The notes under the pieces were generated by a model. That model searched no databases. It had not been told where the DNA came from and was given only the letters and a program-made list of their open reading frames with translations. A stretch of DNA of 64,000 bases, from the NCBI GenBank assembly GCA_041749375.1, contig JBGTBN010000035.1:7016-71015 (forward strand), written 5' to 3'. Made by a program: the position numbers and the translations under genes. Positions 1-64,000 of this stretch are shown in pieces. The stretch comes from Spirochaetota bacterium (lineage in GTDB: Bacteria; Spirochaetota; UBA4802; UBA5550). Numbering within the stretch: the first letter of the stretch is position 1; every line of letters starts with the position of its first letter.

Positions 1-1
1 C

Positions 2-526
2 GACACGGACCTCATCGCGCGCGAGGTCGTGGAGCCGGGGCGGCCGGCGCTCGCCGACATAGGTGAATGCTTCGGCCGGGAGGCGATCAACCCGGACGGC
101 ACGCTGAACCGCGAAGTGGTGCGCGACCGGATCATCCGCGATCCGGGGAAGCGGGCGAAACTAAACGCCATCACCCATCCTCGCATCAATGCAGTCGTGA
201 TGGAGCGCATAGGCGAGTATTCCCGCATTAATGACGGCATGCCGATCATCATCGATGTGCCGCTGCTGTACGAATCGGGCTGGGACCGGTTTTTTCCGGA
301 CGCGATACTGGTCTACGCGCCGGTACCGGTCCAGGTGGAGCGGCTCATGGAGCGGGACCGGTTGGACCGGGAGATCGCGGAGCTTACCATCACCGCACAG
401 ATGAGCATAGAGGAAAAAAAGGGAAGGGCGCGGTTCATTATAGACAACTCCGGGAGCCTTGAGGACACAAGGAAGCTGGTGGAAAAGCTGTTCGGCGAGC
501 TGCGGGGGATGATTTCGGGGGGATGA
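2..526 (+). CDS. coaE: Dephospho-CoA kinase, 5' end truncated by window edge
   Basis: Frame is open from nt 2. Blocks DTDLIAREVVEPGRPAL, NAITHPRI, IIDVPLLYESGW and VERLMERD are CoaE-typical. The P-loop N-terminus lies upstream of the window. Confidence 0.85.
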   Translation, partial: DTDLIAREVVEPGRPALADIGECFGREAINPDGTLNREVVRDRIIRDPGKRAKLNAITHPRINAVVMERIGEYSRINDGMPIIIDVPLLYESGWDRFFPDAILVYAPVPVQVERLMERDRLDREIAELTITAQMSIEEKKGRARFIIDNSGSLEDTRKLVEKLFGELRGMISGG

Positions 527-530
527 TTGA

Positions 531-556
531 TAGGCGCGCAAACGTTTGCGCGCCTA
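531..556. repeat. Perfect 26-nt palindrome TAGGCGCGCAAACGTTTGCGCGCCTA (AAACGTTT-core hairpin family), terminator-like
   Basis: Lies between convergent coaE and ORF 563..775. Shares its core with copies at 38430 and 46608. Confidence 0.7.
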
Positions 557-562
557 GCAATA

Positions 563-775
563 TCAATACAGCCCCTTCCAGATATTGATCTCCGGGTCAT
601 CATTGCACGTACGGCAGAACACGTGGGGATCGCCGCTCCCGCACCCGTTGCACCAGATGTCGAACACGCGGCATTCCTTGCACAGGGGCCTGTCACACCC
701 GTCGCAGTATACCACCGCCTCGTTCCTGCCGCAGATTTCGCAGGCCTCGCCTTTCGCGAGTCGTATCTTGTTCAT
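563..775 (-). CDS. Small Cys-rich zinc-ribbon/B-box-like protein (70 aa)
   Basis: ATG ORF with 10 Cys arranged as five CxxC pairs (CEIC, CDGC, CKEC, CNGC, CRTC). The SD-like GGGGGAG sits about 13 nt upstream, which is a long spacing. Confidence 0.5.
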   Translation of the reverse strand: MNKIRLAKGEACEICGRNEAVVYCDGCDRPLCKECRVFDIWCNGCGSGDPHVFCRTCNDDPEINIWKGLY

Positions 776-854
776 GGGCGAAGAAGCAACTCCCCCTTGC
801 GTGTTACGCCAGCCGGCATGGCAGTAGCATAATCATGCCGGCCGGCCCTGTCCA

Positions 855-3137
855 TTATTTTTTGTCCGCACCGACCCACGGTGTCGCTTTGCCGTACACC
901 AGGAACGGCATTGGGTTGAGCGTGCCGGCCGATGCCGGGAGCGAGCCGAGCCCCAGGAAGAGCGCGCCGTTGATCTTCCTGATCTCGTCGTGCGGCCGCA
1001 TCGGGGCAAACCCCATCGATTCGGTGTAATCGACATGAAACGAATTCTTCTCGTCATAGGCGGACTTCGCGATAGACGTTTTCATCTCGCGGACGCGTTC
1101 GAACGATTCCGTGCCGTCAACCGTACTGCTGAACAGGTTGTACCCGCGCTGTTCTTTCGGCAGGAACGCCTTGCCGCTCCACGAACCGGGCCCGAACAGG
1201 AAGGCTGCATAGAAGTCGGAGACGTACGTCAATACGCCGCCACCGGTCATGGCGGCCCGGTATTCGCCCTCGAGGTCTTTCGCTTCCGGCGCCGGCGCGG
1301 CGTAGAAAAGCTGCATGACCTGCGCCCGTGAGAGCCGGGTGACATCGTCAAACGTGGCTTTGTCAGCCTGTTTGCCGAGTATCTGCTCCATGGTCTGTCC
1401 CTTGTACCCGCCGCACCCCTTCTGGGCAATGTTGATACCGGTCAGGACGGCATCGGCCAAAACAATGATGCATGCGACAATTAAAATCTTCTTTAATACT
1501 TTCATCGATACGCTCCTTTTTTCCGCTGGTATATTGTTTGATAAATAATTCTTCGGTGCCTTTTTCTTCGCCGGGATGCGGCTCATGGCCCGTTCCGCGA
1601 GGGCCGTGATGGTAAGGCTCGGGTTCACGCCCACGTTGGCGGAGACTGCGGCGCCGTCTACGACGTAGAGCCCGGGATAGTTGAAGACTTCATGGTCCGT
1701 GCTGATCACCCCGTCTTCAGCGGAGGAGCCCATGTGGCACCCCCCCAGGATATGCGCGGTGGTGGACTGGGACAGCAGGCTCTCCATGATGACGTTGATC
1801 GGCGTTCCGCCCAGCTCCTCGGCCAGTACCCGCGCCGCCTCGTTGGCCACCGGGAGATTCGTGGGCGCCTCCTTGCCTTTCCATTTCTTTGACTTGAGCC
1901 GCCGCGACAGGAAGAGGGTCGCCAGGCTCCTGCCGTATTTGAACGAGATCCGGTTGTCCAGATTCTGCATCACGGTGAGGATGATGACACGCTTGTGCCA
2001 GTTGCGCGCGAACCAGTTCCTGGCAAGGGACGCCGGTCTGACGAGCATGACGGCGAGGGTCTTGAGAGATCTCCGCACGGGATGATCGTCGTCGACCAGG
2101 GGGCCGGCGTACCAGCGCATGAAGCCGTACCCGCGGGGAAAGCGGTTCTGTGTTATATGGGTGTGGGCGTCCGGGTAGAAGTCGGTCGAGATGGTGGTGC
2201 CGTGCGACAGGTCGAGATCCCTGTCCGGGGATAGGGCGCCGACGATCGACTCGCTGTTGGTCCGCACGATGCGGCCCAGCTGACCGGAGATGCGGGGGAG
2301 CGTTTTCGTGATGTCGCGGCACCGGAACAGGAGCTCCAGCGTGCCCAACACACCCGCGGCGATGATGACCCTGCCTGCCCGGATTTCTGGGCAGCGCTTA
2401 AGCGGTCGTGTCGGGTCCGAGATCTTCAGCCGGTAGCCGCTTTTATCGCCGGGGACGATGTTTGTCACTCTGCGGTTCGGAAGAATCGTGGTCCCGAGCT
2501 TCTCGGCAAGATAGAGATAGTTCTTGTCCAGGGTGTTTTTCGACCCGTGCTTGCACCCCGTGAGGCACTCGCCGCAAAGATGGCACCCGTCGCGCGCAGG
2601 ACCGCGCCCGCCGAAGTAGGGGTCCTCCCTGGTGACCTCGGGCGTGCCGAAGTAAATTCCGTTTTTCACGGACCCGAAGGTTGCGAGCGCGCCCATGCGC
2701 TTCGCGGCCTTCCTGAGATACTCGTCCATGATGTCCATGCCCGGGTTCTCCTTCAGCCCGAGCATTTTACCCGCGGTATCGTAATGCTTCTTCAGCTCCT
2801 TTTTCCAGTCCAGTCCCAGGCCGCTCCAGGACGGGTCATGGTAGAAGTCGTCCTTCGGCTTGAGTAAAACGGCGGCGTACACGATGCTGCCGCCGCCCAC
2901 GCCCACGCCGCCGACGATGCTGACATGCTTGAAAAAGCTCTGCGTGAAAAAGCCCTTCAGCCCTGCCTGCGGCATCCAGAACAGCTTGAATATGCTCTTC
3001 GACGCTTCCTCCATGTCGATGGGCGTAACCCTGTTGCCCTGCTCGATCACGACGACCCGGTATCCTTTTTCCGCCAGGCGGAGCGCCGATACACTGCCGC
3101 CGAAGCCGCTTCCGATAATCGCGAAATCATAATCCAT
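855..3137 (-). CDS. GMC-family FAD oxidoreductase continuing in frame into a TM/lipobox segment plus ~190-aa domain of unknown function
   Basis: AGGAG SD lies 6 nt before the ATG at 3137. Contains the FAD motif IIGSGFGGSVSALRLAEKG and the GMC C-terminal block HILGGCHMG..VVDGAAVSANVGVNPSLTI. No stop occurs before MKVLKKILIVACIIVL. Confidence 0.85.
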   Translation of the reverse strand: MDYDFAIIGSGFGGSVSALRLAEKGYRVVVIEQGNRVTPIDMEEASKSIFKLFWMPQAGLKGFFTQSFFKHVSIVGGVGVGGGSIVYAAVLLKPKDDFYHDPSWSGLGLDWKKELKKHYDTAGKMLGLKENPGMDIMDEYLRKAAKRMGALATFGSVKNGIYFGTPEVTREDPYFGGRGPARDGCHLCGECLTGCKHGSKNTLDKNYLYLAEKLGTTILPNRRVTNIVPGDKSGYRLKISDPTRPLKRCPEIRAGRVIIAAGVLGTLELLFRCRDITKTLPRISGQLGRIVRTNSESIVGALSPDRDLDLSHGTTISTDFYPDAHTHITQNRFPRGYGFMRWYAGPLVDDDHPVRRSLKTLAVMLVRPASLARNWFARNWHKRVIILTVMQNLDNRISFKYGRSLATLFLSRRLKSKKWKGKEAPTNLPVANEAARVLAEELGGTPINVIMESLLSQSTTAHILGGCHMGSSAEDGVISTDHEVFNYPGLYVVDGAAVSANVGVNPSLTITALAERAMSRIPAKKKAPKNYLSNNIPAEKRSVSMKVLKKILIVACIIVLADAVLTGINIAQKGCGGYKGQTMEQILGKQADKATFDDVTRLSRAQVMQLFYAAPAPEAKDLEGEYRAAMTGGGVLTYVSDFYAAFLFGPGSWSGKAFLPKEQRGYNLFSSTVDGTESFERVREMKTSIAKSAYDEKNSFHVDYTESMGFAPMRPHDEIRKINGALFLGLGSLPASAGTLNPMPFLVYGKATPWVGADKK

Positions 3138-3684
3138 TCTGCTCTCCTTGACTCGTAGTTTGATGCCCGGAACTTTCAATCTCTTCCCCCGTGTCAGCGC
3201 CGCCGGTCCCGCCGGGTCCGGGGATTTGACGGCCGGCTGCTCCGGCGCGGGGTGCAAGTATTTTTTGTAAGTGTACTGCAGTTTTGAAAAATGAAGCTAT
3301 GTCCTCTTCGCTGAATCCGGCGAGGTTGCTTCTCAGCAGCTCATATGTCTGGTCTTCGATCATTCTGACCGCGGTCTTTCCCTCCGGCTTCAGGTACACC
3401 AGCACGTTCCTCTTGTCAGACGCGTCTTTTTTCCTGTCCGCCAGTTTCTTTTTCTGGAGCCGATCGACCACCCGCGTAGCAGTGCTTACCGGTATATTCA
3501 TCTCTGCCGCAATATCGCTCATCCTGGCCGGCGAGCTGTTTCTTAAAAATTGAAGGAGGTAGATGTCCTCGTAGTCCAGGCCGAAGACAATGACTTTCGA
3601 TTGCTGAAATTTATACACTGCCTGGAGCGCCTTGAAGAGGATCTCGTCCAGCCTGTCTCGCGGGATGTCGTTTAATAGTGTCAT
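3127..3684 (-). CDS. MarR-family transcriptional regulator
   Basis: Winged-helix block MSDIAAEMNIPVSTATRVVDRLQKKKLADRKKDASDKRNVLVYLKPEGK. The 3' end overlaps the GMC start by 11 nt. Confidence 0.85.
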   Translation of the reverse strand: MTLLNDIPRDRLDEILFKALQAVYKFQQSKVIVFGLDYEDIYLLQFLRNSSPARMSDIAAEMNIPVSTATRVVDRLQKKKLADRKKDASDKRNVLVYLKPEGKTAVRMIEDQTYELLRSNLAGFSEEDIASFFKTAVHLQKILAPRAGAAGRQIPGPGGTGGADTGEEIESSGHQTTSQGEQNGL

Positions 3685-3783
3685 ATGTTTCTACTGTAGA
3701 GACACTATAGAAAAAATACTTCCATTTTGCAAGTAATATTCAGACTGGATGGCCGGTTAATCAACGTCCAATTATTTGAAAGA

Positions 3784-3978
3784 GATAGTTATCGCCTGAT
3801 GCAATGGGGGTCAGAGCCCCGACGTATTCGCGACATCCCCCTACTTTTTTACGGTATCCTGGCTCAGTCGGGGCTTCGACGTCCTGTTTCAGCTTGTAAA
3901 CCGATAGTTATCGCCTTTCCTAGGGGGCAGAGCCCCCTTATGCGGCATCCTGCTTCAGCCATTAGCGATAGTTATCAC
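3784..3978 (+). repeat. Dispersed repeat array with GATAGTTATC(G/A)C(C) boxes and GGGGG(T)CAGAGCC motifs
   Basis: Boxes at 3784-3796, 3903-3915 and 3967-3978, each but the last followed by GGGGGTCAGAGCC/GGGGGCAGAGCC. An inverted copy lies at 44946-45069. Confidence 0.7.
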
Positions 3979-4001
3979 TAATTAAAGAATAAATTAATTT
4001 C

Positions 4002-4038
4002 TTGACATAATACTAATAGACCGGTCTATTAGTATTAT
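4002..4038 (+). promoter_or_regulatory. TTGACA -35 box followed by a 32-nt perfect palindrome (probable TetR operator) overlapping the tetR ATG
   Basis: TTGACA at 4002-4007. ATAATACTAATAGACC|GGTCTATTAGTATTAT spans 4007-4038. There is no SD before the ATG at 4037. Confidence 0.55.
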
Positions 4039-4618
4039 GGATTCAGAAACCACCAAAAACCGAATAATTCAAAAAGGGGCCGAGCTGGTATATCTCAAAG
4101 GCTTCAATAATACCGGTATACAGGAAGTTCTGCAGGCGGCTGAAGTTCCCAGGGGATCCTTCTATTTTTATTTCAAAAACAAGGAGGATTTCGGATTGAG
4201 TCTGATCGATCATTTTTCTTCCTTCATAATGGACATCGCACAAAAACAGATGCGGCCAGGAGCGGCTGATCCGCTGGATGGGCTGAAGAATTTTTTCAAC
4301 CTGTATATAGGCCTGATGAAAAAGCAGAATTTCACCTGCGGATGCCCGATCGGCAATATCGCGCAGGAGATGAGCGACCTGAGCGACTCGTTCAGGAACA
4401 GGATTGCGGGTTTTTTCGATCAGGCAAAGAGCATGATACAGGCCTGCATTATGGAAGCGCAGAAGTCGGGACGGGTCGGTCCGGATACAGGCCCGGCGGA
4501 GCTCTCCGACTTCATCTTCAACAGCTGGGAAGGGGCCCTGATCGATATGAAGGTCACAAAGAGTTCCCGGCCGCTGGACGTGTTCATGAATACGGTGTTC
4601 GGGGTACTGCTGAAATGA
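4037..4618 (+). CDS. TetR/AcrR-family transcriptional regulator
   Basis: N-terminal HTH KNRIIQKGAELVYLKGFNNTGIQEVLQAAEVPRGSFYFYFKNKEDF. Confidence 0.9.
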   Translation: MDSETTKNRIIQKGAELVYLKGFNNTGIQEVLQAAEVPRGSFYFYFKNKEDFGLSLIDHFSSFIMDIAQKQMRPGAADPLDGLKNFFNLYIGLMKKQNFTCGCPIGNIAQEMSDLSDSFRNRIAGFFDQAKSMIQACIMEAQKSGRVGPDTGPAELSDFIFNSWEGALIDMKVTKSSRPLDVFMNTVFGVLLK

Positions 4619-4956
4619 TTTTTTCATTCGCCCATGATCAAAAAGATATTTCATGCAGAGGTCGCTCATTCAGCCTTCTTCCCCCTGTCCCCCAGAGGGG
4701 GCACGAGTGAAGGAGCAGTATGTATAAGCATTATGAATCTTGGTGTAGAAATGCTTAAAAAAATCCAGGACAATCATCCTGTGATATACACTATTAAGCA
4801 TGTAAATTCACATGAAGATATGTCCCACGCGCCCCCTATGGGGGATGGGGGGGGGGTGAAGACGATGGAGAAAATAGCATTGATTATTGAGTTATGCAAC
4901 AAGTCTAATGATGTATACAAAAGTCATTGTATAACATCAAATATAAAGGAGGCATC

Positions 4957-6039
4957 ATGAATCCATACGAACAGCTACAGGCGGTCCTTGATACGCACCC
5001 GGCGCGGGCGCCGAAAACAGACTCTTTCATGGAGATACTGCGGATACTGTTCACGCCCGAGGAAGCGGCGCTTGCCGCGACCATGAACTTCAAGGCCAAG
5101 TCGCCGGACCTGATAGCGAAAGCAGCCGGCCTTGACGAGTCTGCGGTGCAGCGCCTGCTTGACTCGATGGCATCAAAGGCGATCATCCACTTTACCGAGA
5201 AGGACGGAAAGAAAAAGTTCGGGCTGGTGCCGACCATCCCCGGCCTGTTCGAGTTTCCGTTCATGAAAGGGGGCGGTACGCCCATGCATGATAAACTTGG
5301 CATGCTCTGGGAGAAGTACCATCACGAGGCGCTGGGAAACGCCTTTGCCGGAAACCCGACCCCGCTCATGCGGGTCGTTCCGGTGGAGCAGTCGCTCACG
5401 CCGAAGAACCGGGTACATCCCTACGAGGAAGTGAAACAATTCATCATGAAAGCCGATTTCATCGGCCTGACCAACTGCGCGTGCCGCGTGAGCGTGAAGG
5501 CGTGCGACAAGCCGAAGGATGTATGCCTTATCTTCGACGGTGCGGCCCGCTTCCTGGTCGCGACCGGGAATGCCCGCGCCATCAACAAGGATGAGGGGCT
5601 CGAGGTGCTCGCCAGGGCAGAGCAGGCGGGGCTGGTCCATACCAGTAACAACAGCTCGGACCGGGCCGGCCTCATATGCAACTGCTGTTCCTGCTGCTGC
5701 ACCGTGCTCAGAGGCAGGACCCAGCTGAACCACCCGCATGCGTTCGAGCCGAGCCGGTTCGAGGCCCGCATCGACGCTGTCTCGTGCACCGGCTGCGCCA
5801 TATGCGCGGAGGAACGGTGCCCGGTCAAGGCCATTGCCATGAACGGCGGCATCGCATCAGTGGATGCCGGGCGCTGCATAGGGTGCGGGCTCTGCGTGTC
5901 CGCGTGCCCCGCGCAGGCGATCGAGCTCGTTGACAGGAAGGCGGCGCCGGGGATGCCGGCCACGATCCAGGAGATGGGCATCACGGTCGCGAAGGAAAAG
6001 GGCACCCTGGAGGAGTTCATCAAGATCATGTCGCGGTGA
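4957..6039 (+). CDS. 4Fe-4S dicluster-domain protein with additional Cys cluster
   Basis: AAGGAGG SD precedes the ATG at 4957. Two ferredoxin motifs (CTGCAICAEERCP and CIGCGLCVSACP) plus NCACRVSVKAC and CNCCSCCC. Confidence 0.8.
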   Translation: MNPYEQLQAVLDTHPARAPKTDSFMEILRILFTPEEAALAATMNFKAKSPDLIAKAAGLDESAVQRLLDSMASKAIIHFTEKDGKKKFGLVPTIPGLFEFPFMKGGGTPMHDKLGMLWEKYHHEALGNAFAGNPTPLMRVVPVEQSLTPKNRVHPYEEVKQFIMKADFIGLTNCACRVSVKACDKPKDVCLIFDGAARFLVATGNARAINKDEGLEVLARAEQAGLVHTSNNSSDRAGLICNCCSCCCTVLRGRTQLNHPHAFEPSRFEARIDAVSCTGCAICAEERCPVKAIAMNGGIASVDAGRCIGCGLCVSACPAQAIELVDRKAAPGMPATIQEMGITVAKEKGTLEEFIKIMSR

Positions 6040-6170
6040 CGCGGCGGTCCGGCGATCCCGATTTTTGCTTGATTTATAAGAATACCTGCTCTCTACTTAA
6101 CCGCATCAATGGTCCGGGACGGACGCCGCTCGCGCGCGGCGTCCGCAACCGGAACCGTCCGAGGAATGAC

Positions 6171-6851
6171 ATGAGAGACACGCGAAGCGCACCGGCTGTA
6201 CCCGCTTTCATGGTGATCGTCTTCACCGCGTTGATGGCCCAGCTCATTGGTACCTATTTTGCGCGCGCCCTCGTGGTGGGAGATTACTTCTACCTTTCCT
6301 GGCTTATTTTGAGGATACTGCTCCCCCTTGTTGTGCTGTTGCTCCTGAAAATCCCGCTTTCCGAAATCGGCCTGGGCCTGCCCCGCGTCGACCGCCGGAT
6401 GGCCCGCATGTTGATCGCCGGCGCGGTCGTCCTGGTCGCCGCGTTCGCCGGCATATACTTCATGAGCGGTTATTTCAGCTTCTATTCCGGCTCCTTCACC
6501 GGGCCGGACGGCGGCAGGGCGGGGCGGTTCGCGAACTTCATGATCTTCACCTCGTCCACGCTCACCGGCTGGGAGTTCCTCCACCGCGGGTTTCTCCTGC
6601 TGGGACTGCGCTACGCGCTCGGCGCGCGGGAGAAGATTCCGGAAAGGGACGCCGCCCTGATCGCCGTTGCAATCGTGTGGGTGTTCGAGGTGGTTTTCCA
6701 TTTTATCAAGCCGCCGGTCGAGGCGCTGGGTCTGCTGGTCGGCTCGCCGCTGCTCTCGTGGCTTGCGCTGCGAACGCGCAGCATCTGGCTCCCGTTCCTG
6801 TTCCACCTGGCGGTGGAGATCCTCTTCATCCTGTCTCTCATCATGCGGTGA
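6171..6851 (+). CDS. CPBP (CAAX-type) intramembrane metalloprotease family protein
   Basis: Multi-TM protein. Motifs WEFLHRGF, FHFIK and FHLAVE match CPBP motifs 1-3. Start is uncertain; the ATG at 6171 has a GAGGA SD. Confidence 0.7.
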   Translation: MRDTRSAPAVPAFMVIVFTALMAQLIGTYFARALVVGDYFYLSWLILRILLPLVVLLLLKIPLSEIGLGLPRVDRRMARMLIAGAVVLVAAFAGIYFMSGYFSFYSGSFTGPDGGRAGRFANFMIFTSSTLTGWEFLHRGFLLLGLRYALGAREKIPERDAALIAVAIVWVFEVVFHFIKPPVEALGLLVGSPLLSWLALRTRSIWLPFLFHLAVEILFILSLIMR

Positions 6852-6855
6852 CCGT

Positions 6856-7977
6856 ATGGACGTGCTGAGCATAAAATTCCTCTCCGCAGCCTTCATGTTC
6901 TTCACCGCGGGCCTGTCGCTCCTTTTCGCGATCGGCCAGCTCTGCGGGAGGAAGCGATACTTCGAGAACTACGTTCTCTTCTCGTACCTTGTCTGCCTGA
7001 GCCTTCTCCTGTTTCAGGTATGCATGATCGTTAACGACATCAACTTCACGCACCCGCGGCTCCTGTTCTTCCACCTGACCGCGCTCTATTTCCTGGCGCC
7101 CATTGTGTACTGCGCCGATTACCTGGTGATACTTCCCGTCGAGGCGATGCCCCGGAGCATGGCGCTCCTCTTCCTGCCGGTGGCGGTCGGCCTTGCCGCG
7201 GACATTTTCTATATAGCCATGCCGGACGCGGACAAGCTGGCGCTCATGGCAGACCTGTTCCGCGGTAGGCCGTCGCCCTGGGGCGTCCCGGCGCGGGCCC
7301 TCCTTGCGGGCGCGAGCGCGCTGATGCTGGTGTACATGGGGTTTTTATTGAAGAGGCTGATTGCCGAAAGGGGCGAAAGCCCCGGCGTGGTCTTCTACGT
7401 CATGATCTCGAGCATTTTCGTCGTTGCGGCAGTGAACGTTGTGACGATCAGCGGTTACCTGGCCGGATCCCATACCCTCATGAGGTGGGGCGCGAACCTG
7501 GCCGGTCTTCTCGTAATCGGCGCGTATGTGGCGAGCCAGCGTCACCCCAAGATTCTCCAGCTCCTCATGTTCGAGGCAGAGAAGAAATATTACGAGCGGT
7601 CGCTGCTGGGCCAGGTCGACGTCTCGGATCTGACCGGGCAGCTGAACCGGCTCATGGAGGCGGAACGCCTCTACACCGATGACCAGCTCACCCTGCGCGA
7701 CCTGGCTGACGAGCTGTCAATCACGCCCCACCAGCTCTCCCAGCTCCTGAACGAGCGGCTGGACACGAACTTCAGCAACTTCGTGAACCAGCTCCGGATC
7801 AGGGACGCGCGCGACATGCTGCTGAACCAGCCGGAAAAGACGGTGCTCGCGATTTCCCTGGAGGTGGGGTTCAACTCGAAATCCGCATTCTACGAGGCGT
7901 TTTCCCGCTTTACGGGGATGTCGCCTCAGGCATTCAGAAAGAACAGGGGCGGCACGAACGACTCCCTTAAAAAATAG
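6856..7977 (+). CDS. Membrane-anchored AraC/XylS-family transcriptional regulator
   Basis: About 250-aa polytopic N-terminus, then an AraC HTH pair (LTLRDLADELSITPHQLSQLLN...AISLEVGFNSKSAFYEAFSRFTGMSPQAFR). Confidence 0.85.
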   Translation: MDVLSIKFLSAAFMFFTAGLSLLFAIGQLCGRKRYFENYVLFSYLVCLSLLLFQVCMIVNDINFTHPRLLFFHLTALYFLAPIVYCADYLVILPVEAMPRSMALLFLPVAVGLAADIFYIAMPDADKLALMADLFRGRPSPWGVPARALLAGASALMLVYMGFLLKRLIAERGESPGVVFYVMISSIFVVAAVNVVTISGYLAGSHTLMRWGANLAGLLVIGAYVASQRHPKILQLLMFEAEKKYYERSLLGQVDVSDLTGQLNRLMEAERLYTDDQLTLRDLADELSITPHQLSQLLNERLDTNFSNFVNQLRIRDARDMLLNQPEKTVLAISLEVGFNSKSAFYEAFSRFTGMSPQAFRKNRGGTNDSLKK

Positions 7978-8059
7978 GCTCCCCGGCGGCATTTCTCTCG
8001 ACAAACCGCTGCGCATAATGCACAATGTATAAGCCGGAAAACGAGAACGGAGATTTCGC

Positions 8060-9874
8060 TTGAAGCTCATACCGATCCTTCTGCTGTTCGCCTGTGCCAA
8101 TTATCTCTACCTTGGAGTCGCAACCTACAGGCTTGACCGCCGGTCGCCCGTCAACCGGCTCGTTCTGCTGCTCTGCTGCGCCTTCGCCCTCTGGTCTTTT
8201 TCCTTCGCGTTCATGAATTCGAGCCAGGAGAGGGGAATAGCCCTTCTCTGGTACGCGCTCTCGACGATTGGATGGACCCTGTTCAGCCCCATTACCCTCC
8301 ATATCGCTCTCCTGATCTCGCACAACGAGCGGTATCTCAACCCGTACTCCATTTCGCTCATATACAGCACCTCGGTCATAAGCGTTATTATTATCGCAGT
8401 TTTTCTGATCGGCCCGGATGTCCTGACCAGGGTGCCGGGCGGATGGGTCCCGTCATATAACATCAGCCCGGCGCTGATGATCGCCTTCATAACATGGTAT
8501 CTGCTTTTCATGGTTATCGCGGGCATCGCCGTCTACCGGTGGGGCCGCCGATCCCCGTTCAAGCGGGAGAAGAAACAGGTAAAGATAATCCTCCTGACCT
8601 CCCTCGCGGCCCTCTCCCTGGGGTCAATTACGGATAATATTCTTCCGGCCCTGAACGTGCAGATCGTCCCGCTCACTGCCCCGATATTCGGCATGATCTG
8701 GATGTACGGGTTCTGGTACGTTATCAAGCGCTACCGGCTCCTTGCCCTCAATACGTCGTTCGCGGCCAAGGAGATCATCAACACCATGCACGACCATCTT
8801 ATCATGACCGACTTTAACGGTGCGGTCATACAGGCCAGTCCGCACACCTGCGAGGCCATGGGCCGCAGCGAGGATGATATCCGCGGCGTCCCGATAGCCA
8901 TTCTCGTCGCCGAGCAGGAGCGGCTTGACGAAGAGATCGTCAGGTTCCGCACGACCCCGCTGGACAGCCTGAGCGATGAATTCAAGCTGAAGATGAAGGC
9001 CGGCGGCTCGATCCCGGTGCGTCTTTCCGCGTCGGCCCTGCGCGACCGGGAGGGCGACCTGATGGGGATCGTGTTCGTGGGATACGATTTGCGCGAGACG
9101 AAAAAGCTCCTCGAGATGCAGAGGATCGCGGACATCGAGATGGAGATGGCCTCCCTTGTACAGTCCGGTATTTTTCCGCAAAACCCGCCGTCGGTCAGGG
9201 AGTGGCAGATCGCGGTGCTCTTCCGCCCCGTAACCCCGGTATCCGGGGACTTCTATGATTTTTACGAATCGAACGGGAAGCTGGAGGGGGTGTCCCTGTT
9301 TGACGTATCGGGCCACGGCGTGTCAGCCGGCCTTATCACCATGATAGCCTCCTCCGCCGTCCGCCATATATTCAGGGAGTGCTCAAGCGTTCCGCTGGGC
9401 GGGGTCATGGGCATCATCAACGAGGCGCTGGGGAAAGAGATCTGCCACGTGGACAATTTCCTCACCGGCATGCTGCTCAGGTTCAAGGATTTCGAGGTCG
9501 AGTACGCCAACGCGGCGCACACGCAGCTCCTGTGCAGGAGCGGTACGGACGGCTCGGTCTCCGTCGTCAACCGCGAGGGCGAGGATTTCAGGGGGCCGCT
9601 CCTCGGGATAAAAGAGGAAGGAATTTATTTTGATCAGCTGACATTTACCGTGACTCCGGGAGACCAGATCCTGGTATATTCCGACGCACTCGTCGAAACC
9701 ATGGACGCGGGGCGCATGCACTACGGCCAGGACAGGCTGGCGGAATCATTCCGGGCAGCGCCGGGGAACCCGATGGAGGCTGTGGAGCAGATCGTGCGCG
9801 ACGCGGAGAGCCACATGAACGGACTGCCATGGAAGGATGATCTCTCGATCATACTCATGAAGAGGATCATGTAG
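8060..9874 (+). CDS. Multi-TM sensor with PAS and PP2C/SpoIIE-type Ser/Thr phosphatase domain (RsbU-like)
   Basis: TTG start with a GGAG SD. About 7 TM helices, a PAS-like segment, and SpoIIE motifs SGDFYDFY..LFDVSGHGVSAGL..VYSDALVE. Confidence 0.85.
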   Translation: MKLIPILLLFACANYLYLGVATYRLDRRSPVNRLVLLLCCAFALWSFSFAFMNSSQERGIALLWYALSTIGWTLFSPITLHIALLISHNERYLNPYSISLIYSTSVISVIIIAVFLIGPDVLTRVPGGWVPSYNISPALMIAFITWYLLFMVIAGIAVYRWGRRSPFKREKKQVKIILLTSLAALSLGSITDNILPALNVQIVPLTAPIFGMIWMYGFWYVIKRYRLLALNTSFAAKEIINTMHDHLIMTDFNGAVIQASPHTCEAMGRSEDDIRGVPIAILVAEQERLDEEIVRFRTTPLDSLSDEFKLKMKAGGSIPVRLSASALRDREGDLMGIVFVGYDLRETKKLLEMQRIADIEMEMASLVQSGIFPQNPPSVREWQIAVLFRPVTPVSGDFYDFYESNGKLEGVSLFDVSGHGVSAGLITMIASSAVRHIFRECSSVPLGGVMGIINEALGKEICHVDNFLTGMLLRFKDFEVEYANAAHTQLLCRSGTDGSVSVVNREGEDFRGPLLGIKEEGIYFDQLTFTVTPGDQILVYSDALVETMDAGRMHYGQDRLAESFRAAPGNPMEAVEQIVRDAESHMNGLPWKDDLSIILMKRIM

Positions 9875-9968
9875 CTGGTGCAGCGTCGGAATAATTAACT
9901 TCCGAACGATAAACGTTTTTTACATGCTTTAGCTGATCCCGGTAAAAAACAGAGGCAGGAGGGTCGAG

Positions 9969-10388
9969 ATGGGGCTGAAGGGGGACTTCATCAGGGGCGT
10001 GCCGCCCGGGATAGACGAGCTCCGGGGTTATTATGAGGTGCGTCTTGTCACCGGTTTTTTGCCCGGCATACGCTTCTTCGGCCACAGGAAATTTTTCCCG
10101 GATGACGTCTCCCTGGAAAACGGCGGTTCCGGCGGCTATAACGAGTTCCTGGGATTTCTCCGTATCGGCAGTTTCAAGATCGGCGTGAAGGACTCGGTCC
10201 TGGGCGACGGGCAGCTCGTTCTTCACATTAATTACAACCGGAAAGGGAACTGCTTTCTCGTCAGGCCTCTCAACGACGAGCTGAAGAGGACCGGGGAGGG
10301 TCGTTACCTCGGCAGGGGCATATTCAGGTTCGGGAAGCTCGCGTTCAATTCATTCTATTTCACGGTAACACGTACCGGCCCGGCCTGA
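9969..10388 (+). CDS. Hypothetical protein related to the C-terminal module of the GMC ORF 855..3137
   Basis: AGGAGG SD. Shared blocks with 855..1505: LRGYYE/LEGEYR, RKFFP/GKAFLP, GYNEF/GYNLF, HINY/HVDY, VRPLNDELKR/MRPHDEIRK, YLGRG/FLGLG. Confidence 0.6.
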   Translation: MGLKGDFIRGVPPGIDELRGYYEVRLVTGFLPGIRFFGHRKFFPDDVSLENGGSGGYNEFLGFLRIGSFKIGVKDSVLGDGQLVLHINYNRKGNCFLVRPLNDELKRTGEGRYLGRGIFRFGKLAFNSFYFTVTRTGPA

Positions 10389-10420
10389 GACCGGCATGAT
10401 TCCATTGGAGGACAGGGCAT

Positions 10421-10858
10421 ATGAATGCACCAGAAAATAATGCGGGACTGCGGATCCTCAGGGGAAGATACGGCGCGATATTCAGCGCGGTCATGAACGC
10501 AATAATTCCGCGGGGCGGCGCCTTCGGGCCGGGAGCGGCGGATTATGACCTCCTGCCGCTGGCGGATGAGATAGTGAAGAGCTATGACCCCGCCATCAGG
10601 AAGTTATTCCCGCTGGTTCTTGACTACGTGCAGTTCAGTGCCCTGCTCCGGAAGGGGAGGCTGTTTACCGGCCTGGACGAGCGAAAGGGGATGGAGTTCC
10701 TCGGCTCGATGGAGCGGAGCCCCTTCTTGTACCGGCGCATGTTCATCTTGCTGCTCAAGCTGGTCACCATGCTCGCGTTTTACGATAGCGATGAAACGGC
10801 GCGGTTTGCCGGTTATGAGCACGACTGGTGTCATTTAAAAAAAGGACAGGCATCATGA
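10421..10858 (+). CDS. Small accessory subunit-like protein of the GMC oxidoreductase (gluconate 2-dehydrogenase subunit 3-like)
   Basis: 145 aa. Its stop overlaps the GMC start (ATGA). Assignment rests on position and general resemblance only. Confidence 0.5.
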   Translation: MNAPENNAGLRILRGRYGAIFSAVMNAIIPRGGAFGPGAADYDLLPLADEIVKSYDPAIRKLFPLVLDYVQFSALLRKGRLFTGLDERKGMEFLGSMERSPFLYRRMFILLLKLVTMLAFYDSDETARFAGYEHDWCHLKKGQAS

Positions 10859-12372
10859 TACGGACCTATAAAGACTACGCAGGCGATATACGGGAATCAT
10901 GCGATGTGTGCGTCATCGGAAGCGGACCGGGCGGCGGGGTCGTTGCCAAGGAGCTTGCGGAGAAAGGCTTCTCGGTGGTGCTTCTTGAGGAGGGCGGTCA
11001 TTACACGGTCAACGAGTGGGACGGGAAACCGGTCAGCGGACTCAGGGATATGTACCGGGGAGGCGGCTCCACCGGCACCATGGGCAGTCCGTTTATATCC
11101 ATCACGCTCGGGAAGTGCATCGGCGGCACCAGCACCGTGAATTCAGCTACCTGCTTCCGCACGCCCCGAGCAATTTTAAAAAAGTGGCGGGATGAGCTCG
11201 GCCTGGACGCCATGAGAGAGGATATCCTGGACCCTTATTTCGACCGGGTCGAGAAGATCCTCAACGTGACGGAGCTCACCTGGGACATCCTTGGAAATAA
11301 CGCGAAGATCGTGAAGCGCGGATGCGATAGCCTGGGCTATACCTGCAGGCCGCTCCATCACAACGTGAAGGACTGCAAGGGGTGCGGACCCTGCCAGTTC
11401 GGGTGCCCGGAGAACGCCAAGCAGAGCGTTAACGTCACCTACATCCCGATGGCGGACCGGCTCGGCGCGCGCATCTACGCCAACTGCAGGGCCGAGCGGA
11501 TCATCATCCGGGATGGGGCAGCGGTCGGCGTTGAGGGGTCGGTCGTCGACCCGCTCACGGGCAGGGCCGCGCGCCGCGTTTCAATCAGCTCTAAAATCGT
11601 CGTGTCTTCCTGCGGCGCGTTGATAACGCCGTCGCTCCTGATGTGGAGCGGGCTTGCGAACCGCAACATCGGCAGGCATCTGCAGATACATCCCGGCAGC
11701 AGGGTCGTTGCCCTGATGAACGAAACCGTAGAGGGATGGAAAGGGGTTTCGCAGGGCGCCTATATAGACGATTTCGAGAACGAGGGTATCATGATGGAGG
11801 GCGTGATGGTGCACCCCTCTCTGATTCTGGCCGCGCTGCCCGGTGTCGGGTTCCAGCACAAGGAGATGGCCGTGAAGTACAATTACCTGTCCGCGTTCGG
11901 CGTCATGGCGCATGACGAGACGGAAGGCCGGGTCCTGAAGGGAAGGGACCCGAGAAGGGGCATGGCGGTCACTGCCGTCTACCGGATTAAAAAGAACGAT
12001 GTCGAGAAGCTCAAGCGGGGCATCGCGTATCTCTCCAGCATATATTTCGCGGCAGGCGCCGTGCGCGTATACACCGGCATCTCGAAGGTGCCGGTGCTGA
12101 ATTCACCGGAGGAGGCGGCCCGGCTCCTGGAAACGAGGATCAGGGCGAACCAGGTCGAGACGCTGGCCTTTCATCCCCTGGGATCGTGCCGCATGGCAGC
12201 GGACCCGGCTGCGGGCGCCGTCGACCGATGCGGGGAGTCCTTCGAGGTGAAAAATCTGTACGTCGCGGACGGGAGCATCATACCGACATCGCTCGGGGTG
12301 AACCCCCAGATTACGATCATGGCGGTCTCGAACCTTGTTGCCGATTCGATAGCGCGGCGGCTCAACGGTTAG
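10855..12372 (+). CDS. GMC-family FAD oxidoreductase
   Basis: FAD motif VCVIGSGPGGGVVAKELAEKG. C-terminal block HPLGSCRM..VADGSIIPTSLGVNPQITIMA. Confidence 0.9.
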   Translation: MIRTYKDYAGDIRESCDVCVIGSGPGGGVVAKELAEKGFSVVLLEEGGHYTVNEWDGKPVSGLRDMYRGGGSTGTMGSPFISITLGKCIGGTSTVNSATCFRTPRAILKKWRDELGLDAMREDILDPYFDRVEKILNVTELTWDILGNNAKIVKRGCDSLGYTCRPLHHNVKDCKGCGPCQFGCPENAKQSVNVTYIPMADRLGARIYANCRAERIIIRDGAAVGVEGSVVDPLTGRAARRVSISSKIVVSSCGALITPSLLMWSGLANRNIGRHLQIHPGSRVVALMNETVEGWKGVSQGAYIDDFENEGIMMEGVMVHPSLILAALPGVGFQHKEMAVKYNYLSAFGVMAHDETEGRVLKGRDPRRGMAVTAVYRIKKNDVEKLKRGIAYLSSIYFAAGAVRVYTGISKVPVLNSPEEAARLLETRIRANQVETLAFHPLGSCRMAADPAAGAVDRCGESFEVKNLYVADGSIIPTSLGVNPQITIMAVSNLVADSIARRLNG

Positions 12373-12389
12373 CGGCGGCTCCGGCACGG

Positions 12390-13223
12390 TCACCCGCCGT
12401 TCGTCCCGCCACCGGAAGTGCCCGGGTCATACTTGCCAAGGCATTCGGGGCACAGGCTGTGGGTGAATACCATGTCCTTGTTGTCGCGCAGGTACTCCTC
12501 TATGGAGGTCCATGAGTCCGGGTGGAAAGGCCGGCTGTTGTCAGTCCGGATTTTTTTGCAGCCGGCACATATGGGAAGCAGCCGCTCGATCTCGGCCAGA
12601 CGCGCTGCCGCAGTGCGGTACCGCCTCACCTGCTGTATAAACCCTGCGGTTATCCCGATCATGATCAACAGGATGGCTGATCCTGCGAGGATGCCCATGA
12701 CCTTCTGGTCCCCGTCCGCGTGCTTCTGAATGGCGAGAACCGACCGGTCAAGCGACTCCACCAGTGCTTCGTTGTGGGAAAGAACATACGCAAGCGAAGC
12801 ATCGTTTTTTCGATTGATATAACTGATGACGTTTTCCTCGAAATGCTCCCACTGGCGGACGGCGGCGTAAAGCAGCCGCCGGCTTCCCGGGTCGTCCATT
12901 TCCGGTACGTTGACGTATTCGGTTTGCTCCATGCCCAGCGGGATGGCCCCGCCTTCGGCAACGGCGTGTATCGCATCATTGAACACGGCGAGTGTCCTCT
13001 CCACCTCGCTTTTCTTAACCGCGCCGTCCCGGTACAGCAGCACGTATTTCGTTATTTTCTGGGAGAGCATGCGGAGCCGCCCGACGCTGTTGATGCGGGC
13101 ATTGTCGTTGATCTGCATCTCCACGTACTTGGGGATCATGAGTGATGCCAGCATGAGGGGGAGCAGGAGCGCTGCATATATTACATAAACAAGATACGGC
13201 TTTTTGCCGGCTGGTGTATTCAT
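12390..13223 (-). CDS. Two-TM sensor with a PilJ/NarX-type periplasmic domain and a C-terminal Cys4 zinc-ribbon-like tail
   Basis: INSVGRLRMLSQKITK is a PilJ-N type motif. A second TM helix is followed by ICAGCKKIRTD...WTSIEEYL...FTHSLCPEC. Confidence 0.75.
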   Translation of the reverse strand: MNTPAGKKPYLVYVIYAALLLPLMLASLMIPKYVEMQINDNARINSVGRLRMLSQKITKYVLLYRDGAVKKSEVERTLAVFNDAIHAVAEGGAIPLGMEQTEYVNVPEMDDPGSRRLLYAAVRQWEHFEENVISYINRKNDASLAYVLSHNEALVESLDRSVLAIQKHADGDQKVMGILAGSAILLIMIGITAGFIQQVRRYRTAAARLAEIERLLPICAGCKKIRTDNSRPFHPDSWTSIEEYLRDNKDMVFTHSLCPECLGKYDPGTSGGGTNGG

Positions 13224-13388
13224 TGTATTTTTCCTCGCGGTCTGTTAACGAGAGCTAAAAAAAGAGAATGCACCTCTCGATTGCGCCTTGGTATGAAATT
13301 AATGATAACGGCTTTTCGGGTCAATGATTTCCGTATTATAATGAGTAAAGGGTAAAAAAAATGTTACAGGCAAATGCCCGCTTAGTTA

Positions 13389-13417
13389 TTGACACGGTAT
13401 GGTTGCCATGCTAGAGT
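13389..13417 (+). promoter_or_regulatory. Sigma70-type promoter candidate TTGACA-N17-TAGAGT
   Basis: TTGACA at 13389-13394 and TAGAGT at 13412-13417, about 50 nt upstream of the lipoprotein ATG at 13470. Confidence 0.45.
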
Positions 13418-13469
13418 AGCTGCGCTTCATGCCTTTGCATTCAACAATTCAATCAGAGGTCGGTGCAAT

Positions 13470-14108
13470 ATGATACGCAGAACGTATAATTCAATCGGCG
13501 TTGCAGGGATCGTAACTTTTGCCATTCTCGCCGTATCCTGTTCGACCGCGAAAATATCAGTGAACAAGGCGGACTTCGCCAGGCTGAAGAGCATCGCGGT
13601 CGTCGATTTCGAAACCGGGCCCGGCATACCCGCGGTCATAGCGGATGAATGCGAGGAGGCCTTCAGAGGCCATTTCGTAGATGTCGGTAAAAACGTGGTA
13701 GAGCGGGCCAGGCTCAATGCGATTTTAAAGGAGGTGGAGCGCTCGCAGGCGGGGATCGTGGAGAATTCCGAGGAGATAGGCAGGCTTTCCGGCGCGCAGG
13801 CGCTTTTCATGGGTACCGTAACCAGGAACTCGGAAGACGTAAGGGTGGTTGAATATATCGAATATGTCAAGAACCCGGTAACAAAGGAAACAGAGAAAAT
13901 AAAGAAAAGGAAGAAGATGAAGTATTTCACGTTCCAGGTGCAGGCTCGCCTCGTATCCACTGCAACCGGGGCCACTATAATGACCATCAAGAACGAGAGG
14001 CCGGAGCGCTCATACGAGATGACGAGCTCGATCACTCTCACCGGGTTCAGGGAATATATTCTAGACCAGATGGGCAAGGACATGAAGAAGGCTTTAAAAG
14101 CTGATTAG
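13470..14108 (+). CDS. Lipoprotein (CsgG/LpoB-like pattern suspected)
   Basis: Signal peptide with lipobox AILAVSC. The pattern IAVVDFE...VVERARLNAILKE...GAQALFMGTV resembles CsgG-like lipoproteins. Confidence 0.65.
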   Translation: MIRRTYNSIGVAGIVTFAILAVSCSTAKISVNKADFARLKSIAVVDFETGPGIPAVIADECEEAFRGHFVDVGKNVVERARLNAILKEVERSQAGIVENSEEIGRLSGAQALFMGTVTRNSEDVRVVEYIEYVKNPVTKETEKIKKRKKMKYFTFQVQARLVSTATGATIMTIKNERPERSYEMTSSITLTGFREYILDQMGKDMKKALKAD

Positions 14109-14115
14109 GAGGTTT

Positions 14116-14880
14116 GTGACTGCGGATAATGTAGTAGATGGACAATATTCTACACAAGGTTGGAATAGATATGCCTATGTGCATAATAATCCTATAAGGT
14201 ATAAGGATCCGACTGGGCATATATCGATGACCGGGTCACCTGAAGGAGATGAAGCATTAGCTAGAAAGGATCCTAAAGCATATATAGCATTAAGTGAAAA
14301 AAATGCTGTAATACATAAAAATTTAATGGAAGGGAGTGAAAAATTACTAAAGGCAAAAGGTGATAGACTTCTTAAATATGGTAGTCCAATAGAAAAACTA
14401 ACAAAAGAATCATATTCTAGTAATATAACTTCCACATTTGACACAAGATCATTCAAAGATATCGGGTTTCATGCCCACAAGGGCATTGATGTTAAGGCAG
14501 ATGAAGGGACTCAAATTTTGGCAACATATGAGGGAAAAATCGAATTTAAAAAAGCATCTGAAAGAACATCTAAAGGTCAAGCACTGAAAGATAAGAATGG
14601 CGATCCATTACTAACGGGATATGGTTATCACGCAGTAATTACACACCCGGATGGTTCGACATCATTGTATGGACATATGAATAAAAAAGATTGGGAAGCT
14701 GCACAGGAACAGTATACTAAAAAAGATGAATCGGGTAATTTATTAAATTCTGTTAATAAGGGAGATAAAATTGGTGGTGTTGGATCATCGGGTTATTCTA
14801 CAGGTAATCATTTGCATTTCGAAATTCGGATAAATGATTCTCCTGTTGATCCCATAAAAGTGTTCAAGAAAACACTTTGA
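14116..14880 (+). CDS. Orphan Rhs/YD-repeat C-terminal tip fused to an M23 metallopeptidase toxin domain
   Basis: Begins at a GTG after AGGAGG. N-terminus WNRYAYVHNNPIRYKDPTGH matches the end of the RHS core (DPxG motif). M23 motifs HKGID (HxxxD) and GNHLHFE (HxH) are present. The region is AT-rich. Confidence 0.8.
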   Translation: MTADNVVDGQYSTQGWNRYAYVHNNPIRYKDPTGHISMTGSPEGDEALARKDPKAYIALSEKNAVIHKNLMEGSEKLLKAKGDRLLKYGSPIEKLTKESYSSNITSTFDTRSFKDIGFHAHKGIDVKADEGTQILATYEGKIEFKKASERTSKGQALKDKNGDPLLTGYGYHAVITHPDGSTSLYGHMNKKDWEAAQEQYTKKDESGNLLNSVNKGDKIGGVGSSGYSTGNHLHFEIRINDSPVDPIKVFKKTL

Positions 14881-14904
14881 ATATTTAACGGAGTAATAAC
14901 TGAA

Positions 14905-15510
14905 ATGAAAAATATTGTTGTCATAATTATTATTTTTTTAAACATTATATGCTTTGGTTGCAAAGAAAAAGATGATAAAAAGGATATAACCCAAAGTGTA
15001 GTAAAAGTGCAAAAATTATTATTAAGAGATAGTCCTAATCAAAATGCAAAGGTTTTAGCAGTTTTATTAATTGATGATAAAATTGAGATTATTGAAAAAA
15101 CTAATCATATATCAATCATCGATGGTATGGAGAGAAACTGGTATAAAATTAAAACGTCTCAAAATATTGTTGGTTATGTTTTTAGTGGATACTTAAAAGA
15201 ACCAGATGACAGAGAATATCAAATGAATGATAAGCCATTTGATGTCACTGGATGTTGGGCAGAGTATTTGGATCCCCCTAATCAAATTTATTGTTTTTAT
15301 AAGGGTGGAAAATTTGAAAGGAAATTTCAGAGCGAAGAAAAAGGGGAAGAAATATTTACGGGTAAATTTTTATATAATGGGAATAATGCAATAAGAATTA
15401 AAGAAGATAAGAAAGATGAGTATATCATTAGGGTTTTTTTACATAATGGAAAAACAACATTGAAATACGATGACTATTTCTTTGATCCGGAATTGCATTC
15501 GAATGACTGA
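14905..15510 (+). CDS. SH3b-domain lipoprotein, candidate immunity protein
   Basis: Signal/lipobox NIICFGC. SH3-like block LLLRDSPNQNAKVLAVL...NWYKIKTSQNIVGYVFSGYL. Lies directly downstream of the toxin with the same AT-rich composition. Confidence 0.65.
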   Translation: MKNIVVIIIIFLNIICFGCKEKDDKKDITQSVVKVQKLLLRDSPNQNAKVLAVLLIDDKIEIIEKTNHISIIDGMERNWYKIKTSQNIVGYVFSGYLKEPDDREYQMNDKPFDVTGCWAEYLDPPNQIYCFYKGGKFERKFQSEEKGEEIFTGKFLYNGNNAIRIKEDKKDEYIIRVFLHNGKTTLKYDDYFFDPELHSND

Positions 15511-15868
15511 ACTGAACCATAAAATGGGTTGAATTGGTAAAGCCCTTATGAAAGCCCTGCATATACTACTGTCGTCTAATTTAGCATTATACGAATTTCG
15601 TTTATTGTTAAATATCATATTCTTTACTGAAACTGAAATACCAATAAAGTGATTAGTGACGGTAATCGTCGAATAGATATTAGAAAAATAGAGTTATCAA
15701 AACCATTCGCCGGAGGATAACTGGACGTCGGAAGCACAAATTCAAGGCTATGAAGGACTTCGGGAATACTTTGAATAAAAGAAGAATAAAATATTAAAAA
15801 TGTATTGAAAAAAACATGATAGGTCATTAGCTTTTCTATAGTCCTTATTTCATAGCAAGGTGATATGC

Positions 15869-16078
15869 ATGGAAGCGTTAAAGTATAAAACAATCGTAAA
15901 GAATGATGGCGTCATTAACCTTACCGGCGTTCCCTTCAAGAAAGGCCAGGAATTGGAAATGATAATCCTCATTGAACCCCTTGCGGAAAAGCGGGAGGGC
16001 AGCGGCAAGAAATTCAATGCGGTGAAGATTAACACGTCCGGATTCAAGTTCGACCGGGAAGTCGCAAAAGAGCGATAG
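15869..16078 (+). CDS. Antitoxin-like small protein (AbrB/AF2212-like)
   Basis: 69 aa. The block KNDGVINLTGVPFKKGQELEMIILIE resembles AF2212/DUF104-type antitoxins. It directly precedes a PIN ORF. Confidence 0.55.
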   Translation: MEALKYKTIVKNDGVINLTGVPFKKGQELEMIILIEPLAEKREGSGKKFNAVKINTSGFKFDREVAKER

Positions 16079-16184
16079 CGTTTTTTTTGATACTAATATT
16101 GTCCTATATCTCTATTCAGGGGATGAGCCGGAGAAACAGCGCCGCAGTCAGGCGCTGGTTGATTCTCATGACGGCATAATCAGC

Positions 16185-16475
16185 ATGCAGGTGCTGAATG
16201 AATTTTCCAGCACGCTACGCAAGAAATTTAAGTTTGAATATGATATAATTGATTCCGCAGTTAAGGAACTTTCCGCAGGCTTCACTGTCGTACCGCAAAA
16301 CCTGCAGACAATATTTTCCGCATTCAGCATCGGGAATCGATACGGCTATTCCTATTATGACAGCCTCATTGTTGCCACGGCTCGTGAAAAGGGCTGCAAG
16401 GTCCTCTATTCCGAAGATCTGCAACACGGCCAGGTCATTGAAGATACGTTGACAATAATCAATCCATTTGCATGA
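16185..16475 (+). CDS. PIN-domain (VapC-like) toxin, N-terminus unresolved
   Basis: C-terminal PIN blocks YYDSLIVATAREKGCKVLYSEDLQHG. In-frame upstream codons (from 16080) encode VFFDTNIVLYLY, which includes the first catalytic Asp, but contain no ATG/GTG/TTG. Confidence 0.65.
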   Translation: MQVLNEFSSTLRKKFKFEYDIIDSAVKELSAGFTVVPQNLQTIFSAFSIGNRYGYSYYDSLIVATAREKGCKVLYSEDLQHGQVIEDTLTIINPFA

Positions 16476-16550
16476 TATACCGTCTAATTTTTGTATCCAT
16501 TGTTTTCCGGTGTGACATACATTTTTTTGAAAAAAATCAATCTTTTTTCG

Positions 16551-16733
16551 TTGACAATTATGAGGTATGAATTTAATTATTAAACAGTTGGTTGGCTGAC
16601 CAATTTAATTATTGGATTACGATTGATTATTTGAGAGCCAATCGATTCAGGTTCATATGTGGGGAAAGATATGAGGGCCATTGTTGTTATTGGCCTTTTT
16701 AAAAAGAGACAAATTGGTTGATCGTCCAATCAA
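16551..16733 (+). promoter_or_regulatory. Promoter candidate (TTGACA-N17-TAATTA) plus an array of ATTGG/CCAAT inverted-repeat boxes
   Basis: TTGACA at 16551-16556. Inverted repeats AGTTGGT-N6-ACCAATT (16585-16605), ATTGG-N8-CCAAT (16713-16730) and AATCGATT (16638-16645). Located upstream of the cluster. Confidence 0.4.
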
Positions 16734-16789
16734 AAAGCTGATTAATGATTAAAACGTTGTAATTGTTCAGTTTCATTCGGCGGGTCATA

Positions 16790-17338
16790 ATGCTGTTAAA
16801 AGGATGTCTCCACACTCATACCACCTGTTCCGACGGCAAGCTGACGCCCCAGGCGGTGGCGGAGGCTTACGAATCGAGGGGATATGACTTTGTAGCGTTC
16901 ACTGACCATGATTATCTGCTGAAGCCGAACTATCGCGAGCTGTACGATCAGGTCAAAACCGACATGATCATTTTCCACGGCATCGAGATAACGGCTTTCG
17001 TTCGGGGCTACATTCATGTGGGGAAGATCGAGGGGGACAGCGAGACGCTCCATATCTTCAACCACATCGGTGAATATGACATGACGCCGGAGCAGGTGCT
17101 GGAGCGGCTGGTGGATCTGGAGCAGATGTTTCCCCTGGACGCGGTGGAGATTACGACAAAGGGGTTCCGGGACACGCTGTTCGAGTCGCTGAACATCAAA
17201 TACCCGAAAATCGCATCCGATGACTCGCATACGCTCGTGGGCATCGGGCGGGCCTGGGTCGAGCTTGACGCGAAGCGGGAGAAGGATTCGATACTCAGGG
17301 CAATAAAGCATGGCTCGTTCTGGAACTGCTACGTGTGA
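16790..17338 (+). CDS. PHP-domain metal-dependent phosphoesterase
   Basis: LKGCLHTHTTCSDGKLTP..YDFVAFTDHDY are PHP His/Asp motifs. Confidence 0.75.
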   Translation: MLLKGCLHTHTTCSDGKLTPQAVAEAYESRGYDFVAFTDHDYLLKPNYRELYDQVKTDMIIFHGIEITAFVRGYIHVGKIEGDSETLHIFNHIGEYDMTPEQVLERLVDLEQMFPLDAVEITTKGFRDTLFESLNIKYPKIASDDSHTLVGIGRAWVELDAKREKDSILRAIKHGSFWNCYV

Positions 17339-17475
17339 TTGCGGGACCCGGGCGGAAAGCGGAAGATTCCCGCGCAGGAGTGCGCGGGGGCGAGGACTTA
17401 TAACAGATACGGTATACTAATTCAGGAGGCTTATAGTGATCCTTTATCTTTTCAGAATTTACAGGAGGATTGGTA

Positions 17476-18621
17476 ATGGGTAAAAGAATGGCGATCTGCG
17501 CCGTTGCGCAGATTAAGAACGATCCGGAATACAGGCATCTTCGTTTCCAGAACATGCTGCTTGAGTGCTTTGAGTCGATTATGGGCCAGACAAAGGTGAC
17601 CTTTGACATGGAGAAGGGCATCCGGACAATCATCACATGCTCGGATGACGTGTTCGACGCGCGGACCATATCCAACAACGGTATAACGGACGTCGTGGGA
17701 GCGCACTTCCGCGGTGAAGAGAAAATGGCGCAGGAGAGCATCAACGGCCTCGGCTACGGTATGGCATGCATACTCAGCGGGCATGATGATGTGATCCTGT
17801 TCATGGGTCACTGCAAGGAATCACAGGGAGAGAGCCGGCGGATGGCGACGAACCTTTCCTACGATCCGTTCTACAGCAGGCCTCTCGGGATGGATTTTCA
17901 GAACGTGGACGCCCTGCAGGCGCGGGCATACATGGAAAAATCGGGCGTTACCGACGAGCACCTCGCGAAAATAGTGGTCCGCTCCAGGAAGAACGCAGCG
18001 AAGAACCCCTACGCGCGGGAGAACAAGCTCGTCGACGAAAAAGAAGTCATGAATTCGCCGATGTACGCGGACCCGCTGCGCGAGCTCCACGTGTACCCGG
18101 TCACCGACTGGGCGTACGGGATGCTCCTCTGCTGCGAAGAACGGGCGAAAGAGTTCACGAAAAACCCTGTGTGGATCACCGGGTACGGCAGCTGCATGGA
18201 CCGCTATTTCCTCGGCGATCGTGACCTCTCATCGAACTTCTCGCTTAAAAACGCCGCCAAGCGGGCATATGATAAGGCCGGCGTCAGGGACCCGAAGAAA
18301 GACGTCCAGCTCTTCGAACTGAGCGACCACGCGGCGCACCAGCTCCCCATGTGGGCTGAAGGCGTCGGCATCGCCGACGAGGGCAAGGGCGGAAAATGGA
18401 TCGACGACGGCGGCATGGACAAGTTCAGCGTGAACCTGTCGGGCGGCCAGCTCAACGGCAACCCGCTCCTGCTCGGGGGCGCGGCACGGGCCATTGAGTG
18501 CTACTACCAACTGACGGGCCAGGCAGGCGAGCGCCAGGTCAAGGGAGCCAAGCGGGCCGTGGCCCAGGCGGCCACCGGCGGCGCGGGCCAGCACCAGGCC
18601 GTGATAGTAATGGAAGCGTAG
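17476..18621 (+). CDS. Thiolase-fold protein, alpha-type, degenerate catalytic motifs
   Basis: AGGAGG SD. SCPx-thiolase-like overall (GHCKES, NLSGGQL), but the nucleophile loop reads KMAQESING and the His motif reads GNPLLLGG. Confidence 0.85.
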   Translation: MGKRMAICAVAQIKNDPEYRHLRFQNMLLECFESIMGQTKVTFDMEKGIRTIITCSDDVFDARTISNNGITDVVGAHFRGEEKMAQESINGLGYGMACILSGHDDVILFMGHCKESQGESRRMATNLSYDPFYSRPLGMDFQNVDALQARAYMEKSGVTDEHLAKIVVRSRKNAAKNPYARENKLVDEKEVMNSPMYADPLRELHVYPVTDWAYGMLLCCEERAKEFTKNPVWITGYGSCMDRYFLGDRDLSSNFSLKNAAKRAYDKAGVRDPKKDVQLFELSDHAAHQLPMWAEGVGIADEGKGGKWIDDGGMDKFSVNLSGGQLNGNPLLLGGAARAIECYYQLTGQAGERQVKGAKRAVAQAATGGAGQHQAVIVMEA

Positions 18622-18633
18622 GGAGGTGAAATA

Positions 18634-19830
18634 ATGGCACATAAAAAAAACAGAAACGTGGGCATAATAGGCATCGGGCAGACGAAGCATTCCAGCCACC
18701 GCGAGGATGTGAACCAGCCTGAAATGATACATGAAGCGGTCAGCCTGGCGCTGAAGGACGCGAACCTGACAATGAATGACATCGACTGCGTCGTTCACGG
18801 CAACATGGAGCTCTTCGAGATGGTGCACCAGCCGGACATGTGGCACGTGCTCGGCACCGGTGCCTACGGCAAGGATTGCATAAGGATCACCACCGGCGGC
18901 ACAGTCGGCGCGACCCTTTCATGCGCGTCGGACAACCTGGTGGCCTCGGGAATGTATGACATCGTCATGGCCATCGGGTTCGAGAAACTGCAGGAGGGGC
19001 ATACCACTGCCGGCATCACAAACATGGCGGATCCACTCTGGTTCCGCAAGATACAGGCTGGAGCCCTGACCGGTTCCAGCGCATATGATGTCGAGCGGGA
19101 ATTTGGACTCGAGCGGGCCAACCGGGCGTCGCTGACGTACCGGATTATCATGGACAAGCACGCCGGGCTCAATCCCAACGCGCACCGGGCGTTCGGACTT
19201 GAATTCAGCCAGATCGACGATCTCATCAAGAGCTCTCCGAAGCTCGTCGGCGAGCTGAAGCTCATTGAAATGTGCTCCCAGTCGGACGGCGCATGCTGCG
19301 TAATTTACGCCTGCGAAAAAAAGGCAAAAGAGATGTCCAAAAACCCGGTCTGGATACGGGACCATATCACCGCGCACAAGGAAGAGACCTTTACCATATT
19401 CGGATACAACAGGGAATTCCCTGTCATGAAGACGCACAAGTTCGCGGCGGAACAGCTCTTCAGGCGGAATGACATCAAGGACCCGCTGAATTATTTTGAC
19501 GTGTTCGAGATGTACGATCCTGCATCATGGTGGGCAATCGACTGGCTCAGGGACTTCTTCGACATGAAGGGCGATGAGCACCTCAAGCTCATCGAGGAGA
19601 AGGAGATCATGATCGGCGGGAAGATGCCAATCAACCCGTCGGGCGGTGTTATCGGGTCGAACCCGATCGGCGCGACAGCGCTGATACGGGTGGCCGAGGC
19701 TGCGCTCCAGGTGCGCGGCAACGCAGGCGGCCACCAGATCCCGACCCCGGTCAATCATGCGCTGGCCTCGGGCTTCGGCGGTACCATGTGGACGGTAATG
19801 ACGATGCTTGAGAAGGAACTTAACTGGTAG
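18634..19830 (+). CDS. Thiolase-fold protein, beta-type, degenerate catalytic motifs
   Basis: RITTGGTVGATL replaces the CxSG loop. AIGFEK is present. NPSGGVIGSNPIGATA has Asn in place of His. Confidence 0.85.
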   Translation: MAHKKNRNVGIIGIGQTKHSSHREDVNQPEMIHEAVSLALKDANLTMNDIDCVVHGNMELFEMVHQPDMWHVLGTGAYGKDCIRITTGGTVGATLSCASDNLVASGMYDIVMAIGFEKLQEGHTTAGITNMADPLWFRKIQAGALTGSSAYDVEREFGLERANRASLTYRIIMDKHAGLNPNAHRAFGLEFSQIDDLIKSSPKLVGELKLIEMCSQSDGACCVIYACEKKAKEMSKNPVWIRDHITAHKEETFTIFGYNREFPVMKTHKFAAEQLFRRNDIKDPLNYFDVFEMYDPASWWAIDWLRDFFDMKGDEHLKLIEEKEIMIGGKMPINPSGGVIGSNPIGATALIRVAEAALQVRGNAGGHQIPTPVNHALASGFGGTMWTVMTMLEKELNW

Positions 19831-19840
19831 GAGGACAATC

Positions 19841-21031
19841 ATGGCAGAATACTGGGGAATAAAAGTAGAAGATATATTCAACACGATGAAAGACCGTTTC
19901 CGTCCCGATGGAGCCAAGGGAGTCGATGCCGTTTTCGGATATGACATCAAGGACGAGGGGAAGTGGAAACTGACTGTAAACAATAATGTGATGAAAATCG
20001 AGAAGACCGACGACCTGTCGAATTGCGTGTCTGTCATGAAGGCGGACGGTGAGACCTTTGTCGGAGTGAACACCGGCAAGGTCGATGCGACGAACGCCTT
20101 CATGGGCGGCAAGGTCAAGGTCGACGGCGACATGGCCGCCTTCGGGAAGACCGGCAAGCTCTTTCGCAAGTTCGTCATCGCGAAAAAAGAAATGTCTACG
20201 AAGGAATATCTCGTTGATATGTTCGCGACGGTGGTTCCGCGCTTTAAGGCCGGCGAGTCGGAAGGTGTTGACGCTTCCTTCGCGTTCGATCTCGGCGGAC
20301 CGGACGGCGGTAAGTGGACCGTCTTCATCAGGAATAAGGAATGTTCGGTCACGGAAACGATCGAGGGGAAACCGAGCGTGACTCTCGAATTCAACGATGC
20401 CAAGGACTATGTCGATTTCATCCTTGGAAAAATCGACGCGCAGAGCCTGCTCGCGGCCGGTAGGGCCTCGGCCAAGGGCGACATCAACATGATGCAGACG
20501 AAATGGCCGGTCCTCTTCGATAAGTACAAGGACCCGGTTGGAAGCAGCGTTCCGGAGCAGGAACTCCTGGTACTTAAGAAGACGATATCGGTAAACCAGA
20601 AGTACGCAACCGGCCCCGTCATGGGCAAATTTCTCAAGGGGCTGAAGGATAAAAAGATATTCGGGAACAAATGTACCAAGTGCGGACGCATTCAGCTGCC
20701 CCCGCGGGAAGTATGCGCAGAGTGCCGCGTGCGTGCGGGTGATTTTCTGGAGGTTGGACCCAAGGGCGAGGTCCGCTACATGGACATTGTCTATTACGCC
20801 ATGCCCGACCCGCTGACAGGCATTGCGCGCGAAACCCCGTACGGCGGGATCAACGTCCTGCTCGACGGCTGCAAAGGAAATGAAACACTGCCGCATTTCA
20901 TACGGAGGGATCAGATAGAAAAGATCCAGATGGGCTGGAATGAAAAGAAGGGAACGCGCGTCCGTCCCGTGTGGGAGGAAAACCGGATCGGCGATATCTG
21001 GGACATCAAATACTTCGAGATCGATGAGTAA
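19841..21031 (+). CDS. SCP2-SCP2-DUF35 fusion protein
   Basis: GGAGG SD. Two SCP2-like repeats (..NAFMGGKVKVDGDMAAFGK.. and ..LLAAGRASAKGDINMM..), then a Zn ribbon CTKCGRIQLPPREVCAEC and an OB-fold ending DIKYFEIDE. Confidence 0.85.
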   Translation: MAEYWGIKVEDIFNTMKDRFRPDGAKGVDAVFGYDIKDEGKWKLTVNNNVMKIEKTDDLSNCVSVMKADGETFVGVNTGKVDATNAFMGGKVKVDGDMAAFGKTGKLFRKFVIAKKEMSTKEYLVDMFATVVPRFKAGESEGVDASFAFDLGGPDGGKWTVFIRNKECSVTETIEGKPSVTLEFNDAKDYVDFILGKIDAQSLLAAGRASAKGDINMMQTKWPVLFDKYKDPVGSSVPEQELLVLKKTISVNQKYATGPVMGKFLKGLKDKKIFGNKCTKCGRIQLPPREVCAECRVRAGDFLEVGPKGEVRYMDIVYYAMPDPLTGIARETPYGGINVLLDGCKGNETLPHFIRRDQIEKIQMGWNEKKGTRVRPVWEENRIGDIWDIKYFEIDE

Positions 21032-21042
21032 GGAGCAGGGAT

Positions 21043-22470
21043 ATGACAACAAAGCAGATGAAAGGATTTGAAGACAGCTATGTCGTTGAAGGTAAGATGG
21101 CGCTCCCTTATTCTTACTTCGCCGGGCGTGTCGGCAGCAAGTTTATTACGACGATCCGGGACCAGAAGAAGATCATGGGAGTGAAGTGTCCGACCTGCGG
21201 CATTGTCTACCTGCCCCCGCGGCAGGTGTGCGACAAGGACTTCACCGACATCCGTGATAACTGGGTGGATGTCGGCACGGAAGGGAAGGTGACAAATTTC
21301 ACGGTGGTGCGGTACGACGACAAGCACCTGCCGCGGAAGGCGCCCTTCGTGCTGGCGCTGATCAAGCTGGAAGGGGCGGACACGCCCTTCATGCATATCG
21401 TCGAGGAGTGCCCGATCGAGAACGTGAAGATCGGGATGAAGGTCGAGGCCGTGTTCGCCGAGAAAACGACGAGCACCATCCTTGACATAGATCATTTCAA
21501 GCCCGCGGCCGCGACGCTTTCGGTCCACGAGCGCAACAAGGCAAGGAAACAATGGGTTCCGTCAGACGAGCCCGAAACTCAAGAAAAACGGAAAGGGGGG
21601 AAACCTGACATGTCAAAACCAGCAATTCTCACTGCAGCGCTGACAGGCGCCGCCACAATGAAGAACCAGAATCCGAACGTGCCGTATACGCCCGCCGAGT
21701 TTGCGGAAGAAGCGTACAAGTGCTACAAGGCCGGAGCGGCCATGGTGCACGTGCATGCCCGCATGGACAACGGGTTCGCGACCCACGAGCATGACCGAAT
21801 CCGCGAGACCCATGACGCCATCAAGCAGAAGTGCCCCGAGCTGATCGTGAACCTGAGCTCGGCGGTCGGTATGGGCAAGACGGCGGAACAGCGGATTTCG
21901 CAGATCGTGGCGATCAAGCCGGAGATGGCGTCCCTCAACACCAACACCATGAACTTCAGCATCATCGACCGGAAGACCGGTAAGATATTCATAGACTTCG
22001 TGTTCGAGAACACCTTCACCATGCTGCAGGATTTCGGCAAGGCCATGGAAGAGAACGGCGTAAAGCCCGAGATTGAAGTGTACGACATGGGCGGCCTCGA
22101 CAATACCATGCTGATGGCCAAACAGGGCTTCTTTACCGATCCGATGAACTTCAACTTCGTGTGGGGCGTTGCCGGCGGACAGGCGTTCAGGGCGGATGCC
22201 TTCATAGCCCTGATGAACGCGATCCCAGCGAAAGCAAACTTCACCACCTGCGGCGTTGGCAGCGACGAGTTCCCGGCCATCATGCAGTCCTGTCTCCTGG
22301 GCGGTCACATGAGGGTCGGCCTCGAGGACAACATCCGCATGCCGAACGGCGAGCTGGCCAAGGGAAGCTACGAGCTCGTTGAAGTGGCCGCACGGATGTG
22401 CGAATGCCTCGGCCGGCCGATTGCAACGCCGGATGAAGCGCGCGCGATAATGGGTCTTAAGAAGAAGTAA
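21043..22470 (+). CDS. DUF35-BKACE (beta-keto acid cleavage enzyme, DUF849) fusion protein
   Basis: N-terminal CPTCGIVYLPPRQVC plus an OB-fold ending DIDHFKP. About 40-aa linker. BKACE blocks PAILTAALTGA and AAMVHVHARMDNG follow. Confidence 0.85.
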   Translation: MTTKQMKGFEDSYVVEGKMALPYSYFAGRVGSKFITTIRDQKKIMGVKCPTCGIVYLPPRQVCDKDFTDIRDNWVDVGTEGKVTNFTVVRYDDKHLPRKAPFVLALIKLEGADTPFMHIVEECPIENVKIGMKVEAVFAEKTTSTILDIDHFKPAAATLSVHERNKARKQWVPSDEPETQEKRKGGKPDMSKPAILTAALTGAATMKNQNPNVPYTPAEFAEEAYKCYKAGAAMVHVHARMDNGFATHEHDRIRETHDAIKQKCPELIVNLSSAVGMGKTAEQRISQIVAIKPEMASLNTNTMNFSIIDRKTGKIFIDFVFENTFTMLQDFGKAMEENGVKPEIEVYDMGGLDNTMLMAKQGFFTDPMNFNFVWGVAGGQAFRADAFIALMNAIPAKANFTTCGVGSDEFPAIMQSCLLGGHMRVGLEDNIRMPNGELAKGSYELVEVAARMCECLGRPIATPDEARAIMGLKKK

Positions 22471-22580
22471 CCTCACCCCCCGGCCCCCCTCTCCCCACAG
22501 AAGAGGGGGAGTATAAGAGGGGGCTCCGTCCCGAAGAAACCCTCTCCCATGGGGAGAGGGTGCGCGGAGCGCGGGTGAGG
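22471..22580. repeat. C/G-rich nested-hairpin intergenic repeat
   Basis: Outer arms CCTCACCC (22471-78) and GGGTGAGG (22573-80). Inner hairpin CCCTCTCCC-atg-GGGAGAGGG (22540-22560). Confidence 0.6.
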
Positions 22581-22605
22581 TCATCGATAGTAAGGAGTAT
22601 GTTCA

Positions 22606-23385
22606 ATGGCCGACAAATGCTATTATGAAGTGAACGAGCGGGGCGTTGCCCTCATGAAAATCAACAACCCGCCGATGAACGCGCTGGATGAGCCCACAAT
22701 GCGTCAGCTGGAGAGCTCGATGAAAAAGCTCGCCGCGGACGATGCCGTCAAGGTCGTGGTCATAACCGGCGAGGGAGCCACCTTTATCGTGGGCGCCGAC
22801 GTCAACAAGGTCAGGGAAGTCGACACCCGGGAGAAGGGCGAGGCGCTCACCTCCGAGGCCCAGGGCATCATCAACCTTATAGAAAACCTGAGGAAGCCGG
22901 TCATAGCGGCGATAAACGGGCTCTGCCTGGGCGGCGGGACCGAGCTGGCCATGGCCTGCCACATGCGTTTTATAAGCGACCAGGCACAGATGGGCCTGCC
23001 GGAGATACTGCTGGGCATCATGCCGGCGTTCGGCGGCACCCAGCGCGCGGCGCGGTTACTGGGGCCGGCGCGGGCGATGGAGATCATGCTTACCGGTAAA
23101 TTTCTGCCGGCGGCCGAATGCGATCGTATCGGTCTGGTCAACAGGGTGATCCCGCACGCCATTGTTCTGGACGAGACCATGAAGTTCGCGAAGGAGCTTT
23201 CCTTTAAAGGGCAGCTCGCGGTCAGCGCCGTCATCGAGGCAGTCCTGGTCGGCGGGAGCATGTCCCTGGCGGACGGGCTCAAGCTTGAGAGCAGGCTCTT
23301 TGGAGGACTTGCGGAGAGCGAGGACAAGAAAGAGGGGATTGCGGCATTTTTAGAAAAGCGGAGGCCGGTTTTTAAGGGGAAATAG
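22606..23385 (+). CDS. Enoyl-CoA hydratase/isomerase (crotonase family)
   Basis: VVVITGEGATFIVGADV..AAINGLCLGGGTELAMACHMRF are crotonase oxyanion-hole motifs. Confidence 0.9.
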   Translation: MADKCYYEVNERGVALMKINNPPMNALDEPTMRQLESSMKKLAADDAVKVVVITGEGATFIVGADVNKVREVDTREKGEALTSEAQGIINLIENLRKPVIAAINGLCLGGGTELAMACHMRFISDQAQMGLPEILLGIMPAFGGTQRAARLLGPARAMEIMLTGKFLPAAECDRIGLVNRVIPHAIVLDETMKFAKELSFKGQLAVSAVIEAVLVGGSMSLADGLKLESRLFGGLAESEDKKEGIAAFLEKRRPVFKGK

Positions 23386-23528
23386 ACTTGTTCTGGCTCT
23401 GTCGTTTCGAAGGAGCGAGGCGACTAAGAAATCTTTCCCGGAGCATAGGGAAAGATCCCTCACCCCTCCGGGGTTCGGGATGACAGATGAGATGAGCAAC
23501 ATATTACAGATAAACGGGGGACTCGGCA

Positions 23529-25367
23529 ATGGTAGGAATGGAAAAGACGGTAAATGATGTTTTTCGCAATCGTGTTAAGAAGTACGGGGACAGGATCGCT
23601 ATAGAGAAGAAGCTTGGCGGGAAATGGCAGAGCGCTTCATGGAACGAGTACTATGAGCGCGCACGCGCAACGGGGCTCGGCCTGTATTCGCTGGGCATCA
23701 GGAAAGGACAGATGGTCGCCCTTCTGTCGGAGAACAGGCTCGAATGGCTCTACTCCGACATGGGCGCGCTGGGAATCGGCGGCGTCGTCATACCCGTGTA
23801 TCCCACGCTGGTTGCCGAGGAAATAGAATACATCCTCCAGAACTCCGGCTCAAAAGTCATCATACCTGAAAATAAGAACCAGATGAAGAAGGTCCTCGAA
23901 ATCGCGCATAAGTGTCCCGACCTCGAGAAGATCGTGGTCATGGAAGATGCGGACGCGGACAAATCGAACCCGAAAGTCATCACCTTCACCGAACTCATGG
24001 AGCTGGGACGGAAAAAGCACATCGAGGACCCTGCTCTTTTCGAGAAGCTGGCGTCCGAGGTAACACCGGACGACCTGGCGACCCTCGTATACACCTCCGG
24101 CACCACCGGGCTCCCCAAGGGCGCGATGATTTCCCACGGAAATATCTTCTGGGTCGTCCAGTCGCTTGACGCGATACGGCCGCATTTCGCCTCGGACAAG
24201 GACTGCACCGTTCCGTTCCTGCCGCTCTCCCACGTGTTCGAGCGGATCGCCGGTCACTTCTACGGCATGTACTGCGGCATCACCGCATCCTACGCCGAGA
24301 GCATCGATACCCTTCTGGCCGACTTCGAGGAGAAGCGGCCCACCATGATACTAGCCGTCCCCCGCGTGTGCGAGAAGGTCTACCAGAAGATCATGGCGCA
24401 GGTGAAGGAACAGTCTCCCTTCAAGCAGAAGGTCTTCGCGTGGGGCCAGAAAGTCGGGAACAAGATCAGCAAGCGCCGCGAAATGCACAGGAGCATACCA
24501 TTCTGGCTTACTATCAAATACAAAATTGCGTACGCCATGATCTTCAAGAAGCTGCAGGATAAGCTGGGCGGTCGCGTGACCTGGATGACGGCGTCGGGCG
24601 CGCCGACGGCGGAGGAGATCATTCGCTTCTTCAACGCGGCGGGCATTACCGTCATTCAGGGCTACGGCATGACCGAATCGACCGCCCCGGCCACCATGCA
24701 GTCACTTGCCGACTACCGGATCGGGACCACGGGCAAGCCGATCCCGGGACAGGAGATCAAGATCGCGGACGACGGCGAGATACTGCTGAAAGGCGGTAAC
24801 GTGATCAAGGGCTACTGGAAGCTCCCGGACGAGACGAAAGAGGCATTCACCGAGGACGGCTATTTCATGTCCGGCGACATCGGCATGTTCGATGACGAGG
24901 GCAACCTCCTTATCACCGACAGGAAGAAGGACCTCATCATAACCTCGGGCGGGAAGAACGTCGCGCCGCAAAAGATAGAGGGCCTGTTCAAGTCCGACCC
25001 GCTCTTCACGCAGTTCATCGTGATCGGGGAAAAGAAGAAGTACCTCTCCGGCCTGTGCAACATCAACCCGGACGAGGCGGAGCGGCTCGCGAAGCAGGAG
25101 GGCATCCCCTACGGCAAGCCGATGGACCTTCTCGACGATCCCAGGTTTCTGGCGATCGTGCAGAAGCACGTTGACGAGCGGAACACGCATCTTGCCAAGT
25201 ACGAGGGGATCAAGCAGTGGAGGGTCGTCAAGTCGGAGTTTTCACAGGACGGTGGCGAGCTCACGCCCTCGCTCAAGGTCAAGAGGAAAGTGGTTCACCA
25301 GAAGTACGGGGAGCTCATCGACCAGATGTACGATAAAGAGGCGGTCGACGAGCTGTACAAGCAGTAA
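23529..25367 (+). CDS. Long-chain acyl-CoA ligase (AMP-forming)
   Basis: YTSGTTGLPKGA, GYGMTES and SGDIG..DRKKDLIITSGGKNVAP motifs. Confidence 0.9.
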   Translation: MVGMEKTVNDVFRNRVKKYGDRIAIEKKLGGKWQSASWNEYYERARATGLGLYSLGIRKGQMVALLSENRLEWLYSDMGALGIGGVVIPVYPTLVAEEIEYILQNSGSKVIIPENKNQMKKVLEIAHKCPDLEKIVVMEDADADKSNPKVITFTELMELGRKKHIEDPALFEKLASEVTPDDLATLVYTSGTTGLPKGAMISHGNIFWVVQSLDAIRPHFASDKDCTVPFLPLSHVFERIAGHFYGMYCGITASYAESIDTLLADFEEKRPTMILAVPRVCEKVYQKIMAQVKEQSPFKQKVFAWGQKVGNKISKRREMHRSIPFWLTIKYKIAYAMIFKKLQDKLGGRVTWMTASGAPTAEEIIRFFNAAGITVIQGYGMTESTAPATMQSLADYRIGTTGKPIPGQEIKIADDGEILLKGGNVIKGYWKLPDETKEAFTEDGYFMSGDIGMFDDEGNLLITDRKKDLIITSGGKNVAPQKIEGLFKSDPLFTQFIVIGEKKKYLSGLCNINPDEAERLAKQEGIPYGKPMDLLDDPRFLAIVQKHVDERNTHLAKYEGIKQWRVVKSEFSQDGGELTPSLKVKRKVVHQKYGELIDQMYDKEAVDELYKQ

Positions 25368-25424
25368 CGGAAACAACGACCGGATGACGGTCCAGCAAAG
25401 ATACATCGAGAAAGGAGCATCAGT

Positions 25425-26420
25425 ATGAACAAGGCAGTTGAATTGAAACAGGGACAGAACGAGCTTTTTGCCGATCCCGATGCCGACAGGGCCAGGGAGT
25501 TTTTCAGGCACAAGTCCCGCGCCATGGTGAACAAGGTCACCACCGCGCAGGAAGCGGTAAAGAACCTACTCCATGACGGCGATTACCTCGCGATCGGCGG
25601 ATTCGGGGCAAACAGGATACCCACGGCGATCTTGCACGAGATCGTTCGCCAGAAAAAGAAAAACCTGGCCTTCGCGGGCCATACGGCAACGCATGACATG
25701 CAGATCCTGATAGCGGGGGAATGCATCGATCGGCTGGACATAGCCTACATCATCGGCCTCGAGGCGCGGGGCCTTTCACCCAGCTCGCGCCGTGCTGTCG
25801 AGAGCGGTAAAATCAAGCTGACGGAATGGACCAACGCGACGCTGTCATGGCGGATCAAGGCGGCGGCCATGGGCCTCTCCTTCCTGCCGGCGCGGAACAT
25901 CCTCGGCACCGATACCTTCAAGTACAGCGCGGACAAGGAGATCCTCTGTCCCTTCACCGGGCAGAAGTATGTGGCGCATCCGGCGCTCTACCCGGATTTT
26001 GCCGCCATTCACGTGCACGAGTGCGACGTCTACGGGAACGCGCACGTGTACGGCGCCTCGGTGTCCGACCAGGACCTGGCCAAGGCGTCCAGGCGGGTGG
26101 TCCTCACCACCGAGAAGCTCATCCCGAACGAGGAGATCAGGCGCCAGCCGCATGCGACCTTTATTCCCTTCTGGTGCGTCGACGCGGTCGTCGAGGTGCC
26201 CTACGGCAGCTACCCGGGCAACATGCCCTACGAGTATTTCTCGGACGAGGAATACCTGAAGCAGTGGCTGAACATCGAGAAGGACCCGGCGGAATTTGAA
26301 AAATTCTTCAAGAAGCAGGTGCTGGACACGAAAAATTTCAACGAATACCTGGAGCTGAACGGCGGCATTGAGAAGATCCTCAAGCTGCGCGCCATCGAGC
26401 ACCTGATTGACAAGAAATAA
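25425..26420 (+). CDS. Family I CoA-transferase, subunit A (glutaconate CoA-transferase-like)
   Basis: DGDYLAIGGFGANRIPTAILHEI..LAFAGHT is a typical alpha-subunit N-terminal region. Confidence 0.85.
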   Translation: MNKAVELKQGQNELFADPDADRAREFFRHKSRAMVNKVTTAQEAVKNLLHDGDYLAIGGFGANRIPTAILHEIVRQKKKNLAFAGHTATHDMQILIAGECIDRLDIAYIIGLEARGLSPSSRRAVESGKIKLTEWTNATLSWRIKAAAMGLSFLPARNILGTDTFKYSADKEILCPFTGQKYVAHPALYPDFAAIHVHECDVYGNAHVYGASVSDQDLAKASRRVVLTTEKLIPNEEIRRQPHATFIPFWCVDAVVEVPYGSYPGNMPYEYFSDEEYLKQWLNIEKDPAEFEKFFKKQVLDTKNFNEYLELNGGIEKILKLRAIEHLIDKK

Positions 26421-26431
26421 GGAGGAGAGAA

Positions 26432-27202
26432 ATGGCAGACTACAATCCGATGGAATTAATGATATGCGTTGCCGCGCGCAATCTCGAGGACGGGGCCACC
26501 GTCGTCGTGGGCACCGGCGCGCCCTGCGCGGCCGCCATGCTCGCGCAGAAAACGCACTCACCCAACCTCACGATCATGTTCGAGGCGGGCGGCGTCGCGC
26601 CGATCCTCCCCTCGATGCCGATATCGGTGGGCGATTCGCGGACCTTTCACCGCGCGATCCTGGCCAGCTCCATGCCCGACATCATGGAGACCTGCCAGCG
26701 CGGGATGGTGGACTATACCTTCCTGGGCGGCGCGCAGATCGACATGTACGGGAACATCAACTCGACCATGATCGGCGACGACCACGCGAAGCCCAAGGTC
26801 CGCTTCCCGGGATCGGGCGGGGCGAACGACCTGGCGAGCCTCTGCTGGCGGACGATGATGATGACGCCGCAGGACGCGAAGCGTTTCACGGAAAAGATCA
26901 ACTTCATCACCTCGCCTGGCTACCTGCAGGGCGGCAACTCCCGCTACGAGGCGGGCCTGCCCAAGGGCACCGGCCCCTACAGGATCATCACCAACATGGC
27001 GATCATGGGTTTCGACGAGGAGACCAAGTGGATGAAGGTGCTGAACGTTAACCCGGGCTACAGCCGGAAGGACATACAGGACAACTGCGGGTTCGAGTTG
27101 AAGTGGGCGGAAAAGCTTGTCGATACCGATCCCCCGCACGCGGACGAGCTGCGGATCCTCCGCGAAGAGGTAGACCCGCACCGGTATATCATAGGGAGAT
27201 AG
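26432..27202 (+). CDS. Family I CoA-transferase, subunit B
   Basis: VVVGTGAPCAAAMLAQ..IMFEAGGV has Glu where the catalytic Glu of the ESG/SENG motif is expected. GSGGANDL is also present. Confidence 0.85.
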   Translation: MADYNPMELMICVAARNLEDGATVVVGTGAPCAAAMLAQKTHSPNLTIMFEAGGVAPILPSMPISVGDSRTFHRAILASSMPDIMETCQRGMVDYTFLGGAQIDMYGNINSTMIGDDHAKPKVRFPGSGGANDLASLCWRTMMMTPQDAKRFTEKINFITSPGYLQGGNSRYEAGLPKGTGPYRIITNMAIMGFDEETKWMKVLNVNPGYSRKDIQDNCGFELKWAEKLVDTDPPHADELRILREEVDPHRYIIGR

Positions 27203-27292
27203 GCCCCGGCCCCCGCCCATCCTCCCCCGAACGCGGGGGAGGTGGCCGCAGGCCGGAGGCGGGATGAGGTAATATTACAAAGGAGAGCAATC

Positions 27293-27757
27293 ATGGCCGA
27301 TCAATTCAAAGGCATTGAACCGATGGTGTATAATAGCAAGATAAACGTACCCTATTCATGGTGGGCCGGTGATACCGCCTCCAGGTTCTTTATCTCGCTC
27401 AGGGATGAGAAGAAAATCATCGCCACCCGATGCGGAACGTGCAAGAAAACGTTTCTTCCGCCCCGGAAGTCGTGCCCGACCTGCTTCACCGAGAACACGG
27501 AATGGGTGAATGTTTCCGATGAGGGGACGGTGCTTGCCTTTACGGTGGCGCGCCGCCAGTTCGCGTCGATCCCCGGCGATAAAAAGGTCCCGGTCATATG
27601 GGCGCTGATCAAGCTAGAGGGAGCTGACACGGCCCTGCTTCATTACCTTGACGAAGTGAAGCCGGAAGACGTAAAAATCGGCATGCGCGTGAAAGCGGTC
27701 TTCCCAGAAGAGCGGAAGGCCACCATCCGCGACATCTCGCATTTCAAACCGGTGTAA
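27293..27757 (+). CDS. DUF35 Zn-ribbon/OB-fold protein
   Basis: AGGAGA SD. CGTCKKTFLPPRKSCPTC, and an OB-fold ending RDISHFKPV. Confidence 0.85.
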   Translation: MADQFKGIEPMVYNSKINVPYSWWAGDTASRFFISLRDEKKIIATRCGTCKKTFLPPRKSCPTCFTENTEWVNVSDEGTVLAFTVARRQFASIPGDKKVPVIWALIKLEGADTALLHYLDEVKPEDVKIGMRVKAVFPEERKATIRDISHFKPV

Positions 27758-27760
27758 AGA

Positions 27761-27904
27761 GCGTGTCCCGTAACGGGACGCGCTCGCTGCGGTACAGGAA
27801 GTACCGCCATTTTCCGAAGCAGTGCTGAGGAAAATGAAGGCTTTCGGGAGCTTTGCTTTCGAAAGCCGTTATCCCAAAACTACATGGATGTAGGTTTTGG
27901 GATA
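27761..27904 (+). other. Array of five consecutive stem-loops in the DUF35/thiolase intergenic region
   Basis: Stems at 27761-83, 27789-807, 27808-36, 27839-67 and 27870-904, the last with 16-nt arms. The array ends 8 nt before the AAGGAG SD of ORF 27926. Confidence 0.55.
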
Positions 27905-27925
27905 TAAATGACAAGGAGCGCAGAT

Positions 27926-29071
27926 ATGGACAGAGCAGCGATAATCGGCGTCGGAATGACGAAGATAGAGAAGAACAAGGTACGGGACACCTTTGCCGAC
28001 ATGGCATGGGAGGCCGTGAACAAGGCCCTTGACGATGCGGGCATGACCATCGACGACATCGACAATGTCGTCACCACGTCGAGCGACTTCTGGGACGGCA
28101 GGACTATCTCCTGCATGGCCGTGGGAGACGCCAGCGGCGCAGCGCACAAGAACGTTTCCTGCGTCGAGGGTGACGGCACCTACGGCGCTTTTTACGGCAT
28201 GACAAGGAGCCTTTCGGGCTCGTACAAGACGACCCTGGTGACGGGCCATTCCAAGGGCTCGCAGAGCGTGTCGAGCCTCATCACCAACTCTGCCTTTGAT
28301 CCGATCTACGAGCGGGGACTGGGCATGGACATGGTCACCGCGTGCGCGATGCAGGCGAACGCGTACATGCACCGTACCGGGACAACGCCGGAGCAGATGG
28401 CGATGGTGTCGGTGAAGAACCACGGCAATGCGCTGAAGAACCCGCTTGCCCAGCTCCCCATGAAGCTCACCGTCAGCGATGTGCTGAAATCCGAGATGAT
28501 TGCGGACCCGCTCCACAAGCTGGACTGCTCGCCCGTGTCGGATGGGTGCGCGGCGGTCATCATAGCGCACGAATCGGTTGCATCGAAGTTCAAACAGAAA
28601 CCGGTCTGGCTGAAGGGAGTCTCCTTCTGTGCCGACAGCTTTTTCTTCGGCGACCGGGACATCTCCCGCGCGAAATCGCTCACCGAGGCGGCGAAGAAAG
28701 CGTACGCCATGGCGGGGATAACGGACCCGAAAAAAGAGATCGATGTGGCGGAAGTATACGATGCCTTCACGTACCAGGAGCTCATGTGGCTCGAGGAGAT
28801 GGGGCTCGCGGACGACGCCACCGCCGGAAAGCTGCTCGAGAAGGGCGAATTCAACATGGACGGCAGGCTGCCGGTGAACGCGTCCGGGGGACTTCTCTCC
28901 GGGCACCCGGTCATAGCCGCCGGCCTCTACGGCATGGCGGCGGTTGCCCGGCAGATCCGGGGCGACGCGGGCGGCTTCCAGGTCATAAAGGCGAAGACTG
29001 GCCTGGTCCACGGCGTGAACGGCCTTGGCGGCCAGTCGCACTGCGTGTGGATTATGGGCAAGGACAAGTAG
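27926..29071 (+). CDS. Thiolase-fold protein, alpha-type, retains a Cys loop and the GHP motif
   Basis: AAGGAG SD. NVSCVEGDG, GHSKGS and NASGGLLSGHPVIAAG. Confidence 0.85.
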   Translation: MDRAAIIGVGMTKIEKNKVRDTFADMAWEAVNKALDDAGMTIDDIDNVVTTSSDFWDGRTISCMAVGDASGAAHKNVSCVEGDGTYGAFYGMTRSLSGSYKTTLVTGHSKGSQSVSSLITNSAFDPIYERGLGMDMVTACAMQANAYMHRTGTTPEQMAMVSVKNHGNALKNPLAQLPMKLTVSDVLKSEMIADPLHKLDCSPVSDGCAAVIIAHESVASKFKQKPVWLKGVSFCADSFFFGDRDISRAKSLTEAAKKAYAMAGITDPKKEIDVAEVYDAFTYQELMWLEEMGLADDATAGKLLEKGEFNMDGRLPVNASGGLLSGHPVIAAGLYGMAAVARQIRGDAGGFQVIKAKTGLVHGVNGLGGQSHCVWIMGKDK

Positions 29072-29081
29072 GAGGAATATC

Positions 29082-30239
29082 ATGGCCAAACGAGTTGCAA
29101 TAGTAGGAACGGGACAGACCTTCCATAAAAGCCATCGCCCCGACGTGAACGGCCAGGAGCTGATCAACGAGGCCGTCATGCGGGCCCTTCAGGATGCCGA
29201 CCTGAAGATGAAGGACATTGACGCGATCGTCATCGGCAACATGGACCATTTCGAGGGGATCAACTATGTCGACTGCTGGAGCGTTGACGGCTCGGGCGGG
29301 ACGATGAAGCCGATCATAAAGCTGACAACGGGCGGTACGACAGGGTGCACCGTGGCGATTGGCGGATACCACCTGGTCGGCTCCGGCATGTTCGACCGGG
29401 TGCTGATAATCGGGTGGGAGAAAAACTCCGAGTCCGACACCACGGGAGCAATCACCACGGCTTTCGATCCGATATGGGACCGCCAGGTGTTCGCCGGTGC
29501 GATCTCCGGCCTTGCGGCCGAGGCGCAGGCATACATAGCGCGGTACGGCGCGACCGACCGGGACGGCGCCCGGGTCTCGGTGCGCGACCGGAAGCACGCG
29601 ATGAACAACCCGCACGCGCAGCTCCGCAAGGAAGTCACCCTCGAGGAGGTGCTCGCTTCCCCGATGCTGGCCGACCCGATACACCTGCTGGACGTCTGTC
29701 CCCGGACCGACGGGGCCTGTGCAGTGATCATGGCGAGCGAAGACGTCGCGGAGAAGATCTGCCCCAAGCCGGACTGGATATGGGGGACGGCGGTGCGGCA
29801 CAGTTACTCGTACCTGGGCGACGCGGATTACGGCCGCCTCACCAGCATGCGCGAGGGATCGCAGGAGATGTTCAAGAAGGCGGGCATCAGGGAGCCGCGC
29901 AAGGAGCTTGACGTGATCGAGCTGTACCAGCCCTATTCGTTCGGCGGGCTCATATGGATCGAGGACATGGGGGTCGTGGGTCCGGGCGAGGCGCCGCAGT
30001 ACATCTGGGACGGCAATACCGACATGGGCGGCGAACTCCCCATCAACCCGTCGGGCGGGGTCATCGCGACCAACCCGATCGGTGCGACCGGGCTTATCCG
30101 CTGCGCGGAAGCGGCGATGCAGGTGATGGGCAAGGCGGAAGGCCGCCAGGTCCCGGACGTTAATTTCGCGTTCAGTAGCGGCTTCGGCGGGTGCTGGTGG
30201 ACGGACATGATTCTGCACGGCAAGAAAAAGCCGAACTGA
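29082..30239 (+). CDS. Thiolase-fold protein, beta-type, degenerate catalytic motifs
   Basis: AGGAGG SD. KLTTGGTTGCTV, IIGWEK, and NPSGGVIATNPIGATG with Asn in place of His. Confidence 0.85.
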   Translation: MAKRVAIVGTGQTFHKSHRPDVNGQELINEAVMRALQDADLKMKDIDAIVIGNMDHFEGINYVDCWSVDGSGGTMKPIIKLTTGGTTGCTVAIGGYHLVGSGMFDRVLIIGWEKNSESDTTGAITTAFDPIWDRQVFAGAISGLAAEAQAYIARYGATDRDGARVSVRDRKHAMNNPHAQLRKEVTLEEVLASPMLADPIHLLDVCPRTDGACAVIMASEDVAEKICPKPDWIWGTAVRHSYSYLGDADYGRLTSMREGSQEMFKKAGIREPRKELDVIELYQPYSFGGLIWIEDMGVVGPGEAPQYIWDGNTDMGGELPINPSGGVIATNPIGATGLIRCAEAAMQVMGKAEGRQVPDVNFAFSSGFGGCWWTDMILHGKKKPN

Positions 30240-30255
30240 CAACAGGAGGACGACA

Positions 30256-30720
30256 ATGGCCGAAAAGGACAACATAATCATCGAATCGGGTGATGCCGTG
30301 CAGCCCTTCAAGTATGCGGTCGGCATGTACGGAAGCAGGTTTTTCACCGAGTTGCGGGACAACCGGCGTATCATGGCGGTGAAATGCCCGAAGTGCAAGA
30401 AGGTCTATATCCCGCCGCGCGGCGTGTGCGGAGAGTGTTTCGTGGAGATGAACGACTGGGTCGAGGTGGGGCCGAAGGGAGTCATCGGGACCTTCACCAT
30501 CCTCCGGTTCGCGTTCATCGACCCGGAGACGGGCCACCAGAAGCCGGTGCCTTACGGCTATGGTTTCATCAAGCTCGACGGCGCGGATACGCTGTTCCAG
30601 CATTACATCAGCGTCGAGGACGAGAAGAAGATCAGGGTGGGCGCCCGCGTGGAGCCGGTTTTTTCGAAGGAGAGAAAAGGGAGCATACGTGACATCGAAT
30701 ACTTCAAAGTCATAGACTGA
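30256..30720 (+). CDS. DUF35 Zn-ribbon/OB-fold protein
   Basis: CPKCKKVYIPPRGVCGEC, and an OB-fold ending RDIEYFKVID. Confidence 0.85.
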   Translation: MAEKDNIIIESGDAVQPFKYAVGMYGSRFFTELRDNRRIMAVKCPKCKKVYIPPRGVCGECFVEMNDWVEVGPKGVIGTFTILRFAFIDPETGHQKPVPYGYGFIKLDGADTLFQHYISVEDEKKIRVGARVEPVFSKERKGSIRDIEYFKVID

Positions 30721-30725
30721 TATTA

Positions 30726-31613
30726 ATGAAGGAGACCGGGGAGATCGAGATAAACGCATCGCTTCGCACTGTGAAATGCGGCAACGCGGTCTGCGGCAGC
30801 ATCATAACGGGGACCGACAAGATACGGAGCGGATACGGGAACGGCGATTGCCTGTATTTCGATTTCAACCGCGGGGTGTTTGCGATTGCGGACGCAACGG
30901 AGCGGTTTCCCTGGGCATCGAGGGATCTTTTAAATCGATTATCGGAAGCTCTCACCCTGAGGGGAACCCCGGATTCTGCCGGCGGATGGAAGGACCTTGT
31001 CAACGATGATGTCTACGCCGCGCAGAAGTACCAGCACAAGACGACGTTCAGCTGCGTTGCGCTGGGCCGGGAGGGTGAGGGCAGGGGCATGATCATAGTC
31101 CATGGGGGCGACAGCGTGGTAACCGTATTGAACTCGACCGACGGGTCACTGCTGTACCAGACCGGCCCCGACATGAATTTCGCGGGAAGGAGCCTGGGGA
31201 TACCGGAGGTTTCAGAGCACCGGTTCGAGGACCCGGATGTCAGGGTCGTCATCACATCCGACGGATTCGGAGACCTTTTCAGGTTCTGCCTGCGGCAGGA
31301 GCTCATCACGGGCGTGTCGCAGGCCTTTGCAGGGAACACGCTGGCCGGCGTGTGCGGGAACATACATGAGGTTATTAGCAAAAACCGGGGCCGGTTCGAA
31401 CATGATGATATCGGCTTCATTCTCATCGACCCGTTCCGCACCGGCAACATCGCGGGGCCGAAGATACTCATCGGCGGAACACGGCCGAACGAGGAGAAGC
31501 GTTTCCTGGAAGGGTTCTCGTCAGGCCAGCATGACCGGTGGGTGCCCGCCGGTGAGTGGCGGGAGCACGAAGGCTTGTTTTCCGGAATCGGGATTACAGT
31601 TGCGGGGGGGTGA
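30726..31613 (+). CDS. Hypothetical protein (weak PP2C-like pattern)
   Basis: Starts 5 nt after the DUF35 stop. The blocks FAIADATERFPWAS, IVHGGDSVV and VVITSDGFGDLF are loosely PP2C/SpoIIE-like. No firm family call. Confidence 0.55.
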   Translation: MKETGEIEINASLRTVKCGNAVCGSIITGTDKIRSGYGNGDCLYFDFNRGVFAIADATERFPWASRDLLNRLSEALTLRGTPDSAGGWKDLVNDDVYAAQKYQHKTTFSCVALGREGEGRGMIIVHGGDSVVTVLNSTDGSLLYQTGPDMNFAGRSLGIPEVSEHRFEDPDVRVVITSDGFGDLFRFCLRQELITGVSQAFAGNTLAGVCGNIHEVISKNRGRFEHDDIGFILIDPFRTGNIAGPKILIGGTRPNEEKRFLEGFSSGQHDRWVPAGEWREHEGLFSGIGITVAGG

Positions 31614-31676
31614 CGCCTGGCTGCGGGGTTTGGCTGACGGGCGGACGGCAGAAACCAATGTGGAGAAGTTTCAGAT

Positions 31677-32285
31677 ATGAACGAGAGAAGCAAGAGCGAT
31701 ATCATTAATTTGAGGCGGGCCCAGCTGACCAGGGCCGCCTATAAGGTCGTAGGGCAGAAAGGGTATTACGACTTCACCATACGGGACATTGCCCGCGAGG
31801 CAGGTCTGTCAACTGGCCTGGTCCACTATTATTTCAAGAACAAGGAAGACTTGCTTCTGAATCTCTTAAAAGAGATCAACAGGAACATGCTGGTCGTCCT
31901 GAACAAGGCCATCAGCGCGTCCGATGACCCGAAGGAGAAGCTGAACATTTTCATGCACCAGGCCTTCAACCTGGTCAGGGATGAGAAAGACTACTTCTAT
32001 ATCGTTATCGATTTCTGGACGCAGGTAAACAAGAACGACCGGATGAAGAGGGCCAACACCAAGCTGTTCAAGAGCTACCGGGACGAGATCAGCAAGATAC
32101 TCAGAGAGGGTATCGAGAAGGGCGTGTTCATGAAAATGGACGTCGATTATACCTCTGCAGTGATCATATCGATCATCCAGGGCATGATCATACAGTACGT
32201 CATAGACACAAACGCGTTTGATTATGAGGATTACGCGAAGAAGCTGATGAAGCACGTTAACGACCTGGTCACCAAGAAGAAGTAG
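31677..32285 (+). CDS. TetR-family transcriptional regulator
   Basis: HTH RRAQLTRAAYKVVGQKGYYDFTIRDIAREAGLSTGLVHYYFKNKEDL. Confidence 0.9.
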   Translation: MNERSKSDIINLRRAQLTRAAYKVVGQKGYYDFTIRDIAREAGLSTGLVHYYFKNKEDLLLNLLKEINRNMLVVLNKAISASDDPKEKLNIFMHQAFNLVRDEKDYFYIVIDFWTQVNKNDRMKRANTKLFKSYRDEISKILREGIEKGVFMKMDVDYTSAVIISIIQGMIIQYVIDTNAFDYEDYAKKLMKHVNDLVTKKK

Positions 32286-32477
32286 GGGCCCCGGACGAGG
32301 ATGGGCAGCGGCCGATCTGGTGATCGGATTGCAGATGAGGGAAATGCTGTTGTATAAAGTTGGTTGAGCGTTCAACCGAAAAGAGACGGACCAGGGCGGT
32401 GGAAGATTCCGCGCTGATAACGATAAAAGGGGAGAGAGAATCCTCTCCAGATTAATAGATCATTACAGGAGGAACCC

Positions 32478-33629
32478 ATGGAATTCGGGTATACTGAAGA
32501 ACAAATGATGTTTCGAGACACCGTGTATCGATACGCTAAAAAAGAAATCACGCCACTCGTCGAGCAGGCCGATTTGAAATCGGAATTTTCCCGGGAAGTA
32601 TGGAGCAAGCTGGGCGGGATGGGGCTACTGGGCCTTCCGTTCCCCGAGGAACTGGGCGGTTCGGGCGCCGACGTCGTCACCTGCTGTCTTTCGGGCGAGG
32701 CCCTCGGCCATGCCGGTGTAGACCAGGGACACCTGCTTGCGCTGGGCGCGCACACCTACCTCTGCACGGACACTCTGTACAAGCACGGGAACGACGCGCA
32801 GAAGAAGAAATACATACCGAAGCTGGCCAGCGGCGAGTGGATCGGGTGTATGGGCCTCACCGAACCGGGCGCCGGGTCGGACGCCGGGTCGCTGCAGACA
32901 TCGGCGGTAAAAAAGGGGGACAAGTGGATCCTCAACGGGTCTAAGACCTTCATTACCAACGCGCCGGTGTGCGACGTGTGCGTCGTGTATGCAACCATCG
33001 ACAGGAAGCTGAAGCAGAACGGTATAACCGCATTCATTGTCGAGAAGGATTTCAAGGGTTTTTCCACGGGTGAGCCCTTTCACAAGATGGGTGTGCGGGC
33101 GTCCACCACATCCGAAGTGTTCCTTGACAATTGTGAAGTACCCGAGGAGAACCTGCTCGGAGAAGTGGGCAAGGGTATGGGATACACGCACGAAACACTC
33201 TCCTGGGACCGGAGCGCGCTCCTGGCGCCCTTCGTGGGAGGTATGCAGTTTGCCATAGAGGAATGCACCAAATATTCGCAGGAGCGGGTCCAGTTTGAAA
33301 AGCCGATCAACCAGTTCCAGGCAATCCAGCACAAGCTTGCAGAACTGAAGATCATCAAGGAAGCGGCCCGGATGGCGGTGTACCGCGTCGCCCACGACAA
33401 GGACACGGGCAAGCCCCTCAACCATATGCACACGTCCATAGCGAAGGCGATAGTCGGCGATTGGGGCATGAAAGCGGCCAGCGAGGCGGTCCAGGTCTTC
33501 GGAGGCTACGGCTTCATCCATGATTATCCAATCGAGCGGTTTCTCAGGGACGCCAAGCTGGGTCAGATCGGCGGCGGGACTTCCGAGATACAGCGGTTTA
33601 TTATTTCCCGGATATTAAGCATGTTCTAG
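32478..33629 (+). CDS. Acyl-CoA dehydrogenase-fold protein lacking the MCAD-position catalytic Glu
   Basis: ACAD blocks CMGLTEPGAGSDA and FGGYGF. The C-terminal motif reads QIGGGTSEIQ where its neighbours have GEGT. Confidence 0.9.
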   Translation: MEFGYTEEQMMFRDTVYRYAKKEITPLVEQADLKSEFSREVWSKLGGMGLLGLPFPEELGGSGADVVTCCLSGEALGHAGVDQGHLLALGAHTYLCTDTLYKHGNDAQKKKYIPKLASGEWIGCMGLTEPGAGSDAGSLQTSAVKKGDKWILNGSKTFITNAPVCDVCVVYATIDRKLKQNGITAFIVEKDFKGFSTGEPFHKMGVRASTTSEVFLDNCEVPEENLLGEVGKGMGYTHETLSWDRSALLAPFVGGMQFAIEECTKYSQERVQFEKPINQFQAIQHKLAELKIIKEAARMAVYRVAHDKDTGKPLNHMHTSIAKAIVGDWGMKAASEAVQVFGGYGFIHDYPIERFLRDAKLGQIGGGTSEIQRFIISRILSMF

Positions 33630-33678
33630 GCAAGGGCCGGGAACAGGACAACCATACATCAGACAGGAGAATGACATT

Positions 33679-34854
33679 ATGAACTACGATATGACACCTG
33701 ACCAGATATCGATAAAAGAAAACTTTGCGAAGTTCTGCAGCAAGGAGATCGAGCCGCGCGCGCAGATGCTCGACCAGGCATCCCACGACGATGTTAACAA
33801 GCTCATCAAGGAGAACATCAAGAAGCTCGCCGACATCGGTTATCTCGGCATGGGCCACGAGGAGGCGTACGGCGGGACCGACGTGGAGCTCATCGGCCAG
33901 GCCATAGCCGGCGAAGAGGTGGCCAAGGCCTGCGCCTCGACCTTTCTCTCGTGCGGCGCCTCGTGCGGCCTTTTTGGCGTGCCGGTCAGGCTCTTCGGCA
34001 CGGACGAGCAGAAGAAGAAATACCTTCCCGGCATCATCAAGGGAGAGATCATCGGCTGCTTCGGCCTGACCGAGCCCGAGGCGGGCAGCGACGCCGCCGC
34101 CATCAAGACGAATGCCGTCAAGAAGGGAGACTCGTGGGTTATCAACGGGACCAAGACCTTCATCACGAATGCGACCATCGCGGACGTGGCACTCGTCTTC
34201 GCCTACAACGACCGCGAGAAGGGACCCGGCGCGGGCGTCACCTGCTTTCTGGTTGATAAGGGCACCAAGGGGTTTTCGGTGAGCAAGCCTTTTGACAAGA
34301 TGGGCTTCCGCGGATCGCCCACAGCCGAATTAATATTTGAAGACTGCGAGGTAGCAGAGAGCGCGGTACTCGGCAAAGTCGGCGCGGGCTTCATCCAGGC
34401 CATGCAGACCCTCGAGTACGGCAGGATCGGGATGGCCACGGTCTGCCTGGGCATCGCGGCCCAGTGCCTCGACCAGGCCAACAAGTATTCCAAGGAGCGC
34501 AAGGCATTCGGCAAGCCGATCAACCGGTACCAGGAGGTATCCTTCAAGCTCGCGGACATGATGATCATGTCAGACGTAGCGCGCCTTCTGATCCACCAGG
34601 CGGCATGGGCCAAGCAGACGAAAAACCCCGAGGCGGCGATACTGGCTTCGGTTGCGAAGGTGTGGGCCTCCGAGGCAGCGACCCAGATCTCCAGCATGGC
34701 AGTGCAGGTCCATGGCGGATACGGCTACATCAGGGAGTTCCCGGTGGAGCGGCTCTACCGGGACGCCAAGCTCGGCGAGATCGGGGAGGGCACGTCCGAG
34801 ATACAGAGAATCCTCATCGCCAAGGACCTGATCAGGAAGTACGGCGGGAAATAA
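33679..34854 (+). CDS. Acyl-CoA dehydrogenase
   Basis: CFGLTEPEAGSDA, VHGGYGY and EIGEGTSEIQ (catalytic Glu present). Confidence 0.9.
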   Translation: MNYDMTPDQISIKENFAKFCSKEIEPRAQMLDQASHDDVNKLIKENIKKLADIGYLGMGHEEAYGGTDVELIGQAIAGEEVAKACASTFLSCGASCGLFGVPVRLFGTDEQKKKYLPGIIKGEIIGCFGLTEPEAGSDAAAIKTNAVKKGDSWVINGTKTFITNATIADVALVFAYNDREKGPGAGVTCFLVDKGTKGFSVSKPFDKMGFRGSPTAELIFEDCEVAESAVLGKVGAGFIQAMQTLEYGRIGMATVCLGIAAQCLDQANKYSKERKAFGKPINRYQEVSFKLADMMIMSDVARLLIHQAAWAKQTKNPEAAILASVAKVWASEAATQISSMAVQVHGGYGYIREFPVERLYRDAKLGEIGEGTSEIQRILIAKDLIRKYGGK

Positions 34855-34863
34855 TCACGCATG

Positions 34864-34902
34864 CGATAGGTCCGCCCCGATTTTATCGGGGCGGACCTAT
34901 CG
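34864..34902. repeat. Palindromic hairpin CGATAGGTCCGCCCCGAT-TTT-ATCGGGGCGGACCTATCG (ATAGGTCCGC family)
   Basis: 18-bp perfect stem 10 nt after the ACAD stop. Confidence 0.75.
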
Positions 34903-34931
34903 GAAGATTCAATAATATAAAGGAGACAACC

Positions 34932-35366
34932 ATGGATTATCAACTGGGCAAATCGTATGACGAAATCAATGTGGGCGACAAGGCGTCGTTCTCGAAAACT
35001 GTTACTGAAACCGATATCGCGCTGTTCGCGGCGATCACCGGGGACTTCAACCCGATGCACATGAACGAGGAATTCGCGAAAAAAACCCCTTTCAAGACAC
35101 GGATCGCGCACGGCGGGATCCCGCACAGCCTCATCGCCCCGGTATGGGGAACGCAGCTTCCCGGCCTGGGAACCGTGGCCCTCGAGATCAAGACGCGTTT
35201 CAAGGCCCCTACCTATATCGGAGACACGATAACGGCTACCACCGAAGTCGTTGAGAAGCTTCCGGAAAGGAAATGGATAAAGATGAAGCTGACCTGGACG
35301 AACCAGAAGGGAGAAACCGTGGGCGTGGGCGAAGGTCTCGTCATCCCGCCGCCGAAAATCGGGTAG
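34932..35366 (+). CDS. MaoC-like (R)-specific enoyl-CoA hydratase, single hot-dog
   Basis: AGGAGA SD. FAAITGDFNPMHMNEEFAKKTPFKTRIAHG is the MaoC dehydratase motif. Confidence 0.85.
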   Translation: MDYQLGKSYDEINVGDKASFSKTVTETDIALFAAITGDFNPMHMNEEFAKKTPFKTRIAHGGIPHSLIAPVWGTQLPGLGTVALEIKTRFKAPTYIGDTITATTEVVEKLPERKWIKMKLTWTNQKGETVGVGEGLVIPPPKIG

Positions 35367-35400
35367 GATAGCATCTTCATCTAACGCTGAAGACCGGAAT

Positions 35401-35560
35401 TCACCTCGCCCCCCTCTGTCCCGCGCCGATCGCTTTTGGGACATCCTGTCCGCGATCGGCGTTGCGACCTCCTGGCGGGAACCCCTCCCACGGTGAGAGG
35501 GGGGAGGACAATGGGCATCCCCCTTCTCCTGCGGGGAGAAGGGGGATTTGGAGATGAGGT
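35401..35560. repeat. C/G-rich multi-hairpin intergenic repeat
   Basis: GCGCCGATCGC...GCGATCGGCG (35423-61) and CCCCCTTCTCC..GGAGAAGGGGG (35519-45). Same flavour as 22471 and 27203. Confidence 0.55.
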
Positions 35561-35767
35561 CGTTGTGCTGTTCCCGCTAATATATATAACAAACTTATTC
35601 TTCTCAAAAAAAATCTGCAAGTTTTAATAATATTCCGCATTTGTGCTTGACGTAAATAGTAAATATTTATCTATTGTAAATATTAACAATTACTAAATAT
35701 ATACAATGGCAACTATTTACAAAACGATGGCCGGTGCGTGTATCCGGGCCGGTTCGGGGACGGCGGG

Positions 35768-36310
35768 ATGAACCTCGGGTCAATAATCAGAAAACGAAGG
35801 AAAGAGCTCAAGCTGACCATGAAGGAAGTGGCCGAGCGGGCGGGAATTTCCGAGGGGTTCCTGAGCCAGATCGAGAACAACGTCAACTCGCCCTCGGTCG
35901 AAACGCTCCGTAACATCTGCGGCGCCATCGGCATCAACGCGGGAGACGTGCTGAACCAGGTGGAAAAGCAGGACCGGTTCGTGGTGATACGGAAGGGGGA
36001 CTGGACGGAAATCGATATTCCGCATTCGGGATTTGCCACGAAGCGTTTTTTCTCTCCGGACAACCGGACCGTCGTCGATACGGCCATACTCACCCTCAAG
36101 AAAGGCACGTCAATACCGGTCCGGAAGAACATACGGAACAGCCAGGAGCTCCTGTGCGTACTCAGGGGGAAGGTCGAGCTTGAGCTGGGCGAGGAACGGA
36201 TACCACTGGCCGAAGGCGATGCGATCCATTACTGGTCAAACCCGGCCCGCCAGAGGATCATCGGCATGAGCGCAGGGAACTCGGTTGTGGCATGGATGGG
36301 AACATTGTAG
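35768..36310 (+). CDS. XRE-family HTH plus cupin-domain transcriptional regulator
   Basis: HTH IRKRRKELKLTMKEVAERAGISEGFLSQIENN. C-terminal cupin block with G..I.L.EGDAIHY. Confidence 0.85.
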   Translation: MNLGSIIRKRRKELKLTMKEVAERAGISEGFLSQIENNVNSPSVETLRNICGAIGINAGDVLNQVEKQDRFVVIRKGDWTEIDIPHSGFATKRFFSPDNRTVVDTAILTLKKGTSIPVRKNIRNSQELLCVLRGKVELELGEERIPLAEGDAIHYWSNPARQRIIGMSAGNSVVAWMGTL

Positions 36311-36388
36311 GCGGGGGCACATGGCCCCGTTTGCATGAAGTAATAATAAGTTTCACATAAGATTTTAATAAAAAGAGGTGTTTGGTTT

Positions 36389-37825
36389 ATGATTAAATTC
36401 AGCGACAAACAATTGGCAATTCCCAAATTGATGAGGCCGGTGTACCTTGTTACAGCCGGACAGTCAAAGTTCGACAGGGCGTTTCCGGACAAGCGTACGG
36501 AAGAGCTCTGCGTCGATGCGCTCGTGCAGGCGGCGGAGATGATCAACCTGTCCCCGGCCGAGCTCAAGAGTTACATTCACACTTGCTACTATGGCCACTT
36601 CGCCGACCACTTCGGCGATCAGCTGCTGGGCGAGTCCGTCATACACGACCGGCTCGGTCTCGACCCGCTGGGCAACATCGGCGTGAAGACCGGCGGCGCA
36701 ACCGGCGGCTCCACCCTGTGGGAGGCCGTGAAAGCGGTTGCCTCCGGTTACTCCGACTGCGTCCTGGCAATGGGCTGGGAACGGATGGACGAGGTTCCCA
36801 CGGATGAGGGAAACTTCTACATCTCCTGCGCTGCGGACAAGGACTGGGAAGGACCCCTGGGCCACATCTACACCGGGTACTACGCCGTCATGGCGCAGAA
36901 GTACTGGAAAGTGTTCGGCAAGGAGGAGGAGTCCTTCCGCCGCACGCTGGCCGAGATTTCCGTGAAGCACCACGGGTACGCGCGCATGAACCCGTACGCG
37001 CAGGCTCCGATGAAGATCACGGTGGAGGACGTTCTGAACTCGCCGGTGGTGGCCTATCCGCTGCGGGCGCTTGACTGCTGCGTCATGAGCGTCGGCGCTG
37101 CCTGCGCGATCATCTGCGATGAGGCGACGGCGATGAAGCTGACCAAGAACACGAAGAACAAGCCGCTCCGGATATGGGTCACCGCGGGATCGCACACCCT
37201 GCGTCCGGCCGACCGGCGCGACATGGAGATACCGCTCCTCCCGAATGAGTCTGCGGACCAGTACAAGGACCTGGCGAAGAAGTTCCCCGGCGGCGAGCGT
37301 TACCCGGGCTTCACCGGCTTCCTTGCGGCGCGGATGGCGGCATACTACGCGTACAACCAGGTCGGCATCAAAGATCCGACCGAGGACCTGGATGTCATCG
37401 AGCTCCACGACGCTTTCACCATCAGCGATGTGCAGACGTATGAGGATATCGGAATCCGGCCCTACGGGTACGGGCGCGACTATGTCGAGTCGGGTGACTG
37501 CTACCACACGAACCCGAAAACCGGCAAGCCGGGCAGGCTTCCCTCGAACCTCTCGGGCGGCCTCATCGGTTGCATGCACTCCGTCGGCGCGACCGGCATC
37601 ATGCAGGTGTTCGAGATAGCCCTTCAAATCTGGAACCGCTGGGCAGAAGTGCATGGAGATGATAAGATATGGAAGAAATTCAACCGGCAGAAGCCTGCGG
37701 ACTGGACGGATCTCCAGGTCAAAGACGCTAAGAGGGCATTAGCCATCAGCCACGCCGGAGTCGGCTCTCACGTGACGTGTACTATTCTGCAGAACCCAGA
37801 TCATCTTATTAAAAAGGACGCATAG
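36389..37825 (+). CDS. Thiolase-fold protein (large, 478 aa) without a Cys nucleophile loop
   Basis: GVKTGGATGGSTLWEAVKAVASG, AMGWERM, and NLSGGLIGCMHSVGATG (His retained). Confidence 0.85.
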   Translation: MIKFSDKQLAIPKLMRPVYLVTAGQSKFDRAFPDKRTEELCVDALVQAAEMINLSPAELKSYIHTCYYGHFADHFGDQLLGESVIHDRLGLDPLGNIGVKTGGATGGSTLWEAVKAVASGYSDCVLAMGWERMDEVPTDEGNFYISCAADKDWEGPLGHIYTGYYAVMAQKYWKVFGKEEESFRRTLAEISVKHHGYARMNPYAQAPMKITVEDVLNSPVVAYPLRALDCCVMSVGAACAIICDEATAMKLTKNTKNKPLRIWVTAGSHTLRPADRRDMEIPLLPNESADQYKDLAKKFPGGERYPGFTGFLAARMAAYYAYNQVGIKDPTEDLDVIELHDAFTISDVQTYEDIGIRPYGYGRDYVESGDCYHTNPKTGKPGRLPSNLSGGLIGCMHSVGATGIMQVFEIALQIWNRWAEVHGDDKIWKKFNRQKPADWTDLQVKDAKRALAISHAGVGSHVTCTILQNPDHLIKKDA

Positions 37826-37838
37826 AGGAGGAATTACA

Positions 37839-38429
37839 ATGAGCCAAATAGGACAGGTATCCGTCAAGAACGGACAGTACAAGATAAAAGGCGACTTTCA
37901 CCATCTCGAGCTGGGCCAGCCGATCCGCATCGCGGACGACAACTGGCGGCTGATCGGGATCACCAATCCGCGGCAGCTGACGCACATGCATTCCTACGGC
38001 GGGGAATCGGTCTTCTTCGAGTCTCTCAGCCAGGGAAAGCTGATGGCAACAAGGTGCGACAATCCCAAGTGTGAAACCAAGGGGTCCATCTTCCAGCCGT
38101 TTCGGATCCATTGCCCGGAATGCCTGAGCAAGATGACGCCGATCGACATGACCGACATAGCGAAGAAAACTGCGAAGGTCCACACCTTCATGGTGTGCGA
38201 ACGTTCCGGGGCTTTCAGCCTGCTGGACAAACCGATCAAGTTCATCAATGTCGAGTTTGACGGCGTGTGCACGATCCTGATGAGCTACCTTGCGGTGGGT
38301 GACCCCGCATTCGGGATGAAGGTCGTGCCCTGCTTCAAGAGACAGGACCCCACGTTCACGATCCTGGACCTCTGCTTCGTTCCCGAGGGGACCAAGGTGG
38401 ACCAGCTGCCCAGGGGGTTCTCGTACTAG
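37839..38429 (+). CDS. DUF35 Zn-ribbon/OB-fold protein with an N-terminal extension
   Basis: GGAGGA SD. CDNPKCETKGSIFQPFRIHCPEC followed by an OB-fold. Confidence 0.8.
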   Translation: MSQIGQVSVKNGQYKIKGDFHHLELGQPIRIADDNWRLIGITNPRQLTHMHSYGGESVFFESLSQGKLMATRCDNPKCETKGSIFQPFRIHCPECLSKMTPIDMTDIAKKTAKVHTFMVCERSGAFSLLDKPIKFINVEFDGVCTILMSYLAVGDPAFGMKVVPCFKRQDPTFTILDLCFVPEGTKVDQLPRGFSY

Positions 38430-38520
38430 CCTCGCAAACGTTTGCGGGGTTATCGGTCGGAATGTTATCGCGAACGGAGCGCCGTCCTGATAGGTCCGCA
38501 AGCGCTTGCGGACCTATCAG
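38430..38520. repeat. Two palindromic hairpins of the AAACGTTT / ATAGGTCCGC family
   Basis: CCTCGCAAACGTTTGCGGGG (38430-49), and a perfect 34-nt palindrome CTGATAGGTCCGCAAGCGCTTGCGGACCTATCAG (38487-520). Confidence 0.75.
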
Positions 38521-38606
38521 GGCTCCTCGCAATGACAGGCGGACGGCACTGCGGCCATACGGTAAAGATAGAACGAGAGATATGCGGTAACATTGGGAGG
38601 ATAACT

Positions 38607-39764
38607 ATGGATTTTTGGCTTAATGACGAACAAAAAATGCTCCGGTACAATGTCCGGGAGTTCGCGGAAAAGGAGATCAAGCCGAAAGCGCAGGAGCTTG
38701 ATGAGAAGGAGGAGTTCTCCTACGATATAACGAAAAAAATGGCGGACCTTGGCCTTTTCGGAATCTACGTTCCGGAAGAGTGGGGGGGGGCCGGCATGGA
38801 CTACCTCTCCTATTGCGTCGCGGTCGAGGAGATTTGTCGTATCGACGGGTCGCACGGCGCCACGGTGGCAGCGGGCAACTCCCTCGGCATAGGGCCCATC
38901 TATTACTACGGGAGCGAGAAGCAGAAGCAGGAGTGGCTCCCGCGGCTCTGCAAGGGCGAGATACTGGCCTCCTTCGGCCTCACCGAGCCCGAGGCCGGCT
39001 CCGACGCGGGCGCGAGCAAGACGAACGCGAAGCTCGAGGGGGGGCAGTGGGTCATCAACGGCAGCAAGATCTTCATCACGAACTCGACAAGCAAGATGGC
39101 CGGCGTGTGCACGGTGCAGGCCATCACCGCTGCCAAGCCGGATGGCAAGAAGGAAGTCTCCTGCATCCTGGTCCCGAACGGGACGAAGGGCTATACCCAG
39201 AAGAAGATGACGAAGAAGATGATGTGGCGCGCGTCGGACACCGGCGAGCTCTACTTCGACGACTGCCGCGTGCCGGAGGAGAACCTCCTGGGAAAGCGGG
39301 GCGAGGGTTTCCACCAGATGCTGCAGACCCTGGACAACGGGCGGCTGGCCATCGCGGCCATGGGCCTGGGTGGTGCGCAGGGAGCCTACGAGCTGGCGAT
39401 GAAGTACGCGAAGGAGCGGAAGCAGTTCGGGAAACCGATCTCGACGTTCCAGGTGAACGCGTTCAAGCTGGCCGACATGGCCACGGAGATCGAGGCGGCG
39501 CGCAATTTATTGTACAAGGCCTGCTTTCTTAAAGATCAAAAAAAGCCCTTCGGCAAGGAAGCGGCCATGGCCAAACTTTACTGCTCCGAGGTGATGGGAC
39601 GCGTCGTGGACGAGGCGGTCCAGCTCCATGGCGGCTACGGCCTGATGAAAGAGTATAACATCGAGCGCTTTTTCCGCGACTACAAGCTCCTCACCATCGG
39701 CGAGGGCACGTCGGAAGTGCAGCGGATCGTTATCTCGAGAAAGATAGGGTGCTACGACGAGTAG
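38607..39764 (+). CDS. Acyl-CoA dehydrogenase
   Basis: GGAGG SD. FGLTEPEAGSDA, LHGGYGL and TIGEGTSEVQ. Confidence 0.9.
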   Translation: MDFWLNDEQKMLRYNVREFAEKEIKPKAQELDEKEEFSYDITKKMADLGLFGIYVPEEWGGAGMDYLSYCVAVEEICRIDGSHGATVAAGNSLGIGPIYYYGSEKQKQEWLPRLCKGEILASFGLTEPEAGSDAGASKTNAKLEGGQWVINGSKIFITNSTSKMAGVCTVQAITAAKPDGKKEVSCILVPNGTKGYTQKKMTKKMMWRASDTGELYFDDCRVPEENLLGKRGEGFHQMLQTLDNGRLAIAAMGLGGAQGAYELAMKYAKERKQFGKPISTFQVNAFKLADMATEIEAARNLLYKACFLKDQKKPFGKEAAMAKLYCSEVMGRVVDEAVQLHGGYGLMKEYNIERFFRDYKLLTIGEGTSEVQRIVISRKIGCYDE

Positions 39765-39794
39765 AAGGCAGCACGCATACGGGAAATGAATGTC

Positions 39795-39824
39795 AAAACG
39801 GCGCACAGTGTGCGCCGTTTTTTT
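39795..39824. terminator. Bidirectional Rho-independent terminator
   Basis: AAAACGGCGCAC-agt-GTGCGCCGTTTTTTT between the convergent ACAD gene and the cytochrome c gene. Confidence 0.85.
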
Positions 39825-39857
39825 ATCAATGCGATGCTCCGGGAATGCGGGCGGAGC

Positions 39858-40271
39858 CTAGTGTTTGCCCGGGGCCAGCTTGATCCCTCTCCGCTCCCAG
39901 TGAATATACGAAAGGATCGCGACCATCTCCTTCGAGTCAAGCGCGAGCGCCTTGCCTTCAAGGGGATTGATAATGCACCAGTTCACCATCTCGTCGAGGC
40001 CGACGACCCTGCCGAGCTGCTTCTGGAATTTCGGATATGTTTCGGGGTGCGTATTGGCCGCATTCGGATGGCACTGGGCGCAGGCGACCTGGTTGGTGCC
40101 CAGTTTGAAGGTCGCCGAGTTTTCCCAGAGCTGCCGCCCGTACTTAACGGCCGCGTCAAACTCCTTCTGCCACCGCGCGGCGTCCTCCTTTGTAAAGGTA
40201 TCGGCTTTGAGATACCCGCACACCAGCAGCAGGAGGGAAATTATCACCGTTGTTTTCTTTATCATGGCCAC
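39858..40271 (-). CDS. Periplasmic monohaem c-type cytochrome (SoxA/TsdA-like pattern suspected)
   Basis: Signal peptide and a single CAQCH. The tail GRVVGLDEMVNWCIINPLEG..SKEMVAILSYIH resembles SoxA-type cytochromes. Confidence 0.8.
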   Translation of the reverse strand: MAMIKKTTVIISLLLLVCGYLKADTFTKEDAARWQKEFDAAVKYGRQLWENSATFKLGTNQVACAQCHPNAANTHPETYPKFQKQLGRVVGLDEMVNWCIINPLEGKALALDSKEMVAILSYIHWERRGIKLAPGKH

Positions 40272-40281
40272 ACTCCTTGTA

Positions 40282-41385
40282 TCAATAATGGTCTTGCGCT
40301 ATCGTTCTCTTGTCCTGGTACTTCATGTCTTCCGGTTGCCCGGTTTTCTCGTTGTACCGCACCGTGCGGTTCTGGTTGTCCGGGAGTATGTAGTTGGCGG
40401 CTACTTTCCCGCTGTAGACATCGATGAACTGCCACCCGGTGGCGTCCCGTTCGAAGAAAGGATCAGCCCGGTTCATGGGGACCGTCAGGACGGGAAGGCT
40501 GCTCTTCGCCTGCGCGTATGACTGCGGATAGGGCCAGGGCCAGGCCGTCGCCATCACCGCATTAAATGAGATGGTGCCGATCTGGTTATATTGGATCTGG
40601 TGGACATGGCCGTATATGACGTTGACCTTGTTGAATGGTTTGAGAAGGGCTTGTATCTGTTCTGCTTCCTCTGTCCAGAAGTTCCACCCCTTGTAGATTT
40701 TCTGGAGGGGCGAGTGGGAAAACACTATAACGGGAGTGTTTTTATCCAGCTTCGCGAGGTCCTGCCTGAGCCACTTCATCTGCGCCTCGCCCACCATGAA
40801 GGGCGAGCCGTTCGGGTTGTCCAGCCCCGCCATCTGGTTCATGCGTTCCTCCGCACTAGGCCACTTGTTGATCCACTTGTCATACGTCAGGACGCTGTTT
40901 AAAACCACAAAGTGGACTCCTTTATGGTCGAAGCTGTAATACTGCCTGCCGAAGAGTTTTTCCCAGTACGCGCCCATGTCGAGGTAGTAGTCATGCTCGC
41001 CCATGACATAGCGTGTTTTATATTTGCAGGCAGACATGATCTCGGCGCCGTGGTCAAGCTCCGCCTTTTTGCCGAGCTGGCCCAGGTCGCCTCCGAACAT
41101 GACGAAATCAGGTTTGGGCACGAGCAGGTTCGCCTCCGCCACAGCGCGCTTAAGCCCCTGGTCCCAGTTGCGCACGAACTTGTTCCCTTCTATCTGCTGG
41201 ATGTGAGCGTCCGATATGTACGCGAACGTGAAGTCCGGTTTCGCGCTTTTCTCAACGCCCGTCTTCTTGCCGGCGGCCTCTTTTTCGCCGAACGCGACTT
41301 TGACCAGCGTTAACGGCAGAACCGCCATGGCGGCCCCGATCGCGCTCCGTTCCAGAAATTTCCGTCTGCTTATATCTCGTGACAT
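40282..41385 (-). CDS. Tat-exported calcineurin-like metallophosphoesterase
   Basis: Twin-arginine signal SRRKFLERSAIGAA. Motifs ISDAH, GGDLG, GEHDYY, FSHSP and GHVHQ. Confidence 0.85.
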   Translation of the reverse strand: MSRDISRRKFLERSAIGAAMAVLPLTLVKVAFGEKEAAGKKTGVEKSAKPDFTFAYISDAHIQQIEGNKFVRNWDQGLKRAVAEANLLVPKPDFVMFGGDLGQLGKKAELDHGAEIMSACKYKTRYVMGEHDYYLDMGAYWEKLFGRQYYSFDHKGVHFVVLNSVLTYDKWINKWPSAEERMNQMAGLDNPNGSPFMVGEAQMKWLRQDLAKLDKNTPVIVFSHSPLQKIYKGWNFWTEEAEQIQALLKPFNKVNVIYGHVHQIQYNQIGTISFNAVMATAWPWPYPQSYAQAKSSLPVLTVPMNRADPFFERDATGWQFIDVYSGKVAANYILPDNQNRTVRYNEKTGQPEDMKYQDKRTIAQDHY

Positions 41386-41396
41386 TATCGGGCTCC

Positions 41397-42548
41397 TTAT
41401 TTTTGAAATTTTTCAAACTGCCTGCCGGTCAGCGTCTTCATGAACGCGACCAGCGCGGCCTTCTCGTCGTCGGTCAGGTCAAGGGGCCTGATGCCGCCGC
41501 TCAGGTGGTGGGTTATCTTTTCTTTGTCGGAGCTGGCGCCGCCGCGGTTGTAATGGTCCACGACCTCCTCCAGCGTCTTCAGGGAGCCGTCGTGCATGTA
41601 GGGCGCGGTCAGCGTTATGTCCCGGAGGGTGGGGGTCTTGAAGGCCCCGACTTCGGATATGTTCCGCGTCACTGCGAACCTGCCGAGCTCCGACGCTTTT
41701 GGATCCCCCAGCACTTTCAGATCCACGTCCGTGCTCGAGTACTTCGCCTTCAGGAACTCGGAGGACAGCCGCGCGATGTCGTCGTTCGCCACGCGGTTAA
41801 TGCCCGTGCCGACATTGTGGAACTTCCCGTCCGTGAACAGTGCGGTCGTGTGCTCGACCACGTGGCAGGAAACGCAGCGCCCCTTGTTGAGGAAAATGTC
41901 GAACCCCAGGATCTCTTTGTCGCTCAGCGTATTCTCGCCTTTGAAATGCCAGCGGTCGAACCGGCTGTTCGCGGATATTATCACTCGCTCGAACGTGGCG
42001 ATCGCCTTGACAACGTGACGGATCGTGATCCCGGACGGTTCGACGCCGAACACTTTTCTGAATTGCTTCACGTATTCCGGGTCGGTCCGGACGATCTTCA
42101 ATATGGGGTCATGGTTCGCAAGCCCCATCTCGACCGGGTTCACGAAGGGGTGCAGGGCCTGATCCTCCAGGTCCGGCGACCGCCCGTCCCAGAACTGCGA
42201 TGTGTTATACGCGGCATTGATGGCCGTGGGCGCGTTCCTCGTGCCTGTGAGCTTATCAATGCCCTCGGACACCTTCAGCGGGCTGTCGGTAAATCCCTTC
42301 TCCGGGAGATGGCAGGTGACGCATGCGACCTTCCCCGTTGAGCTGAACCGCTCGTCCCGGAATAGCTTTTCCCCCAGCAAAACTTTTTCCTTTGTAATGG
42401 GATTGTCCGCGGGAACTACCAGCGCCGGAAGTCCGAGACGCGATGTATCCGTTAGAAAATCGGACAGCACGAACTTCGCATCCGGCTGGTTTGCTGCTAC
42501 GAGTATGAGTACGATTGAGAGTGGAAACAGGTATCGTTTCATGTGCAC
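41397..42548 (-). CDS. Di-haem cytochrome c peroxidase (CCP/MauG family)
   Basis: CVTCH and CVSCH haem sites. PTLRDITLTAPYMHDGSLKTLEEVVDHY. Confidence 0.9.
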   Translation of the reverse strand: MHMKRYLFPLSIVLILVAANQPDAKFVLSDFLTDTSRLGLPALVVPADNPITKEKVLLGEKLFRDERFSSTGKVACVTCHLPEKGFTDSPLKVSEGIDKLTGTRNAPTAINAAYNTSQFWDGRSPDLEDQALHPFVNPVEMGLANHDPILKIVRTDPEYVKQFRKVFGVEPSGITIRHVVKAIATFERVIISANSRFDRWHFKGENTLSDKEILGFDIFLNKGRCVSCHVVEHTTALFTDGKFHNVGTGINRVANDDIARLSSEFLKAKYSSTDVDLKVLGDPKASELGRFAVTRNISEVGAFKTPTLRDITLTAPYMHDGSLKTLEEVVDHYNRGGASSDKEKITHHLSGGIRPLDLTDDEKAALVAFMKTLTGRQFEKFQK

Positions 42549-42899
42549 CTCCGAATGAGATAAAATTGAAGCATGTCGCCTAAGCCGTGCTTGATGCTTG
42601 ACTGAAACAATCCAGTAAAAGAGAGAACCTTTGAGTGCGCCGTGATTTATTCTAAGTAATCCGGCATGGTGATGGCGTTAACGAATTCTAATGGACAATC
42701 AACCGCACCGAAGTATGCGACTGGTCTAAAATAAATATTTTGATGAACGATTGGATGAACGTATTGAAAACAAGATACTATGTAAACAGCGGTTATATCA
42801 AGAAAAAAATCAATTAAATCTAAAAAATATGACATTCGTCCGGGTCTATGAATTCTGAGCGCCGGGGATGATTCTGAATAATCAGTTGATGAATCAGCA

Positions 42900-42928
42900 G
42901 GAAGGCCGGACCGATGCCCCGGCCTTCC
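42900..42928 (-). terminator. Hairpin downstream of the OM protein gene (GGAAGGCCGG..CCGGCCTTCC)
   Basis: 10-bp GC stem 11 nt beyond the stop of 42939..43682. No clear U-tract. Confidence 0.5.
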
Positions 42929-42938
42929 ATGGGGCCTG

Positions 42939-43682
42939 TTACTGGTAGGTATCCGCGAACCGGAACATGATTCCCACCGACGCGTATCCCTCGATCCCGT
43001 GCTCTGTGATCCTGTCGTTGTACTTGTTGAAGGGCATATAGGGGACGATGGCCGCGATCACCTCCCGCTTCTGTGTGCCGAGGCGGTACCCGTAGGTCAC
43101 ACCAGCGTCCAGGCACAGGCTCACGTAGTCGCCGATGTGGATATTCACGCCGAAGGCCAGGCCCGCGTCCGCGCCGAAGATACTGTACCTGTTCCGCTCC
43201 TTGAAGATGCCTGTGTAAAACCAGGGTGTACCCATGCCCAGGAACAACTCGGCGCTGGGATTCTCCGTGCCGATGAACAGGCGGTTGCCGTTGCCGCGGT
43301 AGTACTGGAATCCGATCTGCGGGCCGAGCCAGAACTTCACGTAGTCGTTTTTCGCCAGTGTGAAAGCGAACGTATTGCTCAGGTGCAGGCTGTTGTAGTT
43401 TGACTTGGTCAGGAGATCGTTCCTGAACAGGCCGCCGCCGAGCTTCAGCCTGTAGCTGAACGCGCTGTCGCAGGCAACGCAGGTGTCGAAAATGAGCCCG
43501 GCCCTGAACCCGTAGCTCGTGGCCGTGCCGCCGGAGTCTTCCAGGGAGCGGGACTTGACCTTGCGGTATCCTTCACCGCCCGCGGCGTCGATATAGGCGC
43601 ATATGCCTATGGCCCAGGCGGACGATGCGGCGAATGCTACCAGTAATCCGGTTAGTATGAAAAGACTGCATTGCTTTTTCAT
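42939..43682 (-). CDS. Outer-membrane beta-barrel protein
   Basis: Signal peptide ..AASSAWA. Alternating beta-strand pattern with aromatic-rich C-terminal strands (VGIMFRFADTYQ). Confidence 0.7.
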   Translation of the reverse strand: MKKQCSLFILTGLLVAFAASSAWAIGICAYIDAAGGEGYRKVKSRSLEDSGGTATSYGFRAGLIFDTCVACDSAFSYRLKLGGGLFRNDLLTKSNYNSLHLSNTFAFTLAKNDYVKFWLGPQIGFQYYRGNGNRLFIGTENPSAELFLGMGTPWFYTGIFKERNRYSIFGADAGLAFGVNIHIGDYVSLCLDAGVTYGYRLGTQKREVIAAIVPYMPFNKYNDRITEHGIEGYASVGIMFRFADTYQ

Positions 43683-43862
43683 GTAAAATCCTCCAATGCT
43701 TCATGGTATGTATTTGATCGCTGATCATGGGAAAAAGTTCTTTGCATACGCGGTTTTCTTCCCTGGAGTTGTAAATACCCCGTTTCAAATAAAAAACCGA
43801 ATACCGGCATTAATAATATATTCTGCAGGCGATAAAGTAAAGAGAAAAAAGGAGCAGGGAAG

Positions 43863-43900
43863 CCCTTCCGCCTCTCTATGGCAGAGGACGGGCGGAAGGG
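43863..43900 (-). terminator. Hairpin downstream of the second OM protein gene (CCCTTCCGCC..GGCGGAAGGG)
   Basis: 10-bp stem 25 nt beyond the stop of 43925..44659. Confidence 0.5.
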
Positions 43901-43924
43901 TTGTCCGGCAAGAGCCTTCCGGAA

Positions 43925-44659
43925 TTACTGGACCTCGATATTAATTTTTTTTCCCGTATCGGTTGTATACGCCTCATTCGGTTTGGCCGTGTAGGTATCA
44001 TTGATCCTGAATATGACCGCCATGGTGGCGAAGCCCTCTAACCCTTCGCCCGAAACTTCTCTCTTTGTTCTGAACAGATCGGATTTGGTCTTCCCCACCG
44101 TAAAGCCATAATCAAGACCCATCTCGAAGGAGAGGGTGATGTACCGGCCGAAATTGAAGTTGAAACCGGCCAGCACCAGCCCTATATCCACCTTGAATGC
44201 TTCCATGGTAATGTTATCATTCATAAGGAAGATAGGAAGTAACGCCATCGGTATGAATCCGAAGCTTTCAAGGTCAGGGCTGGCGGCATATTCCATACGA
44301 ATGTAATGGAGGCCAATCCGCGGCCCGAACCAGAAGCGTGCGCCCTCGCTGCGCAGTTGAGCAGGGGAGACACCGAACGTCTGGATGATGCTAGCGCGAG
44401 TCTGTGGTTCCATGCTTGCCCAGTTCCTGCCCGCGCCCAAGCGCAGGCGGTAGTTAAAGAGGCTGTCATTCGCTACGTTTGTATCGAGCAACAGTCCGCC
44501 CGCAACTCCGATATCGTCCGAGGATATGCTATTAGTAGTTCTGGATTTCGTCATGCCCCGCTGAAAATCGCCGTACACGCCGATGCCGACCGCCATTGCC
44601 GATGTTGTCATGATTAAAACGATGCATGCTGCCATACCCAGTGAAAGTAAATGTCTCAC
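43925..44659 (-). CDS. Outer-membrane beta-barrel protein, paralogue of 42939..43682
   Basis: Signal peptide ..TSAMA. Blocks shared with its neighbour: LFNYRLRLGAG/AFSYRLKLGGG, FWFGPRIG/FWLGPQIG, EGFATMAVIFRINDTY/EGYASVGIMFRFADTY. Confidence 0.7.
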   Translation of the reverse strand: MRHLLSLGMAACIVLIMTTSAMAVGIGVYGDFQRGMTKSRTTNSISSDDIGVAGGLLLDTNVANDSLFNYRLRLGAGRNWASMEPQTRASIIQTFGVSPAQLRSEGARFWFGPRIGLHYIRMEYAASPDLESFGFIPMALLPIFLMNDNITMEAFKVDIGLVLAGFNFNFGRYITLSFEMGLDYGFTVGKTKSDLFRTKREVSGEGLEGFATMAVIFRINDTYTAKPNEAYTTDTGKKINIEVQ

Positions 44660-44945
44660 AAGTTCCTCCAGTTAAAGCAAAATTTGTAAGGGAGTAACGA
44701 TGTGGAGTAACGAATACCCCCGCCCCATTCCTATTGAGTATAGTTTCATCAAGTGTAATTTGAAAACAAAAAAATTGGACGGCGATAAATTTTTTTACCG
44801 GATTGTATACAATTGACTCGATGCGTGAGAGATGTGCATTACGAGTAGTAATAAAATTAAAATATTAAAATAAAATTATATATTATATGGAAAAATATAA
44901 AGCTGATTGCGGAACAGCTGACGGTTTGTTTTCATCCGGCAGTTT

Positions 44946-45069
44946 GCTCTGACCCCCCGTCCGGGCGATAACTACCGCCAAAGGCTGAGCCAGGATGGCG
45001 AAGTCCCGACTTGCGGCATGGATGCCGCATAAGTCGAGGCTCTGACCCCCTATACTAGTGATAACTATC
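44946..45069 (-). repeat. Inverted copy of the GATAGTTATC / GGGGGTCAGAGC dispersed repeat
   Basis: The reverse complement contains GATAGTTATCAC (45058-69), GGGGGTCAGAGCC (45038-50), GGTAGTTATCGCC (44964-76) and GGGGGGTCAGAGC (44946-58). Confidence 0.7.
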
Positions 45070-45108
45070 GGCACCTAAAAAAAATTATGTCCCGTTAGAA
45101 AAAAAGCT

Positions 45109-45134
45109 TAAAGTATTCACTAATCAGCCGATTA
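45109..45134 (+). promoter_or_regulatory. Sigma28 (FliA)-type promoter candidate TAAA-N14-GCCGATTA
   Basis: TAAA at 45109-12 and GCCGATTA at 45127-34, 40 nt upstream of the flgB ATG. Confidence 0.5.
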
Positions 45135-45174
45135 GATTAATAGGCTGTAATTCCGTATTTTGAAGAGGATCGAG

Positions 45175-45603
45175 ATGTTCGAGAACAGTAACATGATGGT
45201 TACCAATTATCTCCTGGAAAAGGGGCTCGATAACGAGTCGCTCAGGAGAAAGGTCATAGCCAACAATATCGCCAACGTGGATGTGCCTCACTTTAAAAGA
45301 AGCGAGGTCAATTTCGAGAGCGAGCTGAAGCGGGCGATCCTGGACAGGGAAGAGAAGGAGAACAAGCTGCCGGCCCTGATGACCGACGAGCGCCATATCC
45401 CTTTCTTCGTTCCAAGGGATATCACGACCGTGCGCTCGCGCATAAACCTCGATTACAACACCTCGTACCGCAATGACGGCAACAATGTGGACATAGAAAA
45501 AGAGATGGTCGACGCTGCCAAAAACATGATGCGTTACAACGCGTTCACGACCAGCCTGAACAACAATTTCAAGATGCTCAAGCTCGTCATGAGGGCGGTG
45601 TAG
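45175..45603 (+). CDS. flgB: Flagellar basal-body rod protein FlgB
   Basis: LRRKVIANNIANVDVPHFKR and C-terminal YNAFTTSLNNNFKMLKLVM. Confidence 0.85.
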   Translation: MFENSNMMVTNYLLEKGLDNESLRRKVIANNIANVDVPHFKRSEVNFESELKRAILDREEKENKLPALMTDERHIPFFVPRDITTVRSRINLDYNTSYRNDGNNVDIEKEMVDAAKNMMRYNAFTTSLNNNFKMLKLVMRAV

Positions 45604-45619
45604 GTAAAGGAGATCCATA

Positions 45620-46084
45620 ATGGGAATGTTCGACAGCTTTAACACATCGGCAACCGGGCTCACGGCCCAGCGCCTGCGGATGGACCTGATCAGCAACAAC
45701 GTCGCCAATGCCACCACCACGCGCACGCCGGAGGGCGGTCCTTACCGGAGGAAGCGGGCGATTTTCGCGCCAATCAACATCCGACCCAACTACAAGTCGC
45801 CCATAGTGCCGAACCGCATCGAGAGCGGCATCGGAAAGGGCGTGCGGGTCGTCAAGATCGAGGACGACCAGGCGCCGTTCCGGCTTGTGTACGACCCGAC
45901 CCATCCCGACGCGATCAAGACCGGCCCCAAGACCGGGTACGTCGAGATGCCGAACATCAATATCGTCATGGAGATGACGGACCTTATATCGGCCTCCCGG
46001 TCCTACGAGGCCAACGTGCAGATGATCAATAACGAAAAGTCAATGTTCAACAAGGCCCTGGAAATCGGAAGGGGCGGGGTATAA
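45620..46084 (+). CDS. flgC: Flagellar basal-body rod protein FlgC
   Basis: SATGLTAQRLRMDLISNNVANATTTRT..VEMPNINIVMEMTDLISASRSYEANV. Confidence 0.9.
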   Translation: MGMFDSFNTSATGLTAQRLRMDLISNNVANATTTRTPEGGPYRRKRAIFAPINIRPNYKSPIVPNRIESGIGKGVRVVKIEDDQAPFRLVYDPTHPDAIKTGPKTGYVEMPNINIVMEMTDLISASRSYEANVQMINNEKSMFNKALEIGRGGV

Positions 46085-46095
46085 GGAGGTAGATC

Positions 46096-46257
46096 ATGTA
46101 CAGGGAAGCGGCAGTGAGCAGTGAGGTCCATATTTCGCATGCCTTGTCCAGGCGTTTCTGCCTGAAGCGCGATGAGCGGACCTGGGACCGTCTCGACGAC
46201 CTGGGACTGGCGTCCAAGATCGAGATGCGGTATAATGATATAAAAGGAGTGCAATAA
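46096..46257 (+). CDS. Unannotated 53-codon ORF between flgC and fliE
   Basis: AAGGAGG lies 6 nt before the ATG at 46096. The TAA stop (46255-57) overlaps the fliE ATG (46257). Product MYREAAVSSEVHISHALSRRFCLKRDERTWDRLDDLGLASKIEMRYNDIKGVQ. Falls below the ORF-track size cutoff. Confidence 0.4.
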   Translation: MYREAAVSSEVHISHALSRRFCLKRDERTWDRLDDLGLASKIEMRYNDIKGVQ

Positions 46258-46586
46258 TGAATATCCTGAGCGGCGAACCGATCGGCAATATCGTGGAGAT
46301 GAAAAAAACCCACCCGCTTCACTATGACAACGGCGTGAAGCGGGAGCCGGGATACGACGACGTATCCACCTCCTTTGCGGACGCCCTGACGAAGGCGCTG
46401 GGAAAAGTGAACGATCTGCAGTCGAATTCGGAGGAACTGGCCCAGAAGATGATGTACGAGCCTGAGTCGGTGGACATCCATTCGGTCATGATAGCCGCGC
46501 AGAAGGCGGAAGTCGCGATGACTTTTACCAAGGCAGTGCGGGACGAGGCGATCCGCGCGTACCGGGAGCTGATTAACCTGAGGTAA
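46257..46586 (+). CDS. fliE: Flagellar hook-basal body complex protein FliE
   Basis: FADALTKALGKVNDLQ..DIHSVMIAAQKAEVAMTFTKAVRDEAIRAYRELINLR. Confidence 0.85.
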   Translation: MNILSGEPIGNIVEMKKTHPLHYDNGVKREPGYDDVSTSFADALTKALGKVNDLQSNSEELAQKMMYEPESVDIHSVMIAAQKAEVAMTFTKAVRDEAIRAYRELINLR

Positions 46587-46607
46587 CAGAGACCCCCTCC
46601 CGACCTT

Positions 46608-46641
46608 CCGATAGGTCCGCAAACGTTTGCGGACCTATCGG
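46608..46641. repeat. Perfect 34-nt palindrome CCGATAGGTCCGCAAACGTTTGCGGACCTATCGG
   Basis: Lies 22 nt after the fliE stop. Type member of the hairpin family. Confidence 0.8.
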
Positions 46642-46823
46642 GAAACGGCTTCCGGAACGCCCCCGATTCAATTAATTTTTATGTATATTTTTATTATTAT
46701 TTTTAGAAAAATTAATTGACATTTTTTTTTGTTTTGATAAAGTGTATTATGTCTCATTATGTTTGCTCGTAACGCGCTATTATTCAGGCACAGCCGTGCC
46801 CCTGGCGGCCTGAGGAGGACCAT

Positions 46824-48524
46824 ATGCAGGAATTATTTGCGAAACTGTTCGGCCAGATGAAAGAGCTCTTCGCCAAGCTCGACCGGACGAAAAAAATCAT
46901 TATCGGCGTTGTAACCGGCGTCGTTGTGGCGGCCTTTATCGTTCTCTTCTCCGTCTCGAGCGGCCAGCCCAACGTCGTGCTCTTCACAGATCTTTCCTCG
47001 GATGATTTCGGGCAGGTGACGAAAAAGATGGAAGAGATGGGGTTTGCCTACCAGACGGTTGGGAATACCAGCATCATGGTCCGTCCGGCGCAGCGCGAAC
47101 TCATCATGACCAAGCTTGCACAGGAGAAGATGATCCCCAAGGGCATCCCCGGATGGAAGCTCTTCGACATGACGAAGTGGACAGAGACCGAGCGCGAGCT
47201 TGACGTAAAATTCATGCGGTCCCTCAGGGACGAGATCAAGCGCCACATCGAGTCACTTGAGAACATCGAGAAGGCCGATGTGGACATAGCCATGACCGAG
47301 GACAGCATCTACACGGAGGTGGAGACTCCGTACACTGCGGCCGTTACCATCCACCTCAAGGCAGGGTACGATAAACTCTCGCAGAAAGAGATAAAAGGCA
47401 TTATTTACCTGGTGTCGCGGGCCGTGGGCAACCGGCTGAAACCGGAAAATGTTACCGTGACCGACTCGACGGGCAATATCATATCCGATTTCGACGACGA
47501 GCTCGATAAGGCGAAGACCGAGTACACCATACTCGAGTACCGGCACAAGCTGGAGGAGCGGGCGCGCGTAAGGATGCTAAAAGACATCAGGGCCGGCCTG
47601 GAGCGGATCTACTCGGCCGACCGGATCCAGATACTGCGGCTCAACATGGACTTTAACTGGGACAAGGTGGCCGAGGAGCAGGAGGAATACACTCCCATTG
47701 AAATGGTGAAGGACAATCCCGCCACCCCGTACTCTGAGCGTGAAACAAAGGATAACCTGGTCATTTCCGAGAAGAACACGAAGGAGCGGTTCCAGGGACA
47801 CGGCTGGAACCCGGAGGGGCCGGCCGGCACCGAGGGGAATGTTCCCCCGGGCTACAAGGCAAGCGACGACCAGTATTCCAAGTACAGCAAGAGCGAGGAC
47901 ATTAAAAACAACGCGGTCAACAAGACCACGCGTAAGATTGAGCGGGATCCCTATGACATCTCCAGGGTATCGGTCGCCATCGCGATAGACGGCGTTCAGA
48001 ACCTGCCGATACACCCGAACGGCGACTACGACCTGGACCCGACAAAGGAGCCGGTACAGACCGGCCTGTCGCCGGATGAGCTGAAAAAAGCTGAAAACAT
48101 TGTAAAAAAATCGATTAATTATGACGAGGCCAGGGGCGACCAGGTTGCGGTCGAGAACATCATGTTTGACCGCAGCAAATACTGGGAGTCTCTCCGCGCC
48201 GAGTTCAGGAAGAAAGAACAGGTCAAGAAGATACTGCTGGCGGCCCTGATCGGGGTCATCTCGCTGTTCATCGGATTTATCCTGTTCCGCGCGATCACAA
48301 AGGAGCTGGAGCGCCGGAGAAGGGCAAAGGAAGAGGCCCTGGCACTGGAGCAGCAGCGGATGCGCGAGGCCGCCCTGCGTGCGGCGGAGGAGGAGGGCAT
48401 AGACGTGGAGCTCTCCCTGGAGGAGCGGGCGAGGCTGGAGCTGCAGGAAAACGCCATGAACCTGGCACGGGAAAGGCCGGACGACGTGGCCCAGCTCCTG
48501 CGCACCTGGCTGGCGGAGGAATAA
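46824..48524 (+). CDS. fliF: Flagellar M-ring protein FliF
   Basis: N-terminal TM helix, YscJ/FliF blocks (GFAYQ...RELIMTKLAQEKMIPKG), a C-terminal TM helix and an acidic tail. Confidence 0.9.
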   Translation: MQELFAKLFGQMKELFAKLDRTKKIIIGVVTGVVVAAFIVLFSVSSGQPNVVLFTDLSSDDFGQVTKKMEEMGFAYQTVGNTSIMVRPAQRELIMTKLAQEKMIPKGIPGWKLFDMTKWTETERELDVKFMRSLRDEIKRHIESLENIEKADVDIAMTEDSIYTEVETPYTAAVTIHLKAGYDKLSQKEIKGIIYLVSRAVGNRLKPENVTVTDSTGNIISDFDDELDKAKTEYTILEYRHKLEERARVRMLKDIRAGLERIYSADRIQILRLNMDFNWDKVAEEQEEYTPIEMVKDNPATPYSERETKDNLVISEKNTKERFQGHGWNPEGPAGTEGNVPPGYKASDDQYSKYSKSEDIKNNAVNKTTRKIERDPYDISRVSVAIAIDGVQNLPIHPNGDYDLDPTKEPVQTGLSPDELKKAENIVKKSINYDEARGDQVAVENIMFDRSKYWESLRAEFRKKEQVKKILLAALIGVISLFIGFILFRAITKELERRRRAKEEALALEQQRMREAALRAAEEEGIDVELSLEERARLELQENAMNLARERPDDVAQLLRTWLAEE

Positions 48525-48531
48525 TAGGTCC

Positions 48532-48658
48532 GTCCCGAAAGCGGTTGCCGAGTGAATTTCGCATATTATACCGCTTGTCTCGATACGATTTTGCCGCTTC
48601 AGGCGTCAAAATCACTCGACAAGCGTTGCGAAATTCGTATCGAGGCAGCTTTCGGGAC
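48532..48658. repeat. 127-nt imperfect rod-like hairpin in the fliF-fliG gap
   Basis: Paired blocks: GTCCCGAAAGC/GCTTTCGGGAC, GAATTTCGC/GCGAAATTC, CTTGTC.CGA/TCGACAAG, ATTTTG/CAAAAT. Confidence 0.7.
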
Positions 48659-48714
48659 ATACCCGTCAAGGGGGAGGGGCCCAATTTTGGTTTGACTTTC
48701 ATATATTTATACTG

Positions 48715-48738
48715 TTAATTAGATGTGCAGGCCGATAA
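48715..48738 (+). promoter_or_regulatory. Possible sigma28-type -10 box GCCGATAA upstream of fliG
   Basis: GCCGATAA at 48731-38, 42 nt before the fliG ATG. The -35 is poor (TTAA with a 12-nt spacer). Confidence 0.3.
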
Positions 48739-48780
48739 TAGAGGAAACGAGTTCCACCTGACCTTAGGATGGATTAACAG

Positions 48781-49797
48781 ATGCTTCAAACGAAAAAGAC
48801 ACAGCTGACGGGGCGCCAGAAAGCGGCCATTTTCCTCGTTTCCCTCGGCTCCGAGGTTTCCTCGGAGATATTCAAGCACCTGCGTGAAGACGAGATCGAG
48901 CAGTTGACCTTCGAAATTGCCCGCCTTGACAGGATCGAGCCTGAGGACCGGGACAAGGTTTTACAAGAGTTCCAGGAAATGATGATGGCGCAGGAGTTCA
49001 TCCAGAACGGCGGTATCGATTATGCCCGCGACGTCCTGGAGCGCGCCCTCGGCACGCAGAAGGCCATCGACATCGTGAACCGCCTGACCTCGTCCCTTCA
49101 AGTCAGGCCGTTCGACTTTATCCGGCGCACCGACCCGAGTCACCTTTTGAACTTCATCCAGGGCGAGCACCCGCAGACCATCGCCCTGATACTGGCATAT
49201 CTCGATCCCCAGAAGGCGGCCCAGATACTTGGCGGCCTCTCGCACCAGATCCAGGCTGACGTCGCCAAGCGGATCGCGCAGATGGACCGGACTTCGCCTG
49301 ACGTTCTCCGCGAGGTCGAGCGCGTTCTGGAGCGGAAGCTTTCCACCCTGGCCAGCGAGGACTTCACCTCGGCCGGCGGTATCGACTCCATCGTCGAGGT
49401 CCTGAACAACGTGGACCGCGGAACGGAGAAGATCATTATCGAGGCCCTCGAGGAAGAGGACCCGGAGCTGGCGGAAGAGATCAAGAAGCGTATGTTCGTG
49501 TTCGAAGACATCGTCCTGCTCGACGACCGGTCGATCCAGAAGGTGCTCCGCGAGGTGGAGAACCAGGAGCTGGCGAAAGCCCTCAAGGGCGTGGACGCCG
49601 AGGTGCAGGAGAAGATCTATCGCAACATGTCGAAGCGCGCGTCCGCGCTGCTCCGCGAGGACATGGACTTCATGGGGCCGATCAGGCTGCGTGACGTCGA
49701 GGAATCGCAGCAGAAGATCGTAAATATCATACGCAAGCTTGAGGAATCCGGCGATATCATAGTGGCGCGGGCCGGTGAGGAGGAACTGGTTGTCTAA
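48781..49797 (+). CDS. fliG: Flagellar motor switch protein FliG
   Basis: LTGRQKAAIFLVSLG..EIEQLTFEIA..MFVFEDIVLLDDRSIQKVLREV. Confidence 0.95.
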   Translation: MLQTKKTQLTGRQKAAIFLVSLGSEVSSEIFKHLREDEIEQLTFEIARLDRIEPEDRDKVLQEFQEMMMAQEFIQNGGIDYARDVLERALGTQKAIDIVNRLTSSLQVRPFDFIRRTDPSHLLNFIQGEHPQTIALILAYLDPQKAAQILGGLSHQIQADVAKRIAQMDRTSPDVLREVERVLERKLSTLASEDFTSAGGIDSIVEVLNNVDRGTEKIIIEALEEEDPELAEEIKKRMFVFEDIVLLDDRSIQKVLREVENQELAKALKGVDAEVQEKIYRNMSKRASALLREDMDFMGPIRLRDVEESQQKIVNIIRKLEESGDIIVARAGEEELVV

Positions 49798-50716
49798 GCT
49801 CGTTTTTAAACCCGGCGAAATTCGGCAGATGAACATCCCCAAGCAGATAGAGCTGCCGTCGAAATACCAGAAGAACCTGATCGAGACCGAGGACTTCAAG
49901 GAGTTCGAGGTCGATGACGAGGGGAACCCGATAGACGTGTACCAGGGGCCGTCAATCGAGGAGATGGAGGCCGAGCTCGAGCGGTACCGCCGCGAGACCG
50001 AAGAAGAAGTCAAGGACATGCTGGAGCAGGGCCGGGGCCGCGCCAAGCAGATAGAAGAGGACGGCAGGCAGGCGGCGTTCCGCGAGCTCCAGTCCTCGAA
50101 AGAGCAGATCAGCATGGAGATGGACCGGCTCAAGGTCGAGTCGGAGCGCGAGATAGAGCGGGGCAAATTCGAAGCCGAGAAGATGATCAAGGAGGCCGAG
50201 CTGAAGGTCTCCGAGATCGAGCACGAAGCGTACAAGAAGGGATATGACGCCGGCCGCGAGGAAGGATACAAGGAGGGGCAGGCCGAGGTCATGCGGCTCA
50301 TCGACCGCCTGGGCACCATCGTATCCACCGCCGTCGATATCCGCGACGATATCATCAAGTCATCCGAGAAGCTGATGACTGAGATGATCCTGATGATCGC
50401 GCGCAAGGTCATCAAGGACGAGATCGTTGAGCGGCGCGAGGTCGTCATCAACAACATCAAGGAAGCGATCAAGCGGGTCAAGGACCGCGACCGGATCGAC
50501 ATCCGCGTCAATTTCGCGGACCTGGACATGACGACGGCGCACAAGGACGAGCTGATCAAGATGATGGAATCGTTGAAGAAAGTCAACATATACGAAGACT
50601 CCCGCGTCGAGCGGGGCGGCTGTATCATCGAGACGGACGTGGGCGCAATCGACGCGAAGATCTCGACGCAGCTTGACGCGATCGAGGAAGCGATCAGGAG
50701 CACGACGACAATTTAA
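49790..50716 (+). CDS. fliH: Flagellar assembly protein FliH
   Basis: Glu/Lys-rich coiled N-terminus and a FliH/YscL-like C-terminus (..VRVNFADLDM..RGGCIIETDVGAIDAKISTQLD). Start is either TTG 49790 (after GAGGAGG) or GTG 49775. Confidence 0.75.
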   Translation: MSKLVFKPGEIRQMNIPKQIELPSKYQKNLIETEDFKEFEVDDEGNPIDVYQGPSIEEMEAELERYRRETEEEVKDMLEQGRGRAKQIEEDGRQAAFRELQSSKEQISMEMDRLKVESEREIERGKFEAEKMIKEAELKVSEIEHEAYKKGYDAGREEGYKEGQAEVMRLIDRLGTIVSTAVDIRDDIIKSSEKLMTEMILMIARKVIKDEIVERREVVINNIKEAIKRVKDRDRIDIRVNFADLDMTTAHKDELIKMMESLKKVNIYEDSRVERGGCIIETDVGAIDAKISTQLDAIEEAIRSTTTI

Positions 50717-50776
50717 TGAACAACGCTCGCTATGCGGGCGTTTTCAATGCGGGTGAATGAGACATAATGTGTTATT

Positions 50777-50982
50777 TCCCCCCGTCCACTTCGACAGGCT
50801 CAGTGCATCGCCCCGGAGGGGGCACGGAGGAGGGGGTAATCAGTGATAAAAGTAACAACGTGCTATAGAAATGTTTCATATCGAATATAGAAAAGAACGA
50901 AAGGCCATATGCCGACAGCCGTGACATTGATGATACAGATTAGTTCCATCGCGCCCCCTTCGGGGGACGGGGGGGAGGTCGG
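50777..50982. repeat. C/G-rich repeat elements in the fliH-fliI gap
   Basis: CCCCGTCCACTTCGACAGGCTCAGTG..CCCCGGAGGGGGCACGGAGGAGGGGG (50777-840) and CCCCCttcGGGGGACGGGGGGGAGG (50954-80). Confidence 0.5.
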
Positions 50983-50985
50983 CCT

Positions 50986-52383
50986 ATGATAAAGATACTC
51001 CCTCATGAAAAAGTCGATATCCTGACCAAGTACAAGGATATCATCGAAGAGCTGGACCCGATCAGGCACACCGGCAAGGTCGAGCGCGTGGTGGGGCTCA
51101 CCATCGAGTCGATCGGTCCGGACGTCCAGTACGGCGAGCTGTGCAAGATACGGCTCGACCGCGGGGAGTACCTCTTTGCAGAGGTCGTGGGCTTCAACCG
51201 GAACCGGGTCGTGCTCATGCCGATCGGGGACATGAAGGGGATCGTGCCCGGGGCGGACGTCATCGCTGCCGGTTCCGCGCTCATGGTGCCGGTTGGCGAC
51301 CAGCTGCTCGGCAGGGTCATCTCCGGCGTTGGAGCGCCGCTTGACGGCAAGGGGGACATCTATACGCAGGAAAAATACCCGGTCACGAGCCTGCCGATCA
51401 ACCCGCTCGACCGGACCGTTATTAACCGTCCGCTCTCGGTGGGGATCAGGGCCATCGACGGGTTGAACACCGTGGGCCGCGGCCAGCGTATCGGCATATT
51501 CTCCGGATCGGGCGTTGGCAAATCGACGCTCATCGCCATGATCGCACGGTATACGGACGCGGACGTGAACGTGGTGGCGCTCATCGGAGAGCGCGGCCGC
51601 GAGGTGAAGGATTTCGTCGAGCGGGAGCTCGGCCCGGAGGGCCTGAAGAACACGGTGGTGGTCGTGGCCACCTCGAACCAGCCGGCGATGATGCGGATAC
51701 GCGGGGCCTACCTTGCACACGCGATAGCCGAGTATTTCCGGGACAAGGGCAGGCACGTCAACCTGATGATGGATTCGATCACGCGGTTTTCCATGGCCCA
51801 GCGCGAGGTCGGAATCGCAGCGGGGGAGCCGTCGTCCATGCGGGGATACCCGCCATCGACCTTCGCGCTCATGGCGAAGCTCATGGAGCGCGCCGGCACA
51901 ATAGCCACCGGCGGCAGCATCACCGGGTTTTACTCGGTGCTCGTCGAGGCGGACGACATGAACGAGCCGATCGCGGATCATGCCCGGAGCATACTGGACG
52001 GCCACATCGTGCTGGAGCGCCGGCTTGCCCACAAGGGCCATTACCCGGCTGTCGACATATTGCAGTCGATCTCGCGGTGCATGAAAGACGTGGTGACGCC
52101 GGAGCACGCGGCAGCGGCGAACAAGTTCCGCGAGCTCCTGGCCGCCTATACGGAGCACGAGGACGAGATAAGCCTGGGCGCGTACGCCAAAGGCTCGGTG
52201 CCATCGGTAGACCGGGCCATCGAGATGCTGCCCCAGATGAACGAATTTCTGAAGCAGGGGATATACGAGCGAGATCACCTGGACGCGATAGCGAAGCGGC
52301 TGATCGACATGTTCGCGGAGAAAAAGGCGGCGCGGCCCGAGATAGTGACGCGCACGCCCGCGTTCGCGAGGATCGTGCGGTAG
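50986..52383 (+). CDS. fliI: Flagellum-specific ATP synthase FliI
   Basis: Walker A GIFSGSGVGKSTL, plus RGREV and SITGFYSVLVEADDMNEPIAD. Confidence 0.95.
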   Translation: MIKILPHEKVDILTKYKDIIEELDPIRHTGKVERVVGLTIESIGPDVQYGELCKIRLDRGEYLFAEVVGFNRNRVVLMPIGDMKGIVPGADVIAAGSALMVPVGDQLLGRVISGVGAPLDGKGDIYTQEKYPVTSLPINPLDRTVINRPLSVGIRAIDGLNTVGRGQRIGIFSGSGVGKSTLIAMIARYTDADVNVVALIGERGREVKDFVERELGPEGLKNTVVVVATSNQPAMMRIRGAYLAHAIAEYFRDKGRHVNLMMDSITRFSMAQREVGIAAGEPSSMRGYPPSTFALMAKLMERAGTIATGGSITGFYSVLVEADDMNEPIADHARSILDGHIVLERRLAHKGHYPAVDILQSISRCMKDVVTPEHAAAANKFRELLAAYTEHEDEISLGAYAKGSVPSVDRAIEMLPQMNEFLKQGIYERDHLDAIAKRLIDMFAEKKAARPEIVTRTPAFARIVR

Positions 52384-52390
52384 GAAACGC

Positions 52391-52434
52391 GCGCCCGTGA
52401 AGGCGGGGATGAGCATCCCCGCCTTCACGGGCGC
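52391..52434. repeat. 20-bp perfect stem hairpin between fliI and fliJ
   Basis: GCGCCCGTGAAGGCGGGGAT-gagc-ATCCCCGCCTTCACGGGCGC. Confidence 0.75.
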
Positions 52435-52453
52435 ATGATGAGGTTGCCGATTC

Positions 52454-52912
52454 ATGAAAAAATTCAAATTCCGTCTCCAGACGCTTCTCAATATCCGGGA
52501 GGCGCGGGAGCGCGAGATACAGTACGAGCTTGCGAAGATCATAAGCCTGCAGAACCGCGAGCGGGAAAAACAGGCCGACCTGCGGCGACGCATCGAGGAG
52601 CAGAAGGTCCTGTTCGGCGACAAGCTGAAGAAGGGGGCCTATTCGTCCAGCGAGGCGATCCTGTTCGAGCGGTTCGTCGACGTGTCGCTCCGCGCCATCG
52701 ATACGGCAGAAGAGCGCATCCGCGGGATGGAGCCGCAGATCCAGGAGGTGCGGAACCGCCTGATCGAGGCTTCGCGCGAGCGGAAGGTCGTGGAGAAGCT
52801 CCGGGACCGCAAGAAGGCGGAGCATGCGTACGAGGTCAACAAGGAGCTCGCCAAGGAAAACGACGAGACGAACATGAAGATATACGCAATGAGAAAGAAG
52901 GAGCCGGCGTAG
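52454..52912 (+). CDS. fliJ: Flagellar export chaperone FliJ
   Basis: Coiled-coil protein of 152 aa starting MKKFKFRLQTLLNIREAREREIQYELAKI. Positioned after fliI. Confidence 0.75.
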   Translation: MKKFKFRLQTLLNIREAREREIQYELAKIISLQNREREKQADLRRRIEEQKVLFGDKLKKGAYSSSEAILFERFVDVSLRAIDTAEERIRGMEPQIQEVRNRLIEASRERKVVEKLRDRKKAEHAYEVNKELAKENDETNMKIYAMRKKEPA

Positions 52913-52913
52913 C

Positions 52914-53483
52914 ATGATAGACAACATGTACACAATCATGAGGCGTATCAACGAGATCCGCGGAAGGTTCGGGGCCGGCATGAACCGTCAGCCTGCCGTC
53001 GGCGGCGGCGCTGGAACTGCCGGATACCGGGAGATGCAGGACCAGGCTGTTGCCGGGGCGCGTGACAGCGAGATCGCCGGGATCAAGGGGAAAACCGTTG
53101 AAGAGATCGGCATGATCGCCGATCATTTCGCCGGCGTCAACAGGGTGCCTCCGGCGCTTGTCCGTGCCGTGATTGAGGCCGAATCGGGTTACAACCCGGA
53201 GGCCGTTTCGCCGAAGGGGGCGAAGGGTCTGATGCAGCTCATGCCGTCGGTGATCAGCGACATGGGCGTGGAAGACCCGTTCGACCCGGCGGAGAACATC
53301 AACGCAGGCGTCGGGCTCCTGAAAGACCTTTTGACCGAGTATAACGGCGACTACTCGAAGGCGCTGGCGGCGTACAACGCGGGCCGGAAGGCGGTCAACG
53401 AGAGCGGCGGCGTTCCGGATTACCCGGAGACCCGTCAGTACGTGAATAAAGTGATAGAAGCATACGTGAAAAACAGCCAGTAG
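52914..53483 (+). CDS. Lytic transglycosylase (SLT/GH23 domain), flagellar-operon associated
   Basis: AVIEAESGYNPEAVSPKGAKGLMQLMP..AYNAG. Confidence 0.85.
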   Translation: MIDNMYTIMRRINEIRGRFGAGMNRQPAVGGGAGTAGYREMQDQAVAGARDSEIAGIKGKTVEEIGMIADHFAGVNRVPPALVRAVIEAESGYNPEAVSPKGAKGLMQLMPSVISDMGVEDPFDPAENINAGVGLLKDLLTEYNGDYSKALAAYNAGRKAVNESGGVPDYPETRQYVNKVIEAYVKNSQ

Positions 53484-53520
53484 TCTCCCGCTGAACAGCG
53501 GGGACGTCCGGGAGGGAACC

Positions 53521-54126
53521 ATGAGGAATATATCGAACAGAGCCAAAATATTCTACCTGATACTGTTGATCATGTTTATATCAGGGTTCGGCGTGCTGTG
53601 GATGGATTACATCGGCCTCATGGACCTGTCCACGTACGCTGAAAGTCTGCGGGGCGAGCCGGCGCTCGTGACCCAGGCGGATGACGACGAGCCCTCGCTG
53701 ATGGAGCGCGAGGAATTCGACAAGGAGAAGCAGAAGCTTCTCGAGCGGGTCGAGGACCTGGACAAAAGGGATGCGCTCATCACCGAGCGGGAAAAGGAGA
53801 TCGAAGCGCAGAAGGAAAAATTCGAGGAGACCCGCAGGGGCCTGGACCTCGAAAAGAAGAAGTTCACGCTCGAAAAAGGCCAGTACTCCGGCTATCGGAA
53901 GAACGTGAAGATCCTGGCGGACAAGATCGTCAACATGCCCCCGAAAAGCTCGGTCGATATCATGCTTAACTGGGAAGATCCCCTGATTATCGATGTCCTC
54001 CGCCAGATCGATAACGATGCCCAGGAAGCCGGGAAAGCGAGCATAACCCCGTATCTCATGAAGATCATGTCCGATACGCAGTCGGACCGGGCCAGCCGTA
54101 TCATGTACCTCATGACCCAGCTTTAA
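53521..54126 (+). CDS. Flagellar-operon membrane/coiled-coil protein (YlxF/FlbB-like, MgtE-N-like C-terminus)
   Basis: N-terminal TM helix, a Glu/Lys coiled coil, and C-terminal PPKSSVDIMLNWEDPLIIDVLRQI..ASRIMYLM. Assignment rests on position and pattern. Confidence 0.5.
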   Translation: MRNISNRAKIFYLILLIMFISGFGVLWMDYIGLMDLSTYAESLRGEPALVTQADDDEPSLMEREEFDKEKQKLLERVEDLDKRDALITEREKEIEAQKEKFEETRRGLDLEKKKFTLEKGQYSGYRKNVKILADKIVNMPPKSSVDIMLNWEDPLIIDVLRQIDNDAQEAGKASITPYLMKIMSDTQSDRASRIMYLMTQL

Positions 54127-54284
54127 TTGTCAGAAATAAAAACTTGACAATAGGCGATTACCTGAAGTAATTAATCAAACGGAAGGCGGAACGGTTCCCG
54201 CGAGGGATGCGTATCCCCTTTCACTTGAAGGGTCCGTGCCGCGCCTCCCGGCTGCGCGGAATACACTATCGAACGGTGACCGCC

Positions 54285-55070
54285 ATGAAGAACAGGGATG
54301 ATCGGGATAGGATGGACCGCGAGCTCGGCTCTTTTGACCTGAATGTCATTAATATCATGACCCACCTCTACAAGAGCGGCGCAGTGGAAGACGATGTGAT
54401 GGAAACCCTGCGGAAGCTGAACTTCGAATATCATACCCTCCTCGATAAAAACGGCATTCTCGAAGAAAAGGTCAATATTGACTGGAAGACAAATCTTTTA
54501 AAATACAGGGACGATTACCTCACCATGATCGTCAAGTCAGCGTCCCGCATCATTGAGATCATCCCCAGCGAAAAGTACATGGTGGCGTATATCCGGTTCG
54601 ACATCGACAACTTCGCCAAGCTGAACAACCGTTTCGGGCACGATAAGGGCGATATCGTGCTCATAGATCTCGCCACCATTCTGAAAACGTTTTCCAGGCC
54701 CACGGACTACGCCATACGCTTCGGCGGCGAGGAGTTCGATGTCATCCTTCCCTCGACCGACCTGAAGGGGGCGGTCACGTTTCTTGACAAGATATACAAG
54801 AACCTGCGCAGCCTCCGCTACAACTTCGACAACACGGACATCCAGGTCACCGTGAGCGCCGGCGTCGCGCTGTACACGCTCGAGTTGAGCAGGCTTAAGC
54901 GGATCAACGGGGATATCATCAAGCAGGAGTACCTCAAGCTGCAGAAGGCGGCGGATGACGCGCTCTATGACGCCAAGTTTTCCGGGAAAAACCAGTACAA
55001 GATCTACAACGACAAAATTGATTACACGGATATCCGCAAGAAGTACGCCGAAGAGGGCGGGCGCGCCTAG
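54285..55070 (+). CDS. Diguanylate cyclase (GGDEF domain) with an I-site
   Basis: RPTDYAIRFGGEEF contains RxxD five residues before GGEEF. DIDNFAKLNNRFGHDKGD is also present. Start is uncertain (54285 or 54207). Confidence 0.85.
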   Translation: MKNRDDRDRMDRELGSFDLNVINIMTHLYKSGAVEDDVMETLRKLNFEYHTLLDKNGILEEKVNIDWKTNLLKYRDDYLTMIVKSASRIIEIIPSEKYMVAYIRFDIDNFAKLNNRFGHDKGDIVLIDLATILKTFSRPTDYAIRFGGEEFDVILPSTDLKGAVTFLDKIYKNLRSLRYNFDNTDIQVTVSAGVALYTLELSRLKRINGDIIKQEYLKLQKAADDALYDAKFSGKNQYKIYNDKIDYTDIRKKYAEEGGRA

Positions 55071-55663
55071 TCCCCGGCGCCGGCGGCCGCGTGCTCTTCG
55101 ATAAGGCCGAGGAGCTCCCTTCTCCCTTCCTCGGATTTCGCTGATGACAGGAAGATCGCGTCCCGGGGCACGCCCAGCGCGCCCGCGATCGCCGCAATGC
55201 TCCGCGCACGCTGGCCCCTGGAGAGCTTATCGCATTTCGTAAGAGTCACGGCCACGGCCACGCCCCTGCCTGTCAGCAGGGACAGGATCTCCAGCTCGGC
55301 GTCGTCCGGGACCCGCCGCACGTCGATCAATAAAAAAGCGAGCCGCAGGTTGTCGCGCCCATTGATATAGTTTCTGATCAGGGGGAGAAACCCCTTGCGG
55401 ATAGAGTGCGGCAGCTTTGCGTAGCCGAAACCCGGCAGGTCGGCCAGGGAGATCGATTCATTGAGCAGGAAGAAGTTAACGGCTTTCGTGACGCCAGGCA
55501 TGGAGCCAGTCTTCACCAGCCCGTGCTTTTTTACGAGCATGTTGATCAGCGAGGATTTGCCTACGTTCGAACGGCCGAAAAACGCGATCTCGGGATGACG
55601 GTACCGTGGAAATTGCGGCACGGCGGTGCAGGTTTTAAGGAAATGCACGTCTCGGATTTTCAT
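55067..55663 (-). CDS. engB: Ribosome-biogenesis GTP-binding protein EngB/YihA
   Basis: EIAFFGRSNVGKSSLIN..PGVTKAVNFF..DLPGFGYAK..TKCDK. Confidence 0.85.
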   Translation of the reverse strand: MKIRDVHFLKTCTAVPQFPRYRHPEIAFFGRSNVGKSSLINMLVKKHGLVKTGSMPGVTKAVNFFLLNESISLADLPGFGYAKLPHSIRKGFLPLIRNYINGRDNLRLAFLLIDVRRVPDDAELEILSLLTGRGVAVAVTLTKCDKLSRGQRARSIAAIAGALGVPRDAIFLSSAKSEEGRRELLGLIEEHAAAGAGD

Positions 55664-55668
55664 TATTA

Positions 55669-56103
55669 TCAGAGCTCCCGTTCCATCAGGATCGCGTCGA
55701 TCCCCTCGTAGTACCGCTTGCGCCTGCCGCTCTCGGTGAAACCGCCGCTCCGGTAAAAGGAGCGGGCCCGCTCGTTCAGCTCGCTCACTTCAAGATACAT
55801 CTTTCGCGCCCGCCCGGTGCGGCGTGCGGCCCCGATAATGTGGTCCATCAGCATGCTGCCGAGCCCGCGCCTGCGCGCGTCCTCCCGTATGCCGATGTTG
55901 TTGAGCTGCATCTCGTCCGAGACAGTCCAGATGACCGCGAACCCGACGACCGCGCCCCTGTCATCGATCACCCATACGTCGGAGAAGGCGAGGCTGAGTT
56001 CGTCCTCGAACTGGCGGCGGTTCCAGCGCGCCTGGCCCTGACTCTCGATCATGTGCATCGCGTCCAGGTCGCCTGCGGTCGCTTTTCTGATCACGGGGAC
56101 CAT
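55669..56103 (-). CDS. rimI: GNAT N-acetyltransferase (RimI-like)
   Basis: IGIREDARRRGLGSMLMDHII..YLEVSELNERARSFYRSGGF. The rimI call is tentative. Confidence 0.6.
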   Translation of the reverse strand: MVPVIRKATAGDLDAMHMIESQGQARWNRRQFEDELSLAFSDVWVIDDRGAVVGFAVIWTVSDEMQLNNIGIREDARRRGLGSMLMDHIIGAARRTGRARKMYLEVSELNERARSFYRSGGFTESGRRKRYYEGIDAILMEREL

Positions 56104-56136
56104 CGGCGGGTCGAAGCGGCGGGCGGCGCCGTCACC

Positions 56137-56913
56137 TCAGTTGTCTTTCGGAACCGGATCGCGCTTAGCAAGGAAGGCCGCTACGCCTTCGCGCTTGTTC
56201 TCCGTTTCGCAGAGCGTGCCGAACGAATCCCTCTCCAGCTTGAGTGCTGCGCTGAAGTCAAGGGTTATGCCCGTGCGGATGACGTTCATCGCCGCCTTGA
56301 TTGCCGGCCGGCCCCGGAGCGCTATTGCATGGGCGAGCTTCATCGCCTCGTTGACCGCCTCGCCTTTCGGGGCGGTACGGTTGACCATGCCGTATTCCGC
56401 CGCCTGGCGGCCGCTTATGAAATTGCCGGAGAGGACGAGCTCGTACGCGCGGCCCGTACCGAAGAGGCGCGGCGCGCGCTGTGTGCCTCCGAAACCGGGG
56501 ATGATGCCCAGCTTGATCTCGGGGAGTCCCATCTGCGCCGTTTCGTCGGCGATGCGGATGTGGCACGCGAGGGCCAGCTCGGTGCCGCCTCCCAGCGCGA
56601 ACCCGTTGATGGCCGCGATGAAGGGCTTGTCGCCGTTCTCGATGATATTGAGGAGCTCCTGGCCCTGGATGAGCCAGTCGCTTCCAGCTTTCTGAGTGTT
56701 AATGGCAGTGAATTCGCTGATCTCGGCCCCTGCGATGAAGGCCCTTCCTTCGCCGGTGAACACAACCACGCGGACGGCATTGTCCGCAAGCGCCTTCTCA
56801 ACAGCTTCCCTGATGTCTTTTATGACAGGTGTGCCGAGCGCGTTCATGGGCGGGTTATTGATGACCATGAGAGCGACCCCTTTGTCGTCTACGGTATAAC
56901 TGCAGGTTGACAT
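56137..56913 (-). CDS. Enoyl-CoA hydratase/isomerase (crotonase family), paralogue of 22606..23385
   Basis: VVVFTGEGRAFIAGAEI..AAINGFALGGGTELALACHIRI. Confidence 0.9.
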   Translation of the reverse strand: MSTCSYTVDDKGVALMVINNPPMNALGTPVIKDIREAVEKALADNAVRVVVFTGEGRAFIAGAEISEFTAINTQKAGSDWLIQGQELLNIIENGDKPFIAAINGFALGGGTELALACHIRIADETAQMGLPEIKLGIIPGFGGTQRAPRLFGTGRAYELVLSGNFISGRQAAEYGMVNRTAPKGEAVNEAMKLAHAIALRGRPAIKAAMNVIRTGITLDFSAALKLERDSFGTLCETENKREGVAAFLAKRDPVPKDN

Positions 56914-57091
56914 TGATTTCTCCTTGCTCGTTTTTGATGATTATTCGAGGTGTGCCGGCCTGCTGTCAATTCATTTCTGGCGTTCTGCTTGAACATGCTT
57001 GCTGTGTTTCAGTTGGAAGAATGTACGCAGGGAAACTATCGCTGGTACCGTAGAAAATCAAGCACAAGTTATTTAAGTTCAATAGACTTGT

Positions 57092-57165
57092 TGCGAAACC
57101 CCATCCTGGGAGTTTCGCACATTCGCTCCGTGAATGTGCCTGCATCTTTGCAGGCATTTAATTTG
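57092..57165 (+). ncRNA. Candidate structured small RNA 3' end / orphan intrinsic terminator
   Basis: Three consecutive stems (57092-119, 57120-36, 57137-56). The last is followed by TTTAATTT. There is no credible + strand CDS upstream. Confidence 0.3.
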
Positions 57166-57370
57166 ATCTGAAACAACTCAAATGATGATAAATAGAAATG
57201 CGAAGAAGAAACAAAAAAGAATGTATGAATGTGAAGAAGTGCAAGGATGAAGCATAAGCATATTAATATCATCCAGCAGCATATAAATTGCAATAATGCC
57301 GATAACAATCGGTATTATTTATAATACGCAAAAAAAATAAAATTATTATCGAGAAAATAGTATTAATTAG

Positions 57371-57388
57371 TTGACAAACCGTCCGGTT
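57371..57388 (+). promoter_or_regulatory. TTGACA box abutting inverted repeat AACCG-TC-CGGTT (operator candidate)
   Basis: TTGACA at 57371-76 and the inverted repeat at 57377-88, about 75 nt upstream of the GMC gene at 57463. A TetR gene lies downstream at 58915. Confidence 0.4.
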
Positions 57389-57462
57389 GGTTTTTTGTTT
57401 ATTTATAACGAATGTTCGATATAAATAGAAGGGCATTATTATAATACATTCAGGGGAGGAGC

Positions 57463-58815
57463 ATGATGAATTTAGATAATCAGCAATTTGATGCTATCGT
57501 TGTCGGCACCGGTCCGGGGGGCGCGACTGTTGCCAAAGAGTTATCCGCTAAAGGCAAAAAAGTCCTGATGCTCGAGTGGGGGCCGGGCGATCCGGTGAAA
57601 GGAAACTTCCGCCAGTATTTCTTCGAGCAGCTGATGCCCGGAAAATGCATGCTCATCACCAACCAGTTCCTCGGCATGGTGCGCGGTATCACGACGGGCG
57701 GCAGCTCTCTGTTTTATTATGGAACCGCGTTTCCCGTCCCGCACAAGATGCTGGCCAAACACGGTATCGACGTGGCGGCCGAGGAAAAGGAAGCGCGGCA
57801 GGAGCTGCCCATCGCTCCGCTCAAGGACGAGATGGTGACGCCGATGGCGCGTACCATAATGAACACGGCGCGCGACCTCGGATACGACTGGAAGAAGCTG
57901 GACAAATTCATGTACCAGGACCGGTGGCAGCCGGACTATAAATTCGGCTACTACGGGGATCCTCACAGGGTGAAGTGGAGCGCGCGCATGTATGTTGAGG
58001 AGGCGGTCAGCAATGGCGCCGTACTAATCAACAAGGCAAAGGTCAGCAACGTCATTTTCAACGGCAACAAGGCTGTCGGCGTCGTTGTGAAAATTAAACG
58101 AAAGACCCATGAGATCTTTGCCCCGAATATAGTGCTCGCGGCAGGAGGCATAGGTTCCGCGGTCATTCTCCGCGCCAGCGGCATCGAGGAGGCCGGGTAT
58201 CATTTCTTCTATGACCCGCTCATCTCCGTGTGCGGCAGGGTGAAGGCCCCCCGGAAGAAGATCAGCGAAATACCGATGTCAACCGGGTGCCATATGGCGG
58301 ATGAAGGTTATGTCATGACCGACATGGCTCTCCCCACAATGATCGACAAGATGTTCGCCCTGGAGGTATTCAGGTTCTGGCGCCTGTTCCAGGCGCGGAA
58401 GACGCTGCGCATAATGATAAAAGCAAAAGACGACCTGGCCGGCAGGCTCACCAACAGCGGCGGCGTGCGGAAGGCGCTCACGAAAAACGACAGGGCCAAG
58501 CTAATGAAGGGATATGAACGGGCCAAGGAGATCCTGAAAAAGGCGGGCGCAAAGGGAATATACAAGACCTGGTACCTGGCCGCGCATCCGGGCGGAACCG
58601 TTAAAATCGGGCAGATACTGGACGCGAACCTCGGAGTGAAACAGTACAAAAACCTGTACGTGTGCGACTGCTCGGTCATCCCCGAGCCGTGGGGACTGCC
58701 GCCGGCGCTGACGATCATCTGCCTGGGCAAGCGCCTTGCAAAGCACCTGATGACGGGGAAACAGTCCATACCCGCAAAAATTGTGAAAACAATTAAAGAG
58801 AAGCTGAGAAACTGA
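57463..58815 (+). CDS. GMC-family FAD oxidoreductase (short, 450 aa)
   Basis: GGAGGAG SD. FDAIVVGTGPGGATVAKELSAKG, and C-terminal HPGGTVKIG..YVCDCSVIPEPWGLPPALTI. Confidence 0.85.
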   Translation: MMNLDNQQFDAIVVGTGPGGATVAKELSAKGKKVLMLEWGPGDPVKGNFRQYFFEQLMPGKCMLITNQFLGMVRGITTGGSSLFYYGTAFPVPHKMLAKHGIDVAAEEKEARQELPIAPLKDEMVTPMARTIMNTARDLGYDWKKLDKFMYQDRWQPDYKFGYYGDPHRVKWSARMYVEEAVSNGAVLINKAKVSNVIFNGNKAVGVVVKIKRKTHEIFAPNIVLAAGGIGSAVILRASGIEEAGYHFFYDPLISVCGRVKAPRKKISEIPMSTGCHMADEGYVMTDMALPTMIDKMFALEVFRFWRLFQARKTLRIMIKAKDDLAGRLTNSGGVRKALTKNDRAKLMKGYERAKEILKKAGAKGIYKTWYLAAHPGGTVKIGQILDANLGVKQYKNLYVCDCSVIPEPWGLPPALTIICLGKRLAKHLMTGKQSIPAKIVKTIKEKLRN

Positions 58816-58914
58816 CAGCCGTACCGGACCCGCGGTGCCGCACCCGTCAGAAAGACCGGAGGACGGGGTGACGCCGCTGGGGCGGATAACGATGATAAAG
58901 GGGAACACCAGAAA

Positions 58915-59529
58915 ATGCCCAAGATAGTCGATCATGATAAGTACCGCAAGGAGCTCGCGGACAAGTGCATGGACCTTTTCAGCAAGAAGGGCTACGCGAA
59001 CGTAACCATGCGCGAGATTTCGAAAGAGCTCGGTGTCTCAACCGGGTCGCTCTACCATTATTTTCCGAACAAGGAAGCGATTTTCGCCCACATGGCCGAC
59101 CACTTGAGCCAGAGCGACGTCGCGAACGTGCTTTCGCGGGTTGACGATTCGTTCGGCGCCAGGGACAGGCTCGAGGTCTATGGAGAGCACTGGGCCACAA
59201 ACCGCGGGTATTATCAGAGCATCCTCCTGCTGGCCATCGATTTCATCAGGAATTACACGGGACAGGACAAGGATATTGTCAAGAAGGAGTACGTGCAGTA
59301 CTACATCGACGCGATGGCGGAGAACCTTGATGTCCCGGAAGAGCTCGCGCGGTATATCTATGTTCACATGATCGGCCTCTTCTATTACGAGCTGATTTTC
59401 CCGGGGAGCGGTGCTTTCAGGAAGCAGCTGGAGCTGTTCATCGATATGTTCATTGCGTATGCGGAAAAGCTGAAGCTTGCGCCCGGGGCGCCTGCTCCTG
59501 ACAAACGAAAGGGCAGGTCCGCCGGTTAA
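58915..59529 (+). CDS. TetR-family transcriptional regulator
   Basis: HTH YRKELADKCMDLFSKKGYANVTMREISKELGVSTGSLYHYFPNKEAIF. Confidence 0.9.
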   Translation: MPKIVDHDKYRKELADKCMDLFSKKGYANVTMREISKELGVSTGSLYHYFPNKEAIFAHMADHLSQSDVANVLSRVDDSFGARDRLEVYGEHWATNRGYYQSILLLAIDFIRNYTGQDKDIVKKEYVQYYIDAMAENLDVPEELARYIYVHMIGLFYYELIFPGSGAFRKQLELFIDMFIAYAEKLKLAPGAPAPDKRKGRSAG

Positions 59530-59589
59530 ATGCGGTATCGTGCCGCGGGATAGCACTGGAATATCCACATTATCGAGGGGGAAGGGATT

Positions 59590-61065
59590 ATGAATAAAGC
59601 CGAGGTTGTAATGCCCGCCGTTGGGGCGGCCGCCGGGAGCGGGTCCTCTCCAACCGGCATTCTGGGAGAGGTGCTGAAGACCAGCACCGCGAACCGTCTG
59701 ATCGGGAGCCTGCTGCCGGAAGTCATAGGTCAGTGGGCCGGCAAAAATCCTCTAAAGAAAATCATCGCCCGGATCGTTGGCCGTATCGTGGGAGGCGGCT
59801 TTGTAAAGAGCGCTGCATCAAAGGACGCGCGTGACCTGCCGTCCCTTCTCTCGGACCCGGAATTTGTCAGGCGCCTCGGCCGGGAGCTTCCCGGGCTCCT
59901 TGACGGAGCGTCGGGAATTGCGGTCTCGCTGGCGAGCGGCATCGAGGGGCTTTCTCCTGAAGAGAAATGCGCGTTTATCGGCGGCCTGCTGTCCGTTCCG
60001 GCGAGGACCGGGCCCGGGAGCGTCCTCACCTCCATGGCGCGGACCATCAACGAGGTGCACGAGCACAATCCGCACTTTTTCGCCGAGACCATGCGCCCGG
60101 CCTTCGTCTCGTTCCTGGAGCGGACCGACTTCGGCGAGCTGAAAGATCTCGTTGATAATTCCGCCGCAGACATCGTAGAGACCGTGCGGATGGTCAACCA
60201 TGAGCTCTGGGAGTACCCGGCGAAAACGGTCTGCATTCTGGGCATGATCCCCTCACTTGTTAATATAGCCGTTGATTCGGTGCGCGAGTCGCTCGCGCCA
60301 ATAAACATGCTGGCCCCCGACCTGCTGTCCGACGTCGTTCTCGCGCTCGTGCACGAGATCGACGGCCCGAAATTCGGGGGCGTCATCAATGAGCTGAGCG
60401 AGCTGGTGCGAAAGGTGCATACCGGGAGCACGCTGATCGGCGAGCAGGGAAAGCCGCAGTTCACGGTCGAGGTGTCCCGGCTGATTTCCGGGGCCATGGG
60501 TGCGGTCGACGTCAACCTGCTTTTAAAAGCCCGCACGCTCCTCGCGGAGATACGGGAGTTGACCCTGGTCACGCTAATTAACCTGCTCGGGCAAAACCCG
60601 GTCCTGGCGCGGGAGTTTTTCCAGGGCCACTTTACGGCCCTGGTCCGGGTCATGAGGAGCTGGAGCCACAAGGCGGACGCCTTCGAGACGCTCTTTACCG
60701 ACGACGAAATAGCGGAGGAGTTCTCCCGGGGGATGCGCGAGATCGACGCGCAACAGCTGGCGGACACGGTCAGCCGCATCTCGGCGCTCTTCAACAAGGT
60801 GCGGAAGCGCACGCCCGGGGTTATCCGGACCACCCTGACCCAGGTAATGAATTCTCTCGACGCGGAGGAGATAGGGGAGACCGCCCGTTGGCTCACCAAC
60901 GACGTGGTCCGGTCGTTCAAGCCGGTTGCATCGGAGGTGCTCCCGCCGATCATACGCGGCGTGGCCGAGCTCCTGTCCCCCGATCAGTATGACGATCCGG
61001 GCGAGCTTGAAGACGCGCTCGCGCTCCTCAGGAAAACTCTGCTCGGTAAAGAGGTGGCGATATGA
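59590..61065 (+). CDS. Hypothetical 491-aa protein, no recognisable motif
   Basis: GGGGGAAGGG SD. Ala/Leu/Glu/Arg-rich and probably helical. Its stop overlaps the next start (ATGA at 61062-65). Confidence 0.7.
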   Translation: MNKAEVVMPAVGAAAGSGSSPTGILGEVLKTSTANRLIGSLLPEVIGQWAGKNPLKKIIARIVGRIVGGGFVKSAASKDARDLPSLLSDPEFVRRLGRELPGLLDGASGIAVSLASGIEGLSPEEKCAFIGGLLSVPARTGPGSVLTSMARTINEVHEHNPHFFAETMRPAFVSFLERTDFGELKDLVDNSAADIVETVRMVNHELWEYPAKTVCILGMIPSLVNIAVDSVRESLAPINMLAPDLLSDVVLALVHEIDGPKFGGVINELSELVRKVHTGSTLIGEQGKPQFTVEVSRLISGAMGAVDVNLLLKARTLLAEIRELTLVTLINLLGQNPVLAREFFQGHFTALVRVMRSWSHKADAFETLFTDDEIAEEFSRGMREIDAQQLADTVSRISALFNKVRKRTPGVIRTTLTQVMNSLDAEEIGETARWLTNDVVRSFKPVASEVLPPIIRGVAELLSPDQYDDPGELEDALALLRKTLLGKEVAI

Positions 61066-62195
61066 AAGAGGAATTCAGGGAAGCGTCGGCGGTCCTCGAA
61101 AATAAATGGGTGAAAAAATGGAAGGAGGGCGGCGGGAAGGTCGTGGGATACACCTGCTCCTACGTCCCGGACGAGATATTTTACGCGGCAGGTATACTGC
61201 CCTACCGGGTACGCGGCTTCGGCGCAGAGGCGATGACAATCGGGGATACCTATTTCGGGCCCTTCATCTGCTCTCTCCCCAAGTGCATGCTGCAGCTGGC
61301 CGGCCAGGGCGGTTTTGATTTTCTCGACGGAGTCATCATAACGCCCGGATGCGATTCCATGCGGCGGCTCGACGAGTGCTGGCGGAAAATGGGCGACGAC
61401 GCCGGTGCGCACATGCCCGCCTTTCATTTCCATTTCGGTGTACCGCACAAGTTCACCGACTACAGCGTTACCTGGTTCATCGAGGAGACGCGGCGGCTGG
61501 TAGCCGAGGTGGAGCGTCATTTTAACGTAACGATAACAAACGAAAAGCTGGGCGAGGCGATACGGGTGCACAACAAAACGCGGCTCCTTCTTGAACGGTT
61601 CGACGCGATCCGGTCGCAGGCCGACCCGCCCATATCGGGTACGGACGCACTCGCGGTGATCCTGGCCGGCACCACCATGCCGCGGGACGATTACAACAGC
61701 CTGCTCGGGGAGCTGGTAGGTGAGCTGGAGCAGGGCGGCGAGCGGCTTGCCGGCCGCGCGCGCCTGATGCTTGTCGGCAGCGCCAGCGACGACGTGGAGC
61801 TGGTCCGCCTGATCGAGGGAGACCGCGCCCTGGTGGTGGCGGACAACCTCTGCTTCGGGACGCGGTTCTACTCGAACCTTGTGAACGAGGAGGGCGATCC
61901 GGTCGAGGAGCTGGCGAAGCGCTCGCTGGCGCACAACGACTGTCCGCGCATGTACGGAGAGTACCGCGATCGGCTGAACCGGCTGATTAACAAGGCCGGG
62001 AAGGCGCGGGTCCAGGGCGTCATACTGCAGAACATACGCTTCTGCGACCTGCACGGCTCCGAGAACGGGCTGTTCGAGCGCGACCTGGAAAAGGCCGGTA
62101 TACCCTGCATGCGCCTGGAGCGGGAGTACGGCCCCATAGTCGAGTCAGGCAGGATGCGTATGCGCATCGACGCATTTCTGGAACGAATCGTATAG
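61062..62195 (+). CDS. 2-hydroxyacyl-CoA dehydratase / benzoyl-CoA reductase family subunit (HgdB/BcrB-like)
   Basis: GGKVVGYTCSYVPDEIFYAAGILPYRV..GVIITPGCDSMRRL are typical of the HGD-D component family. Confidence 0.85.
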   Translation: MKEEFREASAVLENKWVKKWKEGGGKVVGYTCSYVPDEIFYAAGILPYRVRGFGAEAMTIGDTYFGPFICSLPKCMLQLAGQGGFDFLDGVIITPGCDSMRRLDECWRKMGDDAGAHMPAFHFHFGVPHKFTDYSVTWFIEETRRLVAEVERHFNVTITNEKLGEAIRVHNKTRLLLERFDAIRSQADPPISGTDALAVILAGTTMPRDDYNSLLGELVGELEQGGERLAGRARLMLVGSASDDVELVRLIEGDRALVVADNLCFGTRFYSNLVNEEGDPVEELAKRSLAHNDCPRMYGEYRDRLNRLINKAGKARVQGVILQNIRFCDLHGSENGLFERDLEKAGIPCMRLEREYGPIVESGRMRMRIDAFLERIV

Positions 62196-62208
62196 GGAGG
62201 CATGATCG

Positions 62209-63615
62209 ATGAGAAAAGAAACCCGTGAATACAAGTTTGACTGGATGCTCTGGACCATGTTCGATGCAGGGGCAAAAATCAAGAAGGGATTCCCGAAAGA
62301 ATACAGCCACAGCCTGAACTACATGCCCTATTTCCGGGGCGTGATCGAGCCGATGCTGGCCACCGGCGATCCGGGACAGAAGTTCATCGAGTGCTGCGCC
62401 GCGTACCTGGACAACCTGGTCCACTCCCGCGACAAGGGCTTCAAGACCGCCATTACCACGTTCTGTTTCTCGCCGGCGATCCTGTACGCCATGGACATCG
62501 TGCCCGTGTGCCTCGAGATTCTCTCTGTCATGCAGACGCTGACCGGAAAACGGGGGACCGCCGAGCACCTGGACTACTGCAACGAGGTGGGCTACACCGA
62601 GACCTCCTGCTCGTCACAGCGGGGCTCGCTCGGGGGCTACCTGGCGGGGAACGGCGCGGAGATCGACATGATCGTCACCGACACGCCGGGCGTATGCGAC
62701 ACGAACGCGAACGCCTTCGCCTTCGCCGCGGCGTACCTGGACAAGCCGTTTTTTTCACTGGACATGCCGCCGGAGCTGAACGGCGTGCGCTCCGACGCCT
62801 ACCACCTGGGCGACTTCAGGGCGCTTATAGCGTTTCTGGAGAAGCACACGGGGAAAAAGCTCGACATCGACAAGCTCAGGGAGATCATGCAGCGCATTCA
62901 GAAGCAGGACGAGCTCGTGGCCGAGCTCGAGGACCTGGCCCGGCTCAGGCCGAGCCCGATGCCGGTGACCTTCAATTTCATGGTGCACGCGAGCCGGTTC
63001 CTGTTTGCCGGCATGCCCGAGTGCACCGTGTGCCTGGAGTCGATGCTGGCCGTCGCGAAGGAGAACGCGGCTGCCGGACGCTCGGGCCTCTCCAGCGGGG
63101 TCGAGAAGCTCCGGTCGTTCTGGTGCTACATCGATCATTACACGCAGAACCTGCGGCTCTGGCAGATGCTGGAGCGGAACAATATATGCTACCAGGGGAA
63201 CATCCTCTCGCGGTCGTGGGCGGCCAATGCGCCGCACGTGAAGGAATACGGGACAGAGGCCGCGGCGTACGAGCTGGACCTCTCGACCCTCGACAGCATG
63301 ATACTGGGGATGGCTCTTCTGAACTCGCGCATGCCCATGATCAAGTCGATCAGGGGGCCCTATGACGCGAAGAACATGTGGCTTGAGGATACCGTGAACC
63401 TGGCGAAGCTGCACGGCGCGGATTTTATCGTGTACAACGGAACGCCGGGCTGCCGCAACACGTGGGGCATGGTCAAGATGTTCGCACGCGACACGGAGAA
63501 GGCTGGATTTCCCACGTACATCATGTATGCCGACGCGTTCGACGACCGGGTGGAATCGTGGGAGGCGACGCAGGAGCGGTTTGAGGAATTTTTAACGGTA
63601 CGGGGGTTGCTATGA
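62209..63615 (+). CDS. 2-hydroxyacyl-CoA dehydratase / benzoyl-CoA reductase family subunit (HgdA/BcrC-like)
   Basis: GGGAGG SD. AITTFCFSPAILYAMDIVPVCLE..IVTDTPGVCDTNANAF. Confidence 0.85.
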   Translation: MRKETREYKFDWMLWTMFDAGAKIKKGFPKEYSHSLNYMPYFRGVIEPMLATGDPGQKFIECCAAYLDNLVHSRDKGFKTAITTFCFSPAILYAMDIVPVCLEILSVMQTLTGKRGTAEHLDYCNEVGYTETSCSSQRGSLGGYLAGNGAEIDMIVTDTPGVCDTNANAFAFAAAYLDKPFFSLDMPPELNGVRSDAYHLGDFRALIAFLEKHTGKKLDIDKLREIMQRIQKQDELVAELEDLARLRPSPMPVTFNFMVHASRFLFAGMPECTVCLESMLAVAKENAAAGRSGLSSGVEKLRSFWCYIDHYTQNLRLWQMLERNNICYQGNILSRSWAANAPHVKEYGTEAAAYELDLSTLDSMILGMALLNSRMPMIKSIRGPYDAKNMWLEDTVNLAKLHGADFIVYNGTPGCRNTWGMVKMFARDTEKAGFPTYIMYADAFDDRVESWEATQERFEEFLTVRGLL

Positions 63616-64000
63616 TTGTGGCGGGATGCGACGTCGGATCGCTGACATCGAAAGCGGTGATCATGGATGACGGGCGGGTGCTGAACTCGGTCATCATAAA
63701 GTCAAAGGCGCGGCCCTGGGAATCGGCCGACGAGGTCATGAAGGCGGCCCTGGACGGGGCCGGCATTGCCATGAACGACGTGAAGTACTGCGTCGGCACC
63801 GGGTACGGGCGCGACAAGATGAAATTCATAAACGAGGCGATCACGGAGATCGCCTGTCACGGCAGGGGCGCCCGCTGGCTCCTGCCCACGGCCATGACCG
63901 TCATCGACATCGGCGGCCAGGACTGCAAGGCGATGCGGCTGGACAGGGACGGGAAAGTGGTGCGTTTCATGACCAATGACAAGTGCGCGTCCGGGACCGG
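63612..64000 (+). CDS. Activator-type ATPase (BcrAD/BadFG/HgdC family), 3' end outside the window
   Basis: Not in the ORF track because it runs off the edge. My translation is MIVAGCDVGSLTSKAVIMDDG..GTGYGRD..TEIACHGRGA..VIDIGGQDCKAMRLD..FMTNDKCASGT. The ATG overlaps the upstream stop (ATGA). Confidence 0.85.
   Translation, partial: MIVAGCDVGSLTSKAVIMDDGRVLNSVIIKSKARPWESADEVMKAALDGAGIAMNDVKYCVGTGYGRDKMKFINEAITEIACHGRGARWLLPTAMTVIDIGGQDCKAMRLDRDGKVVRFMTNDKCASGT

Follow-up and report, generated by a model that had tools for sequence, protein, structure and literature searches.

GXWXG (PF14231) and DUF4334 (PF14232) are widespread domains of unknown function, and our full-text literature searches found no functional literature on either of them. 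The sole solved structure of a GXWXG+DUF4334 protein, 4mve (Tcur_1030 from Thermomonospora curvata), is an orphan whose function is unknown. Some calycin barrels act as enzymes, for example L-PGDS and the spirocyclase OlmO. Among GMC flavoenzymes, the three-subunit membrane dehydrogenases (gluconate 2-dehydrogenase, fructose dehydrogenase and FAD-GDH) consist of a small subunit, the flavoprotein and a cytochrome c. In steroid oxidation, ChoD-type cholesterol oxidase and the 3beta/17beta-hydroxysteroid dehydrogenases are alternative first enzymes. Here we describe a barrel domain which occurs twice in a stretch of 64,000 nucleotides from a Spirochaetota bacterium (the window): once as a separate gene (type 1) in an operon with a GMC flavoprotein (GMC#2), and once as the C-terminal tail (type 2) of another GMC flavoprotein (GMC#1). 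The features of the two loci are collected in Table 1.

Table 1. Coordinates of the features at the two barrel loci in the window.
Feature	Position	Strand	Remark
Type-1 barrel gene (P0002, 139 aa)	9969..10388	+	First gene of the barrel-S-GMC#2 operon
S, conserved partner ORF (P0003, 145 aa)	10421..10858	+	No family model matches
GMC#2 flavoprotein (P0004)	10855..12372	+	ATG overlaps the stop of S; CxxCxxCxxxCP motif
Type-2 barrel domain, final 189 residues of GMC#1	858..1424	-	Homologous to the ORF 9969 product
Single hydrophobic TM helix ILIVACIIVLADAVLTGINIA	1425..1487	-	Separates catalytic part and barrel in GMC#1
Putative internal SD (AAGGAG, 1518-1513) and ATG (1505-1503)	1503..1518	-	Immediately precedes the TM helix
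Catalytic part of GMC#1, ChoD/cholesterol-oxidase-like flavoprotein	1566..3137	-	Real start is ATG 3137
MarR-type regulator	3127..3684	-	Overlaps the GMC#1 start by 11 nt

Two distant copies of one barrel domain

The preliminary description of this DNA had noticed that the ORF 9969 product shares ordered sequence blocks with the segment encoded by 855-1445 on the reverse strand, which encodes the C-terminal tail of GMC#1. Comparison of the two proteins by BLASTP gave one collinear alignment of 123 residues (22% identity, E 0.004), and all of the blocks listed lie inside it (LRGYYE/LEGEYR, RKFFP/GKAFLP, GYNEF/GYNLF, LHINY/FHVDY, LNDELKR/PHDEIRK and YLGRG/FLGLG). When the profile of the stand-alone family was aligned with that of the tail family by hhalign, 39 against 18 sequences gave 96.3% (E 1.8e-9) and 69 against 18 sequences gave 98.7% (E 1.6e-16, 126 columns). 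Furthermore, in hmmsearch the stand-alone-family HMM matched the fused or anchored tails at more than 25 loci (E 1e-6 to 1e-16, with one at 2e-4) and the tail-family HMM matched stand-alone genes (E 1e-3 to 1e-7). Thus, the ORF 9969 product and the GMC#1 tail are distant homologous copies of one beta-barrel domain, as had been claimed. The low pairwise identity and the modest BLASTP E value could be taken to mean that two unrelated beta-rich segments resemble each other by chance or composition, the more so as neither sequence is recognised by any family model. However, this idea is already refuted by the profile-profile E value, by the reciprocal HMM matches at dozens of loci and by the two independent structural models described below, which give the same top PDB match; we assign it practically no probability. 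The two copies are old, distant paralogous subtypes and not the fused and split forms of one gene. Lys, Asn, Tyr and Asp-Glu are invariant across both new families.

The type-1 gene is preceded by a strong SD sequence (AGGAGG, 9957-9962). Its product is predicted to be soluble and cytoplasmic: neither a signal peptide nor a TM segment was found in P0002, and the maximum 19-residue hydropathy is 0.98. A gap of 32 nt separates it from S, and the stop codon of S overlaps the ATG of GMC#2 in the sequence ATGA at 10855-10858 (the longest ORF of GMC#2 has a GTG start at 10828). GMC#2 matches GMC_oxred_N (7.5e-54) and GMC_oxred_C (4.2e-24) in Pfam; these two domains and the N-terminal GxGxxG FAD motif are all present in the GMC partners P0004 and P0043. 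In addition, both GMC proteins carry a CxxCxxCxxxC motif, a candidate Fe-S cluster site. A scan of 9700-12700 for promoters and terminators gave nothing above the shuffled background. The overlap of a small ORF with the GMC gene had been described correctly; in contrast, the label of this ORF as small subunit-like has no HMM support. S matched no Pfam family, PF13618 included (E<=10), and a whole-genome search with PF13618 matched two other places, not 10421-10858. The identification of S as a gluconate-2-dehydrogenase small subunit is thus unsupported.

The operon is similar to those of the three-subunit GMC dehydrogenases in that a small gene is translationally coupled to the GMC flavoprotein gene and a third gene is present. 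However, S differs from their small subunit not only in being unrecognised by PF13618 but also in having neither a twin-arginine-type N-terminus (on reading) nor a TM-like segment, and the third component is a cofactor-less barrel, encoded first in the operon, instead of a cytochrome. One may ask whether the barrel, similar to nitrophorin or nitrobindin, serves the flavoprotein as a redox or haem-binding partner and accepts electrons in place of the cytochrome subunit. The cysteine motif in both GMC proteins, as a possible Fe-S cluster ligand, and the presence of nitrophorin structures among the distant fold matches would be in line with this. However, the nitrophorin matches have TM-scores of about 0.4 and E values above 0.09, and the position opposite His39 of type 1 varies in type 2. 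With neither Cys nor His shared by the two families at any conserved position, we consider a haem or redox function very improbable.

The GMC#1 product has 760 aa when read from its ATG, and its database homologues likewise have 760 aa. Among solved structures, cholesterol oxidases are the closest to GMC#1 (1coy, 3e-25). The cholesterol oxidase equivalog model NF058674 gave 506 bits over its full length, which does not reach the cut-off of 850. Judged by this score, GMC#1 may be called cholesterol-oxidase-like at most.

The TM helix between the catalytic part and the barrel has a mean hydropathy of 2.1-2.7 in 15 of the 16 full-length fused homologues scanned, with 3-6 K/R in the 15 residues before it and 1-3 after it. 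From the positive-inside rule only, the topology is predicted to be N-in/C-out, which would place the barrel across the membrane from the flavoenzyme. With this predicted topology, the fusion argues for a shared pathway and not for physical contact. The sequence IVAC in this segment was considered as a lipobox and rejected, as homologues do not retain the Cys, the stand-alone versions inspected have no lipobox Cys and the segment is a 21-residue TM helix. In stand-alone type-2 versions, this segment forms a signal anchor at the N-terminus. The SD sequence and ATG just before the helix are a putative translation start. This ATG is at the start-codon position of the stand-alone TM+barrel genes, which start with MKK followed by the TM helix, and the internal Met is kept in most fused homologues.

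Fold of the barrel and its relation to GXWXG/DUF4334

Both copies were modelled by AF2 (type 1, pLDDT 91 and pTM 0.85, one N-terminal helix and nine strands; type 2, pLDDT 85 and pTM 0.85). The predicted secondary structure of a helix and 8-9 strands is compatible with lipocalins and calycins (AF2, Foldseek). When the models were searched against 350,542 PDB chains by Foldseek, 4mve ranked first for both of them. The type-1 model matched 4mve_A with E 4e-3 (TM 0.57/0.54) and the type-2 model with E 5.4e-5 (TM 0.54/0.67), and lipocalins were next for type 2. Further down, the type-2 list consists mostly of lipocalins and odorant-binding proteins, which are present in the type-1 list too. Compared with odorant-binding proteins, L-PGDS and bacterial lipocalin-like proteins, the barrels are predicted to share an antiparallel beta-barrel of about nine strands with a flanking helix (Foldseek probabilities 0.97-1.0); however, the TM-scores are just 0.3-0.5, the identity is 8-15% and no lipocalin sequence motifs were seen.

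The preliminary description had pointed to a loose resemblance to the GXWXG + DUF4334 architecture. This resemblance stands at the superfamily level, although the direct HMM check fails. Phmmer confirmed that the top fold match, 4mve, does belong to the GXWXG+DUF4334 proteins (7.6e-21). The merged profile aligned collinearly with 110 canonical sequences at 87% (E 4.1e-6, 124 columns, 2-137 versus 23-183), while the reversed decoy gave 0.4% against the canonical family. Only the merged profile reached significance: the single-family profiles gave 5-7% with the first alignment and up to 38% with the broadest one (p 0.001-0.01), values that are not significant alone. With PF14231 and PF14232 at E<=10, there was no match in P0002, the GMC#1 tail, 41 relatives, stand-alone type 2 or a 144-aa relative from Leptospira, and a whole-genome search with PF14232 at the same threshold gave nothing. 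No Pfam or NCBIfam model recognises either barrel copy, and for GXWXG/DUF4334 this includes several intermediates.

The name-giving G-x-W-x-G motif of the first strand is absent. At the aligned place type 1 reads GYYEV and type 2 reads GEYRA, with Tyr (GxYxV) instead of Trp; the GSWSG sequence found in type 2 corresponds to WYGK, further along in canonical proteins, and not to this motif. Furthermore, the barrel lacks about 40 residues between the Pfam halves, and a TM anchor and N-terminal helices are additional in type 2. In contrast, the canonical motifs WYGKxF, IYD, PIxDxFR and, in the last strand, FFxL correspond to RKFF/GKAF, INY/VDY, LNDELK/HDEIRK and YFxV/PFxV, respectively (lined up by eye; the C-terminal part was aligned). 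Canonical members are likewise found directly after ChoD-like GMC genes, in the case of DUF4334 at 8 of 30 actinobacterial loci. The first rank of 4mve for both copies, together with the full-length profile alignment, identifies the barrel domain, as far as sequences and models indicate, as a divergent, unannotated branch of the GXWXG/DUF4334 lipocalin-like barrels.

Gene neighbourhoods of the barrel in other genomes

Stand-alone type-1 genes adjoin a GMC gene at 12 of 21 loci, against a background of about 1-2%. Thus, the domain is strongly enriched beside GMC genes elsewhere, and the functional partnership with GMC flavoenzymes that had been postulated is partly supported, also by natural fusions of the barrel to S; as shown below, the association is in fact wider. 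The gene order differs among genomes: barrel, S and GMC in Spirochaetota; a barrel-S fusion followed by GMC in Desulfobacterota (L014 and L019; in L016 the contig ends inside the fused ORF); and GMC followed by the barrel in three other MAGs. In the fusions (L014, L016, L019 and P0062), S is joined to the C-terminus of the type-1 barrel. An N-terminal extension of 130 aa in the GMC proteins of L012, L013 and L020 was compared with S (p 0.006, over 58 columns only). A fusion of SCP2 with the barrel in P0091 was below the threshold (17.6 versus 21.3 bits) and was rejected. At the remaining nine of the 21 loci, and for most of the distant relatives, there is no GMC gene within 6 kb, and the neighbours there are DUF362, Zn-ADH, a hydrolase or nothing telling. 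Lipid-binding SRPBCC genes neighbour barrel genes in two independent contexts, and one actinobacterial operon contains the barrel, GMC and a Baeyer-Villiger-type FMO.

Ten type-2 copies are in GMC-sized frames. What corresponds to the GMC#1 tail as a split gene is a stand-alone TM+barrel gene of 216-251 aa, and not the type-1 gene; the reading of the two copies in the window as the same gene in fused and split form is thus incorrect. Of the Rosetta-stone link, the common domain family and the recurrence of the association stand, but the copies are paralogues and a TM helix separates the two parts in GMC#1. Stand-alone type-2 genes adjoin an SDR gene, not GMC, at 16 of 20 loci, and the closest solved structures to this SDR are human HSD17B11 and HSD17B13. 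Overall, the membrane-anchored barrel is encoded more often on its own, behind a 17beta-HSD11/13-like SDR gene, than as a GMC tail. In one conserved cassette (MarR, oxidoreductase, TM-barrel), the oxidoreductase next to the same barrel is either GMC or SDR; in the sister genomes, the SDR has the position of GMC#1. A MarR homologue is found beside the oxidoreductase and barrel genes at 7 of 20 loci, namely in six SDR cassettes and at L056, the split-GMC locus; in L006, too, a MarR gene was called. Although GMC#1 and these SDRs resemble the alternative first enzymes of steroid oxidation, GMC#1 is below the equivalog cut-off and nothing comparable to the barrel partner has been described for those systems. 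Because SDR adjoins most stand-alone type-2 genes, the partnership is with lipid/steroid-type alcohol oxidoreductases generally (GMC, SDR and one MDR-ADH); some barrel genes have no such neighbour.

The classical Rosetta-stone explanation would be that the barrel is a structural subunit docked on GMC for stability, assembly or active-site gating, and that the fusion and the operon reflect the same physical complex. The barrel-S fusions, the translational coupling of S to GMC#2 and the conserved order of barrel, S and GMC agree with it. However, the TM helix lies between the two parts of the fused protein, the same barrel type accompanies an unrelated SDR in most genomes and many barrel genes have no GMC nearby. 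We regard a docking subunit as unlikely.

Possible role of the barrel in lipid and steroid oxidation

The homology, fold class, gene architectures and predicted topology are together best explained if the two paralogues are lipocalin-type barrels that bind hydrophobic ligands and hand them over to, or from, an oxidoreductase, and we consider this the probable explanation. From these data, we infer that a binding and hand-over module for hydrophobic substrates is the most likely role. The barrel would bind a poorly soluble alcohol or ketone, for example a steroid or other lipid, in a cavity that may be lined by a conserved polar set: Lys (of GK/RK), Tyr, Asp-Glu and Arg/Lys. The Lys, Tyr and Asp-Glu of this set are among the invariant residues, and WYGKxF, IYD and PIxDxFR of the canonical family align with them by eye. 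The only pointer to a steroid as the substrate comes from the closest characterised relatives of the partner enzymes. Type 2 would be held at the outer face of the cytoplasmic membrane by its one TM helix, which is the C-terminal continuation of GMC#1 here and the N-terminus of a separate gene after SDR in most relatives. This anchored form could capture substrate outside the membrane for an enzyme at the inner face. Type 1 would be a soluble cytoplasmic protein made with S and GMC#2, and may be the carrier subunit of an S-GMC#2 complex.

The invariant polar residues would fit an enzyme equally well as a binding protein. The barrel might instead convert the product of the oxidoreductase, with isomerase, cyclase or hydratase activity as examples; the fold matches include prostaglandin D synthase and the spirocyclases OlmO and OssO, and the operon with GMC and the Baeyer-Villiger-type FMO is in accord with such a role. 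However, these fold matches are weak (TM 0.3-0.45), none of the catalytic motifs of known barrel enzymes was matched, and the anchored type is predicted to be outside the membrane, away from the product that the NAD(P)- or FAD-dependent enzyme releases in the cytoplasm. An enzymatic barrel therefore seems rather unlikely to us. As a tentative extension of the binding role, for which we see perhaps some chance, the whole GXWXG/DUF4334 superfamily may consist of substrate-shuttling or product-processing barrels for lipid/steroid-alcohol oxidoreductases. The anchored type with a cytoplasmic-face GMC or SDR would then be a two-sided uptake device for sterol-like compounds that captures outside and oxidises inside, here in one membrane-spanning polypeptide.

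This locus and its relatives give the GXWXG/DUF4334 superfamily a concrete, testable context. Two unannotated subfamilies, missed by the current Pfam models, are added to it, and the barrel is a recurrent partner of GMC flavoenzymes and HSD17B11/13-like SDRs in at least four phyla, with natural fusions to the flavoprotein and to the small partner S among the evidence. The possible membrane-spanning arrangement of substrate capture and oxidation would occur in largely uncultured bacteria, and it could bear on how such bacteria handle sterol-like and other insoluble alcohols.

Homology and fold of the two barrels

The preliminary description had noted that the 139-aa product P0002 (type-1 barrel) and the C-terminal tail of GMC#1 (type-2 barrel) share ordered sequence blocks. 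BLASTP gave one collinear alignment (22% identity over 123 residues, E 0.004), in which all the blocks listed are present. For the type-1 family, we collected 39 close homologues (136-157 aa) and, in clustering at 50% identity, 44 clusters; for the type-2 family, we collected 18 homologues, mostly about 760 aa long with the fusion retained. Comparison of the two families by hhalign gave 96.3% (E 1.8e-9), and 98.7% (E 1.6e-16, 126 columns) with a wider stand-alone set. In plain hmmsearch, the HMM of either family detects the other family wherever loci carry both types. Thus, the two segments are homologous.

The two segments, their relatives and an intermediate 144-aa protein from Leptospira matched no Pfam or NCBIfam model. 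AlphaFold2 gave confident models (P0002, pLDDT 91, pTM 0.85; tail, pLDDT 85, pTM 0.85), each with a helix followed by 8-9 strands. When 350,542 PDB chains were searched with Foldseek, the top entry for both models was 4mve_A (Tcur_1030; E 4e-3 and TM 0.57/0.54 for P0002, E 5.4e-5 and TM 0.54/0.67 for the tail). Lipocalins and odorant-binding proteins account for most of the tail's other matches; they also occur in the P0002 list, together with streptavidins, Tp0751, nitrophorins and the OlmO spirocyclase. 4mve is a true GXWXG (PF14231) + DUF4334 (PF14232) protein, as judged by the match of a Pfam-positive Leptospira member to both halves (7.6e-21). Each new family alone showed weak similarity to this canonical family (p 0.001-0.01). 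The merged type-1/type-2 profile aligned with it over the full length (74.9%, E 2.6e-5) and reached 87% (E 4.1e-6, 124 columns) against the broadest canonical alignment; a reversed decoy gave 0.4%. By eye, the canonical WYGKxF, IYD, PIxDxFR, LG and last-strand FFxL correspond to RKFF/GKAF, INY/VDY, LNDELK/HDEIRK, LG and YFxV/PFxV in the new families, but the Trp that gives GXWXG its name is replaced by Tyr. We conclude that both types belong to the GXWXG/DUF4334 lipocalin-like barrels, as a divergent branch so far without annotation. The earlier guess of a loose resemblance to the GXWXG + DUF4334 architecture holds for the top fold match and the merged profile; neither segment is a formal member of the Pfam families.

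Two relatives were observed besides. The 144-aa Leptospira protein (19 genomes of the sample; for example L067, 4998-5432) is a cytoplasmic relative of the barrel that matches the tail profile with E 1e-6 to 1e-11; it has no oxidoreductase neighbour and coexists with a canonical 184-aa GXWXG-DUF4334 protein. In the 295-aa metagenomic protein P0091, residues 48-135 align with almost all of the SCP2 sterol-carrier profile at a sub-threshold score (17.6 bits, E 0.005), and a type-1 barrel follows. P0091 may be a lipid carrier fused to the barrel.

Features of the two barrel loci in window coordinates
Feature	Position	Strand	Remarks
GMC#1	855-3137	-	760 aa; start overlaps MarR gene
Type-2 barrel tail of GMC#1	858-1424	-	189 residues
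Hydrophobic (TM) helix of GMC#1	1425-1487	-	single helix, after basic linker
Internal SD and ATG in GMC#1	SD AAGGAG 1518-1513; ATG 1505-1503	-	good SD, 7 nt apart; just before helix
MarR gene	3127-3684	-	overlaps GMC#1 start
Type-1 barrel ORF	9969-10388	+	139 aa; strong SD AGGAGG at 9957-9962
S	10421-10858	+	145 aa; 32 nt past type-1 barrel ORF

The type-1 barrel and its neighbours

Because the stop codon of S overlaps an ATG (ATGA at 10855-10858, by reading of the sequence), GMC#2 most likely starts at 10855 and not at the longest-ORF GTG at 10828. The type-1 barrel has no hydrophobic segment (maximum 19-residue hydropathy, 0.98), and the hydropathy scan found none in S or GMC#2. We therefore read the three-protein system as cytoplasmic.

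We inspected 21 type-1 loci, one found by an exact-protein look-up and 20 by scanning species-representative genomes; they are not phylogenetically independent and represent at least four distinct architectures. The order barrel, S, GMC#2 occurs in six Spirochaetota loci. A type-2 barrel lies a few kb away in five of these: in four it belongs with GMC#1, as a fusion or as a split-off gene, and in L011 it stands alone after a short-chain dehydrogenase/reductase (SDR) gene. Barrel and S are a single ORF with a 35-45-residue linker in three Desulfobacterota loci and in the metagenomic P0062; a GMC#2 orthologue follows in two of the three loci, and the third contig ends inside the ORF. A different GMC of 636 aa lies directly upstream of the barrel in three loci (one Thermodesulfobacteriota, two Bacteriovoracaceae MAGs), preceded in L013 by a secreted SRPBCC lipid-binding protein. 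No GMC was found within 6 kb of the barrel in 9/21 loci. With five GMC genes in the 4.16 Mb of the window's genome, a random 12-kb stretch would hold one about 1-2% of the time. Against this background, the barrel is enriched beside GMC genes. Distant type-1 relatives occur in the conserved order TetR, barrel, DUF362 protein (485-502 aa) at three distinct places with no GMC (L032/L033, which carry the same protein, L082 and L083), which makes this a second setting in which the family recurs; further neighbours are a Zn-dependent alcohol dehydrogenase gene 4 nt downstream, a GPAT_C-like gene and an SRPBCC gene. Only 11 of the 401 Spirochaetota genomes carry type 1, and within the window's genus it is always accompanied by type 2.

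Other GMC genes were also seen. A third, shorter GMC-like flavoprotein gene (450 aa; window 57463-58815, + strand) adjoins a TetR gene (58915-59529) and has no barrel or S gene beside it. On another contig of the genome (G000:C77:52876-54772), a 551-aa GMC is closely preceded by a 214-aa ORF that matches Gluconate_2-dh3 weakly (E 0.04), apparently an independent small-subunit/GMC pair with no barrel.

The type-2 barrel and its neighbouring enzymes

The first 525 or so residues of GMC#1 are a cholesterol-oxidase-like GMC: the NF058674 model gives 506 bits, short of its cut-off of 850, and the closest solved structures are cholesterol oxidases (1coy, 3e-25). The catalytic part is followed by a basic linker, the hydrophobic helix and the tail. 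One strongly hydrophobic helix (mean hydropathy 2.1-2.7) always precedes the type-2 barrel, with 3-6 Lys/Arg in the 15 residues before it and 1-3 after. This excess predicts an N-in/C-out topology, which would put the barrel on the outer side of the membrane and leave the FAD domain, which lacks a signal peptide, inside. The internal ATG sits exactly at the start position of stand-alone TM-barrel genes; the fused protein keeps the old start Met. It looks as if two genes had been joined by read-through and, given the SD and ATG at this position, the fused gene might also give a free anchored barrel. Ferredoxin-like Cys motifs were observed in GMC#1 (CHLCGECLTGC, window ~2460-2500, - strand; kept across homologues) and GMC#2 (CKGCGPCQFGCP, ~11360-11410, + strand; weak Fer4 Pfam matches); they may bind an Fe-S cluster or metal.

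When 401 Spirochaetota genomes were searched with the tail profile, 29 non-Leptospira genomes gave strong matches. About 10 matches lie in 760-813-aa frames, which are GMC fusions, and about 22 in 216-251-aa frames, which are separate genes with an MKK... start and the same TM helix. Among 20 separate genes inspected, an SDR gene adjoins 16, in 13 of them directly upstream on the same strand; the usual order is MarR, SDR, TM-barrel. The other four have a split GMC#1 upstream (one, L056), another GMC 1.6 kb away (one) or neither (two). In L056 (G346:C42, 4998-7351), the GMC#1 gene and TM-barrel occupy two overlapping frames, either a natural split or an assembly frameshift. L049, from the same genus, has the window's layout, with barrel, S and GMC#2 divergent from the MarR cassette and the SDR replacing GMC#1. 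Among solved structures, the SDR comes nearest to human 17beta-HSD11 (1yb1, 4e-46) and HSD17B13; the next class gave 1e-30. Thus, the conserved unit is a regulator, a lipid/steroid-type alcohol oxidoreductase of interchangeable fold and an anchored barrel. The two copies in the window, first taken for the fused and split forms of one domain, do belong to one family, but they are distant paralogues in different predicted compartments, and the real split tail adjoins an SDR.

Some canonical, Pfam-positive members also neighbour GMC genes. In a Nocardioides operon, the genes run TetR, FMO-like, GMC, GXWXG-DUF4334, the last one separated from the GMC by 20 nt. In 251 genomes of the same order, a GMC lies immediately upstream on the same strand in 8 of 30 DUF4334 loci, all in one subfamily, of whose 16 loci they make up half. 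The GMCs concerned are far more GMC#1-like (E 1e-60 to 1e-74) than GMC#2-like. Two other canonical members sampled have aldehyde dehydrogenase or unrelated genes as neighbours. Therefore, the pairing of barrel and ChoD-like GMC is old and not limited to the new branch.

Proposed role of the barrel

The analysis shows that the two barrels are homologous and of one fold class, that they recur beside oxidoreductases with three different folds, that the barrel can be fused to S and that GMC and SDR replace each other beside the same barrel; it also gives the predicted topology. The proposed partnership with GMC flavoenzymes stands as to the domain link and the enrichment, but the partners are lipid-alcohol oxidoreductases in general. 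The barrel probably binds a poorly soluble alcohol or ketone and would hand it to, or take it from, the enzyme; the soluble type-1 form would serve S and GMC#2 as a carrier subunit. Because the anchored type-2 form would work across the membrane, we infer that its fusion to GMC#1 points to a common pathway and a common location and not to contact between the domains. A steroid-like substrate is our guess, because of the closest relatives of the two partner enzymes that have been characterised, the SRPBCC neighbours and the next 25 kb of the window, which presumably encode steroid-side-chain-like enzymes.

Of three less probable roles, that of an enzyme acting on the oxidoreductase product carries most weight, and the invariant Lys, Asn, Tyr and Asp-Glu would be in keeping with it; next comes a subunit that docks on the flavoprotein. 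Haem binding or a redox partnership is unlikely, as the two families share no conserved Cys or His. Our literature search found no published work on the function of the barrel family. For this superfamily of DUFs, the analysis yields a testable hypothesis: a carrier of lipid-type ligands beside alcohol oxidoreductases.

What the first reader, a model, noticed from the sequence alone, without database searches (positions are those of the whole stretch)
16790..39764. A 23-kb one-strand acyl-CoA cluster pairs five thiolase-fold proteins 1:1 with five DUF35 modules
Seen: 22 consecutive + strand genes. Thiolase-fold ORFs start at 17476, 18634, 27926, 29082 and 36389. DUF35 modules (Zn ribbon plus an OB-fold ending in an ..(H/Y)F(K/E).. 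tail) sit at 19841 (C-terminal part), 21043 (N-terminal part), 27293, 30256 and 37839. The cluster also has a CoA ligase, CoA-transferase A/B, a crotonase, a MaoC hydratase, three ACADs, and TetR and XRE-cupin regulators. Established: DUF35 proteins partner thiolase-fold enzymes, as in the Ltp2-ChsH2 steroid side-chain retro-aldolase of actinobacteria, the BbsAB benzoylsuccinyl-CoA thiolase, and the archaeal thiolase/HMG-CoA synthase complex. Inference: this is a multiplied igr/Ltp2-like C-C cleavage toolkit for a bulky hydrophobic acyl-CoA (steroid-, isoprenoid- or alicyclic-type) in a probable anaerobe. I know of no characterised pathway with this composition, but I cannot search databases here.
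Basis: partly seen in the sequence, partly recalled or inferred. Interest (0 to 1): 0.8.

Follow-up and report, generated by a model that had tools for sequence, protein, structure and literature searches.

The report
Cysteine-less thiolase-like lyase cluster in anaerobes
This is a real 22-gene lipid-breakdown cluster, conserved in many uncultured anaerobes, whose five "thiolases" all lack the thiolase cysteine and most resemble the poorly understood Ltp3/Ltp4 branch-removing enzymes of sterol-degrading actinobacteria; they are wired through adaptor domains to a beta-keto-acid cleavage enzyme and lipid-carrier domains.

Summary
There are 22 + strand genes (16763-39764), with five thiolase-fold proteins and five DUF35 modules.

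None of the five thiolase-fold proteins has the nucleophilic cysteine. No hydroxyacyl-CoA dehydrogenase or true thiolase is present. The two adjacent pairs are A/B paralogues that group with actinobacterial Ltp4/Ltp3. That heteromeric aldol-lyase is genetically required for C24-branched sterol side chains, and its neighbour carries two DUF35 modules. The B subunits keep an invariant Tyr at the catalytic-base position of Ltp2/Sal aldolases. ACAD1 lacks the catalytic Glu, which suggests a heteromeric dehydrogenase.

The cluster is syntenic in about 60 species of Spirochaetota, Smithellaceae/Syntrophaceae, Desulfomonilia, Desulfobacterales and Chloroflexota. A cholesterol-oxidase-like gene recurs next to it. 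No protein reaches a characterised NCBIfam equivalog, and no paper describes the cluster.

Best reading: DUF35-scaffolded retro-aldol complexes for beta-branched or bulky lipid acyl-CoAs, with BKACE converting the beta-keto acid product back to a CoA thioester. The substrate is unknown, and sterols are doubtful. This is a new variant of a known kind.

The parts
855..3257 (-). Cholesterol-oxidase-like GMC flavoprotein (800 aa, with a C-terminal extension of about 240 aa). It is an associated gene, not contiguous with the cluster in this window.
   Evidence: NF058674 'cholesterol oxidase' scores 506 bits over the full model, below its 850 cut-off. The best PDB matches are all cholesterol oxidases (1coy, E 3.5e-25). 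Homologues at 59-67% identity sit directly upstream of the PHP gene, on the same strand, in loci L017, L020, L021, L022 and L027.
16763..17338 (+). Short PHP-domain metal-dependent phosphoesterase-like protein, the first gene of the conserved cluster. Its role is unknown.
   Evidence: Pfam PHP and PHP_C. Orthologues are found in 54 of 80 related loci, always just before ThlA1.
17476..18621 (+). ThlA1, an A-type (Ltp4-like) thiolase-fold subunit. It has Ser/Gly at the nucleophile position and variable active-site motifs.
   Evidence: Thiolase_C_1. Motifs MAQESING / SDHA / GNP and their variability among 56 orthologues. 31% identity to, and best match with, the Tsukamurella Ltp4-type protein. 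It falls in the A clade of the NJ tree.
18634..19830 (+). ThlB1, a B-type (Ltp3-like) thiolase-fold subunit and the presumed catalytic lyase subunit.
   Evidence: Gly replaces the nucleophilic Cys (TTGGT invariant). Y-D-P and N-P-I-G are invariant in 60 orthologues. Its best NCBIfam hit is PRK08313, at 264 bits and below the cut-off. It falls in the B clade with the Ltp3-type protein.
19841..21031 (+). Two SCP2 lipid-carrier domains fused to a C-terminal DUF35 (4-Cys Zn ribbon plus OB fold).
   Evidence: Pfam SCP2 (two stretches, E 7e-22) and zf-ChsH2. The C-terminal 160 aa match both DUF35 modules of the Tsukamurella OB-fold protein. In Desulfobacterales the same protein also carries an N-terminal acyl-CoA ligase and 1-3 SCP2 repeats.
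21043..22470 (+). DUF35 (aa 20-139), a charged linker, then a BKACE beta-keto-acid cleavage enzyme (aa 192-475).
   Evidence: Pfam OB_ChsH2_C, zf-ChsH2 and BKACE at E 2e-93. The HxH, Glu and R..EDN residues align with Kce 2y7d. It is below all four NCBIfam BKACE equivalog cut-offs. The fusion is conserved at 60-96% identity in 64 loci and is split into two genes in distant versions such as L065.
22606..23385 (+). Crotonase-type enoyl-CoA hydratase.
   Evidence: ECH_1, E 1e-61. Both catalytic Glu motifs can be read in the sequence. It is present mainly in the Spirochaetota versions.
23529..25367 (+). Long-chain-type acyl-CoA ligase (612 aa).
   Evidence: AMP-binding and AMP-binding_C_3. The best NCBIfam hit is FadD11, below its cut-off.
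25425..27202 (+). Family I CoA-transferase, subunits A (25425-26420) and B (26432-27202), of the glutaconate CoA-transferase type.
   Evidence: CoA_trans. The best PDB matches are GctA and GctB, 1poi, at E 3e-40 and 1e-46. The catalytic Glu of GctB aligns with the Glu in FEAGG. These genes lie next to a stand-alone BKACE in Desulfobacterales loci L070-L075.
27293..27757 (+). Stand-alone DUF35 (a).
   Evidence: zf-ChsH2 and OB_ChsH2_C above their cut-offs.
27926..29071 (+). ThlA2, an A-clade thiolase-fold subunit with motifs YDAF and GHP and Gly at the nucleophile position.
   Evidence: Pfam. Motifs and their conservation in 43 orthologues. Tree position.
29082..30239 (+). ThlB2, a B-type (Ltp3-like) thiolase-fold subunit.
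   Evidence: 39.6% identity over the full length to the Tsukamurella Ltp3-type protein. The Tyr of YQPY and NPIG are invariant in 41 orthologues. PRK08313 scores 365 bits against a cut-off of 514.
30256..30720 (+). Stand-alone DUF35 (b).
   Evidence: zf-ChsH2 and OB_ChsH2_C above their cut-offs.
30726..31613 (+). Conserved 295-aa protein with no family, possibly PP2C/SpoIIE-like (regulatory?).
   Evidence: No Pfam or NCBIfam hit. Orthologues in 32 loci at 36-84% identity. A weak in-register BLASTP match to the SpoIIE domain of the window protein at 8060-9874 (E 0.26). The AF2 single-sequence model was unusable (pLDDT 33).
31677..32285 (+). TetR-family regulator.
   Evidence: TetR_N with TetR C-terminal domains. 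It is conserved just before ACAD1 in 35 loci.
32478..34854 (+). ACAD1 (32478-33629, no catalytic Glu) and ACAD2 (33679-34854, Glu present). This is a probable heteromeric acyl-CoA dehydrogenase.
   Evidence: All three ACAD Pfam domains are present in both. ACAD1 has an invariant GGGT where MCAD has YEGT (36 of 36 orthologues) and Ser at the alternative IVD-type position. ACAD2 has GEGT.
34935..35366 (+). MaoC-type (R)-specific enoyl-CoA hydratase.
   Evidence: MaoC_dehydratas, E 7e-24. The GDFNPMH hydratase motif is present. Smithella-type relatives have two MaoC genes here, and the first lacks that motif.
35738..36310 (+). XRE-family HTH plus cupin regulator.
   Evidence: HTH_3 and Cupin_2. 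It is not conserved in the related loci.
36389..37825 (+). Thl478, a 478-aa thiolase-fold protein of the PRK06365 type. It has Gly at the nucleophile position and motifs HDAF and MHS.
   Evidence: NF004982 scores 715 bits against a cut-off of 695. Alignment. It groups with true thiolases in the NJ tree but lacks the Cys.
37839..38429 (+). Divergent DUF35, the partner of Thl478.
   Evidence: The same trio (Thl478, DUF35, ACAD3) lies upstream of the cluster in L016 at 78-91% identity.
38610..39764 (+). ACAD3 with its catalytic Glu present (the ORF is open from 38442).
   Evidence: ACAD domains. GEGT motif.
39801..39813 (+). Terminator-like hairpin followed by a T run, just after the last gene.
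   Evidence: This is a consensus match only.

Best explanation
The cluster encodes a beta-oxidation-like route in which C-C cleavage is done by retro-aldol (lyase) chemistry, not by thiolysis. The lyases are thiolase-fold complexes scaffolded by DUF35 domains.

Shown:
- There are two heteromeric pairs, ThlA1/ThlB1 and ThlA2/ThlB2. A is Ltp4-like and B is Ltp3-like.
- Each pair comes with two DUF35 modules. A third protein, Thl478, has its own DUF35.
- All five thiolase-fold proteins lack the nucleophilic Cys.
- The DUF35 modules of the first pair are fused to two SCP2 lipid-carrier domains and to a catalytically intact BKACE.

Inferred pathway:
1. A hydrophobic carboxylic acid is activated by the ligase or by the GctAB-like CoA-transferase.
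2. It is desaturated by a heteromeric ACAD (ACAD1 inactive, ACAD2 active).
3. It is hydrated by MaoC or crotonase to a beta-hydroxyacyl-CoA that cannot be oxidised, that is, a tertiary alcohol at a branch point.
4. The B subunit splits it into acetyl- or propionyl-CoA plus a ketone or beta-keto acid, using the invariant Tyr as base.
5. The tethered BKACE takes a beta-keto acid product and acetyl-CoA and returns an acyl-CoA plus acetoacetate.
6. The CoA-transferase then activates the acetoacetate.

The DUF35 modules act as docking adaptors that bring carrier, ligase and BKACE to the lyase core. The likely substrates are beta-branched lipids, such as isoprenoid acids, 3-substituted glutaryl-type intermediates, or a sterol-like side chain. 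The actual substrate is unknown.
For: Catalytic residues:
- No nucleophilic Cys in any of the five proteins when aligned with 6esq, 7yvy and 6hsj.
- ThlB1 Y-D-P and NPIG are invariant in 60 orthologues. ThlB2 Tyr and NPIG are invariant in 41.
- That Tyr position is the catalytic base in Ltp2 (YDHF) and Sal (YDCY), and Sal also has Gly at the Cys position (PMC12329534).

Relation to Ltp3/Ltp4:
- A/B paralogy is shared with an actinobacterial locus of Rv3521-ltp4-ltp3 type. Tsukamurella has a 2xDUF35 protein, a PRK07937 member and a PRK08313 member, next to a FadD19-like ligase, a crotonase, a P450 and a steroid thiolase.
- ThlB2 is 39.6% identical to the Ltp3-type protein.
- All A and B proteins share a one-residue deletion before the (G/S/T)-(N/H)-P motif that true thiolases lack.
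- Ltp3-Ltp4 is described as a heteromeric aldol-lyase whose product carboxylate must be re-thioesterified (PMC6678751).

Other components:
- There is no HADH, true thiolase or carboxylase in the cluster.
- ACAD1 lacks the catalytic Glu in 36 of 36 orthologues.
- BKACE metal and catalytic residues are conserved.
- The CoA-transferase Glu is conserved.
- BKACE and the CoA-transferase stay adjacent even when separated from the rest (L070-L075).
- An acyl-CoA ligase is fused to (SCP2)1-3-DUF35 in Desulfobacterales.
- A cholesterol-oxidase-like gene recurs beside the cluster in a second phylum.

Conservation and precedent:
- Synteny holds across phyla.
- Tertiary-alcohol cleavage of 3-substituted glutaryl-CoA by a thiolase-superfamily enzyme in anaerobes has a published analogue (PMC12583861).
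Against: - There is no biochemical or expression evidence at all.
- The second catalytic residue of known aldolases (Tyr344 of Ltp2, Cys304 of Sal) has no counterpart here: the B subunits have Pro or Ala at the Cys304-equivalent position.
- By sequence the five proteins are nearer to archaeal and SCP2-type thiolases than to Ltp2 or Sal.
- They fall below the curated cut-offs of the Ltp3 and Ltp4 models.
- Ltp3-Ltp4 itself is known only genetically.
- A beta-keto acid product needs a carboxyl group on the branch, and no carboxylase lies in or near the cluster.
- The A subunits are also strongly conserved, so calling them non-catalytic is a guess.
- The roles of the PHP protein and the 295-aa protein are unexplained.
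- Sterols are not degraded in methanogenic digesters (PMC9871531), which argues against the sterol version of the model.
Confidence: 0.5

Rival explanations
1. These are ordinary thiolases, of the BbsAB or SCPx type, that finish beta-oxidation of branched, dicarboxylic or hydrocarbon-derived acyl-CoAs. An example would be alkylsuccinate metabolites in Smithella and Desulfobacterales.
For: All five proteins hit SCP2-type and archaeal thiolases and BbsB in the PDB (E 1e-16 to 1e-48). The carriers include known hydrocarbon and fatty-acid degraders such as Smithella, Desulfosudis oleivorans and Desulfosarcina widdelii.
Against: The nucleophilic Cys is absent from all five and from all orthologues examined. 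The acid/base Cys of the HDCF motif is absent. No 3-hydroxyacyl-CoA dehydrogenase is present to make the 3-oxo substrate. The BbsB equivalog scores are far below the cut-off.
Confidence: 0.08
2. The Cys-less thiolase-fold pairs are decarboxylases of malonyl- or alkylmalonyl-CoA-type substrates, like KS-Q domains or the weak activity of the trypanosomal SLP. Alternatively they are purely structural scaffolds, and BKACE and the CoA-transferase do the real chemistry.
For: Loss of the Cys with retention of oxyanion-hole-type residues (Tyr/His plus Asn/His) is what decarboxylating relatives show. This rests on established knowledge of the thiolase superfamily. TbSLP is reported to have malonyl-CoA decarboxylase activity (PMC12329534).
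Against: CtSal, with the same Gly substitution, has no decarboxylase activity. The closest genetically characterised relatives, Ltp3/Ltp4, are assigned aldol-lyase function. Very strong conservation of many polar residues in both A and B subunits argues against mere scaffolds.
Confidence: 0.12
3. The cluster handles short-chain metabolism centred on BKACE and a glutaconate-type CoA-transferase. Candidates are a ketone-body or glutarate-like fermentation route, or the unidentified six-carbon propionate dismutation pathway of Smithella.
For: The BKACE is closest to the lysine-fermentation Kce. The CoA-transferase is closest to GctAB. The ACADs resemble acryloyl-, glutaryl- and butyryl-CoA-type dehydrogenases. 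Many carriers are Smithella.
Against: Two or three SCP2 lipid-carrier repeats and long-chain-type ligases are fused or adjacent. There is no mutase for a carbon-skeleton rearrangement. The cluster is equally common in Spirochaetota, Desulfomonilia and Desulfobacterales. Five Cys-less thiolase-fold proteins are not needed for such a route.
Confidence: 0.1
4. The system works in the synthetic direction. It condenses acyl-CoAs with carbonyl compounds to build branched lipids or ketones, by analogy with the archaeal thiolase/HMG-CoA synthase/DUF35 complex or with PhlABC.
For: DUF35-scaffolded complexes with two different thiolase-fold partners are known for biosynthesis (PMC12329534; 6esq and 5m3k among the PDB hits).
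Against: Both biosynthetic models need a Cys nucleophile, which is absent here. The cluster also holds a ligase, three ACADs, two hydratases and a TetR, which is a typical catabolic gene set. There is no HMGCS or KAS III partner.
Confidence: 0.07

Closest known systems
Actinobacterial Rv3521-Ltp4-Ltp3 gene set (with FadD19 and EchA19), needed for degrading C24-branched sterol side chains such as beta-sitosterol and campesterol
   Same: Both have two adjacent paralogous Cys-less thiolase-fold genes, an A type (Ltp4-like) and a B type (Ltp3-like), together with two DUF35 modules. Both share the motifs Y-x-P and (S/T)NPIG in B and GNP in A, and a shared one-residue deletion. An acyl-CoA ligase and a crotonase lie alongside. 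ThlB2 is 39.6% identical to the Ltp3-type protein.
   Different: The carriers here are strict anaerobes of other phyla. The pair is duplicated. The DUF35 modules are separate genes fused to SCP2 repeats, to a BKACE and, in Desulfobacterales, to a ligase, rather than forming one double-DUF35 protein. Scores are below the PRK08313 and PRK07937 cut-offs. There is no P450 or oxygenase context. Ltp3-Ltp4 itself has only genetic evidence.
Ltp2-ChsH2(DUF35) and Sal-Shy(DUF35) steroid side-chain retro-aldolases, and the igr operon logic
   Same: The fold is a thiolase fold with Gly at the nucleophile position and Tyr at the first position of the Y-D-x-x motif. There is a DUF35 partner. The route runs from a heteromeric ACAD through MaoC hydratase(s) to a lyase, with no dehydrogenase step.
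   Different: Ltp2 and Sal are homodimers. Their second catalytic residue (Tyr344 or Cys304) is not conserved here. In them DUF35 is fused to the hydratase, not to SCP2 or BKACE. Sequence similarity is lower than to true thiolases (6ok1 at E 1e-9 to 3e-30, against 1e-23 to 1e-48 for 7yvy/6esq).
Mammalian and trypanosomatid SCPx, an SCP2-type thiolase fused to an SCP2 domain
   Same: A thiolase-fold enzyme of the SCP2-thiolase branch is combined with SCP2 lipid-carrier domains for branched or bulky acyl-CoAs.
   Different: Here SCP2 is attached indirectly through a DUF35 adaptor, is duplicated or triplicated, and the enzyme lacks the thiolase cysteines.
BKACE family (Kce, dehydrocarnitine cleavage enzyme, 3-oxoadipate:acetyl-CoA acetyltransferase)
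   Same: The TIM-barrel domain has conserved HxH, Glu and R..EDN residues. It is adjacent to a CoA-transferase that could take acetoacetate, as in carnitine and lysine pathways. The carnitine-operon comparison is from my own knowledge.
   Different: It is fused to a DUF35 adaptor and embedded in a thiolase-like lyase cluster. It is below every curated equivalog cut-off. No paper in the library mentions BKACE together with DUF35.
BbsAB benzoylsuccinyl-CoA thiolase and the archaeal thiolase/HMG-CoA synthase/DUF35 complex
   Same: These are DUF35-scaffolded thiolase-fold assemblies with one DUF35 per thiolase-fold protomer.
   Different: Both use a catalytic Cys. There is no HMGCS here, and no type III CoA-transferase or SDR genes of bbs type.

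Membership tests
Functional thiolase (SCP2/archaeal type) | Thiolase fold | tested here: met
   Thiolase_C_1 is above its cut-off in all five. PDB phmmer hits to 7yvy, 6esq and 6hsj.
Functional thiolase (SCP2/archaeal type) | Nucleophilic Cys (C-x-S-G) at the start of helix N-alpha-3 | tested here: not met
   The residue is Ser/Gly (ThlA1) or Gly (ThlB1, ThlA2, ThlB2, Thl478), and the same holds in 41-60 orthologues per family.
Functional thiolase (SCP2/archaeal type) | Acid/base Cys in the H-D-C-F motif and His in G-H-P | tested here: not met
   The first motif reads SDHA, YDPA, YDAF, YQPY or HDAF. The second reads GNP, SNP, GHP, TNP or MHS. No protein has the Cys, and only ThlA2 and Thl478 keep a His.
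Ltp3-Ltp4 heteromeric aldol-lyase with double-DUF35 partner | Two adjacent paralogous thiolase-like genes of distinct A (Ltp4) and B (Ltp3) types | tested here: met
   Reciprocal BLASTP with the Tsukamurella pair, the NJ tree, and shared motifs and indel.
Ltp3-Ltp4 heteromeric aldol-lyase with double-DUF35 partner | Two DUF35 modules encoded beside the pair | tested here: met
   19841 plus 21043 flank pair 1, and 27293 plus 30256 flank pair 2. The Tsukamurella OB-fold protein has two tandem DUF35 modules.
Ltp3-Ltp4 heteromeric aldol-lyase with double-DUF35 partner | Score above the curated NCBIfam cut-offs (PRK08313 at 514, PRK07937 at 419) | tested here: not met
   ThlB2 scores 365, ThlB1 264 and ThlA1 154 bits. 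The Tsukamurella proteins score 734 and 593.
Ltp3-Ltp4 heteromeric aldol-lyase with double-DUF35 partner | Retro-aldol cleavage at a branched (tertiary) carbon of a sterol side chain | not testable with these tools
   The function is known only from knock-outs (Wilbrink 2012, as cited in PMC6678751).
Ltp2/Sal steroid retro-aldolases | Tyr as catalytic base in the Y-D-x-(F/Y) motif, with Gly at the thiolase Cys position | tested here: met
   This holds for ThlB1, ThlB2 and ThlA2. It does not hold for ThlA1 (Ser) or Thl478 (His).
Ltp2/Sal steroid retro-aldolases | Second catalytic residue (Ltp2 Tyr344 or Sal Cys304) | tested here: not met
   The Cys304-equivalent position is Pro (ThlB1, ThlB2) or Ala (ThlA2). 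The Tyr344-equivalent position could not be aligned, because no Ltp2 sequence was in hand.
DUF35 (PF12172 + PF01796) | Zn ribbon followed by an OB fold | tested here: met
   Four modules pass the Pfam cut-offs. The fifth passes only at family level, with 21/25 and 19/25 relatives matching. The module fused to BKACE has C-x2-C...C-x2-D, as does module 2 of the Tsukamurella protein.
BKACE (PF05853) | TIM-barrel domain with Zn ligands HxH and Glu, plus the catalytic Glu and Arg | tested here: met
   E 2e-93. VHVH, EIEVY and R.GLEDN align with Kce 2y7d.
BKACE (PF05853) | Membership of a characterised isofunctional subfamily (Kce, 3-oxoadipate, dioxohexanoate) | tested here: not met
   It scores 276 against 382, 205 against 350 and 179 against 430 bits.
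alpha2beta2 heteromeric acyl-CoA dehydrogenases (ChsE type) | Adjacent ACAD genes, one lacking the catalytic Glu | tested here: met
   ACAD1 has GGGT in 36 of 36 orthologues. ACAD2 has GEGT. Asymmetry of the FAD sites was not tested.
Glutaconate-type family I CoA-transferase | A and B subunits with the catalytic Glu in subunit B | tested here: met
   1poi_A at E 3e-40 and 1poi_B at E 1e-46. The Glu of FEAGG aligns with the GctB Glu, unlike in the decarboxylase AibB.

The most novel reading that the evidence does not exclude
In strict anaerobes, DUF35 is a general docking adaptor. It assembles a metabolon around an Ltp3/Ltp4-type heteromeric retro-aldolase and recruits lipid-carrier domains, an acyl-CoA ligase and a BKACE. 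Both products of the lyase, acetyl-CoA and a beta-keto acid, are passed to the tethered BKACE. The branch point is thereby removed and the chain is returned to CoA-thioester form without ATP or oxygen. This would be the missing oxygen-independent way to get past beta-branches in isoprenoid or sterol-type lipids in methanogenic and sulfate-reducing habitats. It would also give the unexplained re-thioesterification step after Ltp3-Ltp4 a mechanistic precedent.
Probability: 0.3. Interest if true: 0.8.

Novelty: new variant of a known kind. Interest (0 to 1): 0.62.

Why it matters
How fermenting, syntrophic and sulfate-reducing bacteria get past branch points in isoprenoid and other branched lipids without oxygen is largely unknown.

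This cluster is abundant. The search found thousands of relatives, and the cluster is present in about 60 species-level genomes from peat, sediments, aquifers and digesters. It is highly conserved and none of it has been characterised.

It gives three concrete, expressible targets:
- a heteromeric Cys-less thiolase-fold complex;
- a DUF35-BKACE fusion;
- ligase-SCP2-DUF35 fusions.

These could define a new C-C cleavage module and clarify what DUF35 does in general. They could also throw light on the still unresolved biochemistry of mycobacterial Ltp3-Ltp4.

Tried and rejected
- **Source contig.** An exact look-up of the window's own contig failed for both the window protein and its 100%-identical cluster representative. 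The source is inferred only from 95-96% relatives, which are Spirochaetota MAGs.
- **Literature.** Searches for DUF35+BKACE, DUF35/thiolase/SCP2/anaerobic, Kce with Smithella/Syntrophus/Hxd3, SCP2/Zn-ribbon/Syntrophales, sterol carrier with Desulfobacteraceae proteomes, and Sterolibacterium/aldolase/DUF35 found no description of this cluster. The NetSyn BKACE context study does not mention a thiolase or DUF35 context.
- **Structure prediction.** An AF2 single-sequence model of the 295-aa protein was unusable (pLDDT 33), so no fold search was run.
- **Promoter and terminator scans.** They were close to shuffle expectation and define no operon structure beyond a hairpin after the last gene.
- **tRNA scan.** No tRNA or integration hallmarks were found.
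- **BbsAB-type thiolase and archaeal thiolase/HMGCS complex.** Rejected because the Cys is absent and there is no HMGCS, SDR or type III transferase.
- **Smithella propionate dismutation.** Rejected because there is no mutase, SCP2 repeats are present, and the taxonomic spread is wide.
- **BKACE acting on the 2,3-seco steroid ring-A product.** Rejected because that acid is a delta-oxo acid, not a beta-keto acid (my own knowledge).
- **CoA-transferase pair as an AibAB-type decarboxylase or IpdAB-type hydrolase.** Rejected because the catalytic Glu is kept and GctAB is much the closest match.

Full report
**What is there.**
The region 16763-39764 holds 22 consecutive + strand genes. In order, Pfam gives the following:
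- a short PHP-domain protein (16763);
- two thiolase-fold proteins (17476 ThlA1, 18634 ThlB1);
- a protein with two SCP2 lipid-carrier domains and a C-terminal DUF35 (19841);
- a protein with an N-terminal DUF35 and a C-terminal BKACE beta-keto-acid cleavage domain (21043, PF05853, E 2e-93);
- a crotonase (22606);
- a long-chain-type acyl-CoA ligase (23529);
- CoA-transferase subunits A and B (25425, 26432);
- DUF35 (27293);
- two more thiolase-fold proteins (27926 ThlA2, 29082 ThlB2);
- DUF35 (30256);
- a 295-aa protein with no family (30726);
- TetR (31677);
- two ACADs (32478, 33679);
- MaoC (34935);
- an XRE-cupin regulator (35738);
- a 478-aa thiolase-fold protein (36389);
- a weak DUF35 (37839);
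- a third ACAD (38610).

The fifth DUF35 is below Pfam's threshold by itself (E 0.005). A full-library HMMER search gave 117 relatives. Of 25 aligned ones, 21 match the DUF35 OB domain and 19 match the Zn ribbon.

**It is a conserved unit.**
The DUF35-BKACE fusion has about 90 cluster-level relatives at 68% identity or more, all from uncultured organisms. A scan of species-representative genomes returned 80 loci. They come from Spirochaetota MAGs (nearest to the window at 95-96%), Smithella/Smithellaceae/Syntrophaceae, Desulfomonilia, Desulfobacterales including a Desulfosudis oleivorans MAG, MAGs labelled Bacteriovoracaceae, and one Chloroflexota MAG.

A tblastn of all 22 window proteins against these loci shows one recurring gene order. 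It runs PHP, ThlA1, ThlB1, SCP2x2-DUF35, DUF35-BKACE, (ECH), ligase, (CoA-transferase AB), DUF35, ThlA2, ThlB2, DUF35, the 295-aa protein, TetR, ACAD1, ACAD2, MaoC.
- 57 loci hold the whole first module.
- 32 loci hold both pairs with at least two further DUF35 genes. Many loci are cut by contig ends.
- In distant versions DUF35 and BKACE are separate adjacent genes (L065), so the fusion is derived.
- Some MAGs carry a second copy with only module 1 plus ACAD1/2 and MaoC (L041, L063).
- The Thl478-DUF35-ACAD3 trio is found upstream of the cluster in L016.

**None of the five is a thiolase.**
Aligned with the archaeal thiolase 6esq, 7yvy and the SCP2-thiolase 6hsj, the nucleophilic Cys (VEAACASG) is Ser/Gly in ThlA1 and Gly in the other four. 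The H-D-C-F motif is SDHA, YDPA, YDAF, YQPY or HDAF. The G-H-P motif is GNP, SNP, GHP, TNP or MHS.

Among orthologues, ThlB1 keeps TTGGT, Y-D-P and N-P-I-G invariant (n=60), and ThlB2 keeps Tyr and N-P-I-G invariant (n=41). The same positions vary in ThlA1 and ThlA2.

The literature on steroid aldolases says the Tyr in this motif is the catalytic base of Ltp2 (Y294DHF) and Sal (Y302DCY). It also says Sal has Gly where thiolases have the nucleophile, which is why it cannot do thiolysis (PMC12329534). The cluster contains no 3-hydroxyacyl-CoA dehydrogenase and no canonical thiolase. This fits a dehydrogenase, hydratase, lyase sequence.

**The closest known relative is Ltp3-Ltp4, not Ltp2.**
A tblastn of ThlB2 against plasmids found paired 'thiolase domain-containing' genes in actinobacteria. 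In Tsukamurella the locus reads F420 oxidoreductase, crotonase, AMP-ligase, a 309-aa OB-fold protein, a 359-aa thiolase-like protein and a 390-aa thiolase-like protein, with a P450 and a steroid 3-ketoacyl-CoA thiolase nearby. This mirrors the M. tuberculosis order fadD19, echA19, Rv3520c, Rv3521, ltp4, ltp3 (PMC6429209).
- The OB-fold protein is two tandem DUF35 modules.
- The two thiolase-like proteins are members of NCBIfam PRK07937 ('lipid-transfer protein') and PRK08313.
- ThlB2 and ThlB1 are 39.6% and 33% identical to the Ltp3-type protein, and ThlA1 is 31% identical to the Ltp4-type protein.
- An NJ tree gives an A clade (Ltp4-type, ThlA1, ThlA2), a B clade (Ltp3-type, ThlB1, ThlB2), and a clade of true thiolases plus Thl478.
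- All A and B proteins share a one-residue deletion before the (G/S/T)-(N/H)-P motif. The B proteins also share Y-x-P and (S/T)NPIG.

A review describes Ltp3-Ltp4 as a heteromeric aldol-lyase. It cleaves C24-C25 after carboxylation of the branch and hydration, and the product carboxylate must be thioesterified again (PMC6678751). The window proteins fall below the curated cut-offs of both models. They are relatives, not members.

**The other parts fit a heteromeric, bulky-substrate pathway.**
- ACAD1 has an invariant GGGT where acyl-CoA dehydrogenases have the catalytic Y-E-G-T, and no Glu at the alternative position. ACAD2 keeps the Glu. This is the pattern of the alpha2beta2 steroid ACADs.
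- Smithella-type clusters have two MaoC genes, one without the hydratase motif, as in ChsH1/ChsH2.
- The BKACE domain keeps the Zn ligands and catalytic residues of Kce but reaches no characterised subfamily.
- The CoA-transferase is closest to glutaconate CoA-transferase and keeps the catalytic Glu. It stays next to BKACE even where both are split from the rest (L070-L075).
- In Desulfobacterales, including cultured Desulfosarcina widdelii and Desulfatirhabdium butyrativorans, an acyl-CoA ligase, one to three SCP2 repeats and DUF35 form one protein.
- An 800-aa cholesterol-oxidase-like flavoprotein lies 13.5 kb upstream in the window. Its homologues lie directly before the PHP gene in five Smithella/Syntrophaceae loci.

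**How it most likely works (inference).**
1. The acid is activated.
2. It is desaturated by ACAD1/2.
3. It is hydrated to a beta-hydroxyacyl-CoA that cannot be oxidised because the carbinol carbon is tertiary.
4. It is split by the B subunit of an A/B/DUF35x2 complex.

If the branch carries a carboxyl group, as in the Ltp3-Ltp4 scheme or in 3-substituted glutaryl-CoAs, the two products are acetyl- or propionyl-CoA and a beta-keto acid. These are exactly the two substrates of a BKACE, which would give an acyl-CoA and acetoacetate. The CoA-transferase could then activate the acetoacetate.

The physical tethering of BKACE, SCP2 and (elsewhere) the ligase through DUF35 argues that DUF35 is a docking adaptor. 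A published anaerobic limonene pathway uses the same logic, with a thiolase-superfamily enzyme cleaving 3-hydroxy-3-isopropenylglutaryl-CoA (PMC12583861).

**Weak points.**
- There is no carboxylase in the cluster.
- No counterpart of the second catalytic residue of Ltp2 or Sal was found.
- The roles of the PHP protein and the 295-aa protein are unexplained.
- There are no experimental data.
- A sterol substrate is unlikely for digester organisms, since sterols persist in methanogenic digestion (PMC9871531). Isoprenoid or other beta-branched lipids are my preferred guess.

**Verdict.**
This is a new variant of a known kind: an Ltp3/Ltp4-type, DUF35-scaffolded lyase system in anaerobes, with BKACE, SCP2 and ligase fusions that have not been described. 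No literature search found a description. My confidence in the general mechanism is about 0.5 and interest is 0.62.

Noticed in passing
window 14001-16000: A low-GC island (GC 0.34, against 0.55-0.60 around it) lies just upstream of the cluster. It carries an M23 peptidase (14116-14880), an SH3-domain protein (14905-15510) and a truncated PIN-domain ORF (16185-16475). It may be horizontally acquired. CsgG-like 13389-14108 is conserved in relatives, but the island genes are not.
   Followed up: partly
window 855-3257 (-), 10828-12372 (+), 57463-58815 (+): The window holds three GMC flavoprotein oxidoreductases in a presumed anaerobe. The first is cholesterol-oxidase-like with an unexplained C-terminal extension of about 240 aa. 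The second is conserved upstream of the cluster in Spirochaetota relatives (L004, L006-L008, L036, L038). Their electron acceptor without O2 is unclear.
   Followed up: partly
window 58915-63615: This stretch holds a TetR regulator, a 491-aa protein with no family, and two HGD-D family proteins. These are of the 2-hydroxyacyl-CoA dehydratase / benzoyl-CoA reductase / double-cubane reductase type and fall below all equivalog cut-offs. No ATP-dependent activator gene is visible before the window ends.
   Followed up: no
window 46824-52383: A flagellar gene block (fliF, fliG, fliH, fliI-type ATPase) is followed by an SLT transglycosylase and a GGDEF protein. This is consistent with a motile spirochaete-like host.
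   Followed up: no
L075:379-3399 (-) and proteins P0358-P0477: In Desulfobacterales, an acyl-CoA ligase, a variable number of SCP2 repeats (1, 2 or 3, giving about 780, 893 or 1006 aa) and DUF35 form one polypeptide. The repeats within one protein are nearly identical, which suggests recent tandem duplication.
   Followed up: partly
window 21043-22470, and L084:5996-6925: The DUF35 module fused to BKACE has a C-x2-C...C-x2-D ribbon, with the fourth Cys replaced by Asp. So does the second module of the actinobacterial double-DUF35 protein, whose first module has no Cys at all. This may mark which DUF35 pairs with which thiolase-like subunit.
   Followed up: no
window 19820-21052 (-), 27869-29179 (-), 29052-30398 (-), 36464-37654 (-): Long antisense ORFs (396-448 aa) lie opposite the cluster genes. 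They overlap genes with strong family matches and were not examined further. They are probably the usual artefact of G+C-rich coding DNA.
   Followed up: no
L005 and L063; L011 and L041: Single MAGs carry two copies of the first module: one full cluster, and one short form with ThlA1, ThlB1, SCP2x2-DUF35, DUF35-BKACE, ACAD1, ACAD2 and MaoC next to a divergent ligase. This suggests sub-functionalisation for different substrates.
   Followed up: no
window 40282-42548 (-): Directly downstream on the opposite strand lie a calcineurin-like phosphoesterase and a di-haem cytochrome c peroxidase. The latter is an oxidative-stress enzyme in an otherwise anaerobic-looking gene set.
   Followed up: no
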